Below, in pieces: positions 1-64,000 of a DNA stretch of 64,000 bases. This stretch comes from Paraspadella gotoi (Eukaryota > Animalia > Chaetognatha). Both the position numbers and the translations under genes were made by a program. The notes below the pieces were generated by a model. The model had not been told where the DNA came from and ran no database searches. It was given only the letters and a program-made list of their open reading frames with translations. The stretch is from NCBI GenBank assembly GCA_051294375.1, contig CM119266.1, positions 18,710,087-18,774,086 on the forward strand, given 5' to 3'. How positions within the stretch are numbered: position 1 is the stretch's first letter; the number at the start of each line of letters is the position of its first letter.

Positions 1-2950
1 TTTAACGTTTTGTCCCTTTACCCCCAGTCCTAGTAAGTCTGTTTCGCCTCACGTTTTATCCAGCTTTATATTAGATGGTGGGGCTATTTGGCGAATTTCG
101 ACACTACTCGGCAAAAAGTTGCCTTTTCTATTGCTAAACATGGTTTACTATTTTTTTTCCCATTCGTTCAGTTTGCTGGACGCAGTTTTGAAAAAACGAA
201 ATATTTAAATTAGCCAAATTAGATCATTTTATTAAGACTTTGTGCTTAAATTTTGTTTTTATTCATTGGCAAAGATAACAAATAGCTATGAATAATAAAA
301 ATAATTAGCGGATAATAAATATAAATATATATTTATAAAAATTGGATTTTGGATTTTCGTGGTTTATCCATTTTTGTTTATTAGCTCTTGCATTGTCACT
401 ATTACTTTTAAGATATGTTAATTCGTCTTGCTCACGGGTTTTAGAGTGCGCTTCCACCATACATGATTAGAAATTTAAAGAAATCGTGCATTAAAAGCAC
501 AACTCCTTACCTTTTTTGCAACTTCAATAATATGGGAGACTACTTGTGTCAAAAAGTCAAATTCAGTTCTTTATATTCTTGATACCAGGTTTGTAGTTTT
601 ATATTTTTTTTCGATGTTCAACAAATTTTTTTAATGCCGTTCTTTTTTATCATTTTTGATTTTGCGAAAAATAAGAGAAACTTTTATCCAAATATTTGCT
701 TATGTGTATTAGATTTTCAAATTTTTTAATATTGATTAATTCTAAATAAATTTGATACTGTCTTTTTAAATTATTTGCAGTTAGTAACAAAACGTTTTTA
801 TAAGAGATTTTCTTTGTTTCTGCGATATTCGAGGTCTTAGACACATTCTTTTCAGGTTAAAGATTTTTAAATCTATTGCAAGCCGAGTATAATTTCATGA
901 TGAAGCATTGATAAAATTATTAAATAACAAAAGATGAATGTATGAAAACACAATATACCCCATATTGGCTATAAATAATAATAATAATATAATCTATAAC
1001 AATTAAAGATGATCTATGATGACTTTGGTTGTAATAATCAATGAGATTTGTTTTGTGCTAAGTATTTTGTAATGCTTATTATTTCTCAGTGATGTTAAAT
1101 TTTTAAAAAAATAATTTAAATTTATTTGAATTCAAATTAATAATCTGTAATAAATGATGTACTTTGTACTGGCAGATTTGCCAAATCTTTAACTCTTTAT
1201 CTTCCACAATAAAAAAAGTTTAGTGATGAATTAACTAACATAAATATTTTGTATGAATTAGTTGAAAGCAATTGATTTTGTTACTTATATTAAGTTATAA
1301 TATTCATTGAATAATTTTTTTAAAAAATTGTTAAAATAAATTAAAATTTTTTGTAGTTATTCATTTAATTATTTTAATTTCAATTTATTATCAAATTTTA
1401 ACATTTTAAAAACGAAAGTCATGCAGTAAAGTCTAGTATTGAATGTTTGAAACTATATAAGCTTCGGTAAAAAGTGTGTAATATTAAAATTTTTCATTTC
1501 ATAATAGGGTAATTATGCAGAAGAAAAAATAATAAATTTTTCTATATAATGAACAGAAAAATAAAATAGTATTCTCAGGTCACTTATTGTTCATGCATTT
1601 TTTTTCCATCCGTCTCTTTTACTTGGGTAAATTTTTATAATTGCTCTTTTCTGTATTCCCACTGATGAGTGATGATGATATAGAAACATATATACACGTA
1701 CTAGGGATCTAAAAATTTATTATTTTCTGTTCTGCACTATCCCTCCTTTTATGATAATAAAAATTTTATCATCTGTGCATGCGATGACATTATAAGTATG
1801 TAGCTCTAGTTTTCCTTGTGTTTAAATGAGTATAAACCCATGACAAATGAAAATTTTGTTATTGAAATAAAATCTATTTTAATTTACTTTGATCTTTAAA
1901 CATGATATCAATATTTTTTTTAAAGTGCATTTAAATGAAATATTTAATTAAAATAGTTTTTTTTACCAAATAAAATGAAAGTTTTTGCATAACATTGTTA
2001 AAAACCGGAAACAACCCTTGCGCGGTATTTAGTTTCAAAATCCTTGTGGTTTTTAAATTGTAGTTTATTGAAAAACTGTGTCTAGGCCTTTGTGATGTCC
2101 CAGTTCTTTCTAGTTGGTAGAACTGATTTTTAATAATTTTTTATTTTTAAATCTAAATTTTGATAACTGATACAATACTTTTTGCACAGTTTTAAAAATG
2201 AACACTATCAGAACAATTTTATTTCTAGTGATGGTTTTTTTGTCGGTAAGTAGTTCATGATATGCTGAACAGTGAGGATTGTTCTATTTATTCATATTTA
2301 TTATTCATTCGTTATAGTATTCGTTTTAAGGATGTAAATCTAGTCCGTTTGTTTACAAACGTTGATTGTGATTCTATGCATCACAGGTTGTAGAACGAAA
2401 TCGCATCTCCTTGTAACCTACACGCTACCTTCTTGTGTGAAACTAGTCAGATTGTTCCAGTTTGTTTCGGGTAATATGATTTTCTCGTGCATGAGATAAC
2501 TTTAGTTTTAATTTAAAGATGATAAAACTTGTGTTCTTTTGGAAAAAAGGTTTGCTCACACCTGTACGATTTACTTTAGGATCTTTTAATTTCCTCACAT
2601 CACTAAATTAATTAAACCTACCCCGAAACTAAAACTTGATGCTGCAGAATTTTTAATTCAAGTCATAATAGTTATTCACGCTTATTGAGATTTCCATGTG
2701 CTATTCTTGGAGATTATGATTTAAATTAATCTTTTGGCGCTTATCTACGAACTCATAGAGAGATAAACAACTTGTTCCCGCGAGAGATAAACAATGCCTT
2801 CTATAAAAATGCATGACTTGAATATAGAGACACTTTATTTTGAGAAATTGTTTTATCTTTGAAAACTTTCCAAGTCTGCAATTCTATAGAGCCAAAGACT
2901 TTAAAACGATGCAGTTTTTCGCTTGAGAGTACATTTTTTCCCACCAGTTA

Positions 2951-3528
2951 CATGGTGATAGTGTGAAACCCGCCGCTAGAAAAAAGCTGCCATTTGTAAA
3001 ATCATTATGCTTTTATTAATAATGAGAGCAAGTTTTATAGAAATAACAAAATTATTTATGTATAAAAATGTCATATTAATCAGTGTAGCCTTGGCAATTA
3101 GTAGAGATAATTTCCTTTCATAATTTTTTTATTATTAAACTTCAAGTCTATTATTTAAAAAAAATTTAATTAAAATAATATTAATATTTTTTAAAACCCT
3201 TAAAAATATAATCAAAAGTTCATATTAAAATATTTAAAACTTCAAATCTGTTTTTTAAAATGTTTTTTCCCTGTTTAAATTATAATAATTTAAATAATCA
3301 ATATTTATATAGGTATCCTAAAAATAATAAGTTTAAAAATGGTAAACTATTTTAAAATGTATCTCTCAGTTCTTATTAAGAAGGCAAATCAAAACTGATT
3401 ATTAGTAAAGTTTTACATATAAATAATTTTCAATTTTTCTACAGAATTAGCTTTCAATATTATTAAAATCATTACAGATTTGCAAATGGCAGCTCCTTTC
3501 TTGTAGCTGGTTTTAAATTGTCGCCATG
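2951..3528. mobile_element. Tc1/mariner-type MITE
   Basis: ~50-bp imperfect TIRs (CATGGTGA...GCTGCCATTTGTAAA / TTTGCAAATGGCAGC...TCGCCATG) after TA; a related end sits at 5088-5137. Confidence 0.6.
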
Positions 3529-4879
3529 TTTATCTGAGCTTATTTATCTGTGATTTTTGTTTTACTCTTAGTTCAATTAATTGCTGATTGATTACCATAT
3601 TTTTCTCTTTACGTTTTTCCCATTGCCTTTAAAATATCCTTGGTTTATTCAGTCGAACATGAATCAATTTTCTTAATTCTTACGTGGAATCACTAATTTT
3701 CAATGAAGTTTTTTCCTTGCCGATGAACGTTGTTGATTCCGCTAACTATTGATTTAAATTTTTATTACTTTGTAAAAAAGTGAAGCGTGTTTTGTTTTTG
3801 TTTTTTTTTGTGTTTTTTTTTTTTTTTAGTTAGCCAAACGGTTTCAAATATTACGGCTGCCACGTTATATCTTAAGCATGACTAATCTTGCTTAAGATTT
3901 AAATTCTTTACCTCAATCTTAAGTTACTACTCTTAATTTATTAACGAACCAGGGTGGTCTTTATTTACTAGTTGTTGGGAATGATTTCCGTTTTGGTAAT
4001 TTTAATTATTAGAGCCCACAATACTTATGCACCTGGTTTTTGTTGTTGTTAACTTAAAGGAAATCCACTGTTATGATTTATCAGTTTTTAGAAAAACTGA
4101 CTGGTAATCATTAATATTATTCATTTTATTCCTTTATTCGCCTTGTTTCAAATCATAGAGAAAACAAATTGCTGTTCATAAATGAGGCAAATTCTGTCAT
4201 TATCATCCATTTCTTGTAAGTTGCATATCGGAAGTGACATCATTAAATAAAACTAACGCTAATTGTCCGAAGATTAACATGCTACACACTTCAAGTTTAA
4301 CTGAGATACTTTGTAATTTCATAACTATTAAAATTATAAGTAGTTCTCTATACCTATCATCAGCTATGTATTCTTATTGGCAATTATGTACGAGTAGTAT
4401 TCTATAATCTTGTGCATCGATTTCACTATTTGTTAGACATGTGTAGACATTATTTTTATGCTTCGGTATTTTTGAAAATTCTTTAGTTTTCACGTTGGTA
4501 CAATTACGTTATCTATTTTGACGCGTTTTCTGTAAAAAAAAAAAGTTATTAAGAACAAACAAAAGGTTTTGAAGTTTCATACTATTGTGTACACTTTTGT
4601 TGTGCATTTAAACGGTAAATAAACATTTTTTTATTTTTATTCAAATTGTGTTCTTCCTTGGGTAAGTCTGAAAAATCCACAGTAAGGAGTTAAAAGGGCT
4701 TACCTGTGTGGAAAAGGCGCCATGTAGACTGAAGTACCATCAGTGAAAAATGGCGAAAACAATAATATTTAGTTTTCTACCATTTTTAGTTCGAATTGAG
4801 TTAGTTATTTTTTCACTTTTTATAAATTTGGGAATAAAGGTGCCAATGGTGCCATTGTCGCTCTCAGAAAAGAGGAAAA

Positions 4880-5028
4880 GATGCGCAATATTAGCGGCGG
4901 GGTTGAAAAGAATCGCGTTAAAGGTGTGGAAAAACATTTCACCGTCATTCCTCAATTCGCTGTATGAGAGCATACCCAGACGAATGCAGGCAGTAATCGA
5001 TGCCGAGGGAAGGCACACCAAATATTGA
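4880..5028 (+). pseudogene. Tc1-family transposase C-terminal remnant
   Basis: W.NISPSFLNSLYESIPRRMQAVIDAEGRHTKY matches the Tc1 C-terminal consensus (LVESMPRRxxAVIxAKGGxTKY). Confidence 0.85.
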
Positions 5029-6124
5029 GAATGTTTTACCCATGTTTTATATATATTTTTATTGAATAAATAAACTTTTAACAATTACATGGTGACAATT
5101 TTACAAGCGCCGGTAGAAATACGCTGTCATTTACAAACCAGTGGTTATTTCATTGATTTTAAAAATTAGTAACCATGAAAAATAAATAAATTTAAATTAC
5201 TGGGTAAGGGTTGAGCAGTTTCCGGAATATTTAAATGAAAACAAGGACGACGGGTGAGAATCTTGCTGACAGCTAAGTTTAGGGTTGAAGAGTTTACAAA
5301 ATATAAAAAAGGACGCACTGTTCGCGTGAGAGAAATGGGGTTGAATATTGTTATCGAAGTATGGGTTACGGTTAGAAATTTTACAAATCGTGTTTTAGGG
5401 TTAGGGTTGTGTAGTTTCAGTCGTTTGGATTTTTGAGTTCGGGATAGGGGATAGGGGCTTGCGGTCGATGTTAGGGTTAGGGTTTGGACCTGGTGAGGGT
5501 TAACTCTAACTGGGACAGCCGCTCTCCGGAGGAATTGGTTATTGTTGGGATTGGGGCTTGGATTTAGGATGCTTGCTGGGATGTCACGAGCCGGGGCAAT
5601 TGGTTAGGAACGGGGCAAGGTCTTAAGGTTTGGGTTGAGCGGAAGTTTTGGTGGTGATGTCGCGAGCAGAGGAAACGTGTTAGGGTTAGGATTACAATTC
5701 TATGTGAAAAAAATTAACTGAACCCTTAAGCTCAACCTATGTAGATTTTCTTTAATAAGAAATGGTTTCAGGGATAGGGTACTTCAGACAAAAAATTTTC
5801 ACCGATAATTAAAATGTTGAAAATTAATCGTTTTTTTTTTTTCACCCCTAATTGAAAGCAGTGATGATGACGCCGGTCGCTCCCCAAACTACCCAGCCAT
5901 GTATGTCGCTGATTGCCCGTCTTGCTTTAGGCCCGTAAGGGTAATGGGATAATGAGAATAAGGAGAGATGCAGTTGCAGTTGCTCTATGCAGTTGTCAAT
6001 AATTAATATTTACAAAATTGCTTTCCTAAGCTCAAAATCGCGCGAAATGAATGATAGGTTAAGTACCAGTATTTTTAAATTCTAACATTCTACTTTTATT
6101 TTAATAAATTTTATCAATTCGTAT

Positions 6125-6241
6125 TAAGAGTAAAAAAAACGTTTGTTTTTGTAGTAACAACGGCAAAGTTTATTAATAAACGTTTATTTCTAATAAACTT
6201 TTCCGTTGTTACAACCAAAACGAACGTTTTTTTATTCTTAA
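6125..6241. repeat. Imperfect ~115-bp palindrome (foldback MITE-like)
   Basis: TAAGAGTAAAAAAAACGTT...GTAACAACGG.AAAGTTTATTA / TAATAAACTTT.CCGTTGTTAC...AACGTTTTTTTATTCTTA. Confidence 0.75.
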
Positions 6242-6439
6242 TTTTAACACAAAGAAAAGAAAGTCCTCTACATAATCAATTCGTATGAAATATTAAAAAA
6301 GTTTTGCTTATAAAATAACGTTCTCTTCCCCAAAACAAGTTCTAGCAAACAATGTCACACCGGCACGGAATGATTGTTATTGAGCAAGAAAATTTATTGT
6401 TATTGATTATATGATTTATAAAATCTTTGTTGGAAACTT

Positions 6440-6570
6440 TACTTTCTCTCTCTCTATGTTTGTGAAACCAAAAATGTACTTTTTCACAACTGGTAAAAGA
6501 GCTGATCAAGGATTGAACTAAAGCCGAAACATGTACGTCTTTGTTTATAAAATCACAACGAAAAAAAAGC
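6440..6570 (+). mobile_element. Degenerate Penelope-like pseudo-LTR end with a decayed hammerhead
   Basis: GCTGATCAAGGATT...AAGCCGAAACATGTAC followed by an ACAACGAAAA tail like the other copies. Confidence 0.55.
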
Positions 6571-6589
6571 TTAAACAGTTTACAAGTAT

Positions 6590-6845
6590 TGGCTGCGCCA
6601 ATACATGAAAATCACTTTCAAGGGCTTAAACTGAACTGTTACTAAAGCATTAATTACATTTTGCTATTTGCAAAAATATTTTATAAAACAAAATACTATT
6701 TTGTTTTGATATATTATATATGATTAAAATGTTTTGATCAAAACACAGAATAAGAAATTTAAAAATAAATTATTATTTGAGAGCAGGTATAAGTGAAGAT
6801 CTAGTGGGTGCAGATTAAGTTTATTTTGAATGTCTCTTTGTTTTA
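6590..6845 (+). repeat. Dispersed repeat, second copy at 51978-52242
   Basis: TGGCTGCGCCAATACATG...AAGGGCTTAAACTGAACTGTTAC shared between the copies. Confidence 0.8.
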
Positions 6846-6900
6846 CAAAAAGCTTCCTTCTTTGTAATGCCCTATATTAGAATAAGGTAAAAATACAAAA

Positions 6901-7137
6901 TGTAGTGGTAGTATTTCATACCCCACTACTCGTCCGAGAATCAGCAGCACCTATGGCGCCGGAGGTAGCACGAGCTCCTCCCAACCCAAAGGACTCGGGT
7001 TCGCGCCCTGCTGATTCATACAAGTAAAAGCGGGACGGGGCGTCTAACCCACCTGTAGTGTCGGACTACAGCCCGATCCGAAGTTCGGGACCTTGTGTGC
7101 AACGGACGGTAAACTGCTCGCGGCATCGTCTTCCACA
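6901..7137 (+). mobile_element. Solo LTR, family A (tRNA-like cassette plus twister)
   Basis: TGT...ACA termini; TSD AAAA; second copy at 9404-9631; tRNA-like segment with CTCCCAA loop and GGTTCGCGCCC B-box-like motif. Confidence 0.88.
7017..7099 (+). ncRNA. Twister ribozyme (P5-type), family A
   Basis: P5 CAUACAAG/CUUGUGUG; GA-CGGG; U^AA at 7045/7046; T2 AC/GU (compensatory versus GC/GC in family B); P3 CUGUAGU/ACUACAG; P4 CCCGA/UCGGG; L4 UCCGAAGU. Confidence 0.85.
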
Positions 7138-7472
7138 AAAATAATTTAATGGGACTGTTCTTTTATTTCAGAAAAAAAAAATCAAACCTCTGGTGGGTAT
7201 ACTTAAACGGAATTTTATTGTTATTTTGTTTTTAAAAATGATCTTTGCTTTGTACCACCCTATGGTTTATTAAGACTAAAACATATAAAAATTCGCTATT
7301 TTGTCAACTCAACTCAAGTTAATAATCATAATTTATAATATTATGACCTATTTCAAATTAGTTGGTGGCGGACCAACAAATCGACTCAGTGAATTACTAG
7401 ATGCCTACTACATTGAACTACAGTGCAACAAGCAAGAGCGACATTTCTCCCGATTTAATCCGCCGAAATATT

Positions 7473-8430
7473 TTAAAAGCAGTTAGTCGTTGTTCGGTTT
7501 CTCTCACAAATGATGAGAAGGTCTTTTTTCTTCTTTTGACCCTGAATTCGACAGGGTTCTGTGCCCGTTTTAAAACCAGCCATAACCAGCTTTTGTAAGT
7601 AAAACGAAACGTAGTCGTATTCGCATGGCCGGCCGCAGGGAAGACCGTTGGATCCGAAGTTTCCTTTGGCGTCCTTCCACTTATTTACTATCGGTGTGAA
7701 CCCAAACTTACACTTCGTCAGCGGCGTTTTTACCCCATCAACTGTCGCCTCCGTGGCGCCCGGATAAAGAAACAGGCAATCTTTTCCTTTGTACGAATGG
7801 GGTTTTGGCGATCGATCTCTCCGACGACTGAGCCACTCATCCCATATGTATTCAGATTTCCCACTCTACAATGAATAACAATTTGACCTGTAGAATTCTA
7901 TTTCGTGCCGATGATGGCTCGCAATTAAAGCCGAAAAAAAAACATGTCCGTATTTTTCATGTTTTAAAAAAATATTTTATTGAACTCTGCGATTCCAAAA
8001 TTAAAATATAATTTATTATTATTAGAAATTGTTATAATATTCTGCTAAAATTTTATTAAAGGAGTTTGATTTAATCATAAACATTAAAAGGCACCAGATT
8101 AATCAATGCTAGAATGTTTTCTTCGATCGAGTCTAATGTATATTCTCAAAATCTCAATATCTGGGACATTTAACATGACTCACCTTTGTTTTAATTTCTA
8201 CAGTTTTAGGTATAGAATTTCGAATCAGGGCGAAAAGCTCTCCTTTTTTTATTTTATCCGCGACGCCCTGAGGCCAAGTCATCCACTTAGGATCGTCAGG
8301 TTTTGGAGTAGGCATCTGCTGTGTCGTTGAATTGTTAGCCCATGATGCTAACCATTTTTCAACAGTCCCCAATTCTTCTAGGCTATCTACGGTCCACACC
8401 TCCCAAGCGTGTACTTGAGCTGATACTTTT
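7473..8430 (-). CDS. Terminal exons (8184-8430 and 7473-7865), C-type-lectin-like
   Basis: WTVDSLEELGTVEKWL, YIWDEW, KDCLFL and PC...LIICER motifs; GTGAGT donor; phase-0 join. Confidence 0.65.
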
Positions 8431-11400
8431 CTGATGGAAATCAGTTTTGAAACCAAATCAAATTAAAAAATCTTAAAAGCATAAGGATCGTCGCAATCCG
8501 CATAAGAAAAATCTGGATTGACAACAAAATTTTGATACTAAAAAAAAAATCAAATTTGAGAAAAGAAAATTAATTTATAAACAGAAAAAAAATTATATTT
8601 TGCGATGTCAATTAAAAAAAATAGTAAAGTACCGAGGAAAATTAAAGTTACAGTTTCTCGAAAAACAAAAAAACCTTTTTCATTGTCAAAAAATTAACTG
8701 ATCAGCAGACGCAGCCCCTGAGAAAAAAAAAATAATAGCAAAATGATAACATGCACGAATGCGATGCTTAATTTTACGAGTTAAATCCTAATTAATTTTT
8801 TTTTTAATAAAAACGATGAGAGAGAGAGAGAGAAAGAGAGAAAAAAAAAAGAAAAAATCAAAAGGCAGCAGCAGAAGCAGCAGGAGAAAAGAGAGAAAAA
8901 GAGAGCCCCTGCAGAACCAGCTGCAGACTCAAAAGGCAGCAGCAGAAGCAGCAGGAGAAAAAAAAGAAAAAGAATAAGCCCTTGCAAAGCCAGCTGCAGA
9001 CTCATTTTTTTCCCTATGAATCAGTGACTAGGGAAAAGAGAGAGGGAGAGAGACATGTAATTAAAAAAGAAAAGAGAGAGAAAGAAATATAAAAATAAAA
9101 GACAGAAAATTTGTTTGTTTTGATAAAACGTAAACAAAACATATTTAATAACTGTCCTGACTGAATTTTAAGGACATCGATGATGAGAAGCTGTATATAA
9201 ATTTTTAGCTTCATACACCCAAATTTAATCATAAAAAAGGCTGATGACGACGACGACGCCACTTATGTGCAAAACCAGAGCAATATCGTCGCAAACGCAA
9301 AGCGATTGCGACGATAAAAACAATGATTATTTTAAAAGGGGAATAGGGAGATCAAGAGGTATGAAATAAGTGAAAATTTTAAATAAAAAAGTATTAAACA
9401 TATTGTCGCGGTAGTATTTCATACCCCGCTACTCGTCCGATAATCAGCTGGACCTATCGCGCCGGAGCTCCTCCCAACCCAAAGGACTCGGATTCGCGCC
9501 CTGCTGATTCACACAAGTAACAAGCCGGACGGGGCGTCTAACCCACCTGTAGTGACGGACTACAGCCCGTTCCGAAGTTCGGGACCTTTTGTGCAACCGA
9601 CGGTGAACTGCTCGCGGCATCGTCTTCTACAATATCCTTATACTATTAACCCTAATGTAATATCAAAATTTTAAAATCGTTTTTCACAGGAGGTGTGATT
9701 CTACCATCTTGGAAAATGAATAATGTATAATTTTCACGATAATTTTATGAAAATAATCATTTATCATATCATAATATTATAATATTATATTTATACTTAA
9801 TATAACCTCTGGGGGTTTTGATCATTTGATTATAATATTAAGCTATACTATATTAATAAATATTTATTATATTTTAATATTATTAAAATTTTAATATTGA
9901 ATAAATTTATTTTTAAACAGAATATTTTTATATACTTTTTTTTTATTCCTCACTCTGGTATATCTAATCATATTACGCAATAGATTCATTTGAATCAGAA
10001 AAATCGAACTTTTTTATATAGGTATATCGTTTTATTTGATCTTAAAATAAAAAGCTGTTGTGGTGGTATATTCACACCACCTCACGTCCACGATCGTTCA
10101 GCCAATACCATTGGCTCAGAGGGGGAACATACCATCCCAGGCGTTGTGTTCCATCCACAATTCCACAGGCCTAACGACTTCCCTCTGCAATGGAAAAGCG
10201 AGATTGTCCTAGGCTAGGGTAACCGCGCCAGTGACTGGATGCGTCACTGAAGGTCGGAAGCCCCCAAAGCCAACAGTGAGATACCCCATCCCTATGGGCA
10301 TCACAGGCAACCCGGCTGTTGCCATACTGTATAAGTTACTGAAACTAGAAAAGGTGTCAGCGTCTTATTCTTTTTCCAAGATGGTATATTAATATTGTCC
10401 GTTATTATTTTAGAGCATTTCAAAATAACGAAATATGAGAAAAATGAGAAAAATTTGGGAAAAAAATGCCAATACGCATATCAAAAAATATTAATTAATT
10501 AATTATTTGCACAAACTTGTTTGTTTTTAGGTCTTTTTATCATGTTACTGACCACGACAAAAGCAACGACGACGACTACCAAATCGACGAAGATTAAATG
10601 AATAAATGATTAATTAATTAAATATTTAATTAAAATATTATTGAATTCTTAGGAAAAACAGTTTATTTAAAATGTGGCAACGAATTTTATGACAAGTAAG
10701 TCGGACATGTTTCGACTCTTACAGTTTTAGAGTCTTCATCAGCAAGTGATTTTACAACAATTTTTCTCTTGAAAGTTGAGTTAGTGAGAAAGTGTGAGAT
10801 AGAGAGAGAGAACAAGAGAGAGATTCCAACAAAGAATTGAGTGAGGGATAGTGGTCAGATGTGAGGACAGTTCAAGGTAAGGACAGGGGAAGGAGAAGTA
10901 AGATTGTGAAAAATGAAAAGAGAGAGAGAGAGAAATGAAATTTAATACATTTAGTAATGTACAACATAGAAAATAAGAATAAATAAGTAAACTTAAATAT
11001 TAACTAAGTATTAATACTATTAAGAACAATGAAAAATAAATTAGTAAAATGAAGTGAAATTGAAGAATAAGTGGTGAGGGATAGGTAAGTAAAGAGTTAG
11101 TGAAAGTAAGTAAAAGAAAAGAGCTCAAAATGAGCTGGCCCCCCCCACTATAAGAGCCTAGTAGGGTGGATGACGGGAAATATCACAGGGCCTCGCTATT
11201 GAGCCAGAACGACTACACTATAAGAGCTAAGTAGGGTGGATGATAGAAAATATCACAGGACCTTGCTATCAAGCCAGAACGACTACACTATAAGAGCTTA
11301 GTAGGGTGGATGACGGAAAATATCACAGGGCCTCGCTATTGAGCCAGAACGACTGGCCGGGCAAATGAAGGACGTTAACGATAAGATCGGGTCATTGGCC

Positions 11401-14400
11401 TGTCATAGGTTGAGAGGATAGAGCTGTAGAGTTCAACATACTGGAGTCTGGTAAGGCTTCGCTTAGAAAAATGCCAAGTGCCACTCGTATATCTCTTTGG
11501 CATGATATACCTCTTCTGACGGTTCTCATTTTGAGCTCTTTTATTTTACTTACTTTCACTAACTCTTGACTTACCTATCCCTCACCACTTATTCTTCCAT
11601 TTAAATTTCACTTCATTTTACTAATTTATTTTTCATTGTTGTTAATACTTAATAGTATTAATACTTAGTTAATCTTTAAGTTTACTTATTTATTCTTATT
11701 TTCTCTGTTGTACATTACTAAATGTATTAAATTTCATTTATCTCTCTCTCTCTCTCTTTTCATTTTTCACAATCTTACTTCTCCTTCCGCTGTCCTTTCC
11801 TTGAACTGTCCTCACATCTGACAACTTGTCATAAAATTCGTTGCCACATTTTAAATAAACTGTTTTTCCTAAATCCTAAAACAAAGAAATCGAAAGTCTA
11901 TACATAATATTGAATTCTTTTATTGATTGTTAAATCAAATGAGTAATAATTGAAACCTGTATAGATATCAATACTTTCGGTTTACTTCTAATTTAACAGG
12001 AAGAGGTAAAAGATAGCTTTGAAAATGATCTCCCTGCTCAATAGCTTAATGTTTTTGAATGAAAATTTTTTTGTCTTACTTTCGTTCAGAAAGTAAGACA
12101 AATCGTTCAGATTTATAAAAAAAGTTTTTCAAAAAATATGATATTGATATTGCTCGAAAGCCCTTGAAAAACTGTATACTATGATATATTTTTCAATTCC
12201 CTAGCATAAAAATATCTTTAAGGTCCAGTCGAAGTTATAAGGTACATAATTATGACTAACTTAGTTTTAAAAATAGTCAATAGCAAGGTATATTACTTTT
12301 AAGAAATTATAATTGGTATTCCTGAATCCATTTTTAACGACTTTCTTGCAATGCCCATATTTGCACAAATTGCTTAAAAGAGCTATGAATTCCAAGTAAC
12401 AAATTTCCCTATATTTTTTATTGAAAAGCTCGAATTTGCCCCTCATCTTTTTTTGTCCATTACGGACTCAAAACAAAATCAATTATCCAAAAATTTATAC
12501 ATAAAAAATGAGTATGTCTTGTCTTTAAGTATCTCTTTTCAAAATCTTAAAATCTCTTCACGTTTTCATTTGGTGAATTTTTTCTAGCGGCGGGTTTTAA
12601 ATGGTCACGCTTAAATTGATTAATAAGTTAGTTAGTTGATAACTTGATTATATGGTGGACTAAAATCCACCAACCGTTCATCAGCGGCCATTGGTGCCAG
12701 AGCCAAGTCATTCGCCTCCCAACCCAAAGGTCCGGGGTTCTAGCCCGGTGGTCGTCTGGCAGTTAAGAGGGACGGGGCGCTTAACCCGCCTGTAACATGG
12801 TGTTACAGCCTGATCCGAAGCTCAGGGACTGCTTACATTGAACGGTTCTGTCACTAACACATAACAAATATCACTGTCTCTTCATTGGTGAGCCCGACTT
12901 CCGAACAAAACAGAAACAACCACTTTCAGGCGACATGCCTCAACCTGGCGATGCACTTTTCGCCCACAACACATCAGGCGACATGCCTCAACTTGGTGAC
13001 GAACTTTCCACCAACAACAACAATTCACTGAAGAGACGCAACAGACTTCTCCCTACGGGAGGGGGGGATGTATGGTGGACTAAAATCCACCAACCGTTCA
13101 TCTGTGGCCATTGGTGCTGGAGGCAAGTCATTCGCCTCCCAACCCAAAGGTCCGGGGTTCTAGCCTGGTGGTCGTCTGGCAGTTAAGAGTGACGGGGCGC
13201 TTAACCCGCCTGTAACATGGTGTTACAGCCTGATCCAAAGCTCAGGGACTGCTTACATTGAACGGTTCTGTCACTAACACATAACAAATATCACTGTCTC
13301 TTCAATTAATTAATTGATTGATTTTAATTTTAATTTAATTAATTGAATAATTAATGCGCTTGCATCTATATTTGATATAAAAAGGAAAAAAGCATAATAA
13401 AATAGTAAAACGAATGTTTTGCTTTCTCCATTGAAACTTATTTCCACTTAGACGATTCCATCGAAAGTTTAGATCCTGCTTAATCAGACACAAAATTTCA
13501 AGTCAATCGCCCCATCCATTCATGAGTAATTGGGGGACGGACGGACATCATTTTTTTGCATAATTTTTAATTTATAATATTGTTCCACTACGTTTTAAAG
13601 AGCTCCAGCTTTATATCACTGAATATATTCGTTACTCCAGTCCCTTTAATACCCTGGCTTGACATATTTGTTGTCTTGATCATATTCGCTCTCTTTAATT
13701 GAAGGTTCACCATCACATACTTCTCGCTCGATGTCCATTAAAGTTCCCATGAGCCTTGCATTGTCCTATAAAATAATAGAGGACTTTTGTCTTTTTCAAA
13801 ACTATGGGAAAGGTAGCCAGAATTCCAGATACTAGTAGAAAACTACTAGTACTAGTACTAGTATCTACTAGTACTAGTAGATATTTACCGCTGGACTGGA
13901 TACTAGAGTGGAGCTCTAGGGAGTAAAAATTTGAGTCAATTAACAATTATAATTATATAATGATAGTTTGATAGAATGATAGTATGAAAATCAACTACAA
14001 AAAATATTTCGCTTATATTGTTTGGGGAACAGAAGCGGAAAATACAATTTACAGCAGATTACTGATAAAAAAAAGTGCTTTTGATTTTTTGAACCCAAAA
14101 TCATACATTGCATACATTTTCATTTTTGCGATACAAATAGAAATATCAGGGTGAACTTTGATATTACATCACTGACTTGAGATACCTGGCCCGAGGCCCT
14201 AGATAACTACCAATCATTATATTATTGGATATCATCGCTTCCATAATTCCTCATACAGGTTAATAAATGTTGGGAAGAAACATTTATTTACGTGTATATG
14301 ACACGATGAAATTTATCGTGGCGTAGTGTATGATGCGATAAAAAAAAATTGGTGATTGAAATTATCTCTGAATGGGTTATATAAAACATCATGATTTTCT

Positions 14401-17400
14401 TCATATTATGGTGGACTAAAATCCACTAACCGTTCATCAGCGGCCATTGGTGCCGGAGGCAAGTCATTTGCCTCCCAACTCAAAGGTCCGGGGTTCTAGC
14501 CCGGTGGCCGCCTAGCAGTTAAGAGGGATGGGGCGCTTAACCCGCCTGTAACATGGTGTTACCGTTCAGGGACTGCTTATATTGAACGGTTCTGTCATTA
14601 ACATATAACAATAATTACTGTCTCTTCAATATATGAAAAAAAAGTTAAAAATAATATTTGGTAGTTACGATATGACTAAATATAGGATAATTTAAAAAAA
14701 TAAATATATATAATTATTTTTTTTAATAATAGTCTAATTATATAAACCATTTCATCCAATTATCTGTCTACACCTCATATCTTGTTGGTAAATTACTTGG
14801 TTCATCTAAGAATACCGAATTATAAAAAATTATTAGAAAAAATTGAATCTTTTTATCTTTCCATACATCTATTTGTTTGTTTATCTATCTGTAACTGCAA
14901 TGTCTAACCTTGTCTACAATGTAAGCTTTGTAGTCAGACTCCTGAAATACCAAAGTGGGGCAAGTTTTGCAATCCTTATTTTTTTTCTGATACTCGTCAT
15001 CAATGGTTTTTCGAGGTTTTCGAGGAACGCATTTGATATGCCAATTAAATTTTGGATCAATGAAGCATGTTGAGCCCTAGAGTAGCAAAGGTTCAAAATC
15101 ATAATTTAGTATTTCTGTTCGTTTTTCCCCCGAATTTATTTTTAGCTTTAAATATATTTTTAAACTTAAATAAACCAATCCTATTTTTCCCTTCAGTTTT
15201 TTTTAAAGAATTTCTTTCTACACTGTATATTAGTTTCACCTTTGGGCAACCACATTTTGGCTCCCTCTTTAAAAAACCTTGCCCATAACATACGGCTTCC
15301 TCTTGTACGGTTCTTGGATCGCACAGGTCCTGCGTTATCAACTGATTGTTTTCCATATCGCAGTATATAAAGCACAGTTGTTGCTTATGGGGGTCGTCCT
15401 TTATTGGAACCAATTTTGCAGAGATTCGGTTTGGGAAATCAAATTCAGTGTAAACGGTTGGAGGAAAGTTGTCGGCGCGACACTGGTACAATCTACCCTC
15501 GAAGAGGATGTCCTCACTTTTAGACCATCCAATTCTGGCAATATTCAACAGCAAGTCTTAGAAAACAATGTCGCTAAATAGGTAATCAGCTAAAAAGTCA
15601 TTTTATAACATACAACATATCAAGAATCGTTATTTTATTTATGCTTTGTTTGAAAATGAAAATGTCGCCATAACTTTAACCCTTTTGCCTTTTTAGTCGG
15701 ATTTGCTTTTAGCAGATTCCGACTCTTTCGGTCCGTCAGTCCCTCCCCAAAATCTTGTCGGTAAATCTTTTTCGTCATATCAGACCCTTGAATTATGATA
15801 AATTACGCAAAAAAAATTATGTCCGTCCATCAGTCCCGCTTAGCATTAAACTCCAATTACTCATTATTAGTGTGTGATTAAGCTGGATATAAAGTTTCAA
15901 TAGAATCGTAAGACTTTTTTACTTATATTTACTCATAATTAGTATATTTGTCAAGAAACTAGTAACGAACTAGTCTCAGTAGACCTGTCCTCGTCCGTTG
16001 ACCCGTCAGGCTGTTACTGGGTGACACTGTCGTCCACTCGCCTTGTCTTTGCAAGTGGGCGCGGTCTTGTCCAGCGCCCCGTCGATGGGTTTGTGGAAAG
16101 GTCCCAAGTCCATCACAAAAGTCAGAGGCTCCAGTCTTGTGACCTCTTGGTCGCCCGCAACTCTATGGACTTGTGGTGTACTTGTGTGGCATTCTTTGGG
16201 GCTCGTGGCCCTCACCACCATTTAAGGTAAAACTCATGGATTACTCATGGATTAATACTGTAGAAAAGGTAGACGTAGACGTGGCATCATTGTCCCATAA
16301 GGGGCCGTTTGGGGACGGGCCTGCTGTCTGACTCTGAAACTGTGTGAATAGAAAAGTGAGAGAAACGTGTACACTGTAATTGTAAGTGTACAGGTAAGGC
16401 AGAGAAAGCAGAGGAAAAATTATAAAGGAAACAATATTTATTCAAAATTGGATAGATAATTTGAAATGAAATTTGGTGTGTGGTTGGAAAGTATTTGATT
16501 AAGCTGGATATAAAATTTTGAAGGAATGGTAGGAATGGAAAAAAGTTTAAATTAGAAAACCAAAAGATATATTTATTTGAATTTTTAAAACTTTCTCACT
16601 CTCTATCTCTTTCTAATGGATTGATTGATTGATTTATGAATTTTTAAATTGATTGATTGAGAAATCTGTTATTATTTATGATGTTATGATGCAGTTATGA
16701 TTAGTTATGTTTTTCTCTCTCTCTATTTATTTAAGAATTTTCTTGTCACATTTATTGGACATCATTGTATCTGACTGCTAAATTATCCTAGGCAGATCCG
16801 ACATTGTTTGCTCAAACTTGTTTTTATTCGAATGTAAAAATCGAGGAAAAAGTTATCTACTTAGTTATTAACTTTTTCAAAGCTCCTCAGTGGCTCAGTA
16901 CCATCCCATTGTGCGTTGCAGGTTTAGTCCTGAGATTGTCATGTCAAAACCGCTTTAATTCATTTTATATTTCAACACTTATGTTTTAAAAACTCGTTAC
17001 TTTTTAAACTTAATCCCAGACCCCTCGTAAAAATATGACGCGATAAAGTCTCGAAAAAAAAATATTTAACGAAAGATACATCCTTCATTAATTTTACCAT
17101 TCCTTAATGTTTATGGAGTAACTTTAAATTTTTTTTACTCTAATCCTTATTCTTAACATATAGCATCAGCTTGTGATATAAGTTACCAAAACATAATATT
17201 TTATATGAAGATTTTAAGGCATTTTAAAAAAATATACAGGAAGTAATATACAGGTAAGATGTAACCACATCGCTTTATCAAACTGAAAGTTTATGATTTA
17301 CTTAAAGGCCTTTATTGGCTATGTATTTATACCAAAATAATTATACCATAATGAGACATTCTACCCTGAAAGGTAATTCAGAATAAAGTTGTCTGCTCCA

Positions 17401-20400
17401 CATCCTCCAACATGCTGTGGAGGCTGTTGTAATGGTTGAGTATGTACTATGTAACAAGCTTTGGAAATTAATGTGACATAATCTTTGTTAAGTACTTGAG
17501 CTAATTAATCTGGGTGTACGCGAAAACCATTTATAATTTGGAGGCAATCATTGATCTTGTCAAAGGTGTGCCAGAAATCCGAGGGTAGCGGCCTAAGGGT
17601 GTAGAACCGATTTTGATGGGGATTGCGGCAAACATCTTTTTTAGGCCCACTCATATTATACCAGATGTAAATTAAGCTAAGATGATTTTTAAAATTTTTG
17701 ACACACCCTCGGGTTACCCAGTCCATCCCACTTTCTACATGATAACCTTAGGACTCGAACCCGGGACGCACATTGGGACGGTGAATTAGTCCACTGAGCC
17801 ACTGCAAAGGAAACAGCTTTAATTGATCTGTGGTGATAGGGCCACGAGTGTATTATGTTATATCATTTTAATAATTTACTAATGGAATGTAAATTGTAAG
17901 TCTTCACTAGTCGGAATATTTTTAGAAGTCAGAATCTTGTCGCGATTCGTCGTAAATTATTAATTGATTAGATTATTTCATGACGCTCGTAACATTCCCT
18001 GACTAGTAAAGGAGCGTTCAAAATTGCTACCTGAGAAAGTCTGTGACTTCCATATTGTCAATATGCTTCCGCTCTGAACCAACAATATCAGCGACAAGAC
18101 GTAATAACCCCTCATAACCAACACGCTTTCTCGCTAATTCTCCGTCCTTCTTGCAAAACAGTTCATAAACTCGGCGATTGCTTGGATCCTTGGATGTTGA
18201 CAGTTCCACGCAGTCGAATTGCTCAGCTTCACTATTCAAAAAAAAAAAAAAAAAAAAATAATAATTTGAACATTCAATATAATATGAGTCATATAAATAT
18301 AGTATGAATCATATAAATACATTGGGTCAATCTTTCAGGGGTGTAACCCCTTGGGGATGTGTACTCATTGGAGAAGGCTGTTCCGTCAATCGCCAAACCC
18401 AAAAAGTCCCTGGTCAAAATGGTCCATGCAAAAGAGGTGCAGGCTGATTAAATCACCGGAATCTACCTCCAGATTTGAAGTTTTTGAAAGCAACTTACTA
18501 AAAAGACCCGCAGAGCACATCAAGTGCATAGCATATCCACCCTATCAGAGGGACATGGAGGGCCTCCATTGGAGCCCCCCTATGCTCAAGGTCACTTCAA
18601 GTTTTAAGGTTTTATGAGATATGTCACAAATAGATTATCATATGTAAAATATGAAAATCATATGAAAGCTATTTATGGATGGATGGACAGAGACAGACGG
18701 ACAGACCTATTTTAAGGTCAGATTGTTTATAGAACTATAATTTTAAATCTATGGTTACCCATTGTGGGCTTTCGAGAAGGCTAGGTACCGGCTGTGTCTG
18801 GTTGAGGGCAGTGGCCACCTAGGGCTGCCCAAGTAGCCGCTGATGCAGTTTCTCCCTCCATCCCCCAGGAGGCAGAAAGGGAGCTTGCTGCTGAAGAGCC
18901 AACCGCGCCCACCACAGCGCAAATGGAAGATAAGCAGAAGCGCCCTAAGAACGTGGGCCACTTGTCCCTCCCCTACCACCAGGGGATCACTGAGTCATTG
19001 GTGCGGGTGGCTGGCAAAGCAGGGGATCTCCACCTCAGTGACGGCCCGCGGTTCTCTGCGTGAGCTTTGGTAAAACCGAAAGATAAAATCCCAGACCGAA
19101 AACATCAGGAGCCGTCTATTGGGCGGGCCTGTGCAGGGGCGGGCAACCAAGCCTGTACAGCAGCATACGTGGGCGAGACAGGCAAATCTCTGACGGATCG
19201 ATTTCAGCAGCACACGAAACCATATCGTGATGCCCGTGGTCATTACTTGTCCGCTGTAGCTGAGCATACGGTAAATACTGGCCATGTATTTAGAGAAACA
19301 GACTGTCTCGTGCTGTCCCATGACCCGAACTGGTTCTCAAGAGGTATTAGAGAGGCAAATACATCAAACCCTCGAGCCCTCTTTGAATCGTGATGGAGGA
19401 CGATTCGACCTCCTCCAAGCTATGATTCGCTATCAAAAGCGTGGTGGAGGCCCCGTCTCCACCCGTCCGCACAATGACTCCCCTGTCTCCACTCAACGAG
19501 ACAGGCGGAGACCCTTCGCGCAGGCAATGGGCAGACGATGCCTTCTCCTTCACCTGTAGCAACTCATTCCCTTTCTCTGTGGAGGTGAGCGCCGCCCAAA
19601 GCGACGGCTGCAGGAGGAAGGAGAGTCCACCACTCCTGTCGCAAAAGCGGCAAGAACGGAAAGCCGCCCACCTCGTCAGCAGGCGAGAAGAGGGCAGTCG
19701 GCAGGCGTACCAGGCCAGAGAGACATCAGAGTAGCCTGGGTATCTTCCCGCAAGGAAGCCTCCCTAACGCCGCACACATAGGCTCAACGATTTTGTCCTC
19801 ACAGCCACTGACACGTCAATGACCCGACCACATCGATCAGGCCTTTCATTTGCACAAGCCAAGGGCACACGCCATTTTCAAGCCTCCGGTACCTGCTCTT
19901 GTCCCTTCTTCTCCCACCATTTCTAAAGACCTCCAGGTGTAACGCCCTGCTCCTTCTCCGTCCGCTATCTCCTACACACTGCCTGATTTTTCAAAAAGAC
20001 CTCAGGTTAACGCCCTGCTCCTCTCCGTCCGCCTAATCCTCCTTACCAACTGCCTGATTTTTCAAAAAGACGCTCCAGGTTAACGCCCTCTGCCTTCCTC
20101 CGTCCGCGCTTATCTCCTACACACTGGCTGATTTTTCAAAAAGGACCTCCAGGTGTAGGGGATCGCGACGCTGCCTCCTTCCTCCTCCGCCTATCTCCTA
20201 CACAGCTCTGATTTTCAAAAAGACCTCCAGGTTAACGCCTGCTCCTTCGCTGCCGTCCTCTATCTCCTACACACTGCCTGACTTTTTCAAAAAGACCTCC
20301 AGGTTAACGCCCTGCTCCTTACCCCCTCCCGTCCGCCTATCTCCTACACACTGCCTGATTTTTCAAAAAAGACCTCCAGGTTAACGCCCTGCTCCTTCCT

Positions 20401-23400
20401 CACGTCCGCCATCTCCTATCACCAGCTAGCCCTGATTTTGTCCAAATACCTCCTAGGTTAACCCCTCGCTCTCTTCGCTCCGTCCGCCTATCTCCTACAC
20501 GACTGCCTGATTTTTCAAAAGACCTCCAGGTTAACGCCCTGCTCCTTCCTCCGTCCGCCTATCTCACACACTGCCTGATTTTTCAAAAAAGACCTCCAGG
20601 TTATCTCCTGCTCCTTCCTCCGTCCGCCTATCTCCTACACACTGCCTGATTTTTTCAAAAGACCTCCAGGTTAACGCCCTGCTCCTTCCCTCCGTCCCCT
20701 ATCTCCTACACACTGCCTGATTTTTCAAAAAGACTCGCAGGTTAACGCCCTGCTCCTTCCTCCGTCCGCCTATCTCCTACACACTGCCCTAATTTTTCCA
20801 AAAAGACCGTCCCAGGTTAACGCCTGCTCCTTCCTCCGTCCGCCTATCTCCTACACACTGCTGATTTTTCAAAAAGACCTCCAGGTTAACGCCGCTGCTC
20901 CTGTCCTCTGTCCGCCTAATCTCCTACACACTGCTGATTTTTAAATCGCGCCAACATCCCACCCAACCTCCGATTTGGTGTCAACCAAATTTAATGATTA
21001 GTCTAGACTCAAAAAAATATTCTAAATTGTTTTTATTTTGCTTTTACATAATAATGACATCAAACTTTATATAATTAATTAAAATTGATATCATTTAAAC
21101 TTACATATTTTAAGAATTTTTTTTGTTTTTCTTTTAATATTTATATTTACTAAATATTATTTTAAAAGGAATATGTTTCTAAAACTAACAATTGCAAATA
21201 CATTTTGTCATATTTTGCTTGTCAATGGTTGTTTCCTCATTTCTCAAGATAACCTCCTTTTTAAAAAGACAAGATCTAGAGACTGACATCAAAGATCAGA
21301 TATTAATTAATAATAATAAGTAAATTAATTAAATAAAAAAAGAGTAATCAATTTGTAAAAAAAAATTGTGCAGTTATATGCATTTGAACTGTATTTTTAT
21401 CTCTCTCTCTGTCTTCTTTCTCTCTTTTCTCTCTCTGTAGAGAGACTTGGCTCTCCGCGTCACAGGGTAGGAATGGCTCGTCGTGAGGGAGGCTCAACTG
21501 CATCTGACAAGACTCCAAACGTCGTATAATACTGGAGATCTCTCAAAAGCAAACCAAATAATAAAAAGGTCGAATCGTAAAATGTAAAAAAATGTAATAA
21601 AAATGTAAATCAGAAGAAAATCCAGCGTCAATGAAACAGAAAATCTCGAGAAAATAACGGCGTCCTTAGAAAAGTCGTAAGAAAATAGTTGATATTCCAG
21701 AGAAAATCGTAAGGAATCGTAATAAAAGTGACTGAAGTTAGTCTGTCAGAGCTTTTCCTAGAGAACTATAGAGAGAGTCGTACGGTTAACCATGGTCCGG
21801 TCGATCGGTCAGTCCGTCGACATCGTCTCTGTCGCCGTCTCCGTCAGTCTCGTGCCTTTCTCTTCACTCTCTCTCTCTCTTTCTCTCTCACTCTTTCTTT
21901 CTCTCTCTCTCTCTCTCTCTCTCTCATGAATATAATTTTTTATTAAGTTAGTTGATTGATTGATTGATTGATTAAAATGACGACAAAGAGGATATGATAT
22001 TAGACAAGACAAGATAACAAGACACAAATATCCCCAAACAGTGAAAATAAAAACAAGTTTGAGCAAACTTGATAATCTAGGAGGTCTTATGGGTTTACTG
22101 GATGATCTTCTTTCTCCATTAAAACTGAAAATAATGAAAATCCGTTTTAACCCTATATCACTGTAATCTCAGGCCAGCTTTTAAAGATGAATATATTTTT
22201 TTAAATAACAAAAACCTTCGTAAACGAATTCGTCAAAATAAAAGATAAAAGAAATTTGAAATCCTAGTTCTTTCTTTGTTATTTCTTGAATTGAGAAGTT
22301 CATTGGTAAAGGCTTGTTTCTCTCTTAAAATACAAATCGCTAAAATCCGCATTAACCAGTTATTACTAGAACCTTATGCTACCTGTTTAACCTGACAATG
22401 ATATTTAGTTCAGATAAACCTGGTTAACGAATACAAGAAAGTCAGAAAAGAAAAATCTGAAAACCTAGTTCTTTCTTTGTTATTTTTGATGATTGACATG
22501 TCAACTGGTAAGGTATATTTCCTTCCTAAAACTCAAAACCCAAAAAACCGCAACAGACCATAATAGCCAAAACCGATTACTAACTAATAAAACTATTATC
22601 AATTTTTAAATATAATAAACCTGTTTAAACGGGTAACTGCAAGAAAAATTTTTAATTCTTGAAACGTAGTTAATTTCTTATATATTTGCGCGAAATGTCT
22701 GTGGTTGAATAACTGATTTGAAAATCAAATTCTCTCTTAATTTAAAAAATCGCAATAAATCCATCAAACACAGACTAACTAAACCTTCCTTTATCTAATA
22801 AAACCTATAGATATTACCAGCAGTGATAAACCTGGTTAAACGAGTGACATAAAGTAAAAAAATGTTTTTGTAAAATTTTTCAATGTAAAATACATGAAGT
22901 AAGTTAAGAAAAAATTATATTACTTTACACTTGTGAAAAAATAACATTTGTCCTTATGCACAATATCCAAGGGAAGACAATCAGCTTTCGAACGCCGTAT
23001 CATTTTATGCAATTAACCATAGTATAAGAAAATGGCAGTTGGCCAAATAAAAAATAATTTATTTTAGAGAAGTAAAGAAAAGTAAAAAGAAAAGAAAGAA
23101 AGGTTACGAGTTTTAGCGATCTTTTCTGGTCAAAAGCCCGCAAGACCATCTACTTATCAGTTAACCTATTAAAATCGAAATCGCTGACATGACTTTTTTC
23201 ACTCGATTTTGAAATTTTTTTTTTCCTGGAGGTCTGAGGCACCGTGAAGGGGGCCAGCTCACTTTGAGCTCTATCTTAACTCTTATACTTCACTATAATA
23301 ATAATTGCTTAACTATCCCTCACCTCTATTTCCTTCACATTTCAAATTTCACAATTTCATCTTCACTAACTTATTTATTCACAGTAGTTAATTGTTAACA

Positions 23401-26400
23401 CTAATCATTAAGTTTTAAAACAATATTTATCTTTGTTGTACATTGCACAATGTATTATTTTTCAAGTTCTCTCTCTCCTTCTCTCTCTCTCTCTCTCACC
23501 ATTTCAATCTTCTTTTCACAAACTGGCTCTATTGTTTCACCTTAATCTGTCCTCACAATTGAACACTATCCTTCTCAACTCTTGTGTTGGAAACTTTGCC
23601 CTCTCTCTCTCTCTCTCACTCTTTCTTTATGCACATTAATTTGTTTCCAAATTCACTAACTTTTTTTTATGCTGGATAGAAGGCTTGTAGTTAAGCCGAA
23701 ACATGTCCGTTTTTATAAAATAAAATCGTTGTTGAAAATTCATTTCAAACTTTTCTAATAAATTATTACACAACGAAAAGAAAGGATTATACCACAATCT
23801 ATTGTATTATTCTTTTCTTTTTCGTTGAGTTTAGAGATTTAGAAATGGTTTGAAATTTTGTTTCAACGAATTTATTTATATATGCACATATTTCGACTCT
23901 TTTGGTTGCGAGTCTTCATCAGCGTTAACAGTTTTGATATAAGTTTACATAATTGTGCAGAAGAAGGGAGAGTGAGAGAGAGAGAGAGAAAAATAGAGAG
24001 AGGGCAAAAAGTTTCCAAAACAGAGATAGTGGTTAAAAGGTGAGGACAGTTTTTAAGGTTAAGACAGATCAGTTGTGAAAAGAAGTGTTGGAAACAGTTT
24101 TGTACCACTCATTATTATTCTCGGGATAAGAACAACAGACCTATTCCGTTCGTGAACCCCCATGTCTCTTGAGCACCATGCGTCAATGTTGTTAGATATT
24201 GGATTTTTATCAGGTCTTGTCAAACCAAAACACACACGTTTACTCCAATTTTCATCAGCATTTTTTCCCATGTCCAAATTGTACCTGAGGCCAAAACTTT
24301 AGGAATAAACTTCATGAGTTACACATGCACAAAGCTTATTGCCTTGAAGTTTGCGTTTGTTACCCTTTCCTATCCTATACTTTTCTTTCTCTGAAGGACG
24401 ATCATTGAGAGATATAATGAATTATTATCATCGCATCAATTATTAATTTACTTCGATTACATCAATAACTTTTCACCATTATGATAATAATCTTATAATT
24501 TAAATTCTTATAAATTATTATTAATATTACGTTTTTAAATTGATACCTAAACTGAAAAAAAATTGCAACAAAAACAAAGGACACTAACGTCAATATAGTA
24601 GGAACATTTATAAAACGTTAAAAACTAATTCTGAAAACAAAAGTTGAAACCGTTTAATTATAAAACTAATTCAGTAAAAAGAAACAAAACAAAAATACAT
24701 CTTTAACAGTATTTGTTTTAAAAAGTATCGGTAATTTTTTTTTAATACCAAAAACAATATTAACAAAATCAATAACAACGTTAAATAAATAAAACTAACA
24801 TCAAAGGTAAACAGAAAACAAAACACTAACATAAAAATAGAAAGATCAATAAAACGTTAGGAACTATTTATTAAAAACTACGAACTTTTTAAAATGTTTT
24901 TGTTTTATTAATGAAAAATTTAAAAAAATAAAATTCAGCCAATAATGATGATGATGATGATTTTTTAAGGTTTTTTCTATTTTTAACCAATTTATTGTCA
25001 AAATTTGAAAAAATTAAAGTACTAACTTTCATTTAACTTTTTAAGCTCTACAAGAACCCGTTCTTAAAAAAATCAAATTTTAAAAATTTTTTGTTGTCAT
25101 TTGTTATATATTAATAAATATTTAAAAGCTTCAGTGCAACAACCCAATGAACTAATTCAAAAAGTTACTTTGAAAATCGATTTAGTAGTAGAAGGAAAAA
25201 AGAAATTTTTTTGAGAGAAGTTATAAAAAGTTATAAAGTTATAAAAAGTTATAAAAAGTTATAAAAAGTTATAAAAAGTGTTCAATTTTGGCCCGCACGC
25301 CTTACTAAGATATATTTGCATGTGATTAAACAATGTTATCAGAATAATAATTTTTATCAATTTTATGTATTTTGTAAGTATTTTAAGTATTTTTATTCAG
25401 TGAGTAAAATAACAACTTTTTTTATTCGCTAATTTTTATCTGCGGACTCTGTCTGTCCTCTTTCTCTCCTCTCTCTCTCTCTCCTCTCTCTCCTCTCTCT
25501 CTCTCTCTCTTTGCAATTGCAACGATCCTTATGCTCATTTTTTCTGCTCTCTCTCTCTCCTCTTTCTCTCTTTGCAATTGCGACGATCCTTATGCTCATT
25601 TTTTCCGCTCTCTTTCTTTTCTCTCTCTTTCCTCTCTCTCTTTCTCTCTTCTTTGCAAATTGCGACGATCCTTATGCTCATTTTTCTGCTCTCTCTCTCT
25701 CTCATCTCTCTCTCTTTTGCAATTTGCGACGATCCTTATGCTTTTAGGATTTTTTTTAACTTGCATCATTTTTCTTCTCTGCTTGAATCATTTTTCAACT
25801 TGCATAATTTTTTAAAATTGCCATTCATTTTCCACATTAATTAATTAATTAATTAGTTAATTAATTAATTAAAACATTTATTAGTAATTCATAAATTAGT
25901 AATAAAAATAATAAAGATTAAAGTAAATGTGACTTATGTTTTTTACATTTAAACTCATTTCCACTGGCACAATTCCGTCAAAACTTTATATCTAGCTTCT
26001 TCACAACACTTTTCTACCCGCTCACAAAATTTCATCTCAATTATTATGGGTTAATAAGTAAAAAATATTCAAGTAAATGTGACTCATATTTTTTTTCATT
26101 TAAACTCATTTCCACTCGTACGTTTCCACCGAAACTTTATAATCAAGCGTCGTTACACATTTTTCTACCCACAACAAACAAATTGAACTCAATCTATCCA
26201 TCATTTATGATTAATTAGAGTACTTATTAGTTGAAATATAAAAAATACTTTAGTAAAATGCGACTTATGTTTTTTTCCACTTAAACTCATTTCCACTCAC
26301 ACGACATTCCGTCAAAACTTTATATCCAGCTTTCCTACCCCACACAAAAATTTCATTCCAATCCAACCAGCCAATCACGAGTTATTGGAGCTTTTTGCTA

Positions 26401-29400
26401 AGGTGGACGGATGGACGGATTGATTGACTGATTAATTAATTATTGATTAATTAATTGACTAATTGATTAAATTAACTGATTAATTATTTGATTTATTAAT
26501 ACATCCTGCATATACATTTAATATAAAAGGAAAAAGAATCATAATCAATAAGAGAAACAGGTTTTTGTTTTTTTCATTTAAACTCATTTCCACTCAAAAG
26601 ATTCCATCGAAACTTGGTTTCCGGTTCAATCACACTTTTCTACTCACATACAATCCCCAGTTCAATCGATAATTAAGTGGTAATAAGCTAACTTGGTCAA
26701 CTTGCATAATTTTAATCAACTTGCATAATTTGGTCAACTGACTTATTTGGTTAACTGACATAATTTGGTCTACTGACATAATTTGGTCAAACTGACATAA
26801 TTTGATCAATTAAGATAATTTGGTCACCGGCATAATTTGGTCACTGAGGCATAATTTTTATCAACTGGCCTAATTTGCTCAACTGGCATAATTTGGTCAA
26901 CACATAATTTGGTCAACTTGCAGAACTTGATCATTTTGCAGAATTTGGTCAACTGGCATAATTTGGTCAACTTTAAGAATTTGGTCAACTGGCAATATTT
27001 TTGTCAATTGGCATAATTTGGTCAATAAACATCAATCAATCAAATCAATCAGAGAGAGATAGAGAGAGAGAAACTTAAAAAAATTCAAATAAATGTGTCT
27101 TTTTGGTTTCTAATTTGAACTCTTTCCACTCAATACGATCCATCAAAAAATTATATCCAGCTTTATCACATTACTTTCCTACCCACAACACAAATTCAAT
27201 TTTGATTTATCTATCCAATTTTTAATAAACATAATAATTATGAGTAAATTTAAGTAAAAATACTTCAAGTAAATATGACTTTTGTTTTTTCCATTTTAAC
27301 TCATTTCCACTCGCACGATTCCATCTAAACTTTAATATACCTCAGCTCAACACACACTTTCCTACCATCATACAAAATTTCAAGTCAATTGCCCTATCCA
27401 CTCATGAGCAATTGGCGTTCACATAGTGAAAATATATTTTTTTGTTTTTTCCATTTAAACCAATTTCCACTCGCACGATTACCTCTCGAAACTTCATATC
27501 CATCTCAATCACAGAGTTTCCTACCCCACACACAAAATTTCATACCAATCCATCCATCCAATCACAAGTAATTGGAGTTTTTTGCTAAGGTGGGACGGAG
27601 ACGGACGGAACGGACGGACGGGACGGACGGACGGACGGACCGACGTACGTACGACGTACGGACGGCACGGACGGACATCGTTTTTTTTGCATAATTAATC
27701 ATAATTCGATGTTCTGACATGATATAAGTGTGTGTGCCCGACAATATTGAGGGGCGGCGAGGGCCGAACGCGAGACCGACGAAATGTTGAGTTATAGAGT
27801 CGCGGAATCCATCTGCTGATAAGACAGATCCGACTAACGATGAGAAACTTATGAAACGTTGATTACGAAACGGTCTGTCTTAACAGATTTTGANNNNNNN
27901 NNNNNNNNNNNNNNNNNNGACGGACGGACGGACGGACGGACGGACGGACGGACGTACGTACGTACGGACGGACGGACGGACATCGTTTTTTTTGCATAAT
28001 TAATCATAATTCGATGTTCTGACATGATATAAGTGTGTGCCCGACAATATTGAGGGGGCGGACCGACGGACCGACAAAGTGAGTTATAGAGTCGGGATCT
28101 GCTGATAAGCAGATCCGACTAATAGAAACGTTATTGAAACGTTAACAAGTTTGAGCAAACGATGCCGGATCTGCCCACGATCATTAGTTAAAACATTAAT
28201 TAATTACACATTAATTAATAAATGTTTGTTTTTAGGTTTTTTTCGGCAGGTCACAAACCACGAAAAAAACGACGATGATGGCGACGACGACAACTAGATA
28301 CTAGATAAACCAAAAAATTGTCTATTACTAATTTAAGAAAACAATTTTGCCCAATTTCGACCCTTAGTGGACGAGTCACGAGAAGAACACTCTCGAAAAA
28401 TGGGTAGCAATCTGGAAACTTATCTTAATAGTAATAATACTTCTGAACTATCGAAAACCTATAGTAGGGGGAGCCGCACTCAATGGGGTGAGTGCAAAAT
28501 TTAGAGTGAGTACAAGCTCAAACGAAAATTTATATATTTTTAAGTATACTTTCAATGGACAAAAAATTTCTTATATGGCTCTATACCCTAGTAATTATTT
28601 TTTAAATTTTTATTTATAGATAGGAAAGGCCAAAAATTTTTTTTATAAATTTTATATTTTAAAATCAGATTCAGGTAGCTTATAAAAAGTTGTCAACACA
28701 AAGTATAATTTTTTTTGGAATATTTTTATGATAAGTAGGTCAAAAATAAGAAAAAACCATAAAAAATCGTCATCATTATCATCTTTTGATGATTTTATCA
28801 GTTTTTTAACATTTTTACTAAGAAAACGTAAGAATTTTTAAAAGCTGTAATTATATTTTTTGTTTAACTTTTTATGCTCTATCAGAATCCATTAAAAATT
28901 TTAAGATTTCCAAAAAAAATTTTTTTCTTTATATAGTAATATAATAATTTTAATTAGGCTAGTACCCTCAGAAAAAATAATATTTGACAAAAAATATTTT
29001 AATACTATAAGCTATGCTCATGATAGATTATTTTAACGTTTTATACATTAGCCTTTAAATTTCATCGGCTATAGCTGGCTATAGTGTTATATATTAGGGT
29101 GGAGTGATGAAAATATTGAGCGATTGAACATTATTTTTATGCTGCCTATGGACATATAATTAACAAATTTTAATTTTTTAAAAAATTTTGTTAGTATAAC
29201 AGCATAGTAAATTTAATTATTTATGTAGTAATATCCTTATAAAATTGTTAAGTTTTCAAAAGATTAGATTCGCCGTAAAAAATTAAGAAACTTTTATAAA
29301 ATAAGTGATATGATATTTTAATGTTTAGATCGCAAAATATGACTAAAAGGTTTTAACATATATAAGTTTCTACTACAGAGAATAAAAAATTATAAATTTT

Positions 29401-32400
29401 TACTTTTTTCCTGTTTTAAATGCTGAAGATGACATAATTTTTGATAATGTTTTTAAGGAATAACAGATTCATGCTGATGAAGACTCTCAACCACAGAGTC
29501 GAAACATGTCCCTATGAAATAAAAATTCGTTATTACACATTAAAAATCTGTTATTCCTTAAACACAAACACAACAAAAAAGAAAGAATCACAACAATGAT
29601 AATGTTTTATATTTTTCATTCAACTTTTTATGAAGAATCTGAATCTTTATTAAAAGTTTGAAAAAAAATTATTTTTAAAATTTATTATTTTATAAGAATA
29701 TTACTACAAATATATTATATTTTATTATTCTGTTCCCGAGACAATATGAACAAAATATTTTTTGTACTAGTTAATCATATTATCTCACATTTAAATATCG
29801 TTGTTCGATCATTCAAATATATTTTTTGTTCTCTACTATACATTAAGGCGTAGTAAAATTCCTAAATTCAACTTTAATCAAAATTCTAAAAGTGAGGAAC
29901 GAATAACATTATACTAATGAACATTTATGTAATAAAAAAATTTATAATAAATTTTACAATTTACGTAGTAGGCCATATTTATACTAGTACTAAACCAATA
30001 AATTTTAAAATTTCAAAACAGTTTTTTTAAAGATTTTGTTGCAGATTTGGATTCGTCATAAAAAGTTGATAAAAAGAAATATAACTCTTTTTGAAAAATT
30101 CCTTCATTAAGTTGGTCAAAAATTATAAAAAGCTATATTTTAAGCTGAAAATAAATTTTTTATATATTAAATATAGTTTTTTTAATTTTGATCCCACTTA
30201 ATGAAAGAATTTTTAAAAATGATTTATATTTTCTTTTATCAACTTTTAACGAGGAATTCAAATCTGCAATCAAAATTAAGAAAAGCCCAATTTGAAATTT
30301 TTTGATTTTATAAGGATAGTACTATATATAAATATAGCCTACTGCGAAAATTAAAAAACATAAAATTAATTTTTTTTACAAATTAATGTTCACTGATGGT
30401 ATGTTGTTCATAATTGACTTTTAGAATTTTCGTATGCAACTTTCACTACGCCTTACTATACATGCTAAAAATGGTATTTCCTTCTGGATCCGAAATGTTC
30501 AACCAAAAGAGAAATCTGGCTTCTCGCTCGAAAACAGGCTCTGTCTAGTGTCTACGAAGGATCGTCTTTATGTTTATTTTAATATTACTTACGCTATATG
30601 GCATTTTATATTACAGGCATCTCCTCCATGCATCTCGTCACAGATGCAGCGATCATTAACCGTGTCACAAACAGAAAATTTACTGCAGAACTTAAGAGGG
30701 TATGATCCACAATAGATATCTTCACAGTTGTTGCTCGTGTAACCATCGCTACAGCGACAGTATCCTTGTCCTTTGGTGCCTTTGGGCGCGCAAATGCCGC
30801 CATTGAAACAAATTTTTTTGTCGGCTCCATGGTCACAAGTGAAAATGTCACACTTTGGGCCGGTAATGGTCATAGGTCGACCCTGATCATACATGACCTT
30901 ATAGTCGTATTCATCGTGAGGACAAGAGCACCTTTGAATGTTAAATTTTCCAATATCAATATTGGATTATTCATTAAGCTGTAAAAATTCTTTAGTTAAG
31001 CAAAAGGGCGAAGTTTCAAGTTAAAATTATCAATTTGTTAAAATAAAATGTTAAAATAATTGGCACAACCAACATAAAAAAAATCTTAAAAGTATAAGGA
31101 TCTCGCCAAAGAATAGTATTAATGAAAAAGTACTATAATCTAATTTGCATGTTGCAGTAAATCACAATGAAGTGGAAATTCAACCAAAAAATACTTGAAT
31201 CGATATGAAACAAAGAAAATGGGCACACATATCAACTCCCTCACTGCCTCACTAATGAAACTTGATCACTAGATACATTGTTTGGTAGTTAAACCATAAA
31301 CCTGCAAAAATAGGCAGTAAAATAGCATACAATCTGGCATATTCAAATTGTTAAAAAAAATTTTAGTTTTTTGATCAACAACATTGGACAGAGCAATGAA
31401 AAAGATTTCCTCTGACAATGAAATCTGTATTAAATATGCTATTTATTTATTTTATTATTTATTTCTTTGATAAAAATCATGTTAATTCCAGTACAATTAT
31501 TTGAGACCAGGAACGGATTGTTAGCATTTATACAATAAAGCCAAAGTATTTGGTTAATACCAATTTTTCTCTGAAATGCTTGTGTAGTTCTGTAATACTA
31601 AAAATGGCGATAATAAAATGAAATAATAATAATAATAATAATAAAAGGAAAAAAATAATCAGAATTTTTTCAAAAAAAGAACAATGACGCAAGTGATAGT
31701 GCTATGATAGTCATTCATTGATGCGATGATAATCATTCATTGATGCGATGATAGTCCTTCATTGATCGGATGATGATCATTCATTGATGCGATGATAGTC
31801 ATTCATTGATGCAATGATAGTCATTCATTGATGCGATGATAGTCATTCATTGACGCGATGAGTCAATTAGAGAGAGAGAGAGAGACAGAGAGAGACAGAG
31901 AGTGAGACTTCGAAATCGGGAATCTAATTTGACGCCGTTGTTCAAATAAGAGACAGAGAGAGAGAGAGAGAGAAAGAGAGAGTAGCTGCCCCGCAACGGC
32001 CACGAAATCTAGGCCAAGTAAGTTATTGTATTTTGGGATTTTGTATTAAGAAAAAAGCGCGGAATAAATGGCTATAATAAGTTTTTAGAAAGAAAAAAAT
32101 AATCATATTTTTTTCAAAAAACGAACGGTCACGCAAGAGATCATACAGAGAGAGAGAGACAGAGAGAGACACAGAGAGAGACAGAGAGAAACAGAGAGAG
32201 ACAAATCTGGACAGCTGCTGGAAGGCCGCTGTACAGTCACTGCAGAGCCTGAACTCGTTTTTTCAGAAAGAATTTTTTTTGGGATTTTGTATTGAAAAAA
32301 AAGCACGGAATAAATTGCGATAATAAAAGTTTTTAGAAGGAAAAAAATAATAAATTTTTCAAAAAACGAACGATCACGCATGAGATCGTACAGAGAGAGA

Positions 32401-35400
32401 GAGAGAGAGAGAGAAACAGAGAGAGACAAAAAAAAAATATATATATATATATTATATAATTAAAGAAATAAAAGAAAGTCAAAAATATGTTACAATTGGT
32501 TTACAATTGGTTTACAATTGGAAATTTTTCTAATTTTTTCCAATCATAAGTTGTAAAAGATTTTATTTTTATTTGTATTAAAATTAAGATATAGCTTCTC
32601 ATTAAAAAGGACTTTTGATTTCCCATATTTATTATAGATTTAAAATTTTTTTTTTGAATTTCATCTTCAATATTATATACTGCAAAATGTAAATTAGATT
32701 AAAGGATTTCAATATACTAATTTGGATATTATAATGAGTTCTATAATCTCATTTGCATATTGCAGTAAATCATAATGAAGTGGAAATTCAAACAAAAAAT
32801 ACTTAAATCCAAATGTATTAAAAAAATATCAAAGCTATTTCAAGATGAGAAGCCATATCTAAATTTTTAACTTACTATGATCGCACACTTTTGTAAAACT
32901 TCATCATAATTCATAATAATTTTTATTTAAAAAAAAAGGTAAGTCCCAGCCAAAACTATAAAAGCGCAGTAGTTTTTATATAAATACAGCGCGACGACGA
33001 CGACGACACAAAGAAGATTCCCTGGAGGCATCAAAATTCGATGACATATCTCGTAAGCAAACTCTCTACCAACTTTTATTGCCCTACCATGTTATAAAGC
33101 CATTAACCAATACTAATTTATCATGCAAGTATGACCCATTTTAGTTGAATATAATTTATTAAATGAATGGATAATGTTTATATTAGTTGTACCAATTTCG
33201 TAAAATAATTTGTGAGAACTTTGTTGTAAAAAGTTTTAAATTCTACTGCATATATTAGTTTAAGATTTTACTGCTTGTTTAAAAAAAATTAGAGAATTAT
33301 TGTTGCTTCTTCCTGCGAATGATGTCAAACCTGCTTTCACAACGAAGAGGTCGGTTCTTTTCAAAATCCTTCTGCTTTATGTTTTTGAGACTAGAGCCAT
33401 TAGGGAAACTAGGCCAATCGTTAGGGTAGCATTGCTTTGTCTCACAAAATCCCCTGAATTAAAAACAAATTAGTATTATTGTAACACTTTTGCGCATAAG
33501 TGGCGTAGTCGTCGTCGTCTTGTCGTCGTCGGCGTCGTCGTTGTCGGCGTTCCAAATTATAGATCGCCTTTTTTATGATTAAATTTGGGTGTATGCAGCT
33601 GAAAATTTATATACAGCTTCTCATCATCGATGTGCTTAAAATTGAGTCTGGACAGTTATTAAATATGTTTTGTTTACCTTTTATCAAAACAAACAAATTT
33701 TTTTTCTTTTATTTTTTTATTTCTTTCTCTCTCTCTTTTTTCTTTTAATTACATGTCTCTCTCCCTCTCTCTTTTCCTTAGTCACTGATTCATAGAGAAA
33801 GGGGAAAAAAACGAGTCTGCAGCTGGCGCTGCAGGGGCTTATTCTTTTTCTCTCTTTTCTCCTGCTGCTTCTGCTGCTAGCTTGCTGCCTTTTGATTTCT
33901 TTCTCTGCAGCTGGCTCTGCAGGGGCTTATTCTTTTTCTCTCTTTTCTCTTGCTGCTTCTGCTGCTGCCTTTTGATTTCTTTTTTTTTTCTGGGTGCCTC
34001 TGCTGCTAAAAACGATTTGGCTTCCTTCTCTCTTTCTCTCTCTGATTATTTTTTTCCCTCTAAAAACTTTTATTATCGCCATTTATTCCTAAATTTACAT
34101 CCGAGATTTTTGTGAATTTTTTTTCCTAAATATTCTAAATATCAATCATAATAATATTTTTTTTAATATTTATTTACTTTATTATTTTATTTTACTTTAC
34201 TTCATTTTACTTCACTTTAGTCTTTACTTGATTCAAGTTTTACAGTCTTTTGTCTGGGAATATTGACAGTGTTTAGAGAGATCGCATTCGATTAAACTGC
34301 TCACTTATGCGGGCTAAAACAAAAGTACCTTCAGTAATGTCTCTCCAGACTTCACACTTGCTAAAAAATTAAACTCGAAAAGAAGTTATTTTACTGTTTT
34401 ATATTTATTATTCTTTATTTTATTTCTTTATTTATTATTTTTTTTTTAATTTTTTTTTTATTTAATTTTTAGTTTCTTCATTTTTCTCAAATTAGATTTT
34501 TTTAGTATCAAAATCCAGATTTTTCTTATGCGATTGCGACGCTCCTTATGCTTTTAAGATTTTTTTTCAGGGTTTTTTAGGTTTTTGTTCAGACTTTTTA
34601 TGCTTCATCATTGTCAACAGGAATGTGTTGTTAGGCAATATAGGCTGAAAGACGCTCATTCTTCAAGTAGGTCCGATTAAAATTTAGGATTTTTTCTGCA
34701 ACTATTCTTAAACAGCGTCTTTGGTATTATCAGATTTAAAATGTCATTATGTTGCGTTAATAAAATTATATTATCTAATATCGTTTTTTTAAACACTCTT
34801 AAAACTTGAATTTGAACTGCTCTTTCTACGAACCTAAATAAGCAGTCTCCAACGGATTGAAAATCTGTCCAATCCTGATACGGTTCCAGAATCTCATATC
34901 GACATATATCATCCAACTGAAGAGGACGACAAAACTCCGTCGTTTTACGAATCCACCACCTAAATTTTGCCAGGTAATCATTAACATAATGCTTTAGACG
35001 GTCTCGCCTCATTTATTGTGAAACTGAAAGTGTAATTTTTTAAAGTAAATTCTTCAGCCCTTAACGCATCAATCTTTTCTTTTATTTCTTTTATTTGTTT
35101 TATTAATTAAAGAATATTCTATATTTATCAGTGAGATGAAATTAAATTAAAAGTATTCGAAATCCAAAATCATTGTTTAAAATACCCGAAGCGGAATGTT
35201 GGAAATGAAAAATAACGAATTTTAATTTATGTTTTTAATGTAAAAATTGTGGGGGGGGGGAATACTATATTTGAAAAGCTTGGCATTTTACAATTCGAAA
35301 GGGCGGTTCTTTAATTGTTTAGGATCGATGGAAAAAAGTGCCAAGCTGTTACCAAATTTTAATTTGATTGGTTGTGACACAATTTATAAAAAAACAAACA

Positions 35401-37566
35401 AACTGTTAAGCCGTTATATATTCCATCACTTGCTCCTGTCTTTTTTGCTGCAATCCATTTTGACGATTGTGCCATGAATTGAAGTAATATGCGATCCTTT
35501 CTTCTTCTCATCATAAGTCCACCCGGGAAGGCAGGTGCATCGGGCCGATGAAAATGCAGGAAAGACTCCTAGGACAGGCGCTGAGGCCATTTCGCACTGG
35601 CCCTTCAAAAAATTTTTAAAAAGGTTTAAAGAATTGGTAAATGAATTATGAAGTGATTAAAAGCATCTCGCGTTGAGGATCAAAAAAATAGAGCGTAGGG
35701 CGTAGGTATTATCTTAAAAACAATTTCGAGCAAACTGCCGGATCTGCTCACGTTCATTAGCAGCAGATGATTAATTAATTGATTAATTAATAATTAATTA
35801 ACTTTTATATTTTTCCTTTTCTTTTCATTAGCGGTAAGTAAATGATCAGATAACTAATTAATTAATTTAATAATTAATTAATTTATTAATCAGAAAGTTA
35901 ACCTTTTTTAAATTTGTTTTTCAATCTGCTTGTTACAAAATTTAGGGTAAAAAAAAATTTAATTGAGATTTTGAGCAAATAATCTTGTTACCCTTCGTAA
36001 AGTAAATACTTACAACTACAATTGATCTAATACAGAAACTCTACAAACCAAATTACTTGCCAAGGTTTTCCACAGTCCAAGTCATCGCACGATTTGAGGT
36101 AAGGTTTTGCTCGTTCCATCATCGCATTCAGCCGCTCATTGAAGAAAATGGTAGGAATGATGATGCTTGAAATAGCACCAAGGAGGATCAGACCGGTAAA
36201 AATCTGAAGGTTATAATGGAAACATTTTAAAATATCAAGTTCACCGAGAATGACGTGGTTTAAAGCTAGCAGTTCTCTCAGGGGCCAACTTATGTATTAC
36301 TATTAGGTGATATTTTCTCTTGATTAACTAATTACATAAGTAAAGAAAATTGGTACAATTTAACATTTTCCTGTCGGCTATTAGTTTTTTAGTTGCGGAA
36401 CAACTCTATAAGTCACTTTTCGTTCGGTCTGTCTGTCCATCGGTCAACGAAAAACTGACAGACCAATTGTCAGAAACAGACCAATTGACCTGCAGACAGA
36501 GCGAGACTGACCTAGTGAAGGAAATAGACCAACTGACAAAGGCTGACCATTGTCCAACCGCCCATCAGGCAGACCGACCGATAGACAGACAGGGAGGAGG
36601 TCCCAGAACATAACGAAATAAAGGGAAAGTTATGCCGGTAAAAACAGTTTTGGATTCGTCGGAAAAAACTGACAAACTTTTGTAAAATATGTTACAAGAT
36701 ATTTTTCGGTTAAAGCTGCGAAAAATGACCAAAATGTTTCATCATATAATAGTTTTTACTACAGAGCATGAAAAAGTAGAGAATTTAGTTTTTTTTCCCC
36801 ATTTTTGACGCTGAAGACATTGAAATTTTTAATAACATATTTTAGATTTTTGATCTATTTTTTTATGAAGAATCAGAATCTTCAATAAAAAATTTTAAAA
36901 AATCATTTTAAAAATTTATGATTTTTTAAGGAGATTACTATAAATATATTGTAATTAATGATAGTGTAGCCCAAACAATGCAAGCAAAATATTTTTTATA
37001 CTTCTTAATTATACTATCTCACATCTCAATATCCTTGTTTGTTCACTCAAATAAAATTTATGTTCCCCAGTGCTCCACTCTACTGTATAATCCACTTTGT
37101 CGTTCAGTCGGTCCCAACTCTAAATCTTGTTGGTTAGTTACTTAGATCATGTCAGAACATCAAATTATGATAAAAAGATGATGTCCGTCTGTCAGTCTGT
37201 CCTTCCGTCTGTTTGTCAGTCTGTCTGCCTCGTCCGAAACCATAGCTCACAACTGTTTTATCTTTTCATTGCTCCACCCGAAATAGTAATGAGTACTTGT
37301 GACACAATTTAAACTTCCTAAATACTCTTACCCCGGAATAAATAAGCATACACCTTTCCATTTTCTCTCTTTGCTTCTGTTTTTTCAAGATAAATTCAGG
37401 TTCTTGTTCCGAAATGGTCGTTATATCCGTTTCAGCCGAAAAGAAAGTCCTATCATCATTAGTCCGATCTTCTTCTCTTGGTGACAGACTTTTCGACTTG
37501 GACGCTGTATCTTCTATCCGTTGCATTCCTTCCGAAGTGTTTGAAGCAAAACGAATAGGTGCGCAA
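7473..37566 (-). CDS. Spliced gene: type II membrane protein with EGF-like repeats and a C-terminal C-type-lectin-like region (~950 aa)
   Basis: Phase-compatible GT-AG exons 37332-37566, 36057-36203, 35430-35602, 34244-34360, 33331-33453, 30593-30931, 18031-18231, 17365-17676, 15240-15573, 14909-15076, ~13620/13652-13765, 8184-8430, 7473-7865. A TM helix spans the exon 1-2 junction (MLIYSG|IFTGLILLGAISSIIIPTIFF). EGF cysteine spacing is present. A few in-frame TAA codons are unresolved. Confidence 0.7.
9404..9631 (+). mobile_element. Solo LTR, family A, with twister at 9510-9593
   Basis: TGT...ACA termini; TSD ATAT; highly similar to 6901-7137. Confidence 0.9.
10059..10326 (+). mobile_element. 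Solo LTR, family C, with twister at 10187-10270
   Basis: TGTGG...GCCATA ends; TSD CTGT; homologous to 59172-59448; UAA-CCGC-GC, P3 CAGUGAC/GUCACUG, L4 UCGGAAGC. Confidence 0.85.
10651..11907. mobile_element. Penelope-like element remnant with inverted pseudo-LTRs
   Basis: Inverted repeats 10651-10697/11824-11872 and 10855-11134/11525-11822; ~35-nt unpaired tail; 12-bp TSD TATTGAATTCTT; hammerhead in the left arm; three 70-bp tandem units at 11146-11355. Confidence 0.85.
10700..10748 (-). ncRNA. Minimal type I hammerhead ribozyme (Penelope-type)
   Basis: CUGAUGA-A-GACUCU[loop]AGAGUC-GAAACAUGUC with palindromic stem III ACAUGU. Confidence 0.88.
12759..12832 (+). ncRNA. Twister ribozyme (P5-type permutation) in the 5' LTR of the TRIM
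   Basis: P5 GCAGUU/GACUGC; G-A-CGGG; U^AA (12782/12783); P2 CCC; T2 GC/GC; P3 CUGUAACA/UGUUACAG; P4 CCUGA/UCAGG; L4 UCCGAAGC (rice twister L4 is UCCCAAGC); T1 UCCG/CGGG. Confidence 0.85.
13179..13252 (+). ncRNA. Twister ribozyme in the 3' LTR (two point mutations)
   Basis: Same fold as 12759-12832, but with a P2' G>T change and L4 UCCAAAGC, which weakens T1. Confidence 0.75.
14407..14628 (+). mobile_element. Solo LTR, family B (twister P4/L4 deleted)
   Basis: Matches 12651-12884; TATGG...TCTTCA ends; TSD ATAT; perfect tRNA-like acceptor stem GCGGCCA/TGGCCGC. Confidence 0.92.
14909..15573 (-). CDS. Cys-rich exons (15240-15573 and 14909-15076)
   Basis: Phase-0 join KCGCPK|GSTCFIDP...HIKC. 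Confidence 0.75.
15690..16825 (+). mobile_element. HINE-like element with nested insertions
   Basis: Same 5' hairpin and 3' GCAGATCCGACATTGTTTGCTCAAACTTG end as 45363-47587. Confidence 0.6.
15980..16225 (-). pseudogene. Possible Penelope-like RT fragment
   Basis: FVMDLGPFHKPIDGALD resembles the RT motif SFDVxSLFTxVPIDxAL; GC-rich island. Confidence 0.4.
17700..17806 (-). mobile_element. tRNA-derived SINE (degenerate second copy at 16888-16944 +)
   Basis: Minus strand A-box TGGCTCAGTGG and B-box GGTTCGAGTCC without a full cloverleaf. Confidence 0.65.
18752..19440 (+). pseudogene. Penelope-like element RT C-terminus plus GIY-YIG endonuclease remnant (frameshifted)
   Basis: GYP.WAF, LPYHQGITESL, VKPKDK, YVGETGKSLTDRFQQH, SAVAEH..NTGH, R.IREA and PSLNRDGG motifs across frames. 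Confidence 0.9.
19927..20942 (+). repeat. ~70-bp minisatellite, about 14 copies
   Basis: Unit AAAAAGACCTCCAGGTTAACGCCCTGCTCCTTCCTCCGTCCGCCTATCTCCTACACACTGCCTGATTTTTC. Confidence 0.95.
23265..24100. mobile_element. Two tail-to-tail Penelope-like pseudo-LTRs with hammerhead motifs (23671-23708 +, degenerate; 23885-23923 -)
   Basis: Similar to the arms of 10651-11907; minus strand reads CUGAUGAAGACUC...GAGUCGAAAUAUGUG. Confidence 0.75.
25700..28122 (-). mobile_element. HINE-like element with a (GGAC)n tract; terminus duplicated across an N-gap
   Basis: Reverse-complement similarity to 45363-46500; left boundary approximate. Confidence 0.6.
26690..27025 (+). repeat. ~19-20-bp tandem repeat
   Basis: Variants of GCATAATTTGGTCAACTG. 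Confidence 0.9.
29454..29596 (+). mobile_element. Short Penelope-like pseudo-LTR insertion
   Basis: 12-bp TSD TGATAATGTTTT; inverted segment 29454-29469/29545-29560 plus a 3' tail; contains a hammerhead. Confidence 0.85.
29468..29518 (+). ncRNA. Minimal hammerhead ribozyme
   Basis: CUGAUGA-A-GACUCU-CAACCAC-AGAGUC-GAAACAUGUC, intact core. Confidence 0.9.
29844..30455 (+). mobile_element. 612-bp non-autonomous hAT (Buster-like) element
   Basis: TIR TAAGGCGTAGT(A/G)AA; 8-bp TSD CTATACAT; near-identical copy at 39811-40422. Confidence 0.92.
30593..30931 (-). CDS. EGF-like repeat exon
   Basis: CFNGGIC...GYCRCSDGYTSNNCE and CDTVNDRCICDEMHGGDAC; GTAAGT donor. Confidence 0.88.
31700..31862 (+). 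repeat. 22-bp tandem repeat, about 7 copies
   Basis: TGATAGTCATTCATTGATGCGA. Confidence 0.9.
36057..37566 (-). CDS. N-terminal exons (37332-37566 and 36057-36203): cytoplasmic tail and TM anchor
   Basis: Canonical splice sites; hydrophobic helix continuous across the junction; candidate ATG at 37526. Confidence 0.75.
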
Positions 37567-39400
37567 CTGCAAATAAACAAATATGTGAACCGCTTTCAAG
37601 TGTTTAAAGTTCAGTATAAATTGAGTTAAAATGATATACGGCGGAGGTCCAGCCCTATTGGGACTAACTTCAAGTGCTTACAGCACAAAAATGTTTATGA
37701 TAAAAGAAAAAAAAGGATTATATTTAGAAATTAGGCTAATTTCTCTTTGAATTGATATCAAAAATGTCTGAAAAATTTCGGGGCGATTTAGCTGTAAACT
37801 CCATCTGGCGTTAGGGTTGAGGTTAGGGAAGGTATTGGCGAGGGAAATTATGGATTAGGGTTTGGTCTCGGCTGTGGCCATGAGGCCTGGGTTAGGGTTG
37901 GGGGAGAAGACCATGGGCGTTGCGACGAAGGACATTAGGTTTAGGGTTGAGGCACGGAGATGAACGGCAGGACCGGGTTAGGGCTGGGGGGAGAAGCCCG
38001 CGGTTGACGCTAAGGTTAAGGTTTTTGCGCGTCATAAGACAGGAGGCCCGGGTTTGGGTTAGGGAAACTGGTTCGGGTTAGGATTTGGATTGGGGTCCGG
38101 TTTAGGGTTAGGATAGAACGGGAGGCTGTCGATATCGCGAGCCGGGGGAAGAGATTAGGTTTAGTACTATGAAATAAGTTCGATTTTAATGCTTTTATTG
38201 TTGCTATCAAAATTACAATATTACTATATAATGATAAAATTTGTTTTTAATCAATCTTAACTTTTTTTGGTTGATTCTGATGGAGCATAAAAAGTTAAAT
38301 AAAAATTATAACTACAACTATCAAAATTTTTTATGTTTTCTTGGTCAAAATTAAGAAAAAGTAATAAAATTATCGAAAGATGATGATGATTATAAATAGT
38401 TTTTCATATTTTTCACCCACTTATGTCACCCAGTTATGATCAAAATATCGAAAAAAGAATTATACTTTGTGTAGATAACTTTTTGCAAGCTTCCTGAATT
38501 TGATCTTAAAAATAAAATCTTAAAACAATTTTTAGCCTTTTCTATTTATAAATAAATATTAAAAAATTAATATATGTAATATGTTTATTCAAATTTTTTA
38601 AAAAATGTCTAAATTTTTGTTTGAGCAGGTGCTTAATTCAAATATCTTAACCACCTTACTTAGGCTCCCCCTACTTGTAGTGTATGAATATCTACAGGGA
38701 AGTCCAGCTCTTTTGGGACTAACTTCAAAAAATTGTTTGGACGTTTGATAGAGCTTGAAAAGTTAGATGAAGGTTATTATTACAACTTTTTTAAAATTTT
38801 AATGATTTGTCGATAAAAATTAACAAAAATTATCAATTTATTGAATGATGATGATGATGATTTTTTAAGGTTTTTCAAATTTTAACCTATTTATCATTAA
38901 AATTTTTGAAATATGTAAAATTTTTTAAGCATTTCTTATATATTGTTAAATATTAAAATGTTTTAATCCACGAATAAATGAATTTAATCAAAATCTAATA
39001 TCATAAGTTAATTTGGTTGTAAAAGGATAAAAAACTTTTATTGCAGACGGTTTCACTCTTTGATTATGCTTTCCCCCCCTTTTATGAAATTGGTACAACC
39101 AATATAAAAATTATCCATTCATTTAATAAATAAGCTATCTAAATATAAATGCAAGCAGCAATAATTAATTAATTAATTATTTAATTAATTAATCTGCAAT
39201 TAAGCTTCCAAAACAGATTAATTAATCTATAATAACTCTAACTACTTAATTACAGATTATTCTTCTGATCAGCTCTTGAGCAGATCCGACATTGTTTGCT
39301 CAAAGTTTTTTGAAGCTTAAAGAAAGGGAAAAATTAATCATTTTAACTCGTCTAAGGTTACCTGAGAAGTTCAATGACCTTTCACTCATCGCTGAAAGGG

Positions 39401-40632
39401 TATGGTGGACTAAAATCCACCAACCGTTCATCAGCGGCTATTGGTGCAGGAGACAAATAATTCGTCTCCCAACCCAAAGGTCCCAGTGGTTTCCTAGTAG
39501 TTAAGAGGGACGGGGCGCTTAACCTGCCTGTAACACAGTGTTACAGCCTGATCTGAAGCTCAGGGACTGCTTAAGCAGTGCTTATATTGAAAGGTTCTGT
39601 CACTAGCATAACAATAATTACTGTCTCTTCATTGGTGAGCTCGACTTCCAAACACTACAGCAACAACAACACTTTCAGGCGACATGCCTCAACCTGTCGA
39701 TGCACTTTCTGCCAGCAACATATCATGTCTCAACTTGGGGATGAACTTTCCACCAACAATTCACAGAAGAGATGCAACAGACTTCTTCCTAGGGGAGGGG
39801 GGATGTATAGTAAGGCGTAGTAAATTTTCTAAATTTAACTTTAATTAAAATTCTAAAAGTGAGGAACGAACAACATTATATTAATGAACATTTATGTAAT
39901 AAAAAAATTTATAATAAATTTTACAATTTACGCAGTAGGCCATATTTATACTAGTACTAAACCAATAAATGTTAAAATTTCAAAACAGTTTTTTGTAAGA
40001 TTTTTTTGCAGATTTGGATTCGTCATAAAAAGTTGATAAATAGAAATATAACTCTTTTTGAAAAATTCCTTCATTAAGTGGGTCAAAAATGAGAAAAAGC
40101 TATATTTTAAGCTGAAAATTAATTTTTTCCACATTAAATATAGTTTTTTTAATTTTTAACCCACTTAATGAAAGAATTTTTAAAAATGAGTTATATTTTC
40201 TTTTGTCAACTTTTTACGAGGAATTCAAATCTGCAATCAAAATTAAGAAAAGCCTATTTTGAAATATTTCGATTTTATAAGGTTAGTACTATATATAAAT
40301 ATAGCCTACTGCGAAAATTAAAAAACATAAAATTAATTTTTTTTACAAATTAATGTTCACTGATGGTATGTTGTTCATAATTGACTTTTAGAATTTTCGT
40401 ATGTAACTTTCACTACGCCTTAATGTATAGTGGAATAAAATCCATTAACCATTCATAATCAGCCATTGGTGCCAAAGGACCGGGGTTCTAGCCCGGTTGC
40501 CGCATTGCAGTTAAGAGGGATGGGGCGCTTAACCCGCCTGTAACACAGTGTTACAGCCTGATCCGAAGCTCAGGGACTGCTTATATTGAATGGTTCTGAC
40601 ACTAACACACAACAATCGTTACTGTCTCTTCA
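39401..40632 (+). mobile_element. Second full TRIM of family B, 3' LTR interrupted by a hAT MITE
   Basis: LTR1 39401-39631; PBS TGGTGAGCTCGAC; PPT 39791-39803; LTR2 split by the insertion at 39811-40422; TSD AGGG; twister fold retained at 40507-40580. Confidence 0.92.
39811..40422 (+). mobile_element. 612-bp hAT element nested in the TRIM 3' LTR
   Basis: Same TIRs; 8-bp TSD ATGTATAG; partial third copy at about 42590-42815. Confidence 0.92.
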
Positions 40633-41046
40633 AGGGTCGACTTTATTTCCAAATGATTTTCTCATTTTTAAATATTTTCAAATAATTAACCTGCTCGTGA
40701 TGTCCGACAAAGAGAGAGAAAATACACAGCGTTAAGCTTGATAAGAGTCACGAACAAAGTACTGAGAGTATTAAGAGCGACTTTATACAGAGAAAAATTT
40801 GGCACGCCTCTAAACAGTCAACATTTTAATCTTCCACAATGTAAACAAAAATGCAGAATGGCATCAAATAATTTTAAAGAGCTTTATTTATATCAATATT
40901 ACTGTTTCATTTAATTTTTCGTCGCCACAGGTTTAAAAAAACATTAACGTCGCGGAGCCATCCTCGCTGACTTTTTTTCCGTCGACCTCATTGTTATATA
41001 ATATTATTAGTTTTTTTGACAACATCGACGGAGCGGCCTTTGGCTG

Positions 41047-44000
41047 CTACGGAGTGCTACGGAATGGCCTTTGGCTGCTACGGTGCATCCTCAGTTTCGA
41101 TGGCGTTTTTAAGTTGCGCTTTTTTCGCACTTCCCGCTTTTGTGGAGTCTTTATCCCGTAAAGCATCCTAAAAATTAAGCCATAGCTTGAATATTTTCTT
41201 ATTATTAATCAAATTATCAATTAAGTGATCCTATTCTCATGTAAAAATATTTAGCAAGCAATATTTGGAGGTAGATTAGGATGTATGAGGTTATTGAGTT
41301 AATTGCAGATTCATTTTTCAGAGTCATCCTGAGAGGACTACGAGCACGCCATATGTAGTTAGTTATATAACGATTTCGCTAGGGGCATATGTCGTTTTTG
41401 CCTAATCGCCAACTACATCTGGCGGTAGTTAAGGTTAGCTGTGAAGGTTTGGGAGGTGATTTACTAAACCCTAAACTATGGTAAGGGTTGAGTTGAGGGC
41501 GGTGGGATAACACTTTAAAACATTGGTCTTTCTGACTTTAGTCACTGCCATATTTATTACTTTATCTCCTAACCATTGATTCCATATAGTAATATGATAC
41601 TTCTCTATGAGTTTCAACAGGCCACATTAAGGGCTATATGATCAACCAAAGAAAGAATCTGATTAAATGACATTGAAATAATTTAAGCATTAAAGGAAGA
41701 CAGTTCGACGATCCACTATTATAGCGGAATATTCTGGCCGTGAACTCATTCTGTCTCTCTCTCAAATAAAACAGATCGAAGGTGAACACTTTCCTAAAGG
41801 TGAAAAAAAATTAAACATTTGCTACACCTTACCTTGGAGGCTGGGGATCGTTGTTTTGACTTGAGGGTCGCATGATCTCGGACTTCCTCGATAGATGGTC
41901 TTCGGCGCCATTGATAACGGATGGCGTACTTAAAAGCAGAAATATAATCAGCTTGAAAAAATAAGATAATAGGACTAAACTCTGACAAAACAAGAACCTT
42001 AATTCGAATATGTTGCGCCGCAGTAACTGCCTTATCACGTGTATTTCTCGTGACATCAATAATTTCTTAACCCGTGTATTTATGACACACACTGCATCGG
42101 AATTACGTCTTTTATTCTTTACAGTTTTTAGCTTTCCTGAATTCGGCGCTAGCAGTGACTTAGATTTGAGGTTTTTCCTGTCTTAACAAATGAACAAATT
42201 ATATATATTTTTAAAATAATTGGGACTGACCGACGGGCAGACATACCGACAAACCGACCGAAAAGTGACTTATAGAGTTGCTCCGCGAGTACTCGCGGCG
42301 CAACTAAAAATCCACAGGTTTTTTGAGAATACTGTGGCGAATCCTAATTTCGCCTCCCGTATAGCTTGGTGAAACTCATTGGCTTGGACAGCTAAGTACT
42401 CTTTCACCAACCATGAATTTCGGGTTCAATCCCTACACGGTCACGCTGGTTAAAGTGTGATGGTGTCGGAATAAACACGCCAGTGAGATGGGGTTGTCAC
42501 TGCAGGTTCAGAGAAAGAAATATAGACATCTGATTAGCTGCTTACCACTAAATTATTGTGAGCAGATCCGACATTGTTTGCTCGAACTATATAGTTTTTT
42601 TTTTTTAATTTTAACCTACTTAATGAAAGAAATTTTAAAAAGGATTTCTATTTTCTTTTATCAACTTTTAACGAGGAATTCAAATCTGCCATGAAAAAGG
42701 AAAAGCACAAAAATTGAAAAAACACAATTTTTTTGGTTATAAATAAGTATTCACTGGTGATACGTTGTTCGAAATTGACTTTTATAATTTTTATACGTAA
42801 CTTTTACTACGCTCTAGTTAATAGGGTCAGTTCGAACCCCTAAGTTCCGAACTTGAGGGAGGAATGAGTCGACTTACGACCGGTCTCTTACGAGAACCTT
42901 CCTTTTTCCCTCTCCTTCGGGCCAGTCGGTCACCACCGTCACTTTGCCCAAGCTCTGGCAATGACTGGATCCACAAATAGGGCCGAGGAGACCGTAAGGT
43001 CAAGTTGGTCCGGGCGTTGATAAAAGTGGATCTAGAGATTGCTCGTCTCACTTCTTTTCGACTTCACCTTCTTCCCACTTTTATTCCTACTATTTTCGTC
43101 TTCTACACTATTTTGAATATTGCAGTATATTCATTTGTGTTACGAGAAAGTTTGTTTTAATTATTTAGGCTGTATCGTTCTTAAATATCTAGTAATTATA
43201 CCGCCTCACTCGTATAATAATACTAATTCGTTTATTTAAGGTTATTCCTCCTCCCCCTACTTCTAGACGGACTTGAATCGTGAATCCGTTGTAGAGACCT
43301 ATCACAGAAGTTGCGAACATAGTGCAAGCCATCGCCGCCACCACGTTGTTGGCTTGGTAGTCCTCGTCTTTCTCGTCTATTCTCAGGAGAAAAATGATGG
43401 CAACAGGCGCGGCTGTGCCCAAAGCGCAGAGAACCATGTAGACCACGATTCCTCGAAGGTTCTTCCTGCGATTAATGAATGGGAGTTTAAATTAGTCGCG
43501 TCTGCTTGTGTCTTGACTCGAATGAATAATTGGAAAATTCACTTTTTCGATCTGCCGGTCACGCATTTTAATAGTAAATCGTTTAAAAAAAAATACTTCC
43601 ATCTGTTCATCGCTTCGTCTGTCCGGCCGTGTCCAGTAGCGTGGAGCATAAATACAAGATATGATATATGACCTCTTGTGTCCCCTTAATTTTTTGTATT
43701 TGATATAATACGATGCCCCAAGATAAAAAAAATAAAAATTCGCTCGCTTAATTTTCCCGTTCTATGGATTTTATAAAGCAATTTGATGTAAAGAAATTGT
43801 AAAAAAATCGCCAAATTTGATATCAAAGAAAGCTGGTTAAGTTCACTTTTTTAAGTGAAATATAGCTAAAACAAAGAATTTAAACCCATTTTCATCCATA
43901 AAAATTTTTAAAAATATGTTTATTTAAATATTGAGCAATTCTAAAAGATAAGTATTTTCATAAAAATTTTGTTAAAATTAAGCAAAATGAAAAATAAGTA

Positions 44001-47000
44001 CCAAGCCACAAACGCAGTAAATATCCTTTTTAAAGCTTATAAAAGCTTTTAGTAGCTACATTAAACTTTATACAGCTTATAATAAGCTTTACTAAAAAAT
44101 ATTAATTGACTTTACCATAGGCCTTACCCATTACCACTCTCCCTCCCTTCGAAGATCGCTCTTGCCGATCTGTCTTCTTTTTTTTAATAAAATGAAAAAA
44201 TTATCATGAAAGATTGGTAAGATCTTTTTAAATAAAACTACTCTGTTAAATATTAGTACAATTAATAATAAAATAATAATAATAATAATAATAATATAAT
44301 AATAAACTATTACAATTTGTTCAGAAAAATTAAATTTTAGATCAGAGATGTTTTATCACTATTTTCATAACTTCTATCAATTTTGTTTAACATTTTGTTG
44401 GCTCATTTTAGTCTGTATAACAAGGAGGTTAATTTTCTTATAATAAATAATATAATCCTAAATTGTATTGACGCTCGTGGCGGCGTGTGGGCATGGCCAT
44501 AGGGGCTCGACGTCAGATGGCCGTGGATTCGATATCGGCAGTCTACGTTCTGCCCCATTGCTCTCGACGAAGTTTGCCCCATATTCTCGAGAGAAAGAGC
44601 GCGACTACGAACTACGCTTTGAAGAAGCTTTATCTCTCTGATTCACTCACATCACTCTCTCTCTCTCACTCACTCACTCTCAGTTGTCTCTTCTCTCTCT
44701 CTGAAGAGAACTTCTGTTTCGACGCTTGCGGTCCGGGCGTTTGCAGAGTCGCTCGTCCAAAAAAAAATGGTTTTGACAAAAGTCTCGCTGACTTTATCTC
44801 TGCTGAGTGTAAAACAAGAATTTCCCAAAAGTCTAAAGGTTTATTTTCTCGGTGACAGACGTAGCAAATATTTGCGACAATAACGTGACAAAATAAGTCG
44901 CGAAACCCCTAAAAACGGTTTTTCGGACGAGCAACGACTTTCCAAAGCGTGGTTCTAAAACGACTGAAAAGCCGGTCATAAAAATTATAAAAATCAACCA
45001 TACGAGCTCTCAACAAACCCGAACAATCCAACACTCATATAACGGGCCGAAGAGAAAAAAATGACCCAAAAGCTTCCAAAACTTTTTAACAAACTACATA
45101 AAAATAGAAGACGAAATGACGTTTGAAAACATGTCTGCCAATAATAAATAAATTTATTTGTGAAAATCCAAATTTTGGTTTTATCTATATCTTTTACCAA
45201 CGAAATGAAAAGAAAACGTAATGGACCGAAAAAGACAAAAGCGTGAACTCGGGAAATATCCACTATATTTTTTATGTAAAGCATTGTTTAGTCAGCAGGG
45301 GCATTGAAACGGTTTTAGAACCTATATTTTTAATATTCTCCTTTCGTCACATTCCATCACGTTTTTAGTCGGAATCTGCTTATCAGAGATCTCGACTCTA
45401 TAACTCACTTTTTCGGTCCGTCGGTCCGCCCCCTCAATTAATGTCGGGGCACATACTTATACTATGTCAGAACATGAACATTATGATAAATTATGCAAAA
45501 AATGATAGATTCCGTCCGTCGTGTGTCGTCTGTTCCTCCCCTGAAACAAATATCCATTCCGTCTGCGTCGCATGAGATACTACACTCGGATTGGTGTGGA
45601 TAGGTAAGTTGTGTGATTGAGCTGGATATGAATTGAGATTCGTCCGAGTGGAGATGAGTACTCCTAAATGGAAAAAACAAAAAAAAATATATTCACTATT
45701 TGAACACACAATTGCTCATGAGTGGATGGGCTGATTGACCTGGAATTTTGTATGTGGGTGAAAGTGTGTGAGAGAGAAAGAAATCAAGTTTCGAAATAGT
45801 TTGATGGAAATGAGTTTAAATTGAAAAAAAAACCTGTTTTACAATAATTGATTATGCTTCTTCCTTATAATAAATGTATCTGCAGGATGTATTAATAAAT
45901 CAAATAATTAATCAGTTAATTAATCAATTAGTAAATAAATTAATCAATAATTAATTAATTAGTCAATCAATCGTCCATCCCGTCCCATCTTAGCAAAAAG
46001 CTCCAATACTCGTGATTGGCTGGTTGGATTGGATTAAATTTTGTGTGTGGGTAGGAAAGTGTGTGATAAAGCTGGATATAAAATTTCGATGGAATCGTGT
46101 GAGTGGAAATTAGTTTAAATTGAAAAACATAAAGTCGAATTTACTAAAATCTTTTTACTTTTTTAACCAATAAATACTCCAATTAATCATAATTGGATGG
46201 ATAGATTGAGTTGAAATTTTGTGTGTGGGTAGGAAAACGTATGACGAAGCTTGATATAAAGTTTCAGTGGAAACGTACAGTGGAAATGAGTTTTAAATGA
46301 AAAAAATATGAGTCACATTTACTTAAATCTTTTTATTTATTTTAACCCATGATAGATTGAGATGAAATTTTTTGAGCCGGTAGGAAAGTGAGTGAAGAAG
46401 CTAGATATAAAGTTTTGACGGAATGCAAGTTGAAAAATTATGCAAGTTGAAAAAAATGATGCAAGTTAAAAAAATCTTAAAAGCATAAGGAATATGCCAT
46501 AGCAAAAAGAGAAGAGAGAGGAGTAGAGAGAAGGAGAATGAAGAGAAGAGGAGAGAGAAGGAGAGAAGAGAAAGAGAGAGAAGAGACAAAAATAAAAAAA
46601 TCATTAAACAACAAGATCGACCAGAGCCCATGTATCAATGAAAATATAACCGGACAAAAAACGAAATGAATCTCGTACGATATATTATTATTAAATAGTA
46701 ATTGATGGAGGTAATACTAATCTGAATTGATGTAATCTATTTTGATGTAATAGGAAATATGAGTTTTCTCATTATCATTTTTCGTCGCGTTGTTCACTGC
46801 AGGATAGTCATAGTGAATGCGAATGATTGTCATATCATTAGATAGACGAATGATAGATCAATAAGATAGCAAGAATATATCAAAAACAAATGCGTTAAGA
46901 GATGAAGAGAGAAAGAGAAAGAAGAAGAGAAAAGAGAGAGAGAGAGAGAGAGAAGAAAAGAGATATAATCCACGAAAATCTCGGATGAAAATATGGGATT

Positions 47001-50000
47001 TGTATTGAAAAAAAAGCGCGGAATAAATGGAATAGAAATTTTTAGAAGGAAAAAAATAATCGAATTTTCAAAACAAACGATCACGCAAGAGGACAGATAG
47101 GGACGACACACACAGAGAGACAGAGAGAGAGAGAGAAAAGAGAGAGAGAGAAGAGACAGCCGCTGCAGAGAAAAAGAGAAAGAGAAAGAGCGATATATAT
47201 AATAATTAAGAGAGAGAAGAACTGCTACAGCCCTTACTCGTTAAAGATCAGCAGTACTATATGGCGCCGCAATGTAGCGTGAGCTAATTGTTTGTTTTGA
47301 ATAAAAATGTAAAAACAACATAATTAAAACTGTCCTGACGTCAATTTTTAAGGACATCGATGATGACAAGCTGAATATGAAGATTATAATTAATCTATTA
47401 ATTAATTAATATATTATTAATTAATCTTATTAATAATTAATCTATTAATTATTAATTAATTAATCTATTAATTAATTAATTAATCTATTAATTAATTATC
47501 ATTAATCTATTAATTAATTAATTAATATCTATTAATTAATTAATACTATCGTAGGCAGATCCGACATTGTTTGCTCAAGACTTGTTTCTTTTCTCTGTCT
47601 CTCTTTCTCTCACACTCTCTCTAATCTCTCTAATCTCAGAAAACTTTCAAAGCTTGGCCTCCCTAACTGACTATTTGTTGGGCCTGCCTACCTGATTAAA
47701 ACTGAAAAGCTTGCTTCCCTAACTGACTGTTTGCTGGCCTTCCTACTTGATTAAAACTGAAAGCGTGCCTCCCTAAACTGACTGTTTGCTGGCCTGCCTA
47801 CCTGATTAAAATGAAAAAGCTTGCCTTCCTAACTGACTGTTTGCTGGCCTGCCTCCCTGATTAAAACTGAAAAGCTTGCTTCCCTAACTGACTGTTTGCT
47901 GGCCTTCCTAACCTGATTAAAACTGAAAAAGCTTGCCTCCCTAACTGACTGTTTATCTGCCTGCCTACCTGATTAAAACTGAAAAGCTTGCTTCCCTAAC
48001 TGACTGTTTGCTGGCCTTCCTACCTGATTATAACTGAAAAGCTTGCCTCCCTAACTGACTGTTTGCTGGCCTGCCTACCTGATTAAAACTGAAAAGCTTG
48101 CCTTCCTAACTGACTGTTTGCTGGCCTGCCTACCTTGATTTAAAACTGAAAAGCTTGCTTCCCTAATTGACTCTTTGCTGGCCTTCCCTATCTTGATTAA
48201 AACTGAAAAGCTTGCCCTCCCTAACTGACTGTTTGCGCTGGCCTGTCTACCTGATTAAAACTGAAAAAGCTTGCCTTCCTAACTGACTGTTTGTTGGCCT
48301 GCCTACCTGATTAAAACTGAAAAGCTTGCTTCCCTAACTGATTGTTTGCTGGCCTTCCTACCTGATTAAAACTGAAACAGCTTTTCTCAACTGACTGTTT
48401 GCTGGCCTTTCCTACCTGATTAAAACTGAAAAGCTTGCCTCCTAACTGACTGTTTGCTGGCCTGCTACCTTGATTAAAACTGAAAAGCTTGCCTTCCTAA
48501 CTGACTGTTTGCTGGCCTGCCTACCTGATTGGAAACTGAAAGCTTGCCTTCCTAACTGCAGCTTTGCTGGCCTGCCTACCTGATTAAAACTGAAAAGCTT
48601 GCCTCCCTAACTGACTGTTTGCTGGCCTTCCTACCTGATTAAAACTGAAAAAGCTTGTCTCCCCTAACTGACTGTTTGCTGGCTCTGCCTACCTGAATTA
48701 AAACTGAAAAGCAAAATTAAATCACCGTCAGTCTCAGTAAAAAAAATAATAATCCATTAAACTAAAAAAAAAAACCGGTATTATCTATATCTCCACTCTG
48801 AACTTTATTTCAAGTTTTTTATTCTCCCGCGCCTTAAATGCATTTGCGCATTTAAGTTTCAAACTAAAAATTTGTACTAATAATTCTTCTGTTTTACTTG
48901 TTAAATTTAGTTTTGTTAAACCAGGTATTATGTTATAGTAATTGACATCATCAATCCGATATGTGTTGAATGAAAATATGATATCTCCATGATGCATTGA
49001 TTTATATGATGCTTGTAGTCGGGCATTGCTAAGTGCTCACCCCACCCTATAAGCCATGAACTCTTTCAGGCTCATGACACAGAACTAGGTACCGAGGTTT
49101 CGAAATCTCAACCGGTACTCGGTCACCGCGGGGAGAGGTGCGGACGGCCATGAACCCGCCTTGGGGGCGGTGGCGGAGTACGCCTTCAAGCCTGGTTCAA
49201 GCCCCAGGACCCGTTCCATGTCTGCTAGAGGGGTTTAGTAGAAGTTATGGATAGTTCATGCTCTGCCCACTGTTAGGCGCCGTATCCAGCATATGGCTTC
49301 TTGATATGAAACTACCGCTTGTCTTTTTTGCCAACATATCACGCAATTGAATTCCTCAAGAAAAATATGTTACTATTGTAGCGATGCGTCTAGATGAGCC
49401 AAGCTACATGTTGGATGTTCGGTCAAAGTGCGAGAATCCGGATGAAAAATTCAACCTTTGAAGGAACACGTCGTGGAAAGACTCAGGAGCAATTCTCGAA
49501 GGCTGAGTGCACTGGGTAAGACCATCAGAAATATTTAAGCCACGAAGGAAGTAGTTAGAGACTTTTAGATTTCGGTCCAGGTTTTCATTTTTAAGAATGG
49601 AAAGCAAAAAAGTTGGACTAATTAAACGATATCAATATTGTGGTTATTTAAGATAAACTGGTTTAAAAAATAAGTAAGTTTATTTGATTTTTGTAATGCA
49701 ATAATGAGGTAGAATCTAAAAAACATATTAGGACAGCTAAGAGATAAGAGCACAATAAACGGCAACTCATTTATAATTAAGAAAGATTTTTTCAGACCAA
49801 ATTGAGACCTTCGGGCTGCGCAAGCGATCCGTTCACGCTGAGACGGCGTCGGTATGGATGGGGGTAACCTCTCAACAACAATAATTCGGACCCAACTCTC
49901 GATGGAGATGAAAAAAAAAAAGAGATTCGGGAATTAGAGGGGATAAGCCACTTAACAATCACTTTTTAAAGAATTTGTATTCCAAATCGTAAGGTTTAAA

Positions 50001-51308
50001 TTTAAAATGATTGATTGTGGTTTCATTACTAAAAAACAATAAACCTCAGATGTTGTTCTTCTATTCATTGTTTTTTATTTTTTTTGAGCTTTCATTGTGA
50101 TTTATTGTAATTTTATAGATCGAATGCACTAAAATTCCATGCATAAGGCCAGAACAGGGTAAAAACTAAGAATTCTGTAATTATAAATAACGTTTAGAGC
50201 ATCCCTTATGGGATAACGAAATAGGCCTTTTTAATCATCCACATATAAGTCTCCTTATAGACATTATAGTGTCACGGTGAAGCTATGCGATATATAAACT
50301 CTCTGACCTTACGCTAATTTTCTTCTTACGCTGCTGCCTCTCCTATTATTTTTTTTTGTTAAGTACAGCTAAAAACATGAAAAATAATATATAGGTATAA
50401 GAGAAAGTCTATGATAGGTTGTTTGTAGACATAGAACGGCAATAAGGTCCGATTTTTAGTTTATTTGTTCCTTAAATGCCCCCAGGGCTATAAAAATTCT
50501 TCTCTAGAAGTAGGGTCTAAGGGTAAACGGATCTAGAGAAGATTTAAGGCGTTCGTTATTATAATCGATTAAGAGTCCTGGAAACAAATAAATTACTTGC
50601 CGTGCTTGACTGAGGTGACCTCAGCTGTGAGAAATGAATGTAAAGCTACTCCGGTACCTAGGAATTCTTGGGTGGACTACGACAGAAGACGGACAATAAT
50701 TTGAATGACCTATAGGAAGCTAGTTGTCTTGGTGTAGAGCTGACGACAAAAAAAGATGCCTCTCAAGCAGATGATGAGACAGTGCAAAAGATAATCTGAG
50801 GAGACCATTATCTCGTTATTGTTGAGTTCCTCGCACAGTACATTCTCTTTCAGAGAGGATCAGGCTGTAACACTGACCGTGTTCACAGGCGGTATTAAGA
50901 GAGCAGCCCCGTCCCTCTTAATACTGCTGNNNNNNNNNNNNNNNNNNNNNNNNNNNNNNNNNNNNNNNNNNNNNNNNNNNNNNNNNNNNNNNNNNNNNNN
51001 NNNNNNNNNNNNNNNNNNNNNNNNNNNNNTAAAGTTAAACTTAGGAATTTTACTACGCCTTACTGTCCAGGCTTCCTTCACCTGTAGCAAGAGAAATATC
51101 CACCGACGGCATTGGATACAAAGATGAGGCAAGCGGATAAGTTGACCGAGACAACGACGAGGCGCTCGGTTGTGCCAAGAGTCTTGCTCCCAACCTCGTC
51201 GAAATAAACGACAAGGACGACGAAGAAGACGACGGCGGAGGCGAGAAAAAGACTGTTGGTCAGCACGAAGGTGATCACCAGGAACGGGCATCGTCCCCTA
51301 CACCCCAT
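41047..51308 (-). CDS. Spliced gene: ~219-aa four-transmembrane protein (tetraspanin-like topology)
   Basis: Exons 51082-51308, 43273-43465, 41833-41951 and 41047-41167 are all phase-compatible. Four hydrophobic segments; GGYFSCYR|KNLRGIVVY resembles a tetraspanin TM2-TM3 loop. Confidence 0.75.
42333..42510 (+). mobile_element. 3'-truncated LTR, family D (tRNA-like cassette plus partial twister)
   Basis: TGTGGCGAA/TTCGCC 5' hairpin; B-box GGTTCAATCCC (42423-42433); GUGU-GA ... UAA-ACAC-GC-CAGUGA/UCACUG, cut off in L4. Confidence 0.65.
42818..43087. mobile_element. Probable solo LTR with extensive internal base pairing
   Basis: GC-rich 270-bp island ending TCGTCTTCTACA (same end as family A); near-TSD CTAG/CTAT; nested inverted repeats. 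Confidence 0.45.
45363..47587 (+). mobile_element. Helentron-associated (HINE/DINE-1-like) non-autonomous element
   Basis: 5' hairpin AGTCGG(A)TCTGCT...GATCTCGACT; degenerate (GTCC)n; 3' subTIR GCAGATCCGAC followed by a short stem-loop; T-rich flanks. Relatives at 15690-16825 (+) and about 25700-28122 (-). Confidence 0.65.
47648..48712 (+). repeat. ~55-bp minisatellite, about 19 copies
   Basis: Unit AAAAGCTTGCCTCCCTAACTGACTGTTTGCTGGCCTGCCTACCTGATTAAAACTG. Confidence 0.95.
49014..49293 (+). mobile_element. Probable solo LTR, family E, highly structured, with a degenerate twister-like core
   Basis: TGTAG...CATA ends; imperfect TSD TGCT/TG(G)CT; P3-like UUGGGGGCG/CGCCUUCAA followed by CCUGG-UUCAAGCC-CCAGG. 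Confidence 0.45.
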
Positions 51309-54300
51309 CGAAGATCCTCGTCGGCATCACTAAGGAGTAGTCGATTAATTAAAAACAAAAGAAATTGATATTATATTTATAGAAATATTACAAAATAAAA
51401 TTTAATTATTATCGTTAATATTTGGTAAAATAACTTTCAATTTCAATAGCAAGGGTAGAATTGCCTTAGAGACGTCGGGGGCGGGAATCAGTGCTTGTCG
51501 CAAAGGTTTTTTTTTGTCTCATGCCACTGGAGCAGTAAAACCAACATCATCAAGCTTAGCACTAACTCATTTATAACTAATGGTTGAGATGGTAAGTTAG
51601 CTCGCTCTATTACAAGAACAAATACTTACCCCTAGAGATTCTCTCCACTTAAAAGATATTATCTATCTCTTATTCGGAGCCGCAACTGGTTTTCGTCAAG
51701 TTTTGCAGGAATATTGATTCCCATCTAAGAAAAAATTAATTAGCTCTAGTCAGCAGCGACACAATAGTTGAATCTTTTAAAACTCGAATCTAGAACTACT
51801 GTCGAACATGAACGGCTAAATCGTTGCAAATTTAGGGAGCCCAAATGACAAACCTTTCGAGGAAACAAAACTTTTGTGAGATCATGATGAAGATGATTGA
51901 GGCAACGATCGAGACGGAGTTCAGAGCAAGAATGAATAAAACAGAGACAAGACAGAGTTAAAACAGTGAGAAATCAATGGCTGCGCCAATACATGTAAAT
52001 CACTTTCAAGGGCTTAAACTGAACTGTTACTGCGGCACTAATAACATTTTAGTATCTAGAAAAATATTTTATAAATCAAAACAATATTATTTTTGTTTTG
52101 ATATATGATTAAAATTCTTTGTTAAAGACATAGAATAAGAAAGAGAATAAAATAAAAATATAAAAAAAGATTTAAGAGCAGGTGCAAGTGAAGATTTAGT
52201 GGGTGCAGATAAAGTTTATTTTAAATGTTCCTTTGTCTTACACTTATATCTACAGTCGGACCTACAGCCCTTCTCCCTGTCCACGTCACGAGCCGCAAAA
52301 TTGTTCCAGAAATGTAAAAATTTTTTTGTAATTGTAATTTCTATGATTACGGGATCGCCCATCAGATGAACTGGTAATAAACACTTGGAATCCGAATACG
52401 GTTATATTAAGGCCGATCTTTTTGTATTTATTGTTTCTAATCGAAATAAAGACAGAAAAGACTACTTACTCACCATATAATGTCAGAATTATTACTCATA
52501 AATTAACATAATTTAAAATCAAGATACACCATGAAATAAACTATTAACTGGGAATTCTTGCGATGTGTTTATTTAGTAATTTTAATATTAGGTGTTTTTA
52601 TTTTTATCAAATTATCATGCATACAAACATTTACATTCACAGTACAATGACAACATAAAAAAAAAACCACACAACTACATTAAGTAATCCGTACATTGCT
52701 TTTAATTATGTAGAATAATTCTTTGTGTGGACAAAATTATCGAAAAATTTCGATTGTTAGAGATTATTTTGGATTTTTCTAGAAATCAGTTTTTTACGTT
52801 TCCTGAAATTGTTTTGTGTATTCTACGAATTTCGCGCCAGCTTCTTCCTCGAATTCATAGGCGGAATCGGTGCCGGAACCCCGCCGAGAAAAAATCTGGC
52901 CTAAAACAAAGAAAAAAGCGATAAATCAGGAACGTTTCCGCATTTTCAGACTCAAACCCAAAAACGACTTCCCCCGATTCCTCTCTCGTCAGAAGTTGCC
53001 CCTTTCCTGCACCCAACTGGTTCGTTTAACTTAAACGATTCTTTTACGAAAACGATCACCGTCCAAGTCACTTCCTTGAAAAGTTAATATAAATATGTAC
53101 TAGCTTTACCAACGAAGTCGTCATCTCTTTTAAAACATACACACCGGTGCAAAAAAAAGTTTAATCAAACAATGCCAGAGATGCTCACAATCATTTAGCG
53201 GTAAGTAGCTAAGACGAAACCCCAGTTATGATTAATCTGTTAATCTCTGTTATGATTAATCTTTCAATCTCTGTTTTTATTTAATACAATTAAGTATCAA
53301 TACGTTCAACCTTAATTGCCTCCATATTCTTTCTTTTCAGTATTACGTTGTTGCCTTGATATATAATTTTTAATTTGTTAAAATATTGTCCTTGTGTTTG
53401 TTGACATCATTTTAAAATAAAAAGGCATTATCATTGCCATCATTCCTTATAGTTTCTTTCTTTCTTTTTATTATCTTTATTTAATTCTGTTTTCGTTCTC
53501 TCTTTCTATTTTTAAACTTTTTTCTTTTTTCTCATTTCATTCATCCATTTTTTTTTATAGAATTTGTCTTTTTTTATTATATTTGTTTTTTTTTAATTTT
53601 TTTTCTTGATTTAACCGTCCCAATGTTTCGATATGCTTCCTTAATAAAAATATGTAAAGAAAAATATAAATTGTTAATGATAAAAAGTGATAAATTCTGG
53701 TCCCGTTAAGTACATATATCTCTTTAATCCTGCCCCTGACCGGCCTCACCCGTCTCTTTATTCTAGTAGACCTGATCCCGAATTGGGCAACCATTCTTTT
53801 TTTTTTGCCTCCCCGTTGATCTGACCTGACCCTCATTTCCAAACAGATAAATCTTTTCAACTGGAAGTCATCCACACCTTTCAAGATGCTTTTTCTTTTT
53901 TCTTTTTCTTTTTTTTTTTTAGCGATAAACACGGGAGAGAGGAAAAGGAGAGAGATCTAAAAAACGTAGAGAGAGTTTTATACAATTATGTGTTTTCAAA
54001 GCATTCGTATGTATGAAAATTTTAACCTTGTCGGTCGGTCTGTACGCTCAAATTGGTTTGTCTCGAAATTTTGTAGAATATGAATAATTTATGAATATTG
54101 ATTTCTGTAGTATTATGCAATAACGAGAACCGGCAAGATTAAGGTATTGTGCCGCTGAGATTTTCTTTCGTGGACGCATGAATGATGATCATGTGAATAC
54201 ACTAGTATGAAACATTTTACAATAAGCATCTTATGGTTGCTAAAATATTTAAAATGACCAATTAAAGGTTTTATAGAACCATACCTGTAGATAACGACTA

Positions 54301-55462
54301 CAGGCTGCCGAATTTAGTAATAAATAATAACGATTAGGATCAGATAAATCCGTCAGAAATTATAATCAAAATAAAAACCGAGAGAATAAAGGTACTACCT
54401 TTCTGGTAACAGGGTCAAGATCTAATTAAATTGATGCCGGCTTTCTTAATCACCATGTTCACTTCAAACCTTCCAAACCATCTCCAATAATAATAATATT
54501 AAGAAATATTACTAGGATATTAGTAATGAGACAACAAAAGCTATATACGTACGCATATATATATATAAGTGAAACGGACAGAGAGACCGATCGAAAAGTG
54601 ACTAATAGAGTTGCTCCGCGAGTACTCGCGGCGCAACTAAAAAATCATGTTTTGCAACCAAAAACTTCCGCGCGAATGAATTTTAAAAAAAAGGAAGATT
54701 TTTTCAAGAGTAGAAAAGAGGATGAGATTGAGGGACGGCGGAAGGAGGGCAAGAGAGAGAGAGAGAGAGAGAGAGTAATTCAAATAAGAGACGTGTGATT
54801 TGGGCTCGCGTGACCCATTTTTTGAGTTTCAAGAGAAATTTAAAAAAAAATTTTGACAAAAAAGGGGGATCAATGAGTAGGGGTACCCAATCTAACTTGG
54901 GCGGGCCAAAACTTTTATGCAAGTACCCTCTGATTAATTAAATGTACATAAAATTTCTAACATTACGTTACCTTCAGTCGTTAGCTTAGCGCCCTATCCA
55001 CCCTGGTGAGCCCATTCTGTCGAGCGTATTCCAGTCTTCTCCCTTCACTGGAAGCAGCGCAGAGTGGGTTACAATCTGGAGGGCATGTAATCGGGCATTG
55101 CAATAAGTTCAACCTGCTTATAGGTGAAGTGCATATTTATGCATATGTACTTTATTATATTTGATTATTTATTGATTTTTAGTATCGCCAGCCGACCTAA
55201 TTCAAATGCTGATGCAGTGATAGTAACTAATGAAAATTGCATAATTACTTGCTTTAATTTCATCACATGCACTAGTAGAATGCTTAATTAAATAGTTATT
55301 TTCACTATGCACTGATACTCCATAGTGAAAATAAGTATTTAATTATGCATAATTACTTGTTTTACTATTCTCTAATAATAATACAGCTTGTATTACTATT
55401 ATAAAACAGTATTTAAAGGAAAATTTTGTTTAATGTTTCAGTAACGATTTATTTTGTATTAA

Positions 55463-55495
55463 AACGTTTCGGCTTTAATGCAAGCCTTCATCGGC
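55463..55495 (-). ncRNA. Hammerhead motif with a CUGA>CCGA mutation (duplicated at 56429-56463)
   Basis: CCGAUGA-AGGCUU-GCAUUA-AAGCC-GAAACGUUU in a pseudo-LTR-like context. Confidence 0.6.
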
Positions 55496-56467
55496 GTTAA
55501 AACAGTTGTGAATTTTGAAAAGTATTTCTGTGCAAAAGTAAAGGAGAGAGAGAGAGGTTTTTTAAAAATTTTATTGTATTTTACATATTCTAAGCTCATT
55601 TTACAAGGGGTGCTCTAAAAATGTTTTTTTCAAACTCAACCTTCTTGTCTGTGAAAGAAAAATCGTAATTTTTCATTATCTTCAACTGCAAAAAAAAAAG
55701 CTTGACACCCTGCTTGTTTATCATAATAAAATTTTAAAAAATTAGATAGCTTGCGACATATTTTACAAAGCAAGACATCATTGTGTTTGAGTTTCAAGAG
55801 AAATTTAAAAAAAAATTTTGACAAAAAAGGGGGATCAATGAGTAGGGGTACCCAATCTAACTTGGGCGGGCCAAAACTTTTATGCAAGTACCCTGCTGAT
55901 TAATTAAATTGTACATAAAATTTCTAACATTACGTTACCTTCAGTCCGTTAGCTTAGCGCCCTATCCACCCTGGTGAGCCCATTCTGTCGAGCGTATTCC
56001 AGTCTTCTCCCTTCACTGGAAGCAGCGCAGAGTGGGTTACAATCTGGAGGGCATGTAATCGGGCATTGCAATAAGTTCAACCTGCTTATAGGTGAAGTGC
56101 ATATTTATGCATATGTACTTATTATATTTGATTATTTATTGATTTTTAGTATCGCCAGCCGACCTAATTCAAATGCTGATGCAGTGATAGTAACTATGAA
56201 AATTGCATAATTACTTGCTTTAATTTCATCACATGCACTAGTAGAATGCTTAATTAAATAGTTATTTTCACTATGCACTGATACTCCATAGTGAAAATAA
56301 GTATTTAATTATGCATAATTACTTGTTTTACTATTCTCTAATAATAATACAGCTTGTATTACTATTATAAAACAGTATTTAAAAGGAAAATTTTGTTTAA
56401 TGTTTCAGTAACGATTTATTTTGTATTAAAACGTTTCGGCTTTAATGCAAGCCTTCATCGGCGTTAA

Positions 56468-57348
56468 GGGGACCCAGTGATAAAAATGATATCATAAGCT
56501 TAAGGGTCTATCATCAAAGGAATTTGAATGGTGATAGTCATTAATTTTTCTTTTGGCACGGGAAAGTGGTAAAAAAATTCCTATCTCTTATTGTAGTGGA
56601 AACAAAAATTTAATAATTATGAAAAAAACATTTAGTTGACCCTACCTAAATATTTATATAATCCATTATTTTATTTTTGCATTAGAAAGCATTTTTTACT
56701 AAATTCCAATTTTTTATTTTTTACTGTACAAAGCTACAATTTTAGGTTTAAGCCTCATTGAACAAAGGCTTTACAAGACTAATATTTTTATATTTTTATA
56801 TTTAGTTAAAAGCAGATAAATCAAACCTAAATTCTATTCTTACAGAAACAAAACTGTAATAATTATTAATTAATATTCATATATCATCCCTTAAATGTAT
56901 TATTAAACTATATTTATTCCTAATTATAATAATAAAAAATTTAGCAAAAGTAAAGAATCTTTCTCTTCTTTTTATATTTATATTACTTCAAAGAGTTTTA
57001 TTTTCATCCAATTAACAGAATCATTTGAAAAAGAAAGTTAAATAAAATCAGTCGATACCTTAAATTTTGATTCATTCCTAGTTTTTTTTCTTATAAATCT
57101 TTATGATAAAAGCTGAAAATCTTTTTAAAATTAGATCTACTCTTTTTTGGAAAAAAAATTTTTAAACTTGAAAAAGATTTTCTTCTTACCGATTTTTTAA
57201 AGAAAATTAAGCTGGCTGATTTTATCGAATTTTTTAACTACTTTCCAAATATTATAAAAGAAAAAATTATATAGTCAGAACCAGCTTAAGTTAAAGGGTC
57301 AAACGTTATGTTTTTTCAGCTTTTTACCCCCCTGTTTCACTTGGTCCC
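56468..57348. mobile_element. Non-autonomous DNA transposon with TTAA TSD (Kolobok-like)
   Basis: TTAA|GGGGACCCAGTGA...TCACTTGGTCCC|TTAA; the empty site GCGTTAAAACAG is present in the adjacent duplicate; purine-starting termini argue against piggyBac. Confidence 0.8.
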
Positions 57349-58232
57349 TTAAAACAGTTGTGAATTTTGGAAAAGTATTTCTGTGCAAAAGTAAAGGAGA
57401 GAGAGAGAGGTTTTTTAAAAATTTTATTGTATTTTACATATTCTAAGCTCATTTTACAAGGGGTGCTCTAAAAATGTTTTTTTCAAACTCAACCTTCTTG
57501 TCTGTGAAAGAAAAATCGTAAATTTTTCATTATCTTCACTGCAAAAAAAAAGCTTGACACCCTGCTTGTTTATCATAATAAAATTTTAAAAAATTAGATA
57601 GCTTGCGACATATTTTACAAAGCAAGACATCATTGTGTTAAATTGTATTGATAATTTTCTTTTAAATATAACAACCTTTATACAAGGAATTTAATTTTAT
57701 TATTTATCATCCATTTAATTAAGAAAAAGAATTTCGCGGAATAGCCATTGGAAAGGGTTCATTGACTGACTTAATGATCGAATTTTTTAGGTTTCTTTAC
57801 TGCCCCCATTTCACGAGACATAAAAGGTCATGATAATCATGTCAGTAGGTCCAGATTATATGTACGTTTTCTGCAACCTGCATTCTGAATTTTCTTTTTT
57901 ACCCTTTCAAATAAATGTNNNNNNNNNNNNNNNNNNNNNNNNNATTAAATAAAAAAAATTATTTGAGAGAATGATCGGCGTGGAGGATGCCATTGGTAAG
58001 CCTTAGTAACCCCACTTCCCGATCGAATTTTTAAACCAGGTTTTTTTTTAATCTATTCGAGACATAACACTAGATATTGATTCTATTAATTTTTTATTTC
58101 TTACATGATATTTTACGTAATCAGAGAAACGTTTAGCGTGTCAAAAAATAGGGAAAAAAAGAGTAAAACGTTCTGACGAATTTAGAAATTTATGGAGGAA
58201 TCTACTTATACCCCTTTTCCCCAGTTCTACTA

Positions 58233-58296
58233 CTAGGGTAACCGCGCCAGTTACAGGTGGCGTCACTGAAGGTCGGAAGCCACCAAAGCCAACAGT
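58233..58296 (+). mobile_element. Fragment of a family C LTR (3' half of the twister)
   Basis: CTAGGGTAACCGCGCCAG...GGTCGGAAGCCACCAAAGCCAACAG matches 10214-10276. Confidence 0.8.
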
Positions 58297-59171
58297 TAGG
58301 GCTGAAAGGGCATAATTTTTTTTACATATACATAGATGCTCCCTCTATTTCTAGAAGACAACACTAACATCCCTCTCCCCATAACATTATAAAAGAATAT
58401 ACTCTATATAAAGAATATAATTAAATCTAATATATAGTGAAATTATTAAATTCTTACATTTATTTTAAAATTTTAATATAAAATTTTAAAGTCTAATTTA
58501 GTAAAACAAGTAATCTTGTAATATTTCATGCATATACAAAGGCAGTAAAAAGTATTGTTAACCTTTGTTAACCTTTTTATATTTCAACATATTTTACAAT
58601 TTACATAGAAAAAGTCTTTTTGTCCTCCTTTTTGTCCGCTACAACACTCAGGTTGCAAAGGGAATATATATGCACATATATGCACATAGGGTTGAAATAG
58701 GGTTACTCTCCCTCTTCTCTCTCTTTATGACTCTCTCCTGGCCTCCCTTACCCCTCTTCTTAGATTCACGCACGCGCATCTCATATTCCGGCGAATTTGT
58801 GGAAGAAAGCGTGACGGCGTCACGGGCACCGTCGAGGCGAGCCTAAAAAAATGGCGGCGCAATTTAAAGGGATGAAGACGCCCCGCGGGAGACGTGAAGA
58901 TTTTAGGAACGAAGGAAATTTATTGGATAAAAACTCGCACAGAAAATCTATGGAACGGCGTTGCTGTGGTTCATGGTCGCTATGCTGCTATGGTGAGAAA
59001 GTTGAAATGATTATCGATATTAGTATTGAAATATAATTTTTTAAAATTTCATTTAATAGGTTTTATCCATCTTTATTTTTAAAGACTGGAATATTAAAAG
59101 GTCATGATTGCATTACAAATAGCAATGTAAACTTAAAATCAATGGTTACAATTATAAAAAAATAAGGTTAT

Positions 59172-59448
59172 TTTGGCAGTATATTCACACCGCCTCAATT
59201 CCACCATCTTTCAGCTAATACCATTGGCTCAGAGGGCAACGCACTATCCAAGGCGTTGCGTTCCATCCAGCATCCACACTGCGTTCCATTCCACAGTCCT
59301 AACGACTTCCCTCTGCGTTGCAAAGCGAGACCGTCCTAGGGTAACCGCGGCAGTGACTGGAGGCGTCACTGAGGGTCGGAAGCCCCCAAAGCCAACAGTC
59401 AGATGCCCCATCCCAATGGGCATCACAGGCAACCCGGCTGTTGCCATA
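59172..59448 (+). mobile_element. Solo LTR, family C, with twister at 59315-59392
   Basis: TSD TTAT; GA-CCG pairs with L4 (U)CGG (T1 covaries versus families A/B); predicted cleavage 59342/59343. Confidence 0.85.
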
Positions 59449-60059
59449 TTATAACAATTGTGGAAAAGTTCCATTTAAAAACAATGTTATTTCTTCATTT
59501 AAATTTGCAAAGCCTAAAAAATATTTGAAACAATTGAATTTAAAAAGCCAGTGCCGCTCGCGATGCAATTAATTTATATACATTTTATTTACACTAAAGA
59601 GCTTAAGTTACAGACTAAATTCAGTTTCTCCCCCTAATCAATATTTCCGTAATCTGATAACCACAACACGGAATTCGTAAAAATGTAAAAACACTACCGA
59701 ATCGCGTGGCCCTCTACTAAAAAAAAAGCATCTCAAATAAAAAACCTTTTGTCGCCAAAACCATTTTTTTGTGAAAGCTTTAAATAAACTCAACCAAAAA
59801 AAAAGGAAAAAAAAAAAAAAGAATTCGCGTGCTCTCTAATTTTTTCTTTGAATCGTAAAGTTTATCTTGAAATGTGTTAACAAGAACGCGTACAATACTC
59901 GGACACGTAGCCGGCGGGGGGTTCGACAATGGCGAGGCAAACACCCGAATAACCCCGACTCAAAAAAGACCACAATGAACGAAGGGAAAGAAAAAGTCCT
60001 TGAAAAAAAAGGGGAAACAAAAAATGTTCCTCTTTGGAATAAAAATAGAAAGGAAGAAA

Positions 60060-60283
60060 ATGAATGGCGGAGGTGAAAGAACTGGAAAAACTCGGAACAC
60101 AAACACTGGAAAGGATTTCGAGGTTGAAAGGACCAACTCGCGTAGGCGGGAGGACTCCTGCCTTTCGGGACGACGATTCTGGGTCAGACCGCCGCTGTCG
60201 CTGCCGCTGCCGTTGCCACCAATGCTCCTTGGCCGACCCCCACGGCGAGCACGGGGTTGCGATTTTAGGGGCATAAAAAAGAG
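60060..60283 (+). CDS. Possible first coding exon of a plus-strand gene
   Basis: GC-rich ORF MNGGGERTGK...PPLSLPLPLPPMLL ending at an AG|GTTAAG donor; no recognisable domain. Confidence 0.3.
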
Positions 60284-63200
60284 GTTAAGTCCCCCAAAAA
60301 ATAGTTTTCGGTGATAGATTTTGTAAAAACGGATTTTTTTTTAATGCGAGGTTGTGAAAAACAGTTACTCAAAAATTAGAACGCTCGATCAACGATTATA
60401 GAGGATATTCTTCAGTTAAGCGGATAATTGTTTGAATAAAACGATTGGCTCCTCACTTTCACGAAATCGATTTAATTTTATTTAAACCTTTTCAAGGTGT
60501 AAAAGTAAGCAAAGCCAGTACAATGTCAACTGAGTATATTGTATAAATTATTAAGTTTGAAATCGAAAAACGTGTCAACTTATAAAACTAACTAACATCG
60601 CTAACAGAAAAGGTTTCATAGAGCATCTACGAAAACCAAAATGACTCCCTTTTCAATAAAATATAAATATTTAATCTTGTTATGTTAGAAAAATTTGTTT
60701 TTTATACTGTTTTTGGAATGTTTGAGATATTAATTATTAATTTTTACTGAAATTTCACAACTGATAAGATATTATCGTTTCAAATATACATGCACCATAT
60801 TTATACAAGAAAATAATATTTTTCTGATATATAATTGATGAAGAAGTGTTTCTCTGTCAATGTCAATGTTTAGATAGAATTAACTTTCACCAATCCCCAA
60901 AACGTCGCAGCTTCTTTTGTGCTCGAGAAAATACCTTTTTTCTCATGTGACTTTCTGCGTGCGAATCGTGCGTGCGTGCGTGCGACTCAGCCTTCGACTT
61001 GTGATTCCTCGCGCGAAGGAAAATTAATGGAACGAGGTCAGAAACGGACGACAGAGACGACGCCAAAAAAAAATGTCTGTCATGGCGAACGAAACCAAGC
61101 GAATCTCAGAGGTGAAGTGAAAAATTCGAATCTCATTTCGATGCCGAAATAGAAAAAGCGAACGAAACTATACGATTATAAGCAAACTATACTATATTAA
61201 CTATATTATATGTCGTTTGGTTTAATTTAGGTTTTTGTATTAGGTTTGTTATTCGTTATTTCTAATGAAAATATTTGAAAAATTTATAAGAAAAATTAGG
61301 GAAGAGTCTTTGACCTGCATAGTGTTATCTGCAGGCAACAGTCAGACCATACTAGATATAATTATATATACACATTTATATATTGAAAGAGAAGATAGAG
61401 CTCTCGTTATTTCTTATCAAAAGTCGTCAATTGTAGACAAATTTGTTTGATTTTAAGCTGAAAAAAAAAAAAAAGAAGCTGTTACTGAGAATACGACGAA
61501 ACGTCCGACAAACCCTATAACCCTAGTATTCGACCCGACTCACGTCTATACTTCCATGAAAACCTAATTGTGAAAATATCTCTTCGCTATTACTACTAAT
61601 GTTCACTTTTTCCCCTCAACGACGACGACTAAATCGATGCCGACGTCTTAGGTCCACATCGCTATCAGCGATATCAAAATTGAGTCTGGCGCCACCGGAA
61701 TCTCTTACTCATTTGTTATGCACTCGCTAAAAAGTTCCGAGCAGGATTTCTTTCTTGTCACATCGCGGAGAAATTTGGAAAGAGTGGCCAGCGAATGAAA
61801 ATGTCCTCACAAAAGGGAGCGATATCAATAAAACAATTTGATCGTTGCTATTCCCAAGGAGTGGTATATTTGTATTGTTTCGTATGTATGACTTTCGCAC
61901 TAGTTTATAAAGAGAAGCGAAACTTAGGAAGAGTTGCCTTCGACCAGTCTCTCATACAAAGGCGGTTTTAAGGTGGAGGCAATTATCGACTCATAAAGAA
62001 GCGACCTTTTTTTTTTTCTTTTCGCTTTCTACCATTAATCTTATAGTTTCCATCCCTTTTTTTTAATTGAACGTAAAGACTAAAGTATAGTTTGTTGAAA
62101 AATGAGGATTACGTATGACGCGAAGAAAATCCCCTTTAAAACCACGGATGTGGATGGAAATCGGACAAAACCCGGATGAAATTGAAAAACGGCGCGGAAG
62201 AACGACCTCCGTTTCCGGTTCGAAGAATGATTTTTTTCTTCGTGATATGGGGGACGATTATATACCTAAAAGAGAGAGAGAGAGAGAGAGAGAGTTAATA
62301 ATACAAGATAGTTTTTTTTCCGAGATAATAAAGATGTAAAATATTCAATTTTCAAAATTAATAATCTCTGATGAACAAAATCGTTCTGGAATTCAAAAAA
62401 ACTCTTTCATGCGAATTAAAGTTTCTCGCCCGTCGTCCGAATAGATAACTAATGTGTTTCTTTCCCCAGTTTATTTGCGCAAGTTCGTCGGCGCCATATT
62501 TTGTTTTGGGCGTCCGCCATTTCGGTGGGAAACATCGCCCGCCTTTGAATAAATTGAGTGCGATAGAGAGCTTCCGTCTTCTGTAAGTTTTCTGTCAGTA
62601 TGTGACAGTGTTGATGGTCATGTCACGTAAACGAACAGGCTCCGACATTTTGAAATCAAGTTGGGTGGCATTGATCGGCTTTGAATGTCATTGAATTGTC
62701 ATTATCATTGTCATTAGTTTTTCGTTATGACCTCAAAAAGACGATGAAATGAATAAAAGCCAAAAATTGAAATACTTATTTACTGAGACGCTGCTGAAAA
62801 ACCAATGGGTTTAGCTTCAGAAACGAAAAAAAGTTCTGATTTTTTTTCCTAAACAGAGTCAATGCTACGCGACCTTGCTCCATTTTCATGGCCCCATAGC
62901 AGTCGACCGATCGTTCTCTCAACCAAAAAAGGCCCTGAACCACTTTAATCCGAGCACCCTATCGCAAAATGACGACTACGTATTTTTCAAGGGATCCAAA
63001 CCTTCTTTTTGCTAACTTGCTAATTTAATTGTACGGGGGTGGGATGAGCTGGGCTTCCAGGGGGGCCCGGAGCCCAGAAAAAAAGTCTGTGGAGGTACCC
63101 GCTATTACTTTAATCGCCACTACACGATACTGCCAAGTATTAACTAAAATGATTCAAGATTTCGTGAATTATACCTGGTCATGTGATCATATCTTCCTAC

Positions 63201-64000
63201 CAAATATAAACTTAATAGATGCAATATTACCGTCGCAACGTTTCTTGAACTCTTGTCAGAACTACATTGGACTGGCGACGCGAACGTAAAACTCAACGGG
63301 CGAGAAGATACAATTGTTATACCCTCGTGGTGGGTAAAACGTCCTGTACCTATTCATGCTTAAAGCTGTCTTGGAAGAGCGTGAGTGTGAATGCCAATCC
63401 AAATAGAGCCAATTGGCTACTGGCTATGTAATATTTACTACTGATGCGATACAACTTTTAACCCCATTAAAACTAAAATGGCTGAATTAAAGATTTTGAT
63501 TGGAAAAATGGTTGAGATTCATTAGGTACACTTATCATAAACCGTTATAAAAAAGCTCTACATTCGAGACTCCAGTTTTCACTGAATACATATAAAAGAA
63601 TAAATAAATAATTTTAGCTATTATAAATCATTAAAATTAATTTTGTAAAGAGAAAATATTAGTCCTGATGAATACACCAACTATTTATGAAGGAAAAATC
63701 ATAAGAAAACTATGGACCCTCACGAATATCGAGTAAAAGTTGAATCTGAGTTAAGCAAACAAAGAAAACGAGAGGGAGAACCGATAATAAGATAATTTGT
63801 TTTAAAACGGAACTGGGAGATAAAGTGAGATCGCGTCAAGGCAGTATATAGCAAAAAAAAAGAATGAAAAAATAAAGGAAAAAAAAAATAATGAATGAAT
63901 GAAAGAATTAAAGTGAGAGAAAAACAGTACGTCATGGCATTATAGAGAACAGAGGCCGCATTCGATAAATAGAGAAAGAAAATAAAAAAAAAGACAGACA

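Follow-up and report, generated by a model that had tools for sequence, protein, structure and literature searches.

What is a twister ribozyme motif doing in the long terminal repeats (LTRs) of an animal retroelement? The question arises from a 64,000-nt stretch of Paraspadella gotoi DNA (GCA_051294375.1, contig CM119266.1; hereafter the window), in which a sequence-only reading had reported about nine LTR copies whose twister pseudoknots covary across families.

LTR Families and TRIM Architecture

Three related LTR families, A, B, and C, are represented in the window by nine LTR copies and two fragments (Table 1), in agreement with the earlier count. A 4-bp target-site duplication (TSD) flanks 7/7 insertions. 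Within the window, families A and C occur only as solo LTRs. Family B is a TRIM with a 654-bp element and a 420-nt period: two LTRs, a primer site, a polypurine tract, a TSD, a length below 1 kb, and the lack of coding sequence are found in both of its paired elements. The ends of the first 5' LTR are confirmed by contigs from one run of the same organism, 180 and 152 of which have a loose end there.

The B primer site matches, at 12 of 13 positions, the tRNA-Trp complement given in the part of the Helenus supplement consulted (PMC10886601), and together with the polypurine tract it is a mark of CsRn1-clade gypsy elements. No gypsy protein was present among the 28 window ORFs scanned, and no helper element was found. 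Contig depth over the B LTR is several-fold above that over the interior in all four contig runs of the same organism; most B LTRs are therefore solo or flank another interior. None of the contigs listed spans an interior–LTR–interior arrangement. AATAAA and a TATA box are absent from 8/8 LTRs examined.

Table 1. LTR copies, twister motifs, and associated features, in window coordinates
Feature	Position	Strand	Remarks
A1 solo LTR	6901..7137	+	TGT...ACA; TSD AAAA
A1 enclosing helix	6931-6936 with 7103-7108	+
A1 boxes	box A-like 6954, box B-like 6998	+
A1 twister	about 7017-7099	+	predicted cut between 7045 and 7046; core pairs all present
A2 solo LTR	9404..9631	+	TSD ATAT; P2 mismatch, P4 closing-pair mismatch
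C1 solo LTR	10059..10326	+	TGT...ATA; TSD CTGT
C1 boxes	box A-like 10112, box B-like 10147	+
C1 twister	in 10059..10326	+	two T1 wobbles, P4 mismatch, 5-nt duplication in P1 linker
B1 5' LTR	12651..12884	+	TA...CA; core pairs all present
B1 enclosing helix	12672-12680 with 12839-12847	+
B1 tRNA-like block	12684..12756	+	73 nt, degenerate; box A 12692, box B 12736; relaxed ARAGORN only
B1 type-P5 twister motif	12759..12832	+	GA 12771-12772, 6-nt P1 hairpin, UAA 12782-12784, L4 12814-12821
B1 predicted cut	between 12782 and 12783	+
B1 interior	12885..13070	+	186 nt, non-coding
B1 tRNA-Trp-type primer site	12886-12898	+
B1 polypurine tract	13057-13068	+
B1 3' LTR	13071..13304	+	97% identity to 5' LTR; element TSD ATTA
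B1 3' LTR twister	in 13071..13304	+	one mismatch in P2, one in T1
B2 solo LTR	14407..14628	+	TSD ATAT; deletion takes most of P4 and L4
B3, second B TRIM	39401..40632	+	TSD AGGG; primer site and polypurine tract in interior
B3 LTRs	5' LTR 39401-39631; 3' LTR 39806-40632	+	one T1 wobble per twister
MITE splitting B3 3' LTR	39811-40422		8-bp TSD
B twister fragment	50857..50929	-	degenerate; adjoins assembly gap (Ns)
C twister fragment	58233..58299	+
C solo LTR	59172..59448	+	TSD TTAT; T1 fully paired, one T2 mismatch

A Type-P5 Twister Motif in Each Intact LTR

Each intact LTR contains a type-P5, or circularly permuted, twister motif, an architecture reportedly described by Roth et al. in 2014. 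The strands quoted earlier all lie where they had been placed, and the identification of both twister and LTR is supported by the motif, descriptor scores, LTR ends, and TSDs. In B1 the order is P5, P2 3' strand, GA, T1 3' strand, P1 hairpin, UAA, T2, P3, P4, L4. The GA (general acid A, general base G) and the UAA cleavage loop occur in 8/8 parsed copies across three families, as does an 8-nt L4 of the form U-nnn-AA-nn with invariant U and AA—a constancy that the sequence-only reading had recognized for UAA, GA, and the L4 AA. T1 is fully paired in four of the eight parsed copies, with all three families represented, and carries a wobble or mismatch in the other four; the two pairs of T2 form in seven of eight, with A-U in A against G-C in B and C. 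The order of motif parts and the L4 are those of the published S. mansoni table, and compensatory swaps alone separate T1 from its S. mansoni template.

The helices are less regular. The P4 closing pair, described as an "essentially invariant" G-C, is G-C in family C only, A-U in B and A1, and U-U in A2. P2 has a 3-nt 5' strand in A and B, giving two pairs and a bulged third, and three pairs plus C-A in C; no family reaches the norm of four Watson–Crick pairs. One review calls P2 length critical, whereas in a large assay activity depended neither on the length of P2 nor on its defects. P1 is a 6–8-nt linker with one to three possible pairs, and is reported to be dispensable in twisters. Among 1948 natural type-P1 twisters assayed, about 94% cleave; defects in P1, P2, and P4 were tolerated, but those in the pseudoknots or catalytic bases were not. 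The features kept in these LTRs are those intolerant of defects in that assay, a point in favor of the retrozyme reading proposed below.

Rfam twister models gave zero matches in the whole window and none at E ≤ 10 on single LTRs, and no hammerhead match occurred in the window. The full descriptor was passed by only two of nine copies (A 6901 and B 12651). A scored descriptor, written after the motif had been seen, placed six copies at 35.0–42.5; 200 shuffled windows yielded four hits ≥34 and one ≥36, and none of the shuffles of four LTRs (5000 each) reached 28. In a pseudoknot-free model, a competing hairpin that would sequester the strands of T1 and P2 is favored by 6.3 kcal/mol in B, 2.3–5.4 in A, and 5.7–7.2 in C.

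Compensatory Change between Families

Both pseudoknots, P3, and P4 are altered by compensatory swaps between families. A and B differ at 14 of 60 nt, with four double changes and no broken pair; random placement of these differences left no pair broken in 33 of 200,000 trials, a figure biased by the derivation of the structure from the same copies. Further double changes, in T1, P3, and P4, set family C apart (five versus B, eight versus A), with two broken pairs in each comparison. T1 is best read as CCG/CGG in A and B and CGG/CCG in C, which contains one double change. It had been given as UCCG/CGGG in A and B: the three Watson–Crick pairs stand, but the extra U-G falls outside T1 according to a crystal-structure review.

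The reported T1/T2 covariation is thus borne out as compensatory swaps, but with the family-C pairing pieced together from copies 10059 (flawed in T1 and P4) and 59172 (flawed in T2), and with few copies passing the full descriptor. Most other C copies in same-organism contigs differ from copy 10059 at its T1 and P4 flaw sites. Formal covariation statistics would need more than three families. In the A+B alignment, the count of doubly changed pairs was matched by 103/500 shuffles, with no excess above control. In B, 3 of the 75 sites in the core and 18 of the 159 outside it are variable at ≥5% of contig depth (p = 0.051). The enclosing helix, seen in A and B only, aligns over six pairs with two double changes. 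The LTR as a whole is structured (z = −3.1 and −2.6).

From the cross-family compensation, selection for an active ribozyme may fairly be inferred, although the small number of independent families, the shuffle result, the non-standard P2, and the competing hairpin keep it short of proof. Its proposed extension to a whole lineage of LTR elements holds for three families in this organism, but no relative was found elsewhere.

A tRNA-like Block Upstream of the Twister

Directly upstream of the twister lies a degenerate tRNA-like block, probably a Pol III internal promoter. The sequence-only reading overlooked this block as well as the tRNA-Trp primer site and the TRIM architecture, on which the likely mechanism depends. 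The spacing between box A and box B is 44 nt in families A and B and 35 nt in C1; in B the boxes correspond to tRNA positions 9 and 53 in a cloverleaf of 73 nt. The two-box pattern is present in only four of nine LTRs. Relaxed ARAGORN settings return a cloverleaf in three of six LTRs, a threshold that 136/1000 shuffles also pass; a stricter one is passed by B2 alone, the best-scoring block, and by 25/1000 shuffles. Default ARAGORN and Rfam tRNA gave no match to the block. T4 runs are lacking in the LTRs, but 43–73% of shuffles likewise have none; the B1 interior has one.

Proposed Life Cycle and Alternatives

We give about an even chance to the reading that these elements are Pol III-driven LTR retrozymes in which twister cuts predicted in both LTRs free a unit-length RNA that likely circularizes. 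RNA polymerase III would likely start at the tRNA-like block and transcribe through both LTRs. The twister motif is present in both LTRs of B1 and of B3, and one predicted cut per LTR would release a unit of 420 nt in family B, to be circularized and then likely copied in trans by the reverse transcriptase and integrase of a CsRn1-clade gypsy element. After cutting, P2, T1, P5, and the enclosing helix would keep both RNA ends together, so the P5 permutation suits a circle. Two cuts leave zero terminal redundancy, and ordinary strand transfer therefore cannot work, an argument made likewise for plant retrozymes.

The twister might instead be a leaky stand-in for a Pol III terminator. RNA that passes the 5' LTR intact but is cleaved in the 3' LTR would keep ~100 nt of redundancy (the tRNA-like block and the ribozyme 5' half) and replicate as linear TRIM RNA with no circle. 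In the source sections used here, most Helenus LTRs have a T-run at the place that the ribozyme occupies, and the Cassandra transcript runs from 5' LTR to 3' LTR with short redundancy; the ribozyme looks slowed, given its short P1, unusual P2, and competing hairpin. Because transcription would take in U3 at the 3' LTR alone, only there could the enclosing helix form locally. However, the cost of the twister scaffold in B is 6.3 kcal/mol with or without U3 and in A only 1–3 kcal/mol lower with it, hence no clear switch, and plant LTR retrozymes, in the sections cited, cut in both LTRs and accumulate circles (PMC4918200). We consider this mode of replication unlikely, though well worth weighing.

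Loss of cleavage is distinctly unlikely: here the motif would descend from a twister, its helices and pseudoknots kept for packaging, dimerization, or end-pairing. The non-standard P2 and P4 closing pair, the Rfam silence, the competing hairpin, and pairing conserved outside the ribozyme in an LTR structured throughout are consistent with such a relic. Yet no parsed copy differs in the unpaired bases with catalytic or tertiary roles (GA, UAA, L4 U and AA), natural type-P1 twisters mostly cleave despite P1, P2, and P4 defects, and the same slot holds another ribozyme class in the Synergus Helenus-2 sequences consulted. The LTRs could also belong to an autonomous, Pol II-transcribed CsRn1-clade gypsy element whose twister trims read-through transcripts, as with HDV-like ribozymes in R2 and twisters in Perere-3, the tRNA likeness being incidental. 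The LTR depth excess and the statistically weak tRNA evidence favor this origin, as do LTR-type RT domains downstream of some S. mansoni twister variants, mentioned in a figure legend (PMC8501958). We nevertheless judge it very unlikely: both paired copies have a short non-coding interior, the scanned ORFs hold no gypsy protein, poly(A) and TATA signals are missing from the eight LTRs examined, in contrast to the conserved AATAAA of modelled Metaviridae LTRs, and cuts in both LTRs would deprive a coding element of its necessary cap and poly(A) tail.

If the retrozyme reading holds, these TRIMs, with a twister in each LTR, join three known parts—TRIM, Pol III promoter, and self-cleaving ribozyme—in a new way, give the type-P5 twister a biological job, and provide a high-copy supply of small circular RNAs, of interest for how viroid-like agents arose. 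Because the motif escapes Rfam, animal genomes may hold more such ribozymes than have been counted.

Comparison with Known Systems

In the literature excerpts underlying this comparison, LTR retrozymes are chiefly plant elements with hammerheads, and the retrozymes of animals reside in non-LTR tandem repeats; twisters are linked to retrotransposons through non-LTR RTE elements, and a self-cutting, circularizing LTR-element cycle is described only for plant elements with a different ribozyme. In the relevant sections, plant LTR retrozymes (Cervera, Urbina, de la Pena 2016, PMC4918200) share with the present elements a non-coding interior, a ribozyme per LTR (here predicted), a primer site, a polypurine tract, a 4-bp TSD, many solo LTRs, and an inferred gypsy helper. 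They differ in using a type III hammerhead rather than a type-P5 twister motif and a tRNA-Met rather than a tRNA-Trp primer. The elements here are smaller, occur in an animal host, and have a tRNA-like block in the LTR; cleavage and circles, demonstrated in plants, are predicted here.

As far as the cited portions of PMC5408937, PMC8501958, and PMC11662667 go, the motif shares with known type-P5 twisters the element order, UAA loop, GA, 8-nt L4, 3-bp T1, 2-bp T2, P3, P4, and open P5. It departs from known twisters in T1 (CCG/CGG or CGG/CCG versus CCC/GGG), T2 (AC/GU in A), a shortened or mismatched P2, an A-U closing P4 in A and B, a 6–8-nt P1 hairpin, and silence in Rfam 15. The Perere-3 (RTE, non-LTR) variants of Schistosoma mansoni (Liu et al. 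2021, sections of PMC8501958) likewise reside in an animal retrotransposon, with similar P3 and junction sequence, but belong to type P1, lie at the 5' end of an autonomous LINE, and cut each RNA once; those here are type P5, in both LTRs, and non-coding.

The excerpts on the CsRn1 clade of Ty3/gypsy (PwRn1, AgCR; PMC2582038, PMC3601003) show the same tRNA-Trp primer site, TGGTGA(G/C)CCCG, and 4-bp TSD, and share with family C a TGTGG start and ATA end. The match is in cis marks only: the present elements have no coding region, and family B begins with TA. No paper in the collection searched contains both "ribozyme" and "CsRn1".

Helenus/TRIMp3 (Kojima 2024, PMC10886601, in the parts used) has in common the TRIM architecture, a box A/box B tRNA-like block in the LTR (putative and more decayed here), a 4-bp TSD, and a gypsy-type primer site. 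By eye, a T4 run occurs in 10 of 12 Helenus LTRs (supplement part 9) and in neither the Helenus-2_SyJa nor the Helenus-2_SyUm LTRs of the wasp Synergus, whose interiors hold T4 runs. These two form an independent parallel in favor of the retrozyme reading: they share with the present elements the tRNA-Trp primer, TGTGG start, and absence of a T-run in the LTR, and their tRNA block, too, is directly followed by a ribozyme motif, but that motif has, by eye, a type III hammerhead layout. The sections of the main text consulted name ribozymes only in a reference title and do not mention the Synergus hammerhead; of 11 twister/LTR motifs from the window sought in that supplement, none occurred in twister context. 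Tentatively, and with somewhat more doubt than belief, we propose a wider class in animals: Pol III-driven, tRNA-Trp-primed TRIM retrozymes in which the terminator behind a tRNA-derived promoter would have been swapped for a self-cleaving ribozyme whose class is interchangeable, being a type-P5 twister in the present elements and a type III hammerhead in Synergus Helenus-2; its permutation would always keep the cut ends paired, and the elements would transpose via small circular RNAs.

LTR Families, Ends, and Copy Number

The window is AT-rich eukaryotic DNA, full of repeats, with a single ORF of at least 150 aa, and its transposon types point to a probable animal host. Nine public runs from one organism contain it. 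The sequence-only reading had estimated about nine LTR copies in 64 kb, and nine copies plus two fragments were found, sorting into three related families (A–C); a 4-bp target duplication flanks 7/7 insertions. Copies beyond the window were sampled from contigs of four public runs. These contigs establish both the high copy number of the families and the LTR ends: run X1 contributes 13,739 contigs on the B unit, with 180 distinct flanks before 12651 and 152 after 12884, and the boundaries of family C fall at 10058/10059 (51 and 48 contigs) and at 10326 (133 contigs). Run X9, which we guessed to be RNA, shows diverse flanks at both LTR ends, same as the DNA runs, and was left out as evidence of expression. 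Across the public-run contigs, family B LTR depth is several-fold higher than interior depth, and none of the contigs listed spans interior–LTR–interior. Three DNA runs contain head-to-tail LTR–LTR joints (12884 to 12651), in 3, 2, and 1 contigs.

Family B LTRs at 12651, 14407, and 39401 open with TA instead of TG; between the polypurine tract and the 3′ LTR there is a TG, but none of the three integrated 5′ ends has it. Flanks at B and C LTR ends (contig loose ends at 12651, 12884, and 10326) are biased toward ATAT, which suggests a target-site preference of B and C insertions, yet ATAT accounts for 2/7 target duplications in the window.

The 186-nt interior of B1, a complete B element, has a primer site at its start and a polypurine tract at its end, and the B primer site agrees with the CsRn1-clade consensus for tRNA-Trp. 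In the available text of two sources, CsRn1-clade elements have 4-bp duplications and TGT...ATA ends (PMC2582038) and the 5′ motif TGTGGYG (PMC3601003), with which the family C LTR also opens. By these marks, family B is a TRIM (a short noncoding LTR element), and its helper is likely a CsRn1-clade gypsy element. Among 28 window ORFs scanned against Pfam, out of 114 listed, none showed an RT or integrase, the sole match being a weak DUF5641. A search with a single open frame from the B1 interior gave no longer homologue, and the interior was handled as noncoding. The last 9 nt of the B LTR (12876–12884) are complementary to an interior stretch upstream of the polypurine tract (13029–13037), and this helix would place the primer site near the polypurine tract.

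Features of the window (positions in nucleotides)
Feature	Position	Remarks
Target duplications, family A		AAAA, ATAT
Target duplications, family B		ATTA, ATAT, AGGG
Target duplications, family C		CTGT, TTAT
Complete family B element B1	12651–13304	
Complete family B element B3	39401–40632	MITE within 3′ LTR
Substituted B core positions	13237, 39521, 39545–39554, 40521	
Frames	18806–19393, 19944–20944	followed by tandem array of 71–77-nt units
Second MITE copy	29.8–30.4 kb (29839–30430)	
EGF-like exon of host gene	30592–30966	minus strand
MITE, ~610 bp	39811–40422	TIRs and 8-bp TSD, inserted in B3 3′ LTR
55-nt tandem satellite	47595–48704	
99% identical duplications (684 and 293 nt)	54821–55500, 55786–56467, 57349–57639	

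Elsewhere in the window, we take the MITE inserted in B3 to be hAT-like, and the two frames ahead of the tandem array presumably resemble a Penelope-like RT end and a GIY-YIG endonuclease; neither frame has a Pfam match. The 99% duplications may reflect recent duplication or an assembly artefact. A repeat at 54.8–56.5 kb contains TGGTGAGCCC but no twister, and Rfam miRNA and snoRNA matches in the window all fall well under gathering score.

A Covarying Twister-Like Motif in the LTRs

We read the motif order against the S. mansoni twister table, as far as available (PMC8501958). The order is P5, junction, P2 3′ strand, GA, T1 3′ strand, a short P1 hairpin, and UAA, followed by P2 5′ strand, T2, P3, P4, an 8-nt L4, P4, and P5, which is that of a type-P5 permutation. 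UAA, GA, and the L4 AA had been described as constant, and they are, together with an L4 U, identical in 8/8 parsed copies; the solo LTR B2 lacks the region. The proposed T1 swap across families holds, with CCG/CGG in A and B and CGG/CCG in C, but comprises three pairs, not UCCG/CGGG; T1 is CCC/GGG in the S. mansoni reference. The T2 swap is borne out, with AC/GU in A against GC/GC in the other two families.

Between A1 (a solo LTR) and the B1 5′ LTR, 13 pairs are the same, 4 are doubly changed, and none is broken. The corresponding counts are 6, 8, and 2 for A1 against C2 (a family C solo LTR), and 9, 5, and 2 for the B1 5′ LTR against C2. Family C, left out of register by MAFFT, was compared through hand-set coordinates, and covariation counts by alignment cover six A and B rows only. 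In these rows, 96.8% of cells are paired, vs. 25–44% with partners slid. Paired cells, doubly changed cells, and covariation score exceed shuffles (0/500), with relatedness inflating all three; the number of doubly changed pairs (four) is no better than shuffles (103/500 as high). When the 14 A–B differences were placed randomly, a test biased in favour, no pair was broken in 33/200,000 trials.

A scored descriptor for the motif was run on the window, shuffled windows, and shuffled LTRs. It recovered 6/9 copies at 35.0–42.5, with a single background match in the window at 25. Shuffling the window 200 times produced 45 matches, the highest at 36, and of 5000 shuffled versions made from each of four LTRs, none reached 28. 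Sites varying at ≥5% among B contigs number 3/75 in the core vs. 18/159 elsewhere in the LTR (P = 0.051), two of the three core sites being in the P3 loop. As a separate observation, 4/5 substitutions at paired core positions of B copies fall at CpG sites (window CpG o/e 0.97).

Differences from Canonical Twisters

Rfam 15 twister models have no match in the window or in single LTRs. In A and B, the 3-nt P2 5′ strand forms two pairs, a bulge, and a third pair; the first P2 pair in C is C-A. A-U closes P4 in B and A1, and P1 has 1–3 pairs. Full pairing occurs only in A1 and the B1 5′ LTR, and other copies carry defects. A review describes a four-pair twister P2 whose length may be critical and an essentially invariant closing G-C (PMC5408937). 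In a later assay of 1948 natural type-P1 twisters (PMC11662667), activity is described as unaffected by P1, P2, and most P4 defects, whereas defects in the pseudoknots or the catalytic bases impair it. Judged by P2 and by Rfam, the motif is a variant of the twister and not a textbook example.

Pseudoknot-free folding of A1 and B yields P3, P4, and P5, but in place of P2 the T1 3′ strand pairs with the P2 5′ strand in a hairpin. Imposing the twister scaffold takes 6.3 kcal/mol in B, 2.3–5.4 in A1, and 5.7–7.2 in C2, a cost that must be repaid by the pseudoknots, which the folding model ignores. We consider it probable that the motif cleaves, possibly slowly.

Putative Promoter and Terminator Signals

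Box A-like and box B-like sequences are separated by 44 nt in A1 and in B and by 35 nt in C1 (a family C solo LTR), and their joint pattern occurs in 4/9 LTRs vs. 1–3% of shuffles. With relaxed settings, ARAGORN folds LTR positions 34–106 into a 73-nt Gly(CCC)-like cloverleaf in 3/6 LTRs (all B), ending three bases upstream of P5, at a threshold also passed by 136/1000 shuffles; a stricter one, met by B2, is passed by 25/1000. Default ARAGORN and Rfam call no tRNA. These patterns are moderate evidence for a tRNA-like block upstream of the ribozyme motif. A T4 run is absent from 8/9 LTRs, a weak signal in that 43–73% of shuffles also lack one. One T4 run lies in the B1 interior and none in B3; nearly all contigs differ from B1 at 12960.

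A Proposed Life Cycle and Its Alternatives

Beyond this anatomy and covariation, we infer a life cycle from the arrangement of the motifs. Pol III would start near LTR position 34, so that the whole ribozyme (positions 109–182) would lie inside the 5′ LTR transcript and read-through would take in the 3′ copy. Cuts at 132/133 in both LTRs would release, in B, a 420-nt RNA without terminal redundancy. In plant retrozymes, circularisation is described as solving the missing redundancy and accounting for solo LTRs and multimers (PMC4918200, in part), and the released RNA may circularise likewise. The P5 permutation would hold the two ends paired after cutting via P2, T1, and P5, with a conserved enclosing helix (LTR positions 22–30 with 189–197) adding to end pairing. 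We give this combination of a Pol III start, cuts in both LTRs, and circular RNA an even chance.

Its main rival is a leaky ribozyme acting as terminator, which would leave a linear RNA that keeps 100 nt of redundancy; the U3-dependent folding switch bearing on it is not found in B and is small in A, and we regard this reading as possible but doubtful. Less likely than the leaky terminator, and unlikely overall, is a relic of a twister without cleavage. That these are autonomous Pol II elements is likewise less likely than the leaky terminator, and improbable in our judgment; AATAAA, ATTAAA, and a TATA box are absent from 8/8 LTRs examined, with one AGTAAA in A1, and AATAAA is conserved in modelled Metaviridae LTRs. 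The contig data discriminate none of the circle, terminator, relic, and Pol II readings.

Comparison with Known Systems

Pattern matches considered as relatives in viral contigs (0, 3, and 1), metagenome contigs (14), and prokaryote genomes (14) were rejected as chance, 0/32 loci passing the structural descriptor; L015–L017, three candidate loci, were rejected with no Rfam match for any. B1 has no blastn match to phages. No relatives were thus found in the viral, metagenome, prokaryote, and phage collections, which hold little animal DNA.

Helenus elements, as described in part of PMC10886601, are animal TRIMs that have 4-bp TSDs and Pol III promoters derived from tRNA, and so resemble the window LTRs in target duplication and in the putative tRNA-like block. 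By eye, at least four T directly follow the tRNA-like block in 10/12 Helenus LTRs of supplement part 9; the run is absent only in Helenus-2_SyJa and Helenus-2_SyUm, TRIMs of Synergus wasps that are close relatives and counted as one event. A search of the Helenus supplement, as available, for the tRNA-Trp primer site matched only these two. In their T-run slot, again by eye, the layout of a type III hammerhead is complete in both LTRs, with stem III and the GUC site, a 7-bp stem I, CUGAUGA, a 4-bp stem II, GAAA, and complementary loops 1 and 2. In the available main text of PMC10886601, "hammerhead" and "ribozyme" appear solely in a reference title and "self-cleav" is absent. That one position in tRNA-Trp-primed TRIMs holds motifs of two unrelated ribozyme classes argues that self-cleavage would be the function under selection; as a counterpoint to the Synergus parallel, those interiors contain T4 runs (supplement part 9).

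Full-text searches of open-licence PMC/bioRxiv papers found no report of a twister within an LTR, and none of Helenus or CsRn1 elements with a ribozyme. According to one figure legend, some S. mansoni twister variants have RT domains of LTR type downstream. The portion of the 2016–2026 literature available associates the hammerhead with LTR retrozymes in plants and with non-LTR retrozymes in animals; for the twister, the association is with RTE elements. What appears to be new here is the putative twister inside an LTR; hammerheads in plant LTR retrozymes and twisters in RTE elements were already known.

What the first reader, a model, noticed from the sequence alone, without database searches (positions are those of the whole stretch)
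12651..13304. Candidate twister-ribozyme LTR retrozyme: a non-coding mini-LTR element with a self-cleaving twister in each LTR
Seen: two 234-bp LTRs, a tRNA-Trp-like PBS, a PPT, a 4-bp TSD and no ORF. Each LTR folds into a P5-permuted twister (G-A-CGGG / U^AA / CCC-GC / P3 / P4 with L4 UCCGAAGC). A second full copy lies at 39401-40632 and a solo LTR at 14407-14628. Known: plant LTR retrozymes carry hammerheads in their LTRs and form circular RNAs; twisters are known from non-LTR elements (e.g. Schistosoma). A Trp PBS with a 4-bp TSD fits Ty3/Gypsy helpers such as the CsRn1 clade. Inference: cleavage in both LTRs releases a 420-nt monomer (12783-13202) with 5'-OH and 2',3'-cyclic phosphate ends. 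This could be circularised (RtcB) and copied by a helper Gypsy RT. I am not aware of a described twister-based LTR retrozyme.
Basis: partly seen in the sequence, partly recalled or inferred. Interest (0 to 1): 0.93.

Follow-up and report, generated by a model that had tools for sequence, protein, structure and literature searches.

The report
tRNA-headed mini-retrotransposon with twister ribozymes
A small, gene-less jumping element, repeated at many sites of what is likely an animal genome, carries in each end repeat a tRNA-like stretch followed by a fold predicted to be a self-cutting 'twister' RNA, which would likely cut the transcript into a unit that is then circularised and copied, a combination I did not find described.

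Summary
The element is real. 12651-13304 has two 234-bp LTRs (226 of 234 identical), a Trp-type PBS, a PPT, a 4-bp TSD and no gene. Its family sits at many sites, with sharp ends. The LTR holds a P5-permuted twister-like motif: catalytic G/A positions and both pseudoknots are present. A second LTR family (about 70% identical) in the window keeps the fold through compensatory changes, including pseudoknot T2. Corrections: this copy's 3' twister is damaged; copy B is interrupted by a 618-bp insertion; Rfam and my own model give no significant twister hit; P1 is vestigial and P2 is short, though phage twisters with such P2 exist. Cleavage, transcription, circles and the helper were not shown. Ten paper searches gave no animal or twister LTR retrozyme. 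The scan noted Helenus-type elements in other genomes, none listed with a twister. Verdict: new variant joining Helenus and plant LTR retrozymes; activity untested.

The parts
12647..12650 (+). 5' target-site duplication ATTA (repeated at 13305-13308)
12651..12884 (+). 5' LTR, 234 bp, TAT...TCA ends
   Evidence: contigs from other insertion sites leave the stretch at 12651 and 12884
12684..12756 (+). tRNA-like unit (Gly-CCC-like pseudo-cloverleaf, 7-bp acceptor stem, A-box-like stretch near 12692, B box 12736-12746): predicted Pol III promoter
   Evidence: ARAGORN hit only at a relaxed threshold (80%), reached by 7 of 500 shuffles; fold z -2.99; boxes; no Rfam tRNA hit
12759..12832 (+). P5-permuted twister-like motif, intact copy: P5 12759-63/12828-32; P2 12767-70/12785-87; G12771-A12772; T1 12773-75/12815-17; 6-nt linker in place of P1; predicted cut 12782/12783; T2 12788-89/12820-21; P3 12790-12808; P4 12809-13/12822-26
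12886..12898 (+). primer-binding site, tRNA-Trp type (12 of 13 match)
12885..13070 (+). 186-bp non-coding internal region with an imperfect repeat of about 48 nt (12927, 12975)
13057..13068 (+). polypurine tract, followed by TG and the 3' LTR
13071..13304 (+). 3' LTR; its twister (13179-13252) is damaged at 13190 and 13237
14407..14628 (+). solo LTR of the same family, TSD ATAT, twister P4/L4 deleted
39401..40632 (+). second two-LTR copy (B), TSD AGGG, interrupted at 39808-40425 by a TA-flanked inverted-repeat element
6901..7137 (+). solo LTR of a second family (TGT...ACA, TSD AAAA) with tRNA-like head and an intact twister-like motif (7021-7095) showing compensatory changes
9404..9631 (+). 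second solo LTR of family 2 (TSD ATAT), twister motif mutated in P2 and P4

Best explanation
This is a non-coding mini LTR retrotransposon (TRIM) whose LTRs carry a tRNA-like stretch, likely a Pol III promoter, followed by a predicted twister ribozyme that in intact family members would cut the transcript in both LTRs to a unit of about 420 nt, which would likely be circularised and then copied and inserted by a tRNA-Trp-primed Gypsy helper. Steps: (1) SHOWN: LTRs, PBS, PPT, 4-bp TSDs, many insertion sites. (2) INFERRED: Pol III starts at the tRNA-like head (about 12684) and reads through, because the family lacks a T4 terminator. [quoted passage not shown] (4) INFERRED: the permuted fold holds the two ends together (P5 pairs the unit's 5' and 3' parts) and a host ligase such as RtcB (recalled) closes the circle; a competing hairpin may keep the circle from re-cutting at once. 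(5) INFERRED by analogy with plant retrozymes: helper RT primed at the PBS runs round the circle and rebuilds LTR-internal-LTR DNA, and helper integrase makes the 4-bp TSD. The copy at 12651-13304 is an aged insertion whose 3' ribozyme is probably impaired.
For: Anatomy. Abundance and fixed ends: 18599 of 7,042,937 contigs of run X1 lay on the stretch, 150 with unlike flanks before 12651; 152 with unlike flanks behind 12884 in X2. Structure: 26 pairs on 7 window copies, 94.8% of cells paired, 6 pairs with two-sided change in P5, P3, P4 and pseudoknot T2 (G-C to A-U), 0 of 500 shuffles as high in covariation score, 30-44% paired when slid. Family-wide variation of at least 3% of depth: 3 positions in the 74-nt motif against 11 in the next 40 nt. 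Precedent for the odd features: about 8 distinct phage twister-like sequences with a 3-nt P2 strand among 38 loci (judged by eye); 2 of the 3 given to cmscan pass the Rfam P5 cut-off; all five P5-type ones have a P4 of 5-7 bp, as here; 9 distinct sequences (12 of 120 loci) carry the same T1 variant. P1 is dispensable for cleavage in vitro (PMC5408937). The only T4 run in copy A is copy-specific: 12960 reads C in 680,420 of 683,935 depth in X1, whereas most Helenus LTRs I read have a T-rich tract soon after the tRNA. P5 joins the unit's ends in the linear and circular folds. Plant model: PMC4918200 Discussion.
Against: No cleavage, transcript or circle was observed. Rfam twister models miss it. 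My model of 36 phage twister cores ranks four LTR copies 2nd-5th of 9 hits, but only at E 0.84-1.6, below a chance hit. P2 is described as 4 bp and length-sensitive (PMC5408937); here only 2 stacked pairs plus a bulged third. No phage example with the exact combination (1 weak candidate in 120 loci). The active-like scaffold costs 7.7 and 5.6 kcal/mol over the best fold, against 0-2.9 in 8 of 9 phage P5 twisters (19.9 in the ninth), and in the full 621-nt precursor P5 and P3 are predicted mostly unformed. The covariation rests on one split between two families (5 + 2 sequences), and one of the 6 pairs rests on a single cell. The T1-breaking G>A at 12817 reaches 2-11% of depth in four runs. Only 2 of 7 LTR copies in the window have an intact motif. 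An uncut read-through RNA would have 200-nt terminal repeats and could replicate without any ribozyme.
Confidence: 0.48

Rival explanations
1. Helenus-type TRIM with an active but accessory twister. The element replicates by the ordinary LTR route from uncut or singly cut Pol III read-through RNA, which has long terminal repeats. The slow ribozyme trims the 5' end, removes the tRNA-like head, or stands in for the missing Pol III terminator, with no circle needed.
For: Read-through from 12684 to the first flanking T4 (13322) gives about 200 nt of terminal repeat. A competing hairpin and weak scaffold suggest slow cleavage. Twisters in Schistosoma Perere-3 and RTE elements act as 5'-end processors (PMC8501958; PMC7761336). 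Helenus needs no ribozyme.
Against: Both LTRs are copies of one sequence, so an efficient ribozyme would cut both and remove the repeat. The fold is kept in two diverged families, which needs a benefit.
Confidence: 0.3
2. The motif is twister-derived but no longer catalytic: a tRNA-headed, twister-bearing SINE was captured into a TRIM LTR, and the stems are kept as a structural signal (packaging, RT recognition) or simply as a relic.
For: No profile hit. P1 absent, P2 short, scaffold unfavourable. Kojima proposes SINE insertion into LTRs as the origin of Helenus. 12817 G>A is common in one run.
Against: The residues that matter only for catalysis and tertiary fold (the G-A pair of letters at 12771-72, U-A-A, the L4 letters) are unchanged between families whose LTRs are about 70% identical, and the T2 pseudoknot covaries.
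Confidence: 0.19
3. Chance resemblance: an ordinary TRIM with GC-rich hairpins that happen to fit a twister pattern.
For: Rfam negative; the descriptor was written after seeing the candidate; fold z-score of the motif only -1.7.
Against: 1 of 20000 LTR shuffles and 0 of 150 window shuffles fit; a second family fits with compensatory changes.
Confidence: 0.03

Closest known systems
Helenus / TRIMp3 (Kojima 2024, PMC10886601; main text parts 1-4 of 6, passages, supplement parts 1 and 7 of 11 and term searches)
   Same: TRIM under 1 kb, two LTRs with a tRNA-like sequence and B box, PBS and PPT, 4-bp TSD as in animal Helenus, Trp PBS in some wasp families, solo LTRs, presumed Gypsy helper; TA...CA LTR ends occur there too.
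   Different: No ribozyme is reported: 'twister' 0 times in the main text, and none of four twister L4 strings lies in a Helenus LTR (exact strings, line breaks can hide a match). Most Helenus LTRs I read have a T-rich tract soon after the tRNA; here a twister-like motif follows and the family lacks T4. The tRNA part here is more degenerate.
Plant LTR retrozymes (Cervera et al. 2016, PMC4918200, passages and Discussion; PMC7761336, passages)
   Same: Non-coding, ribozyme inside both LTRs, PBS, PPT, 4-bp TSD, presumed Ty3/Gypsy helper, unit-length RNA without R repeat.
   Different: Those carry type III hammerheads, 300-400-bp LTRs, a tRNA-Met PBS and 600-1000-nt RNAs, with cleavage and circles shown. 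This has a twister-type motif, 234-bp LTRs, a Trp PBS, a 420-nt unit, a tRNA-like head, a likely animal host, and no RNA evidence. A 2026 preprint still states LTR retrozymes carry type III hammerheads and are mainly from plants (10.64898/2026.07.22.740005, passages).
Type-P5 twister ribozyme (Rfam RF02684; reviews PMC5408937, PMC6154101)
   Same: Order and identity of core letters, T1 and T2 pseudoknots, 8-nt L4, ends in P5.
   Different: P1 reduced to a 6-nt linker (at most one pair), 3-nt P2 strand, 5-bp P4, long P3, T1 third pair swapped; below any Rfam score.
Twister variants of non-LTR elements (Schistosoma Perere-3, PMC8501958, passages and section 17) and Schistosoma hammerhead SINEs (PMC6765202, passages)
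   Same: Twister with weak or absent P1 on a retroelement; Pol III promoter followed by a ribozyme (SINEs).
   Different: Those are target-primed, non-LTR elements with no PBS, PPT or LTR.

Membership tests
Helenus/TRIMp3 | Two LTRs, non-coding, under about 1 kb | tested here: met
   654 bp, longest ATG ORF 83 aa
Helenus/TRIMp3 | PBS and PPT | tested here: met
Helenus/TRIMp3 | 4-bp TSD (animal type) | tested here: met
   5 of 5 insertions
Helenus/TRIMp3 | tRNA-derived sequence with A and B boxes in the LTR | tested here: met
   Moderate: ARAGORN at 80% threshold in 3 of 7 LTRs, 7 of 500 shuffles; B box intact in 4 of 7, A box degenerate; no Rfam tRNA hit
Helenus/TRIMp3 | Pol III transcription | not testable with these tools
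   No raw RNA reads offered; also unvalidated for Helenus itself
LTR retrozyme | Type III hammerhead in the LTRs | tested here: not met
   No Rfam hammerhead hit; the motif is twister-type
LTR retrozyme | Ribozyme motif in both LTRs with PBS, PPT and 4-bp TSD | tested here: met
   Motif in all 7 LTR copies, intact in 2
LTR retrozyme | Self-cleavage and unit-length circular RNA in vivo | not testable with these tools
   Only contigs were available
Twister ribozyme | Conserved L1/L4 letters and two pseudoknots | tested here: met
   T2 covaries, T1 variant occurs in phage twisters
Twister ribozyme | Score above Rfam gathering or significance with a twister profile | tested here: not met
   own model E about 1
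Twister ribozyme | Stem P2 of four base pairs | tested here: not met
   3-nt 5' strand; 3-nt P2 also in phage twisters that pass Rfam
Twister ribozyme | Stem P1 | tested here: not met
   6-nt linker, at most one pair; P1 dispensable in vitro
Twister ribozyme | Cleavage at U^A | not testable with these tools
   needs a bench assay
CsRn1-dependent element | Autonomous partner with the same PBS and ends in the genome | not testable with these tools
   No genome held; no Pfam hit in 145 of 203 open frames of the window

The most novel reading that the evidence does not exclude
An animal lineage of LTR retrozymes arose independently of plants: Pol III-driven mini-LTR elements, in at least two old families, that use a compact P1-less, P5-permuted twister invisible to Rfam to cut and circularise a viroid-sized 420-nt RNA that hijacks a Gypsy RT and integrase.
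Probability: 0.45. Interest if true: 0.88.

Novelty: new variant of a known kind. Interest (0 to 1): 0.74.

Why it matters
LTR retrozymes are described from plants with hammerheads, and Helenus elements without ribozymes. A twister-based, tRNA-headed, likely animal version would show that the ribozyme-plus-LTR strategy evolved more than once with different catalysts. It would give twisters a role in LTR retrotransposition and add a genomic source of small circular RNAs in animals. The motif escapes the Rfam models, so such elements could be common and overlooked. It also tests how far a natural twister can shrink P1 and P2. One cleavage assay and one divergent RT-PCR decide most of it.

Tried and rejected
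Rfam scans: no twister. Own covariance model from 36 phage twister cores: not significant; it was biased, since my search pattern fixed L4 and it covers half the ribozyme. Relatives in public collections: the family pattern gave 1 viral and 8 metagenome matches, none homologous by BLAST, and two of these gave no Rfam hit where tested (L005 only). No whole genome is held, so copy number, subfamilies, the host tRNA-Trp and the helper could not be searched. Expression: no RNA holder listed; run X9 is only guessed to be RNA and showed unlike flanks as the DNA runs did, so it says nothing on transcription, ends or circles. No joint indicating a unit circle was among the joints shown (52 were not shown), and contigs of a high-copy family could hardly show one. 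ARAGORN at default found no tRNA. Helper in the window: none by Pfam in 145 of 203 frames of 62 aa or more. I considered the LTR starting at the TG after the PPT and rejected it: the TSDs and the 150 loose ends place the start at 12651. I considered family 2's two units as the LTRs of one 2.7-kb element and rejected it: each has its own TSD and no PBS follows. Earlier scan notes: nothing by sequence or place.

Full report
OBSERVATION. The window at 12651-13304 holds two direct repeats of 234 bp, 226 of 234 identical (8 differences, 5 transitions), around a 186-bp internal region. ATTA is duplicated on both sides. A solo repeat at 14407-14628 (ATAT) and a second two-LTR copy at 39401-40632 (AGGG) have the same ends and their own 4-bp duplications. 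The internal region opens with a 13-mer that matches the honeybee tRNA-Trp complement in Kojima's Fig. S2 at 12 of 13 letters (copy B 11 of 13) and closes with a 12-nt purine tract plus TG. The longest ATG frame is 83 aa. In public Logan contigs, 18599 of 7,042,937 records of run X1 lay on the stretch at 80% likeness or more, and 150 leave it with unlike flanks exactly at 12651; in X2, 152 do so behind 12884. These are not copy numbers, but they show a dispersed family with fixed ends.

CORRECTIONS TO THE FINDING. The 3' LTR of this copy differs at 13190 (first P2 pair) and 13237 (T1 pair), so only the 5' LTR has an intact motif. Copy B carries a 618-bp TA-flanked inverted-repeat insertion at the start of its 3' LTR, a 27-nt deletion there, and C>T changes in both motifs. 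The solo LTR lacks 12 nt of P4/L4.

First, LTR positions 34-106 (12684-12756) form a tRNA-Gly-like pseudo-cloverleaf. ARAGORN finds it only at 80% of its threshold, in 3 of 7 LTRs, a level reached by 7 of 500 shuffles. The B box is intact in 4 of 7 LTRs and the A box is degenerate. Rfam does not call it. That is the layout of Helenus/TRIMp3 (PMC10886601). Second, a further LTR family, 67-74% identical over aligned columns, has solo copies at 6901-7137 and 9404-9631 with TGT...ACA ends and 4-bp TSDs, the same boxes and the same motif.

IS IT A TWISTER? Against the layout in PMC8501958 Table 1, PMC6154101 section 2.1 and the Rfam P5 consensus, the motif has, in P5-permuted order, the G-A, the T1 strand, U-A-A, P2, the T2 dinucleotide, P3, P4 and the 8-nt L4. 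On 7 window copies, 94.8% of 172 cells pair and 6 of 26 pairs change on both sides, in P5, P3, P4 and T2; no shuffle of 500 reaches the covariation score, and slid registers give 30-44%. This rests on a single split between two families, and one of the six pairs rests on one cell. A descriptor hits only 12767-12826 and 7030-7089, against 0 in 150 shuffled windows and 1 in 20000 shuffled LTRs. Across four runs, letters differing in at least 3% of depth occur at 3 positions of the motif (two at the P3 tip, and 12817 G>A at 2-11%) and at 11 of the next 40 (positions near the ends of the laid stretch are under-reported).

Against it: Rfam gives nothing, and a model built from 36 phage cores gives E 0.84-1.6. 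P1 is a 6-nt linker, and the 5' strand of P2 has 3 nt where 4 bp is described as standard and length-sensitive (PMC5408937). I tested whether such departures occur in nature. In viral contigs, 113 of 129 loci with a 4-nt P2 pattern were well-formed (81 distinct). Of 38 loci with a 3-nt pattern, about 8 distinct sequences were well-formed by eye. Two of the three given to cmscan passed the P5 cut-off, and the five P5-type ones have P4 of 5-7 bp as here. The swapped T1 pair occurs in 9 distinct sequences (12 of 120 loci), but the exact combination was not found (1 weak candidate of 120). P1 is dispensable in vitro. The active-like scaffold, pseudoknots not counted, lies 7.7 and 5.6 kcal/mol above the best fold, against 0-2.9 in 8 of 9 phage P5 twisters, because a competing hairpin pairs the T1 strand with P2/T2. 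I put the chance that intact family members self-cleave at about 0.75, possibly slowly.

MECHANISM. The family lacks a Pol III terminator: the only T4 in copy A is copy-specific, whereas most Helenus LTRs in the two supplement parts I read have a T-rich tract soon after the tRNA. A transcript starting at the tRNA-like head would therefore run through both twisters (inference). Two cuts give a 420-nt unit with no terminal repeat, which cannot do the normal strand transfer; in plant retrozymes this is solved by a circle (PMC4918200 Discussion). In the predicted folds P5 pairs the unit's two ends, which would help ligation. A Trp PBS and 4-bp TSD fit Gypsy helpers: CsRn1 (PMC3630058) or Gypsy-32_NVi-like. 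No helper was found in the window and no genome is held. The chief rival is that uncut read-through RNA, which has about 200 nt of terminal repeat, replicates in the ordinary way and the ribozyme is accessory.

NOVELTY. Searches of the held library for twister with retrozyme, LTR, Gypsy, TRIM, solo LTR, Repbase, non-autonomous and Helenus (two searches served other questions) listed no paper on a twister-bearing LTR element. Passages read in PMC7761336, PMC6765202, PMC12859917, PMC13570524 and 10.64898/2026.07.22.740005 place twisters in non-LTR elements and LTR retrozymes in plants with hammerheads. Other listed papers were seen as listings only. Kojima's text has no 'twister', and his LTR sequences have none of four L4 strings (9 of 11 supplement parts not read through). 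Subscription journals, Repbase, Dfam and preprint supplements were not seen and may bear on this. The scan's own notes list several Helenus-type elements in other genomes, none described with a twister in the lines shown.

VERDICT. It meets the sequence criteria of Helenus and likely works like an LTR retrozyme, but it is not a member of the hammerhead-defined retrozymes, and it fails the profile, P1 and P2 tests of a canonical twister. It is best filed as a new variant that joins two known kinds, with activity untested. Interest 0.74.

Noticed in passing
window 6901-7137 and 9404-9631: Second twister-bearing, tRNA-headed LTR family, seen only as solo LTRs with TGT...ACA ends; its internal region and PBS are unknown.
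   Followed up: partly
window about 50760-50931, minus strand: Heavily altered fragment of the family-1 LTR (twister and 3' part) beside a run of N and the start of the same inverted-repeat element that interrupts copy B.
   Followed up: no
window 39808-40425 and about 29839-30450: TA-flanked non-coding element of about 620 bp with long terminal inverted repeats (MITE-like; Tc1/mariner type by recall), two copies.
   Followed up: partly
window 12653-12672 and 6901-6930: Both LTR families begin with a hairpin of different sequence just inside the LTR end, upstream of the tRNA-like unit.
   Followed up: no
L144, L145, L146, L151, L154, L156, L166, L181: Phage-contig twister-like sequences with a 3-nt P2 strand, mostly with a longer P4: possibly a natural short-P2/long-P4 subtype; L156 shares the three-C P2 strand with this element.
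   Followed up: partly
window 19064-19390 (+): Open frame resembling a GIY-YIG endonuclease fragment of a Penelope-like element (recalled motif; no Pfam hit), next to a 71-77-nt tandem array at about 19944-20902.
   Followed up: no
window 4747-5025 (+) and 8157-8462 (-): Fragments resembling a Tc1-type transposase end (recalled; no Pfam hit) and DUF5641 (E 0.0075, below cut-off).
   Followed up: no
window 47595-48704, 31678-31883, 26673-27042: Tandem arrays with units of 55, 22 and 18 nt.
   Followed up: no
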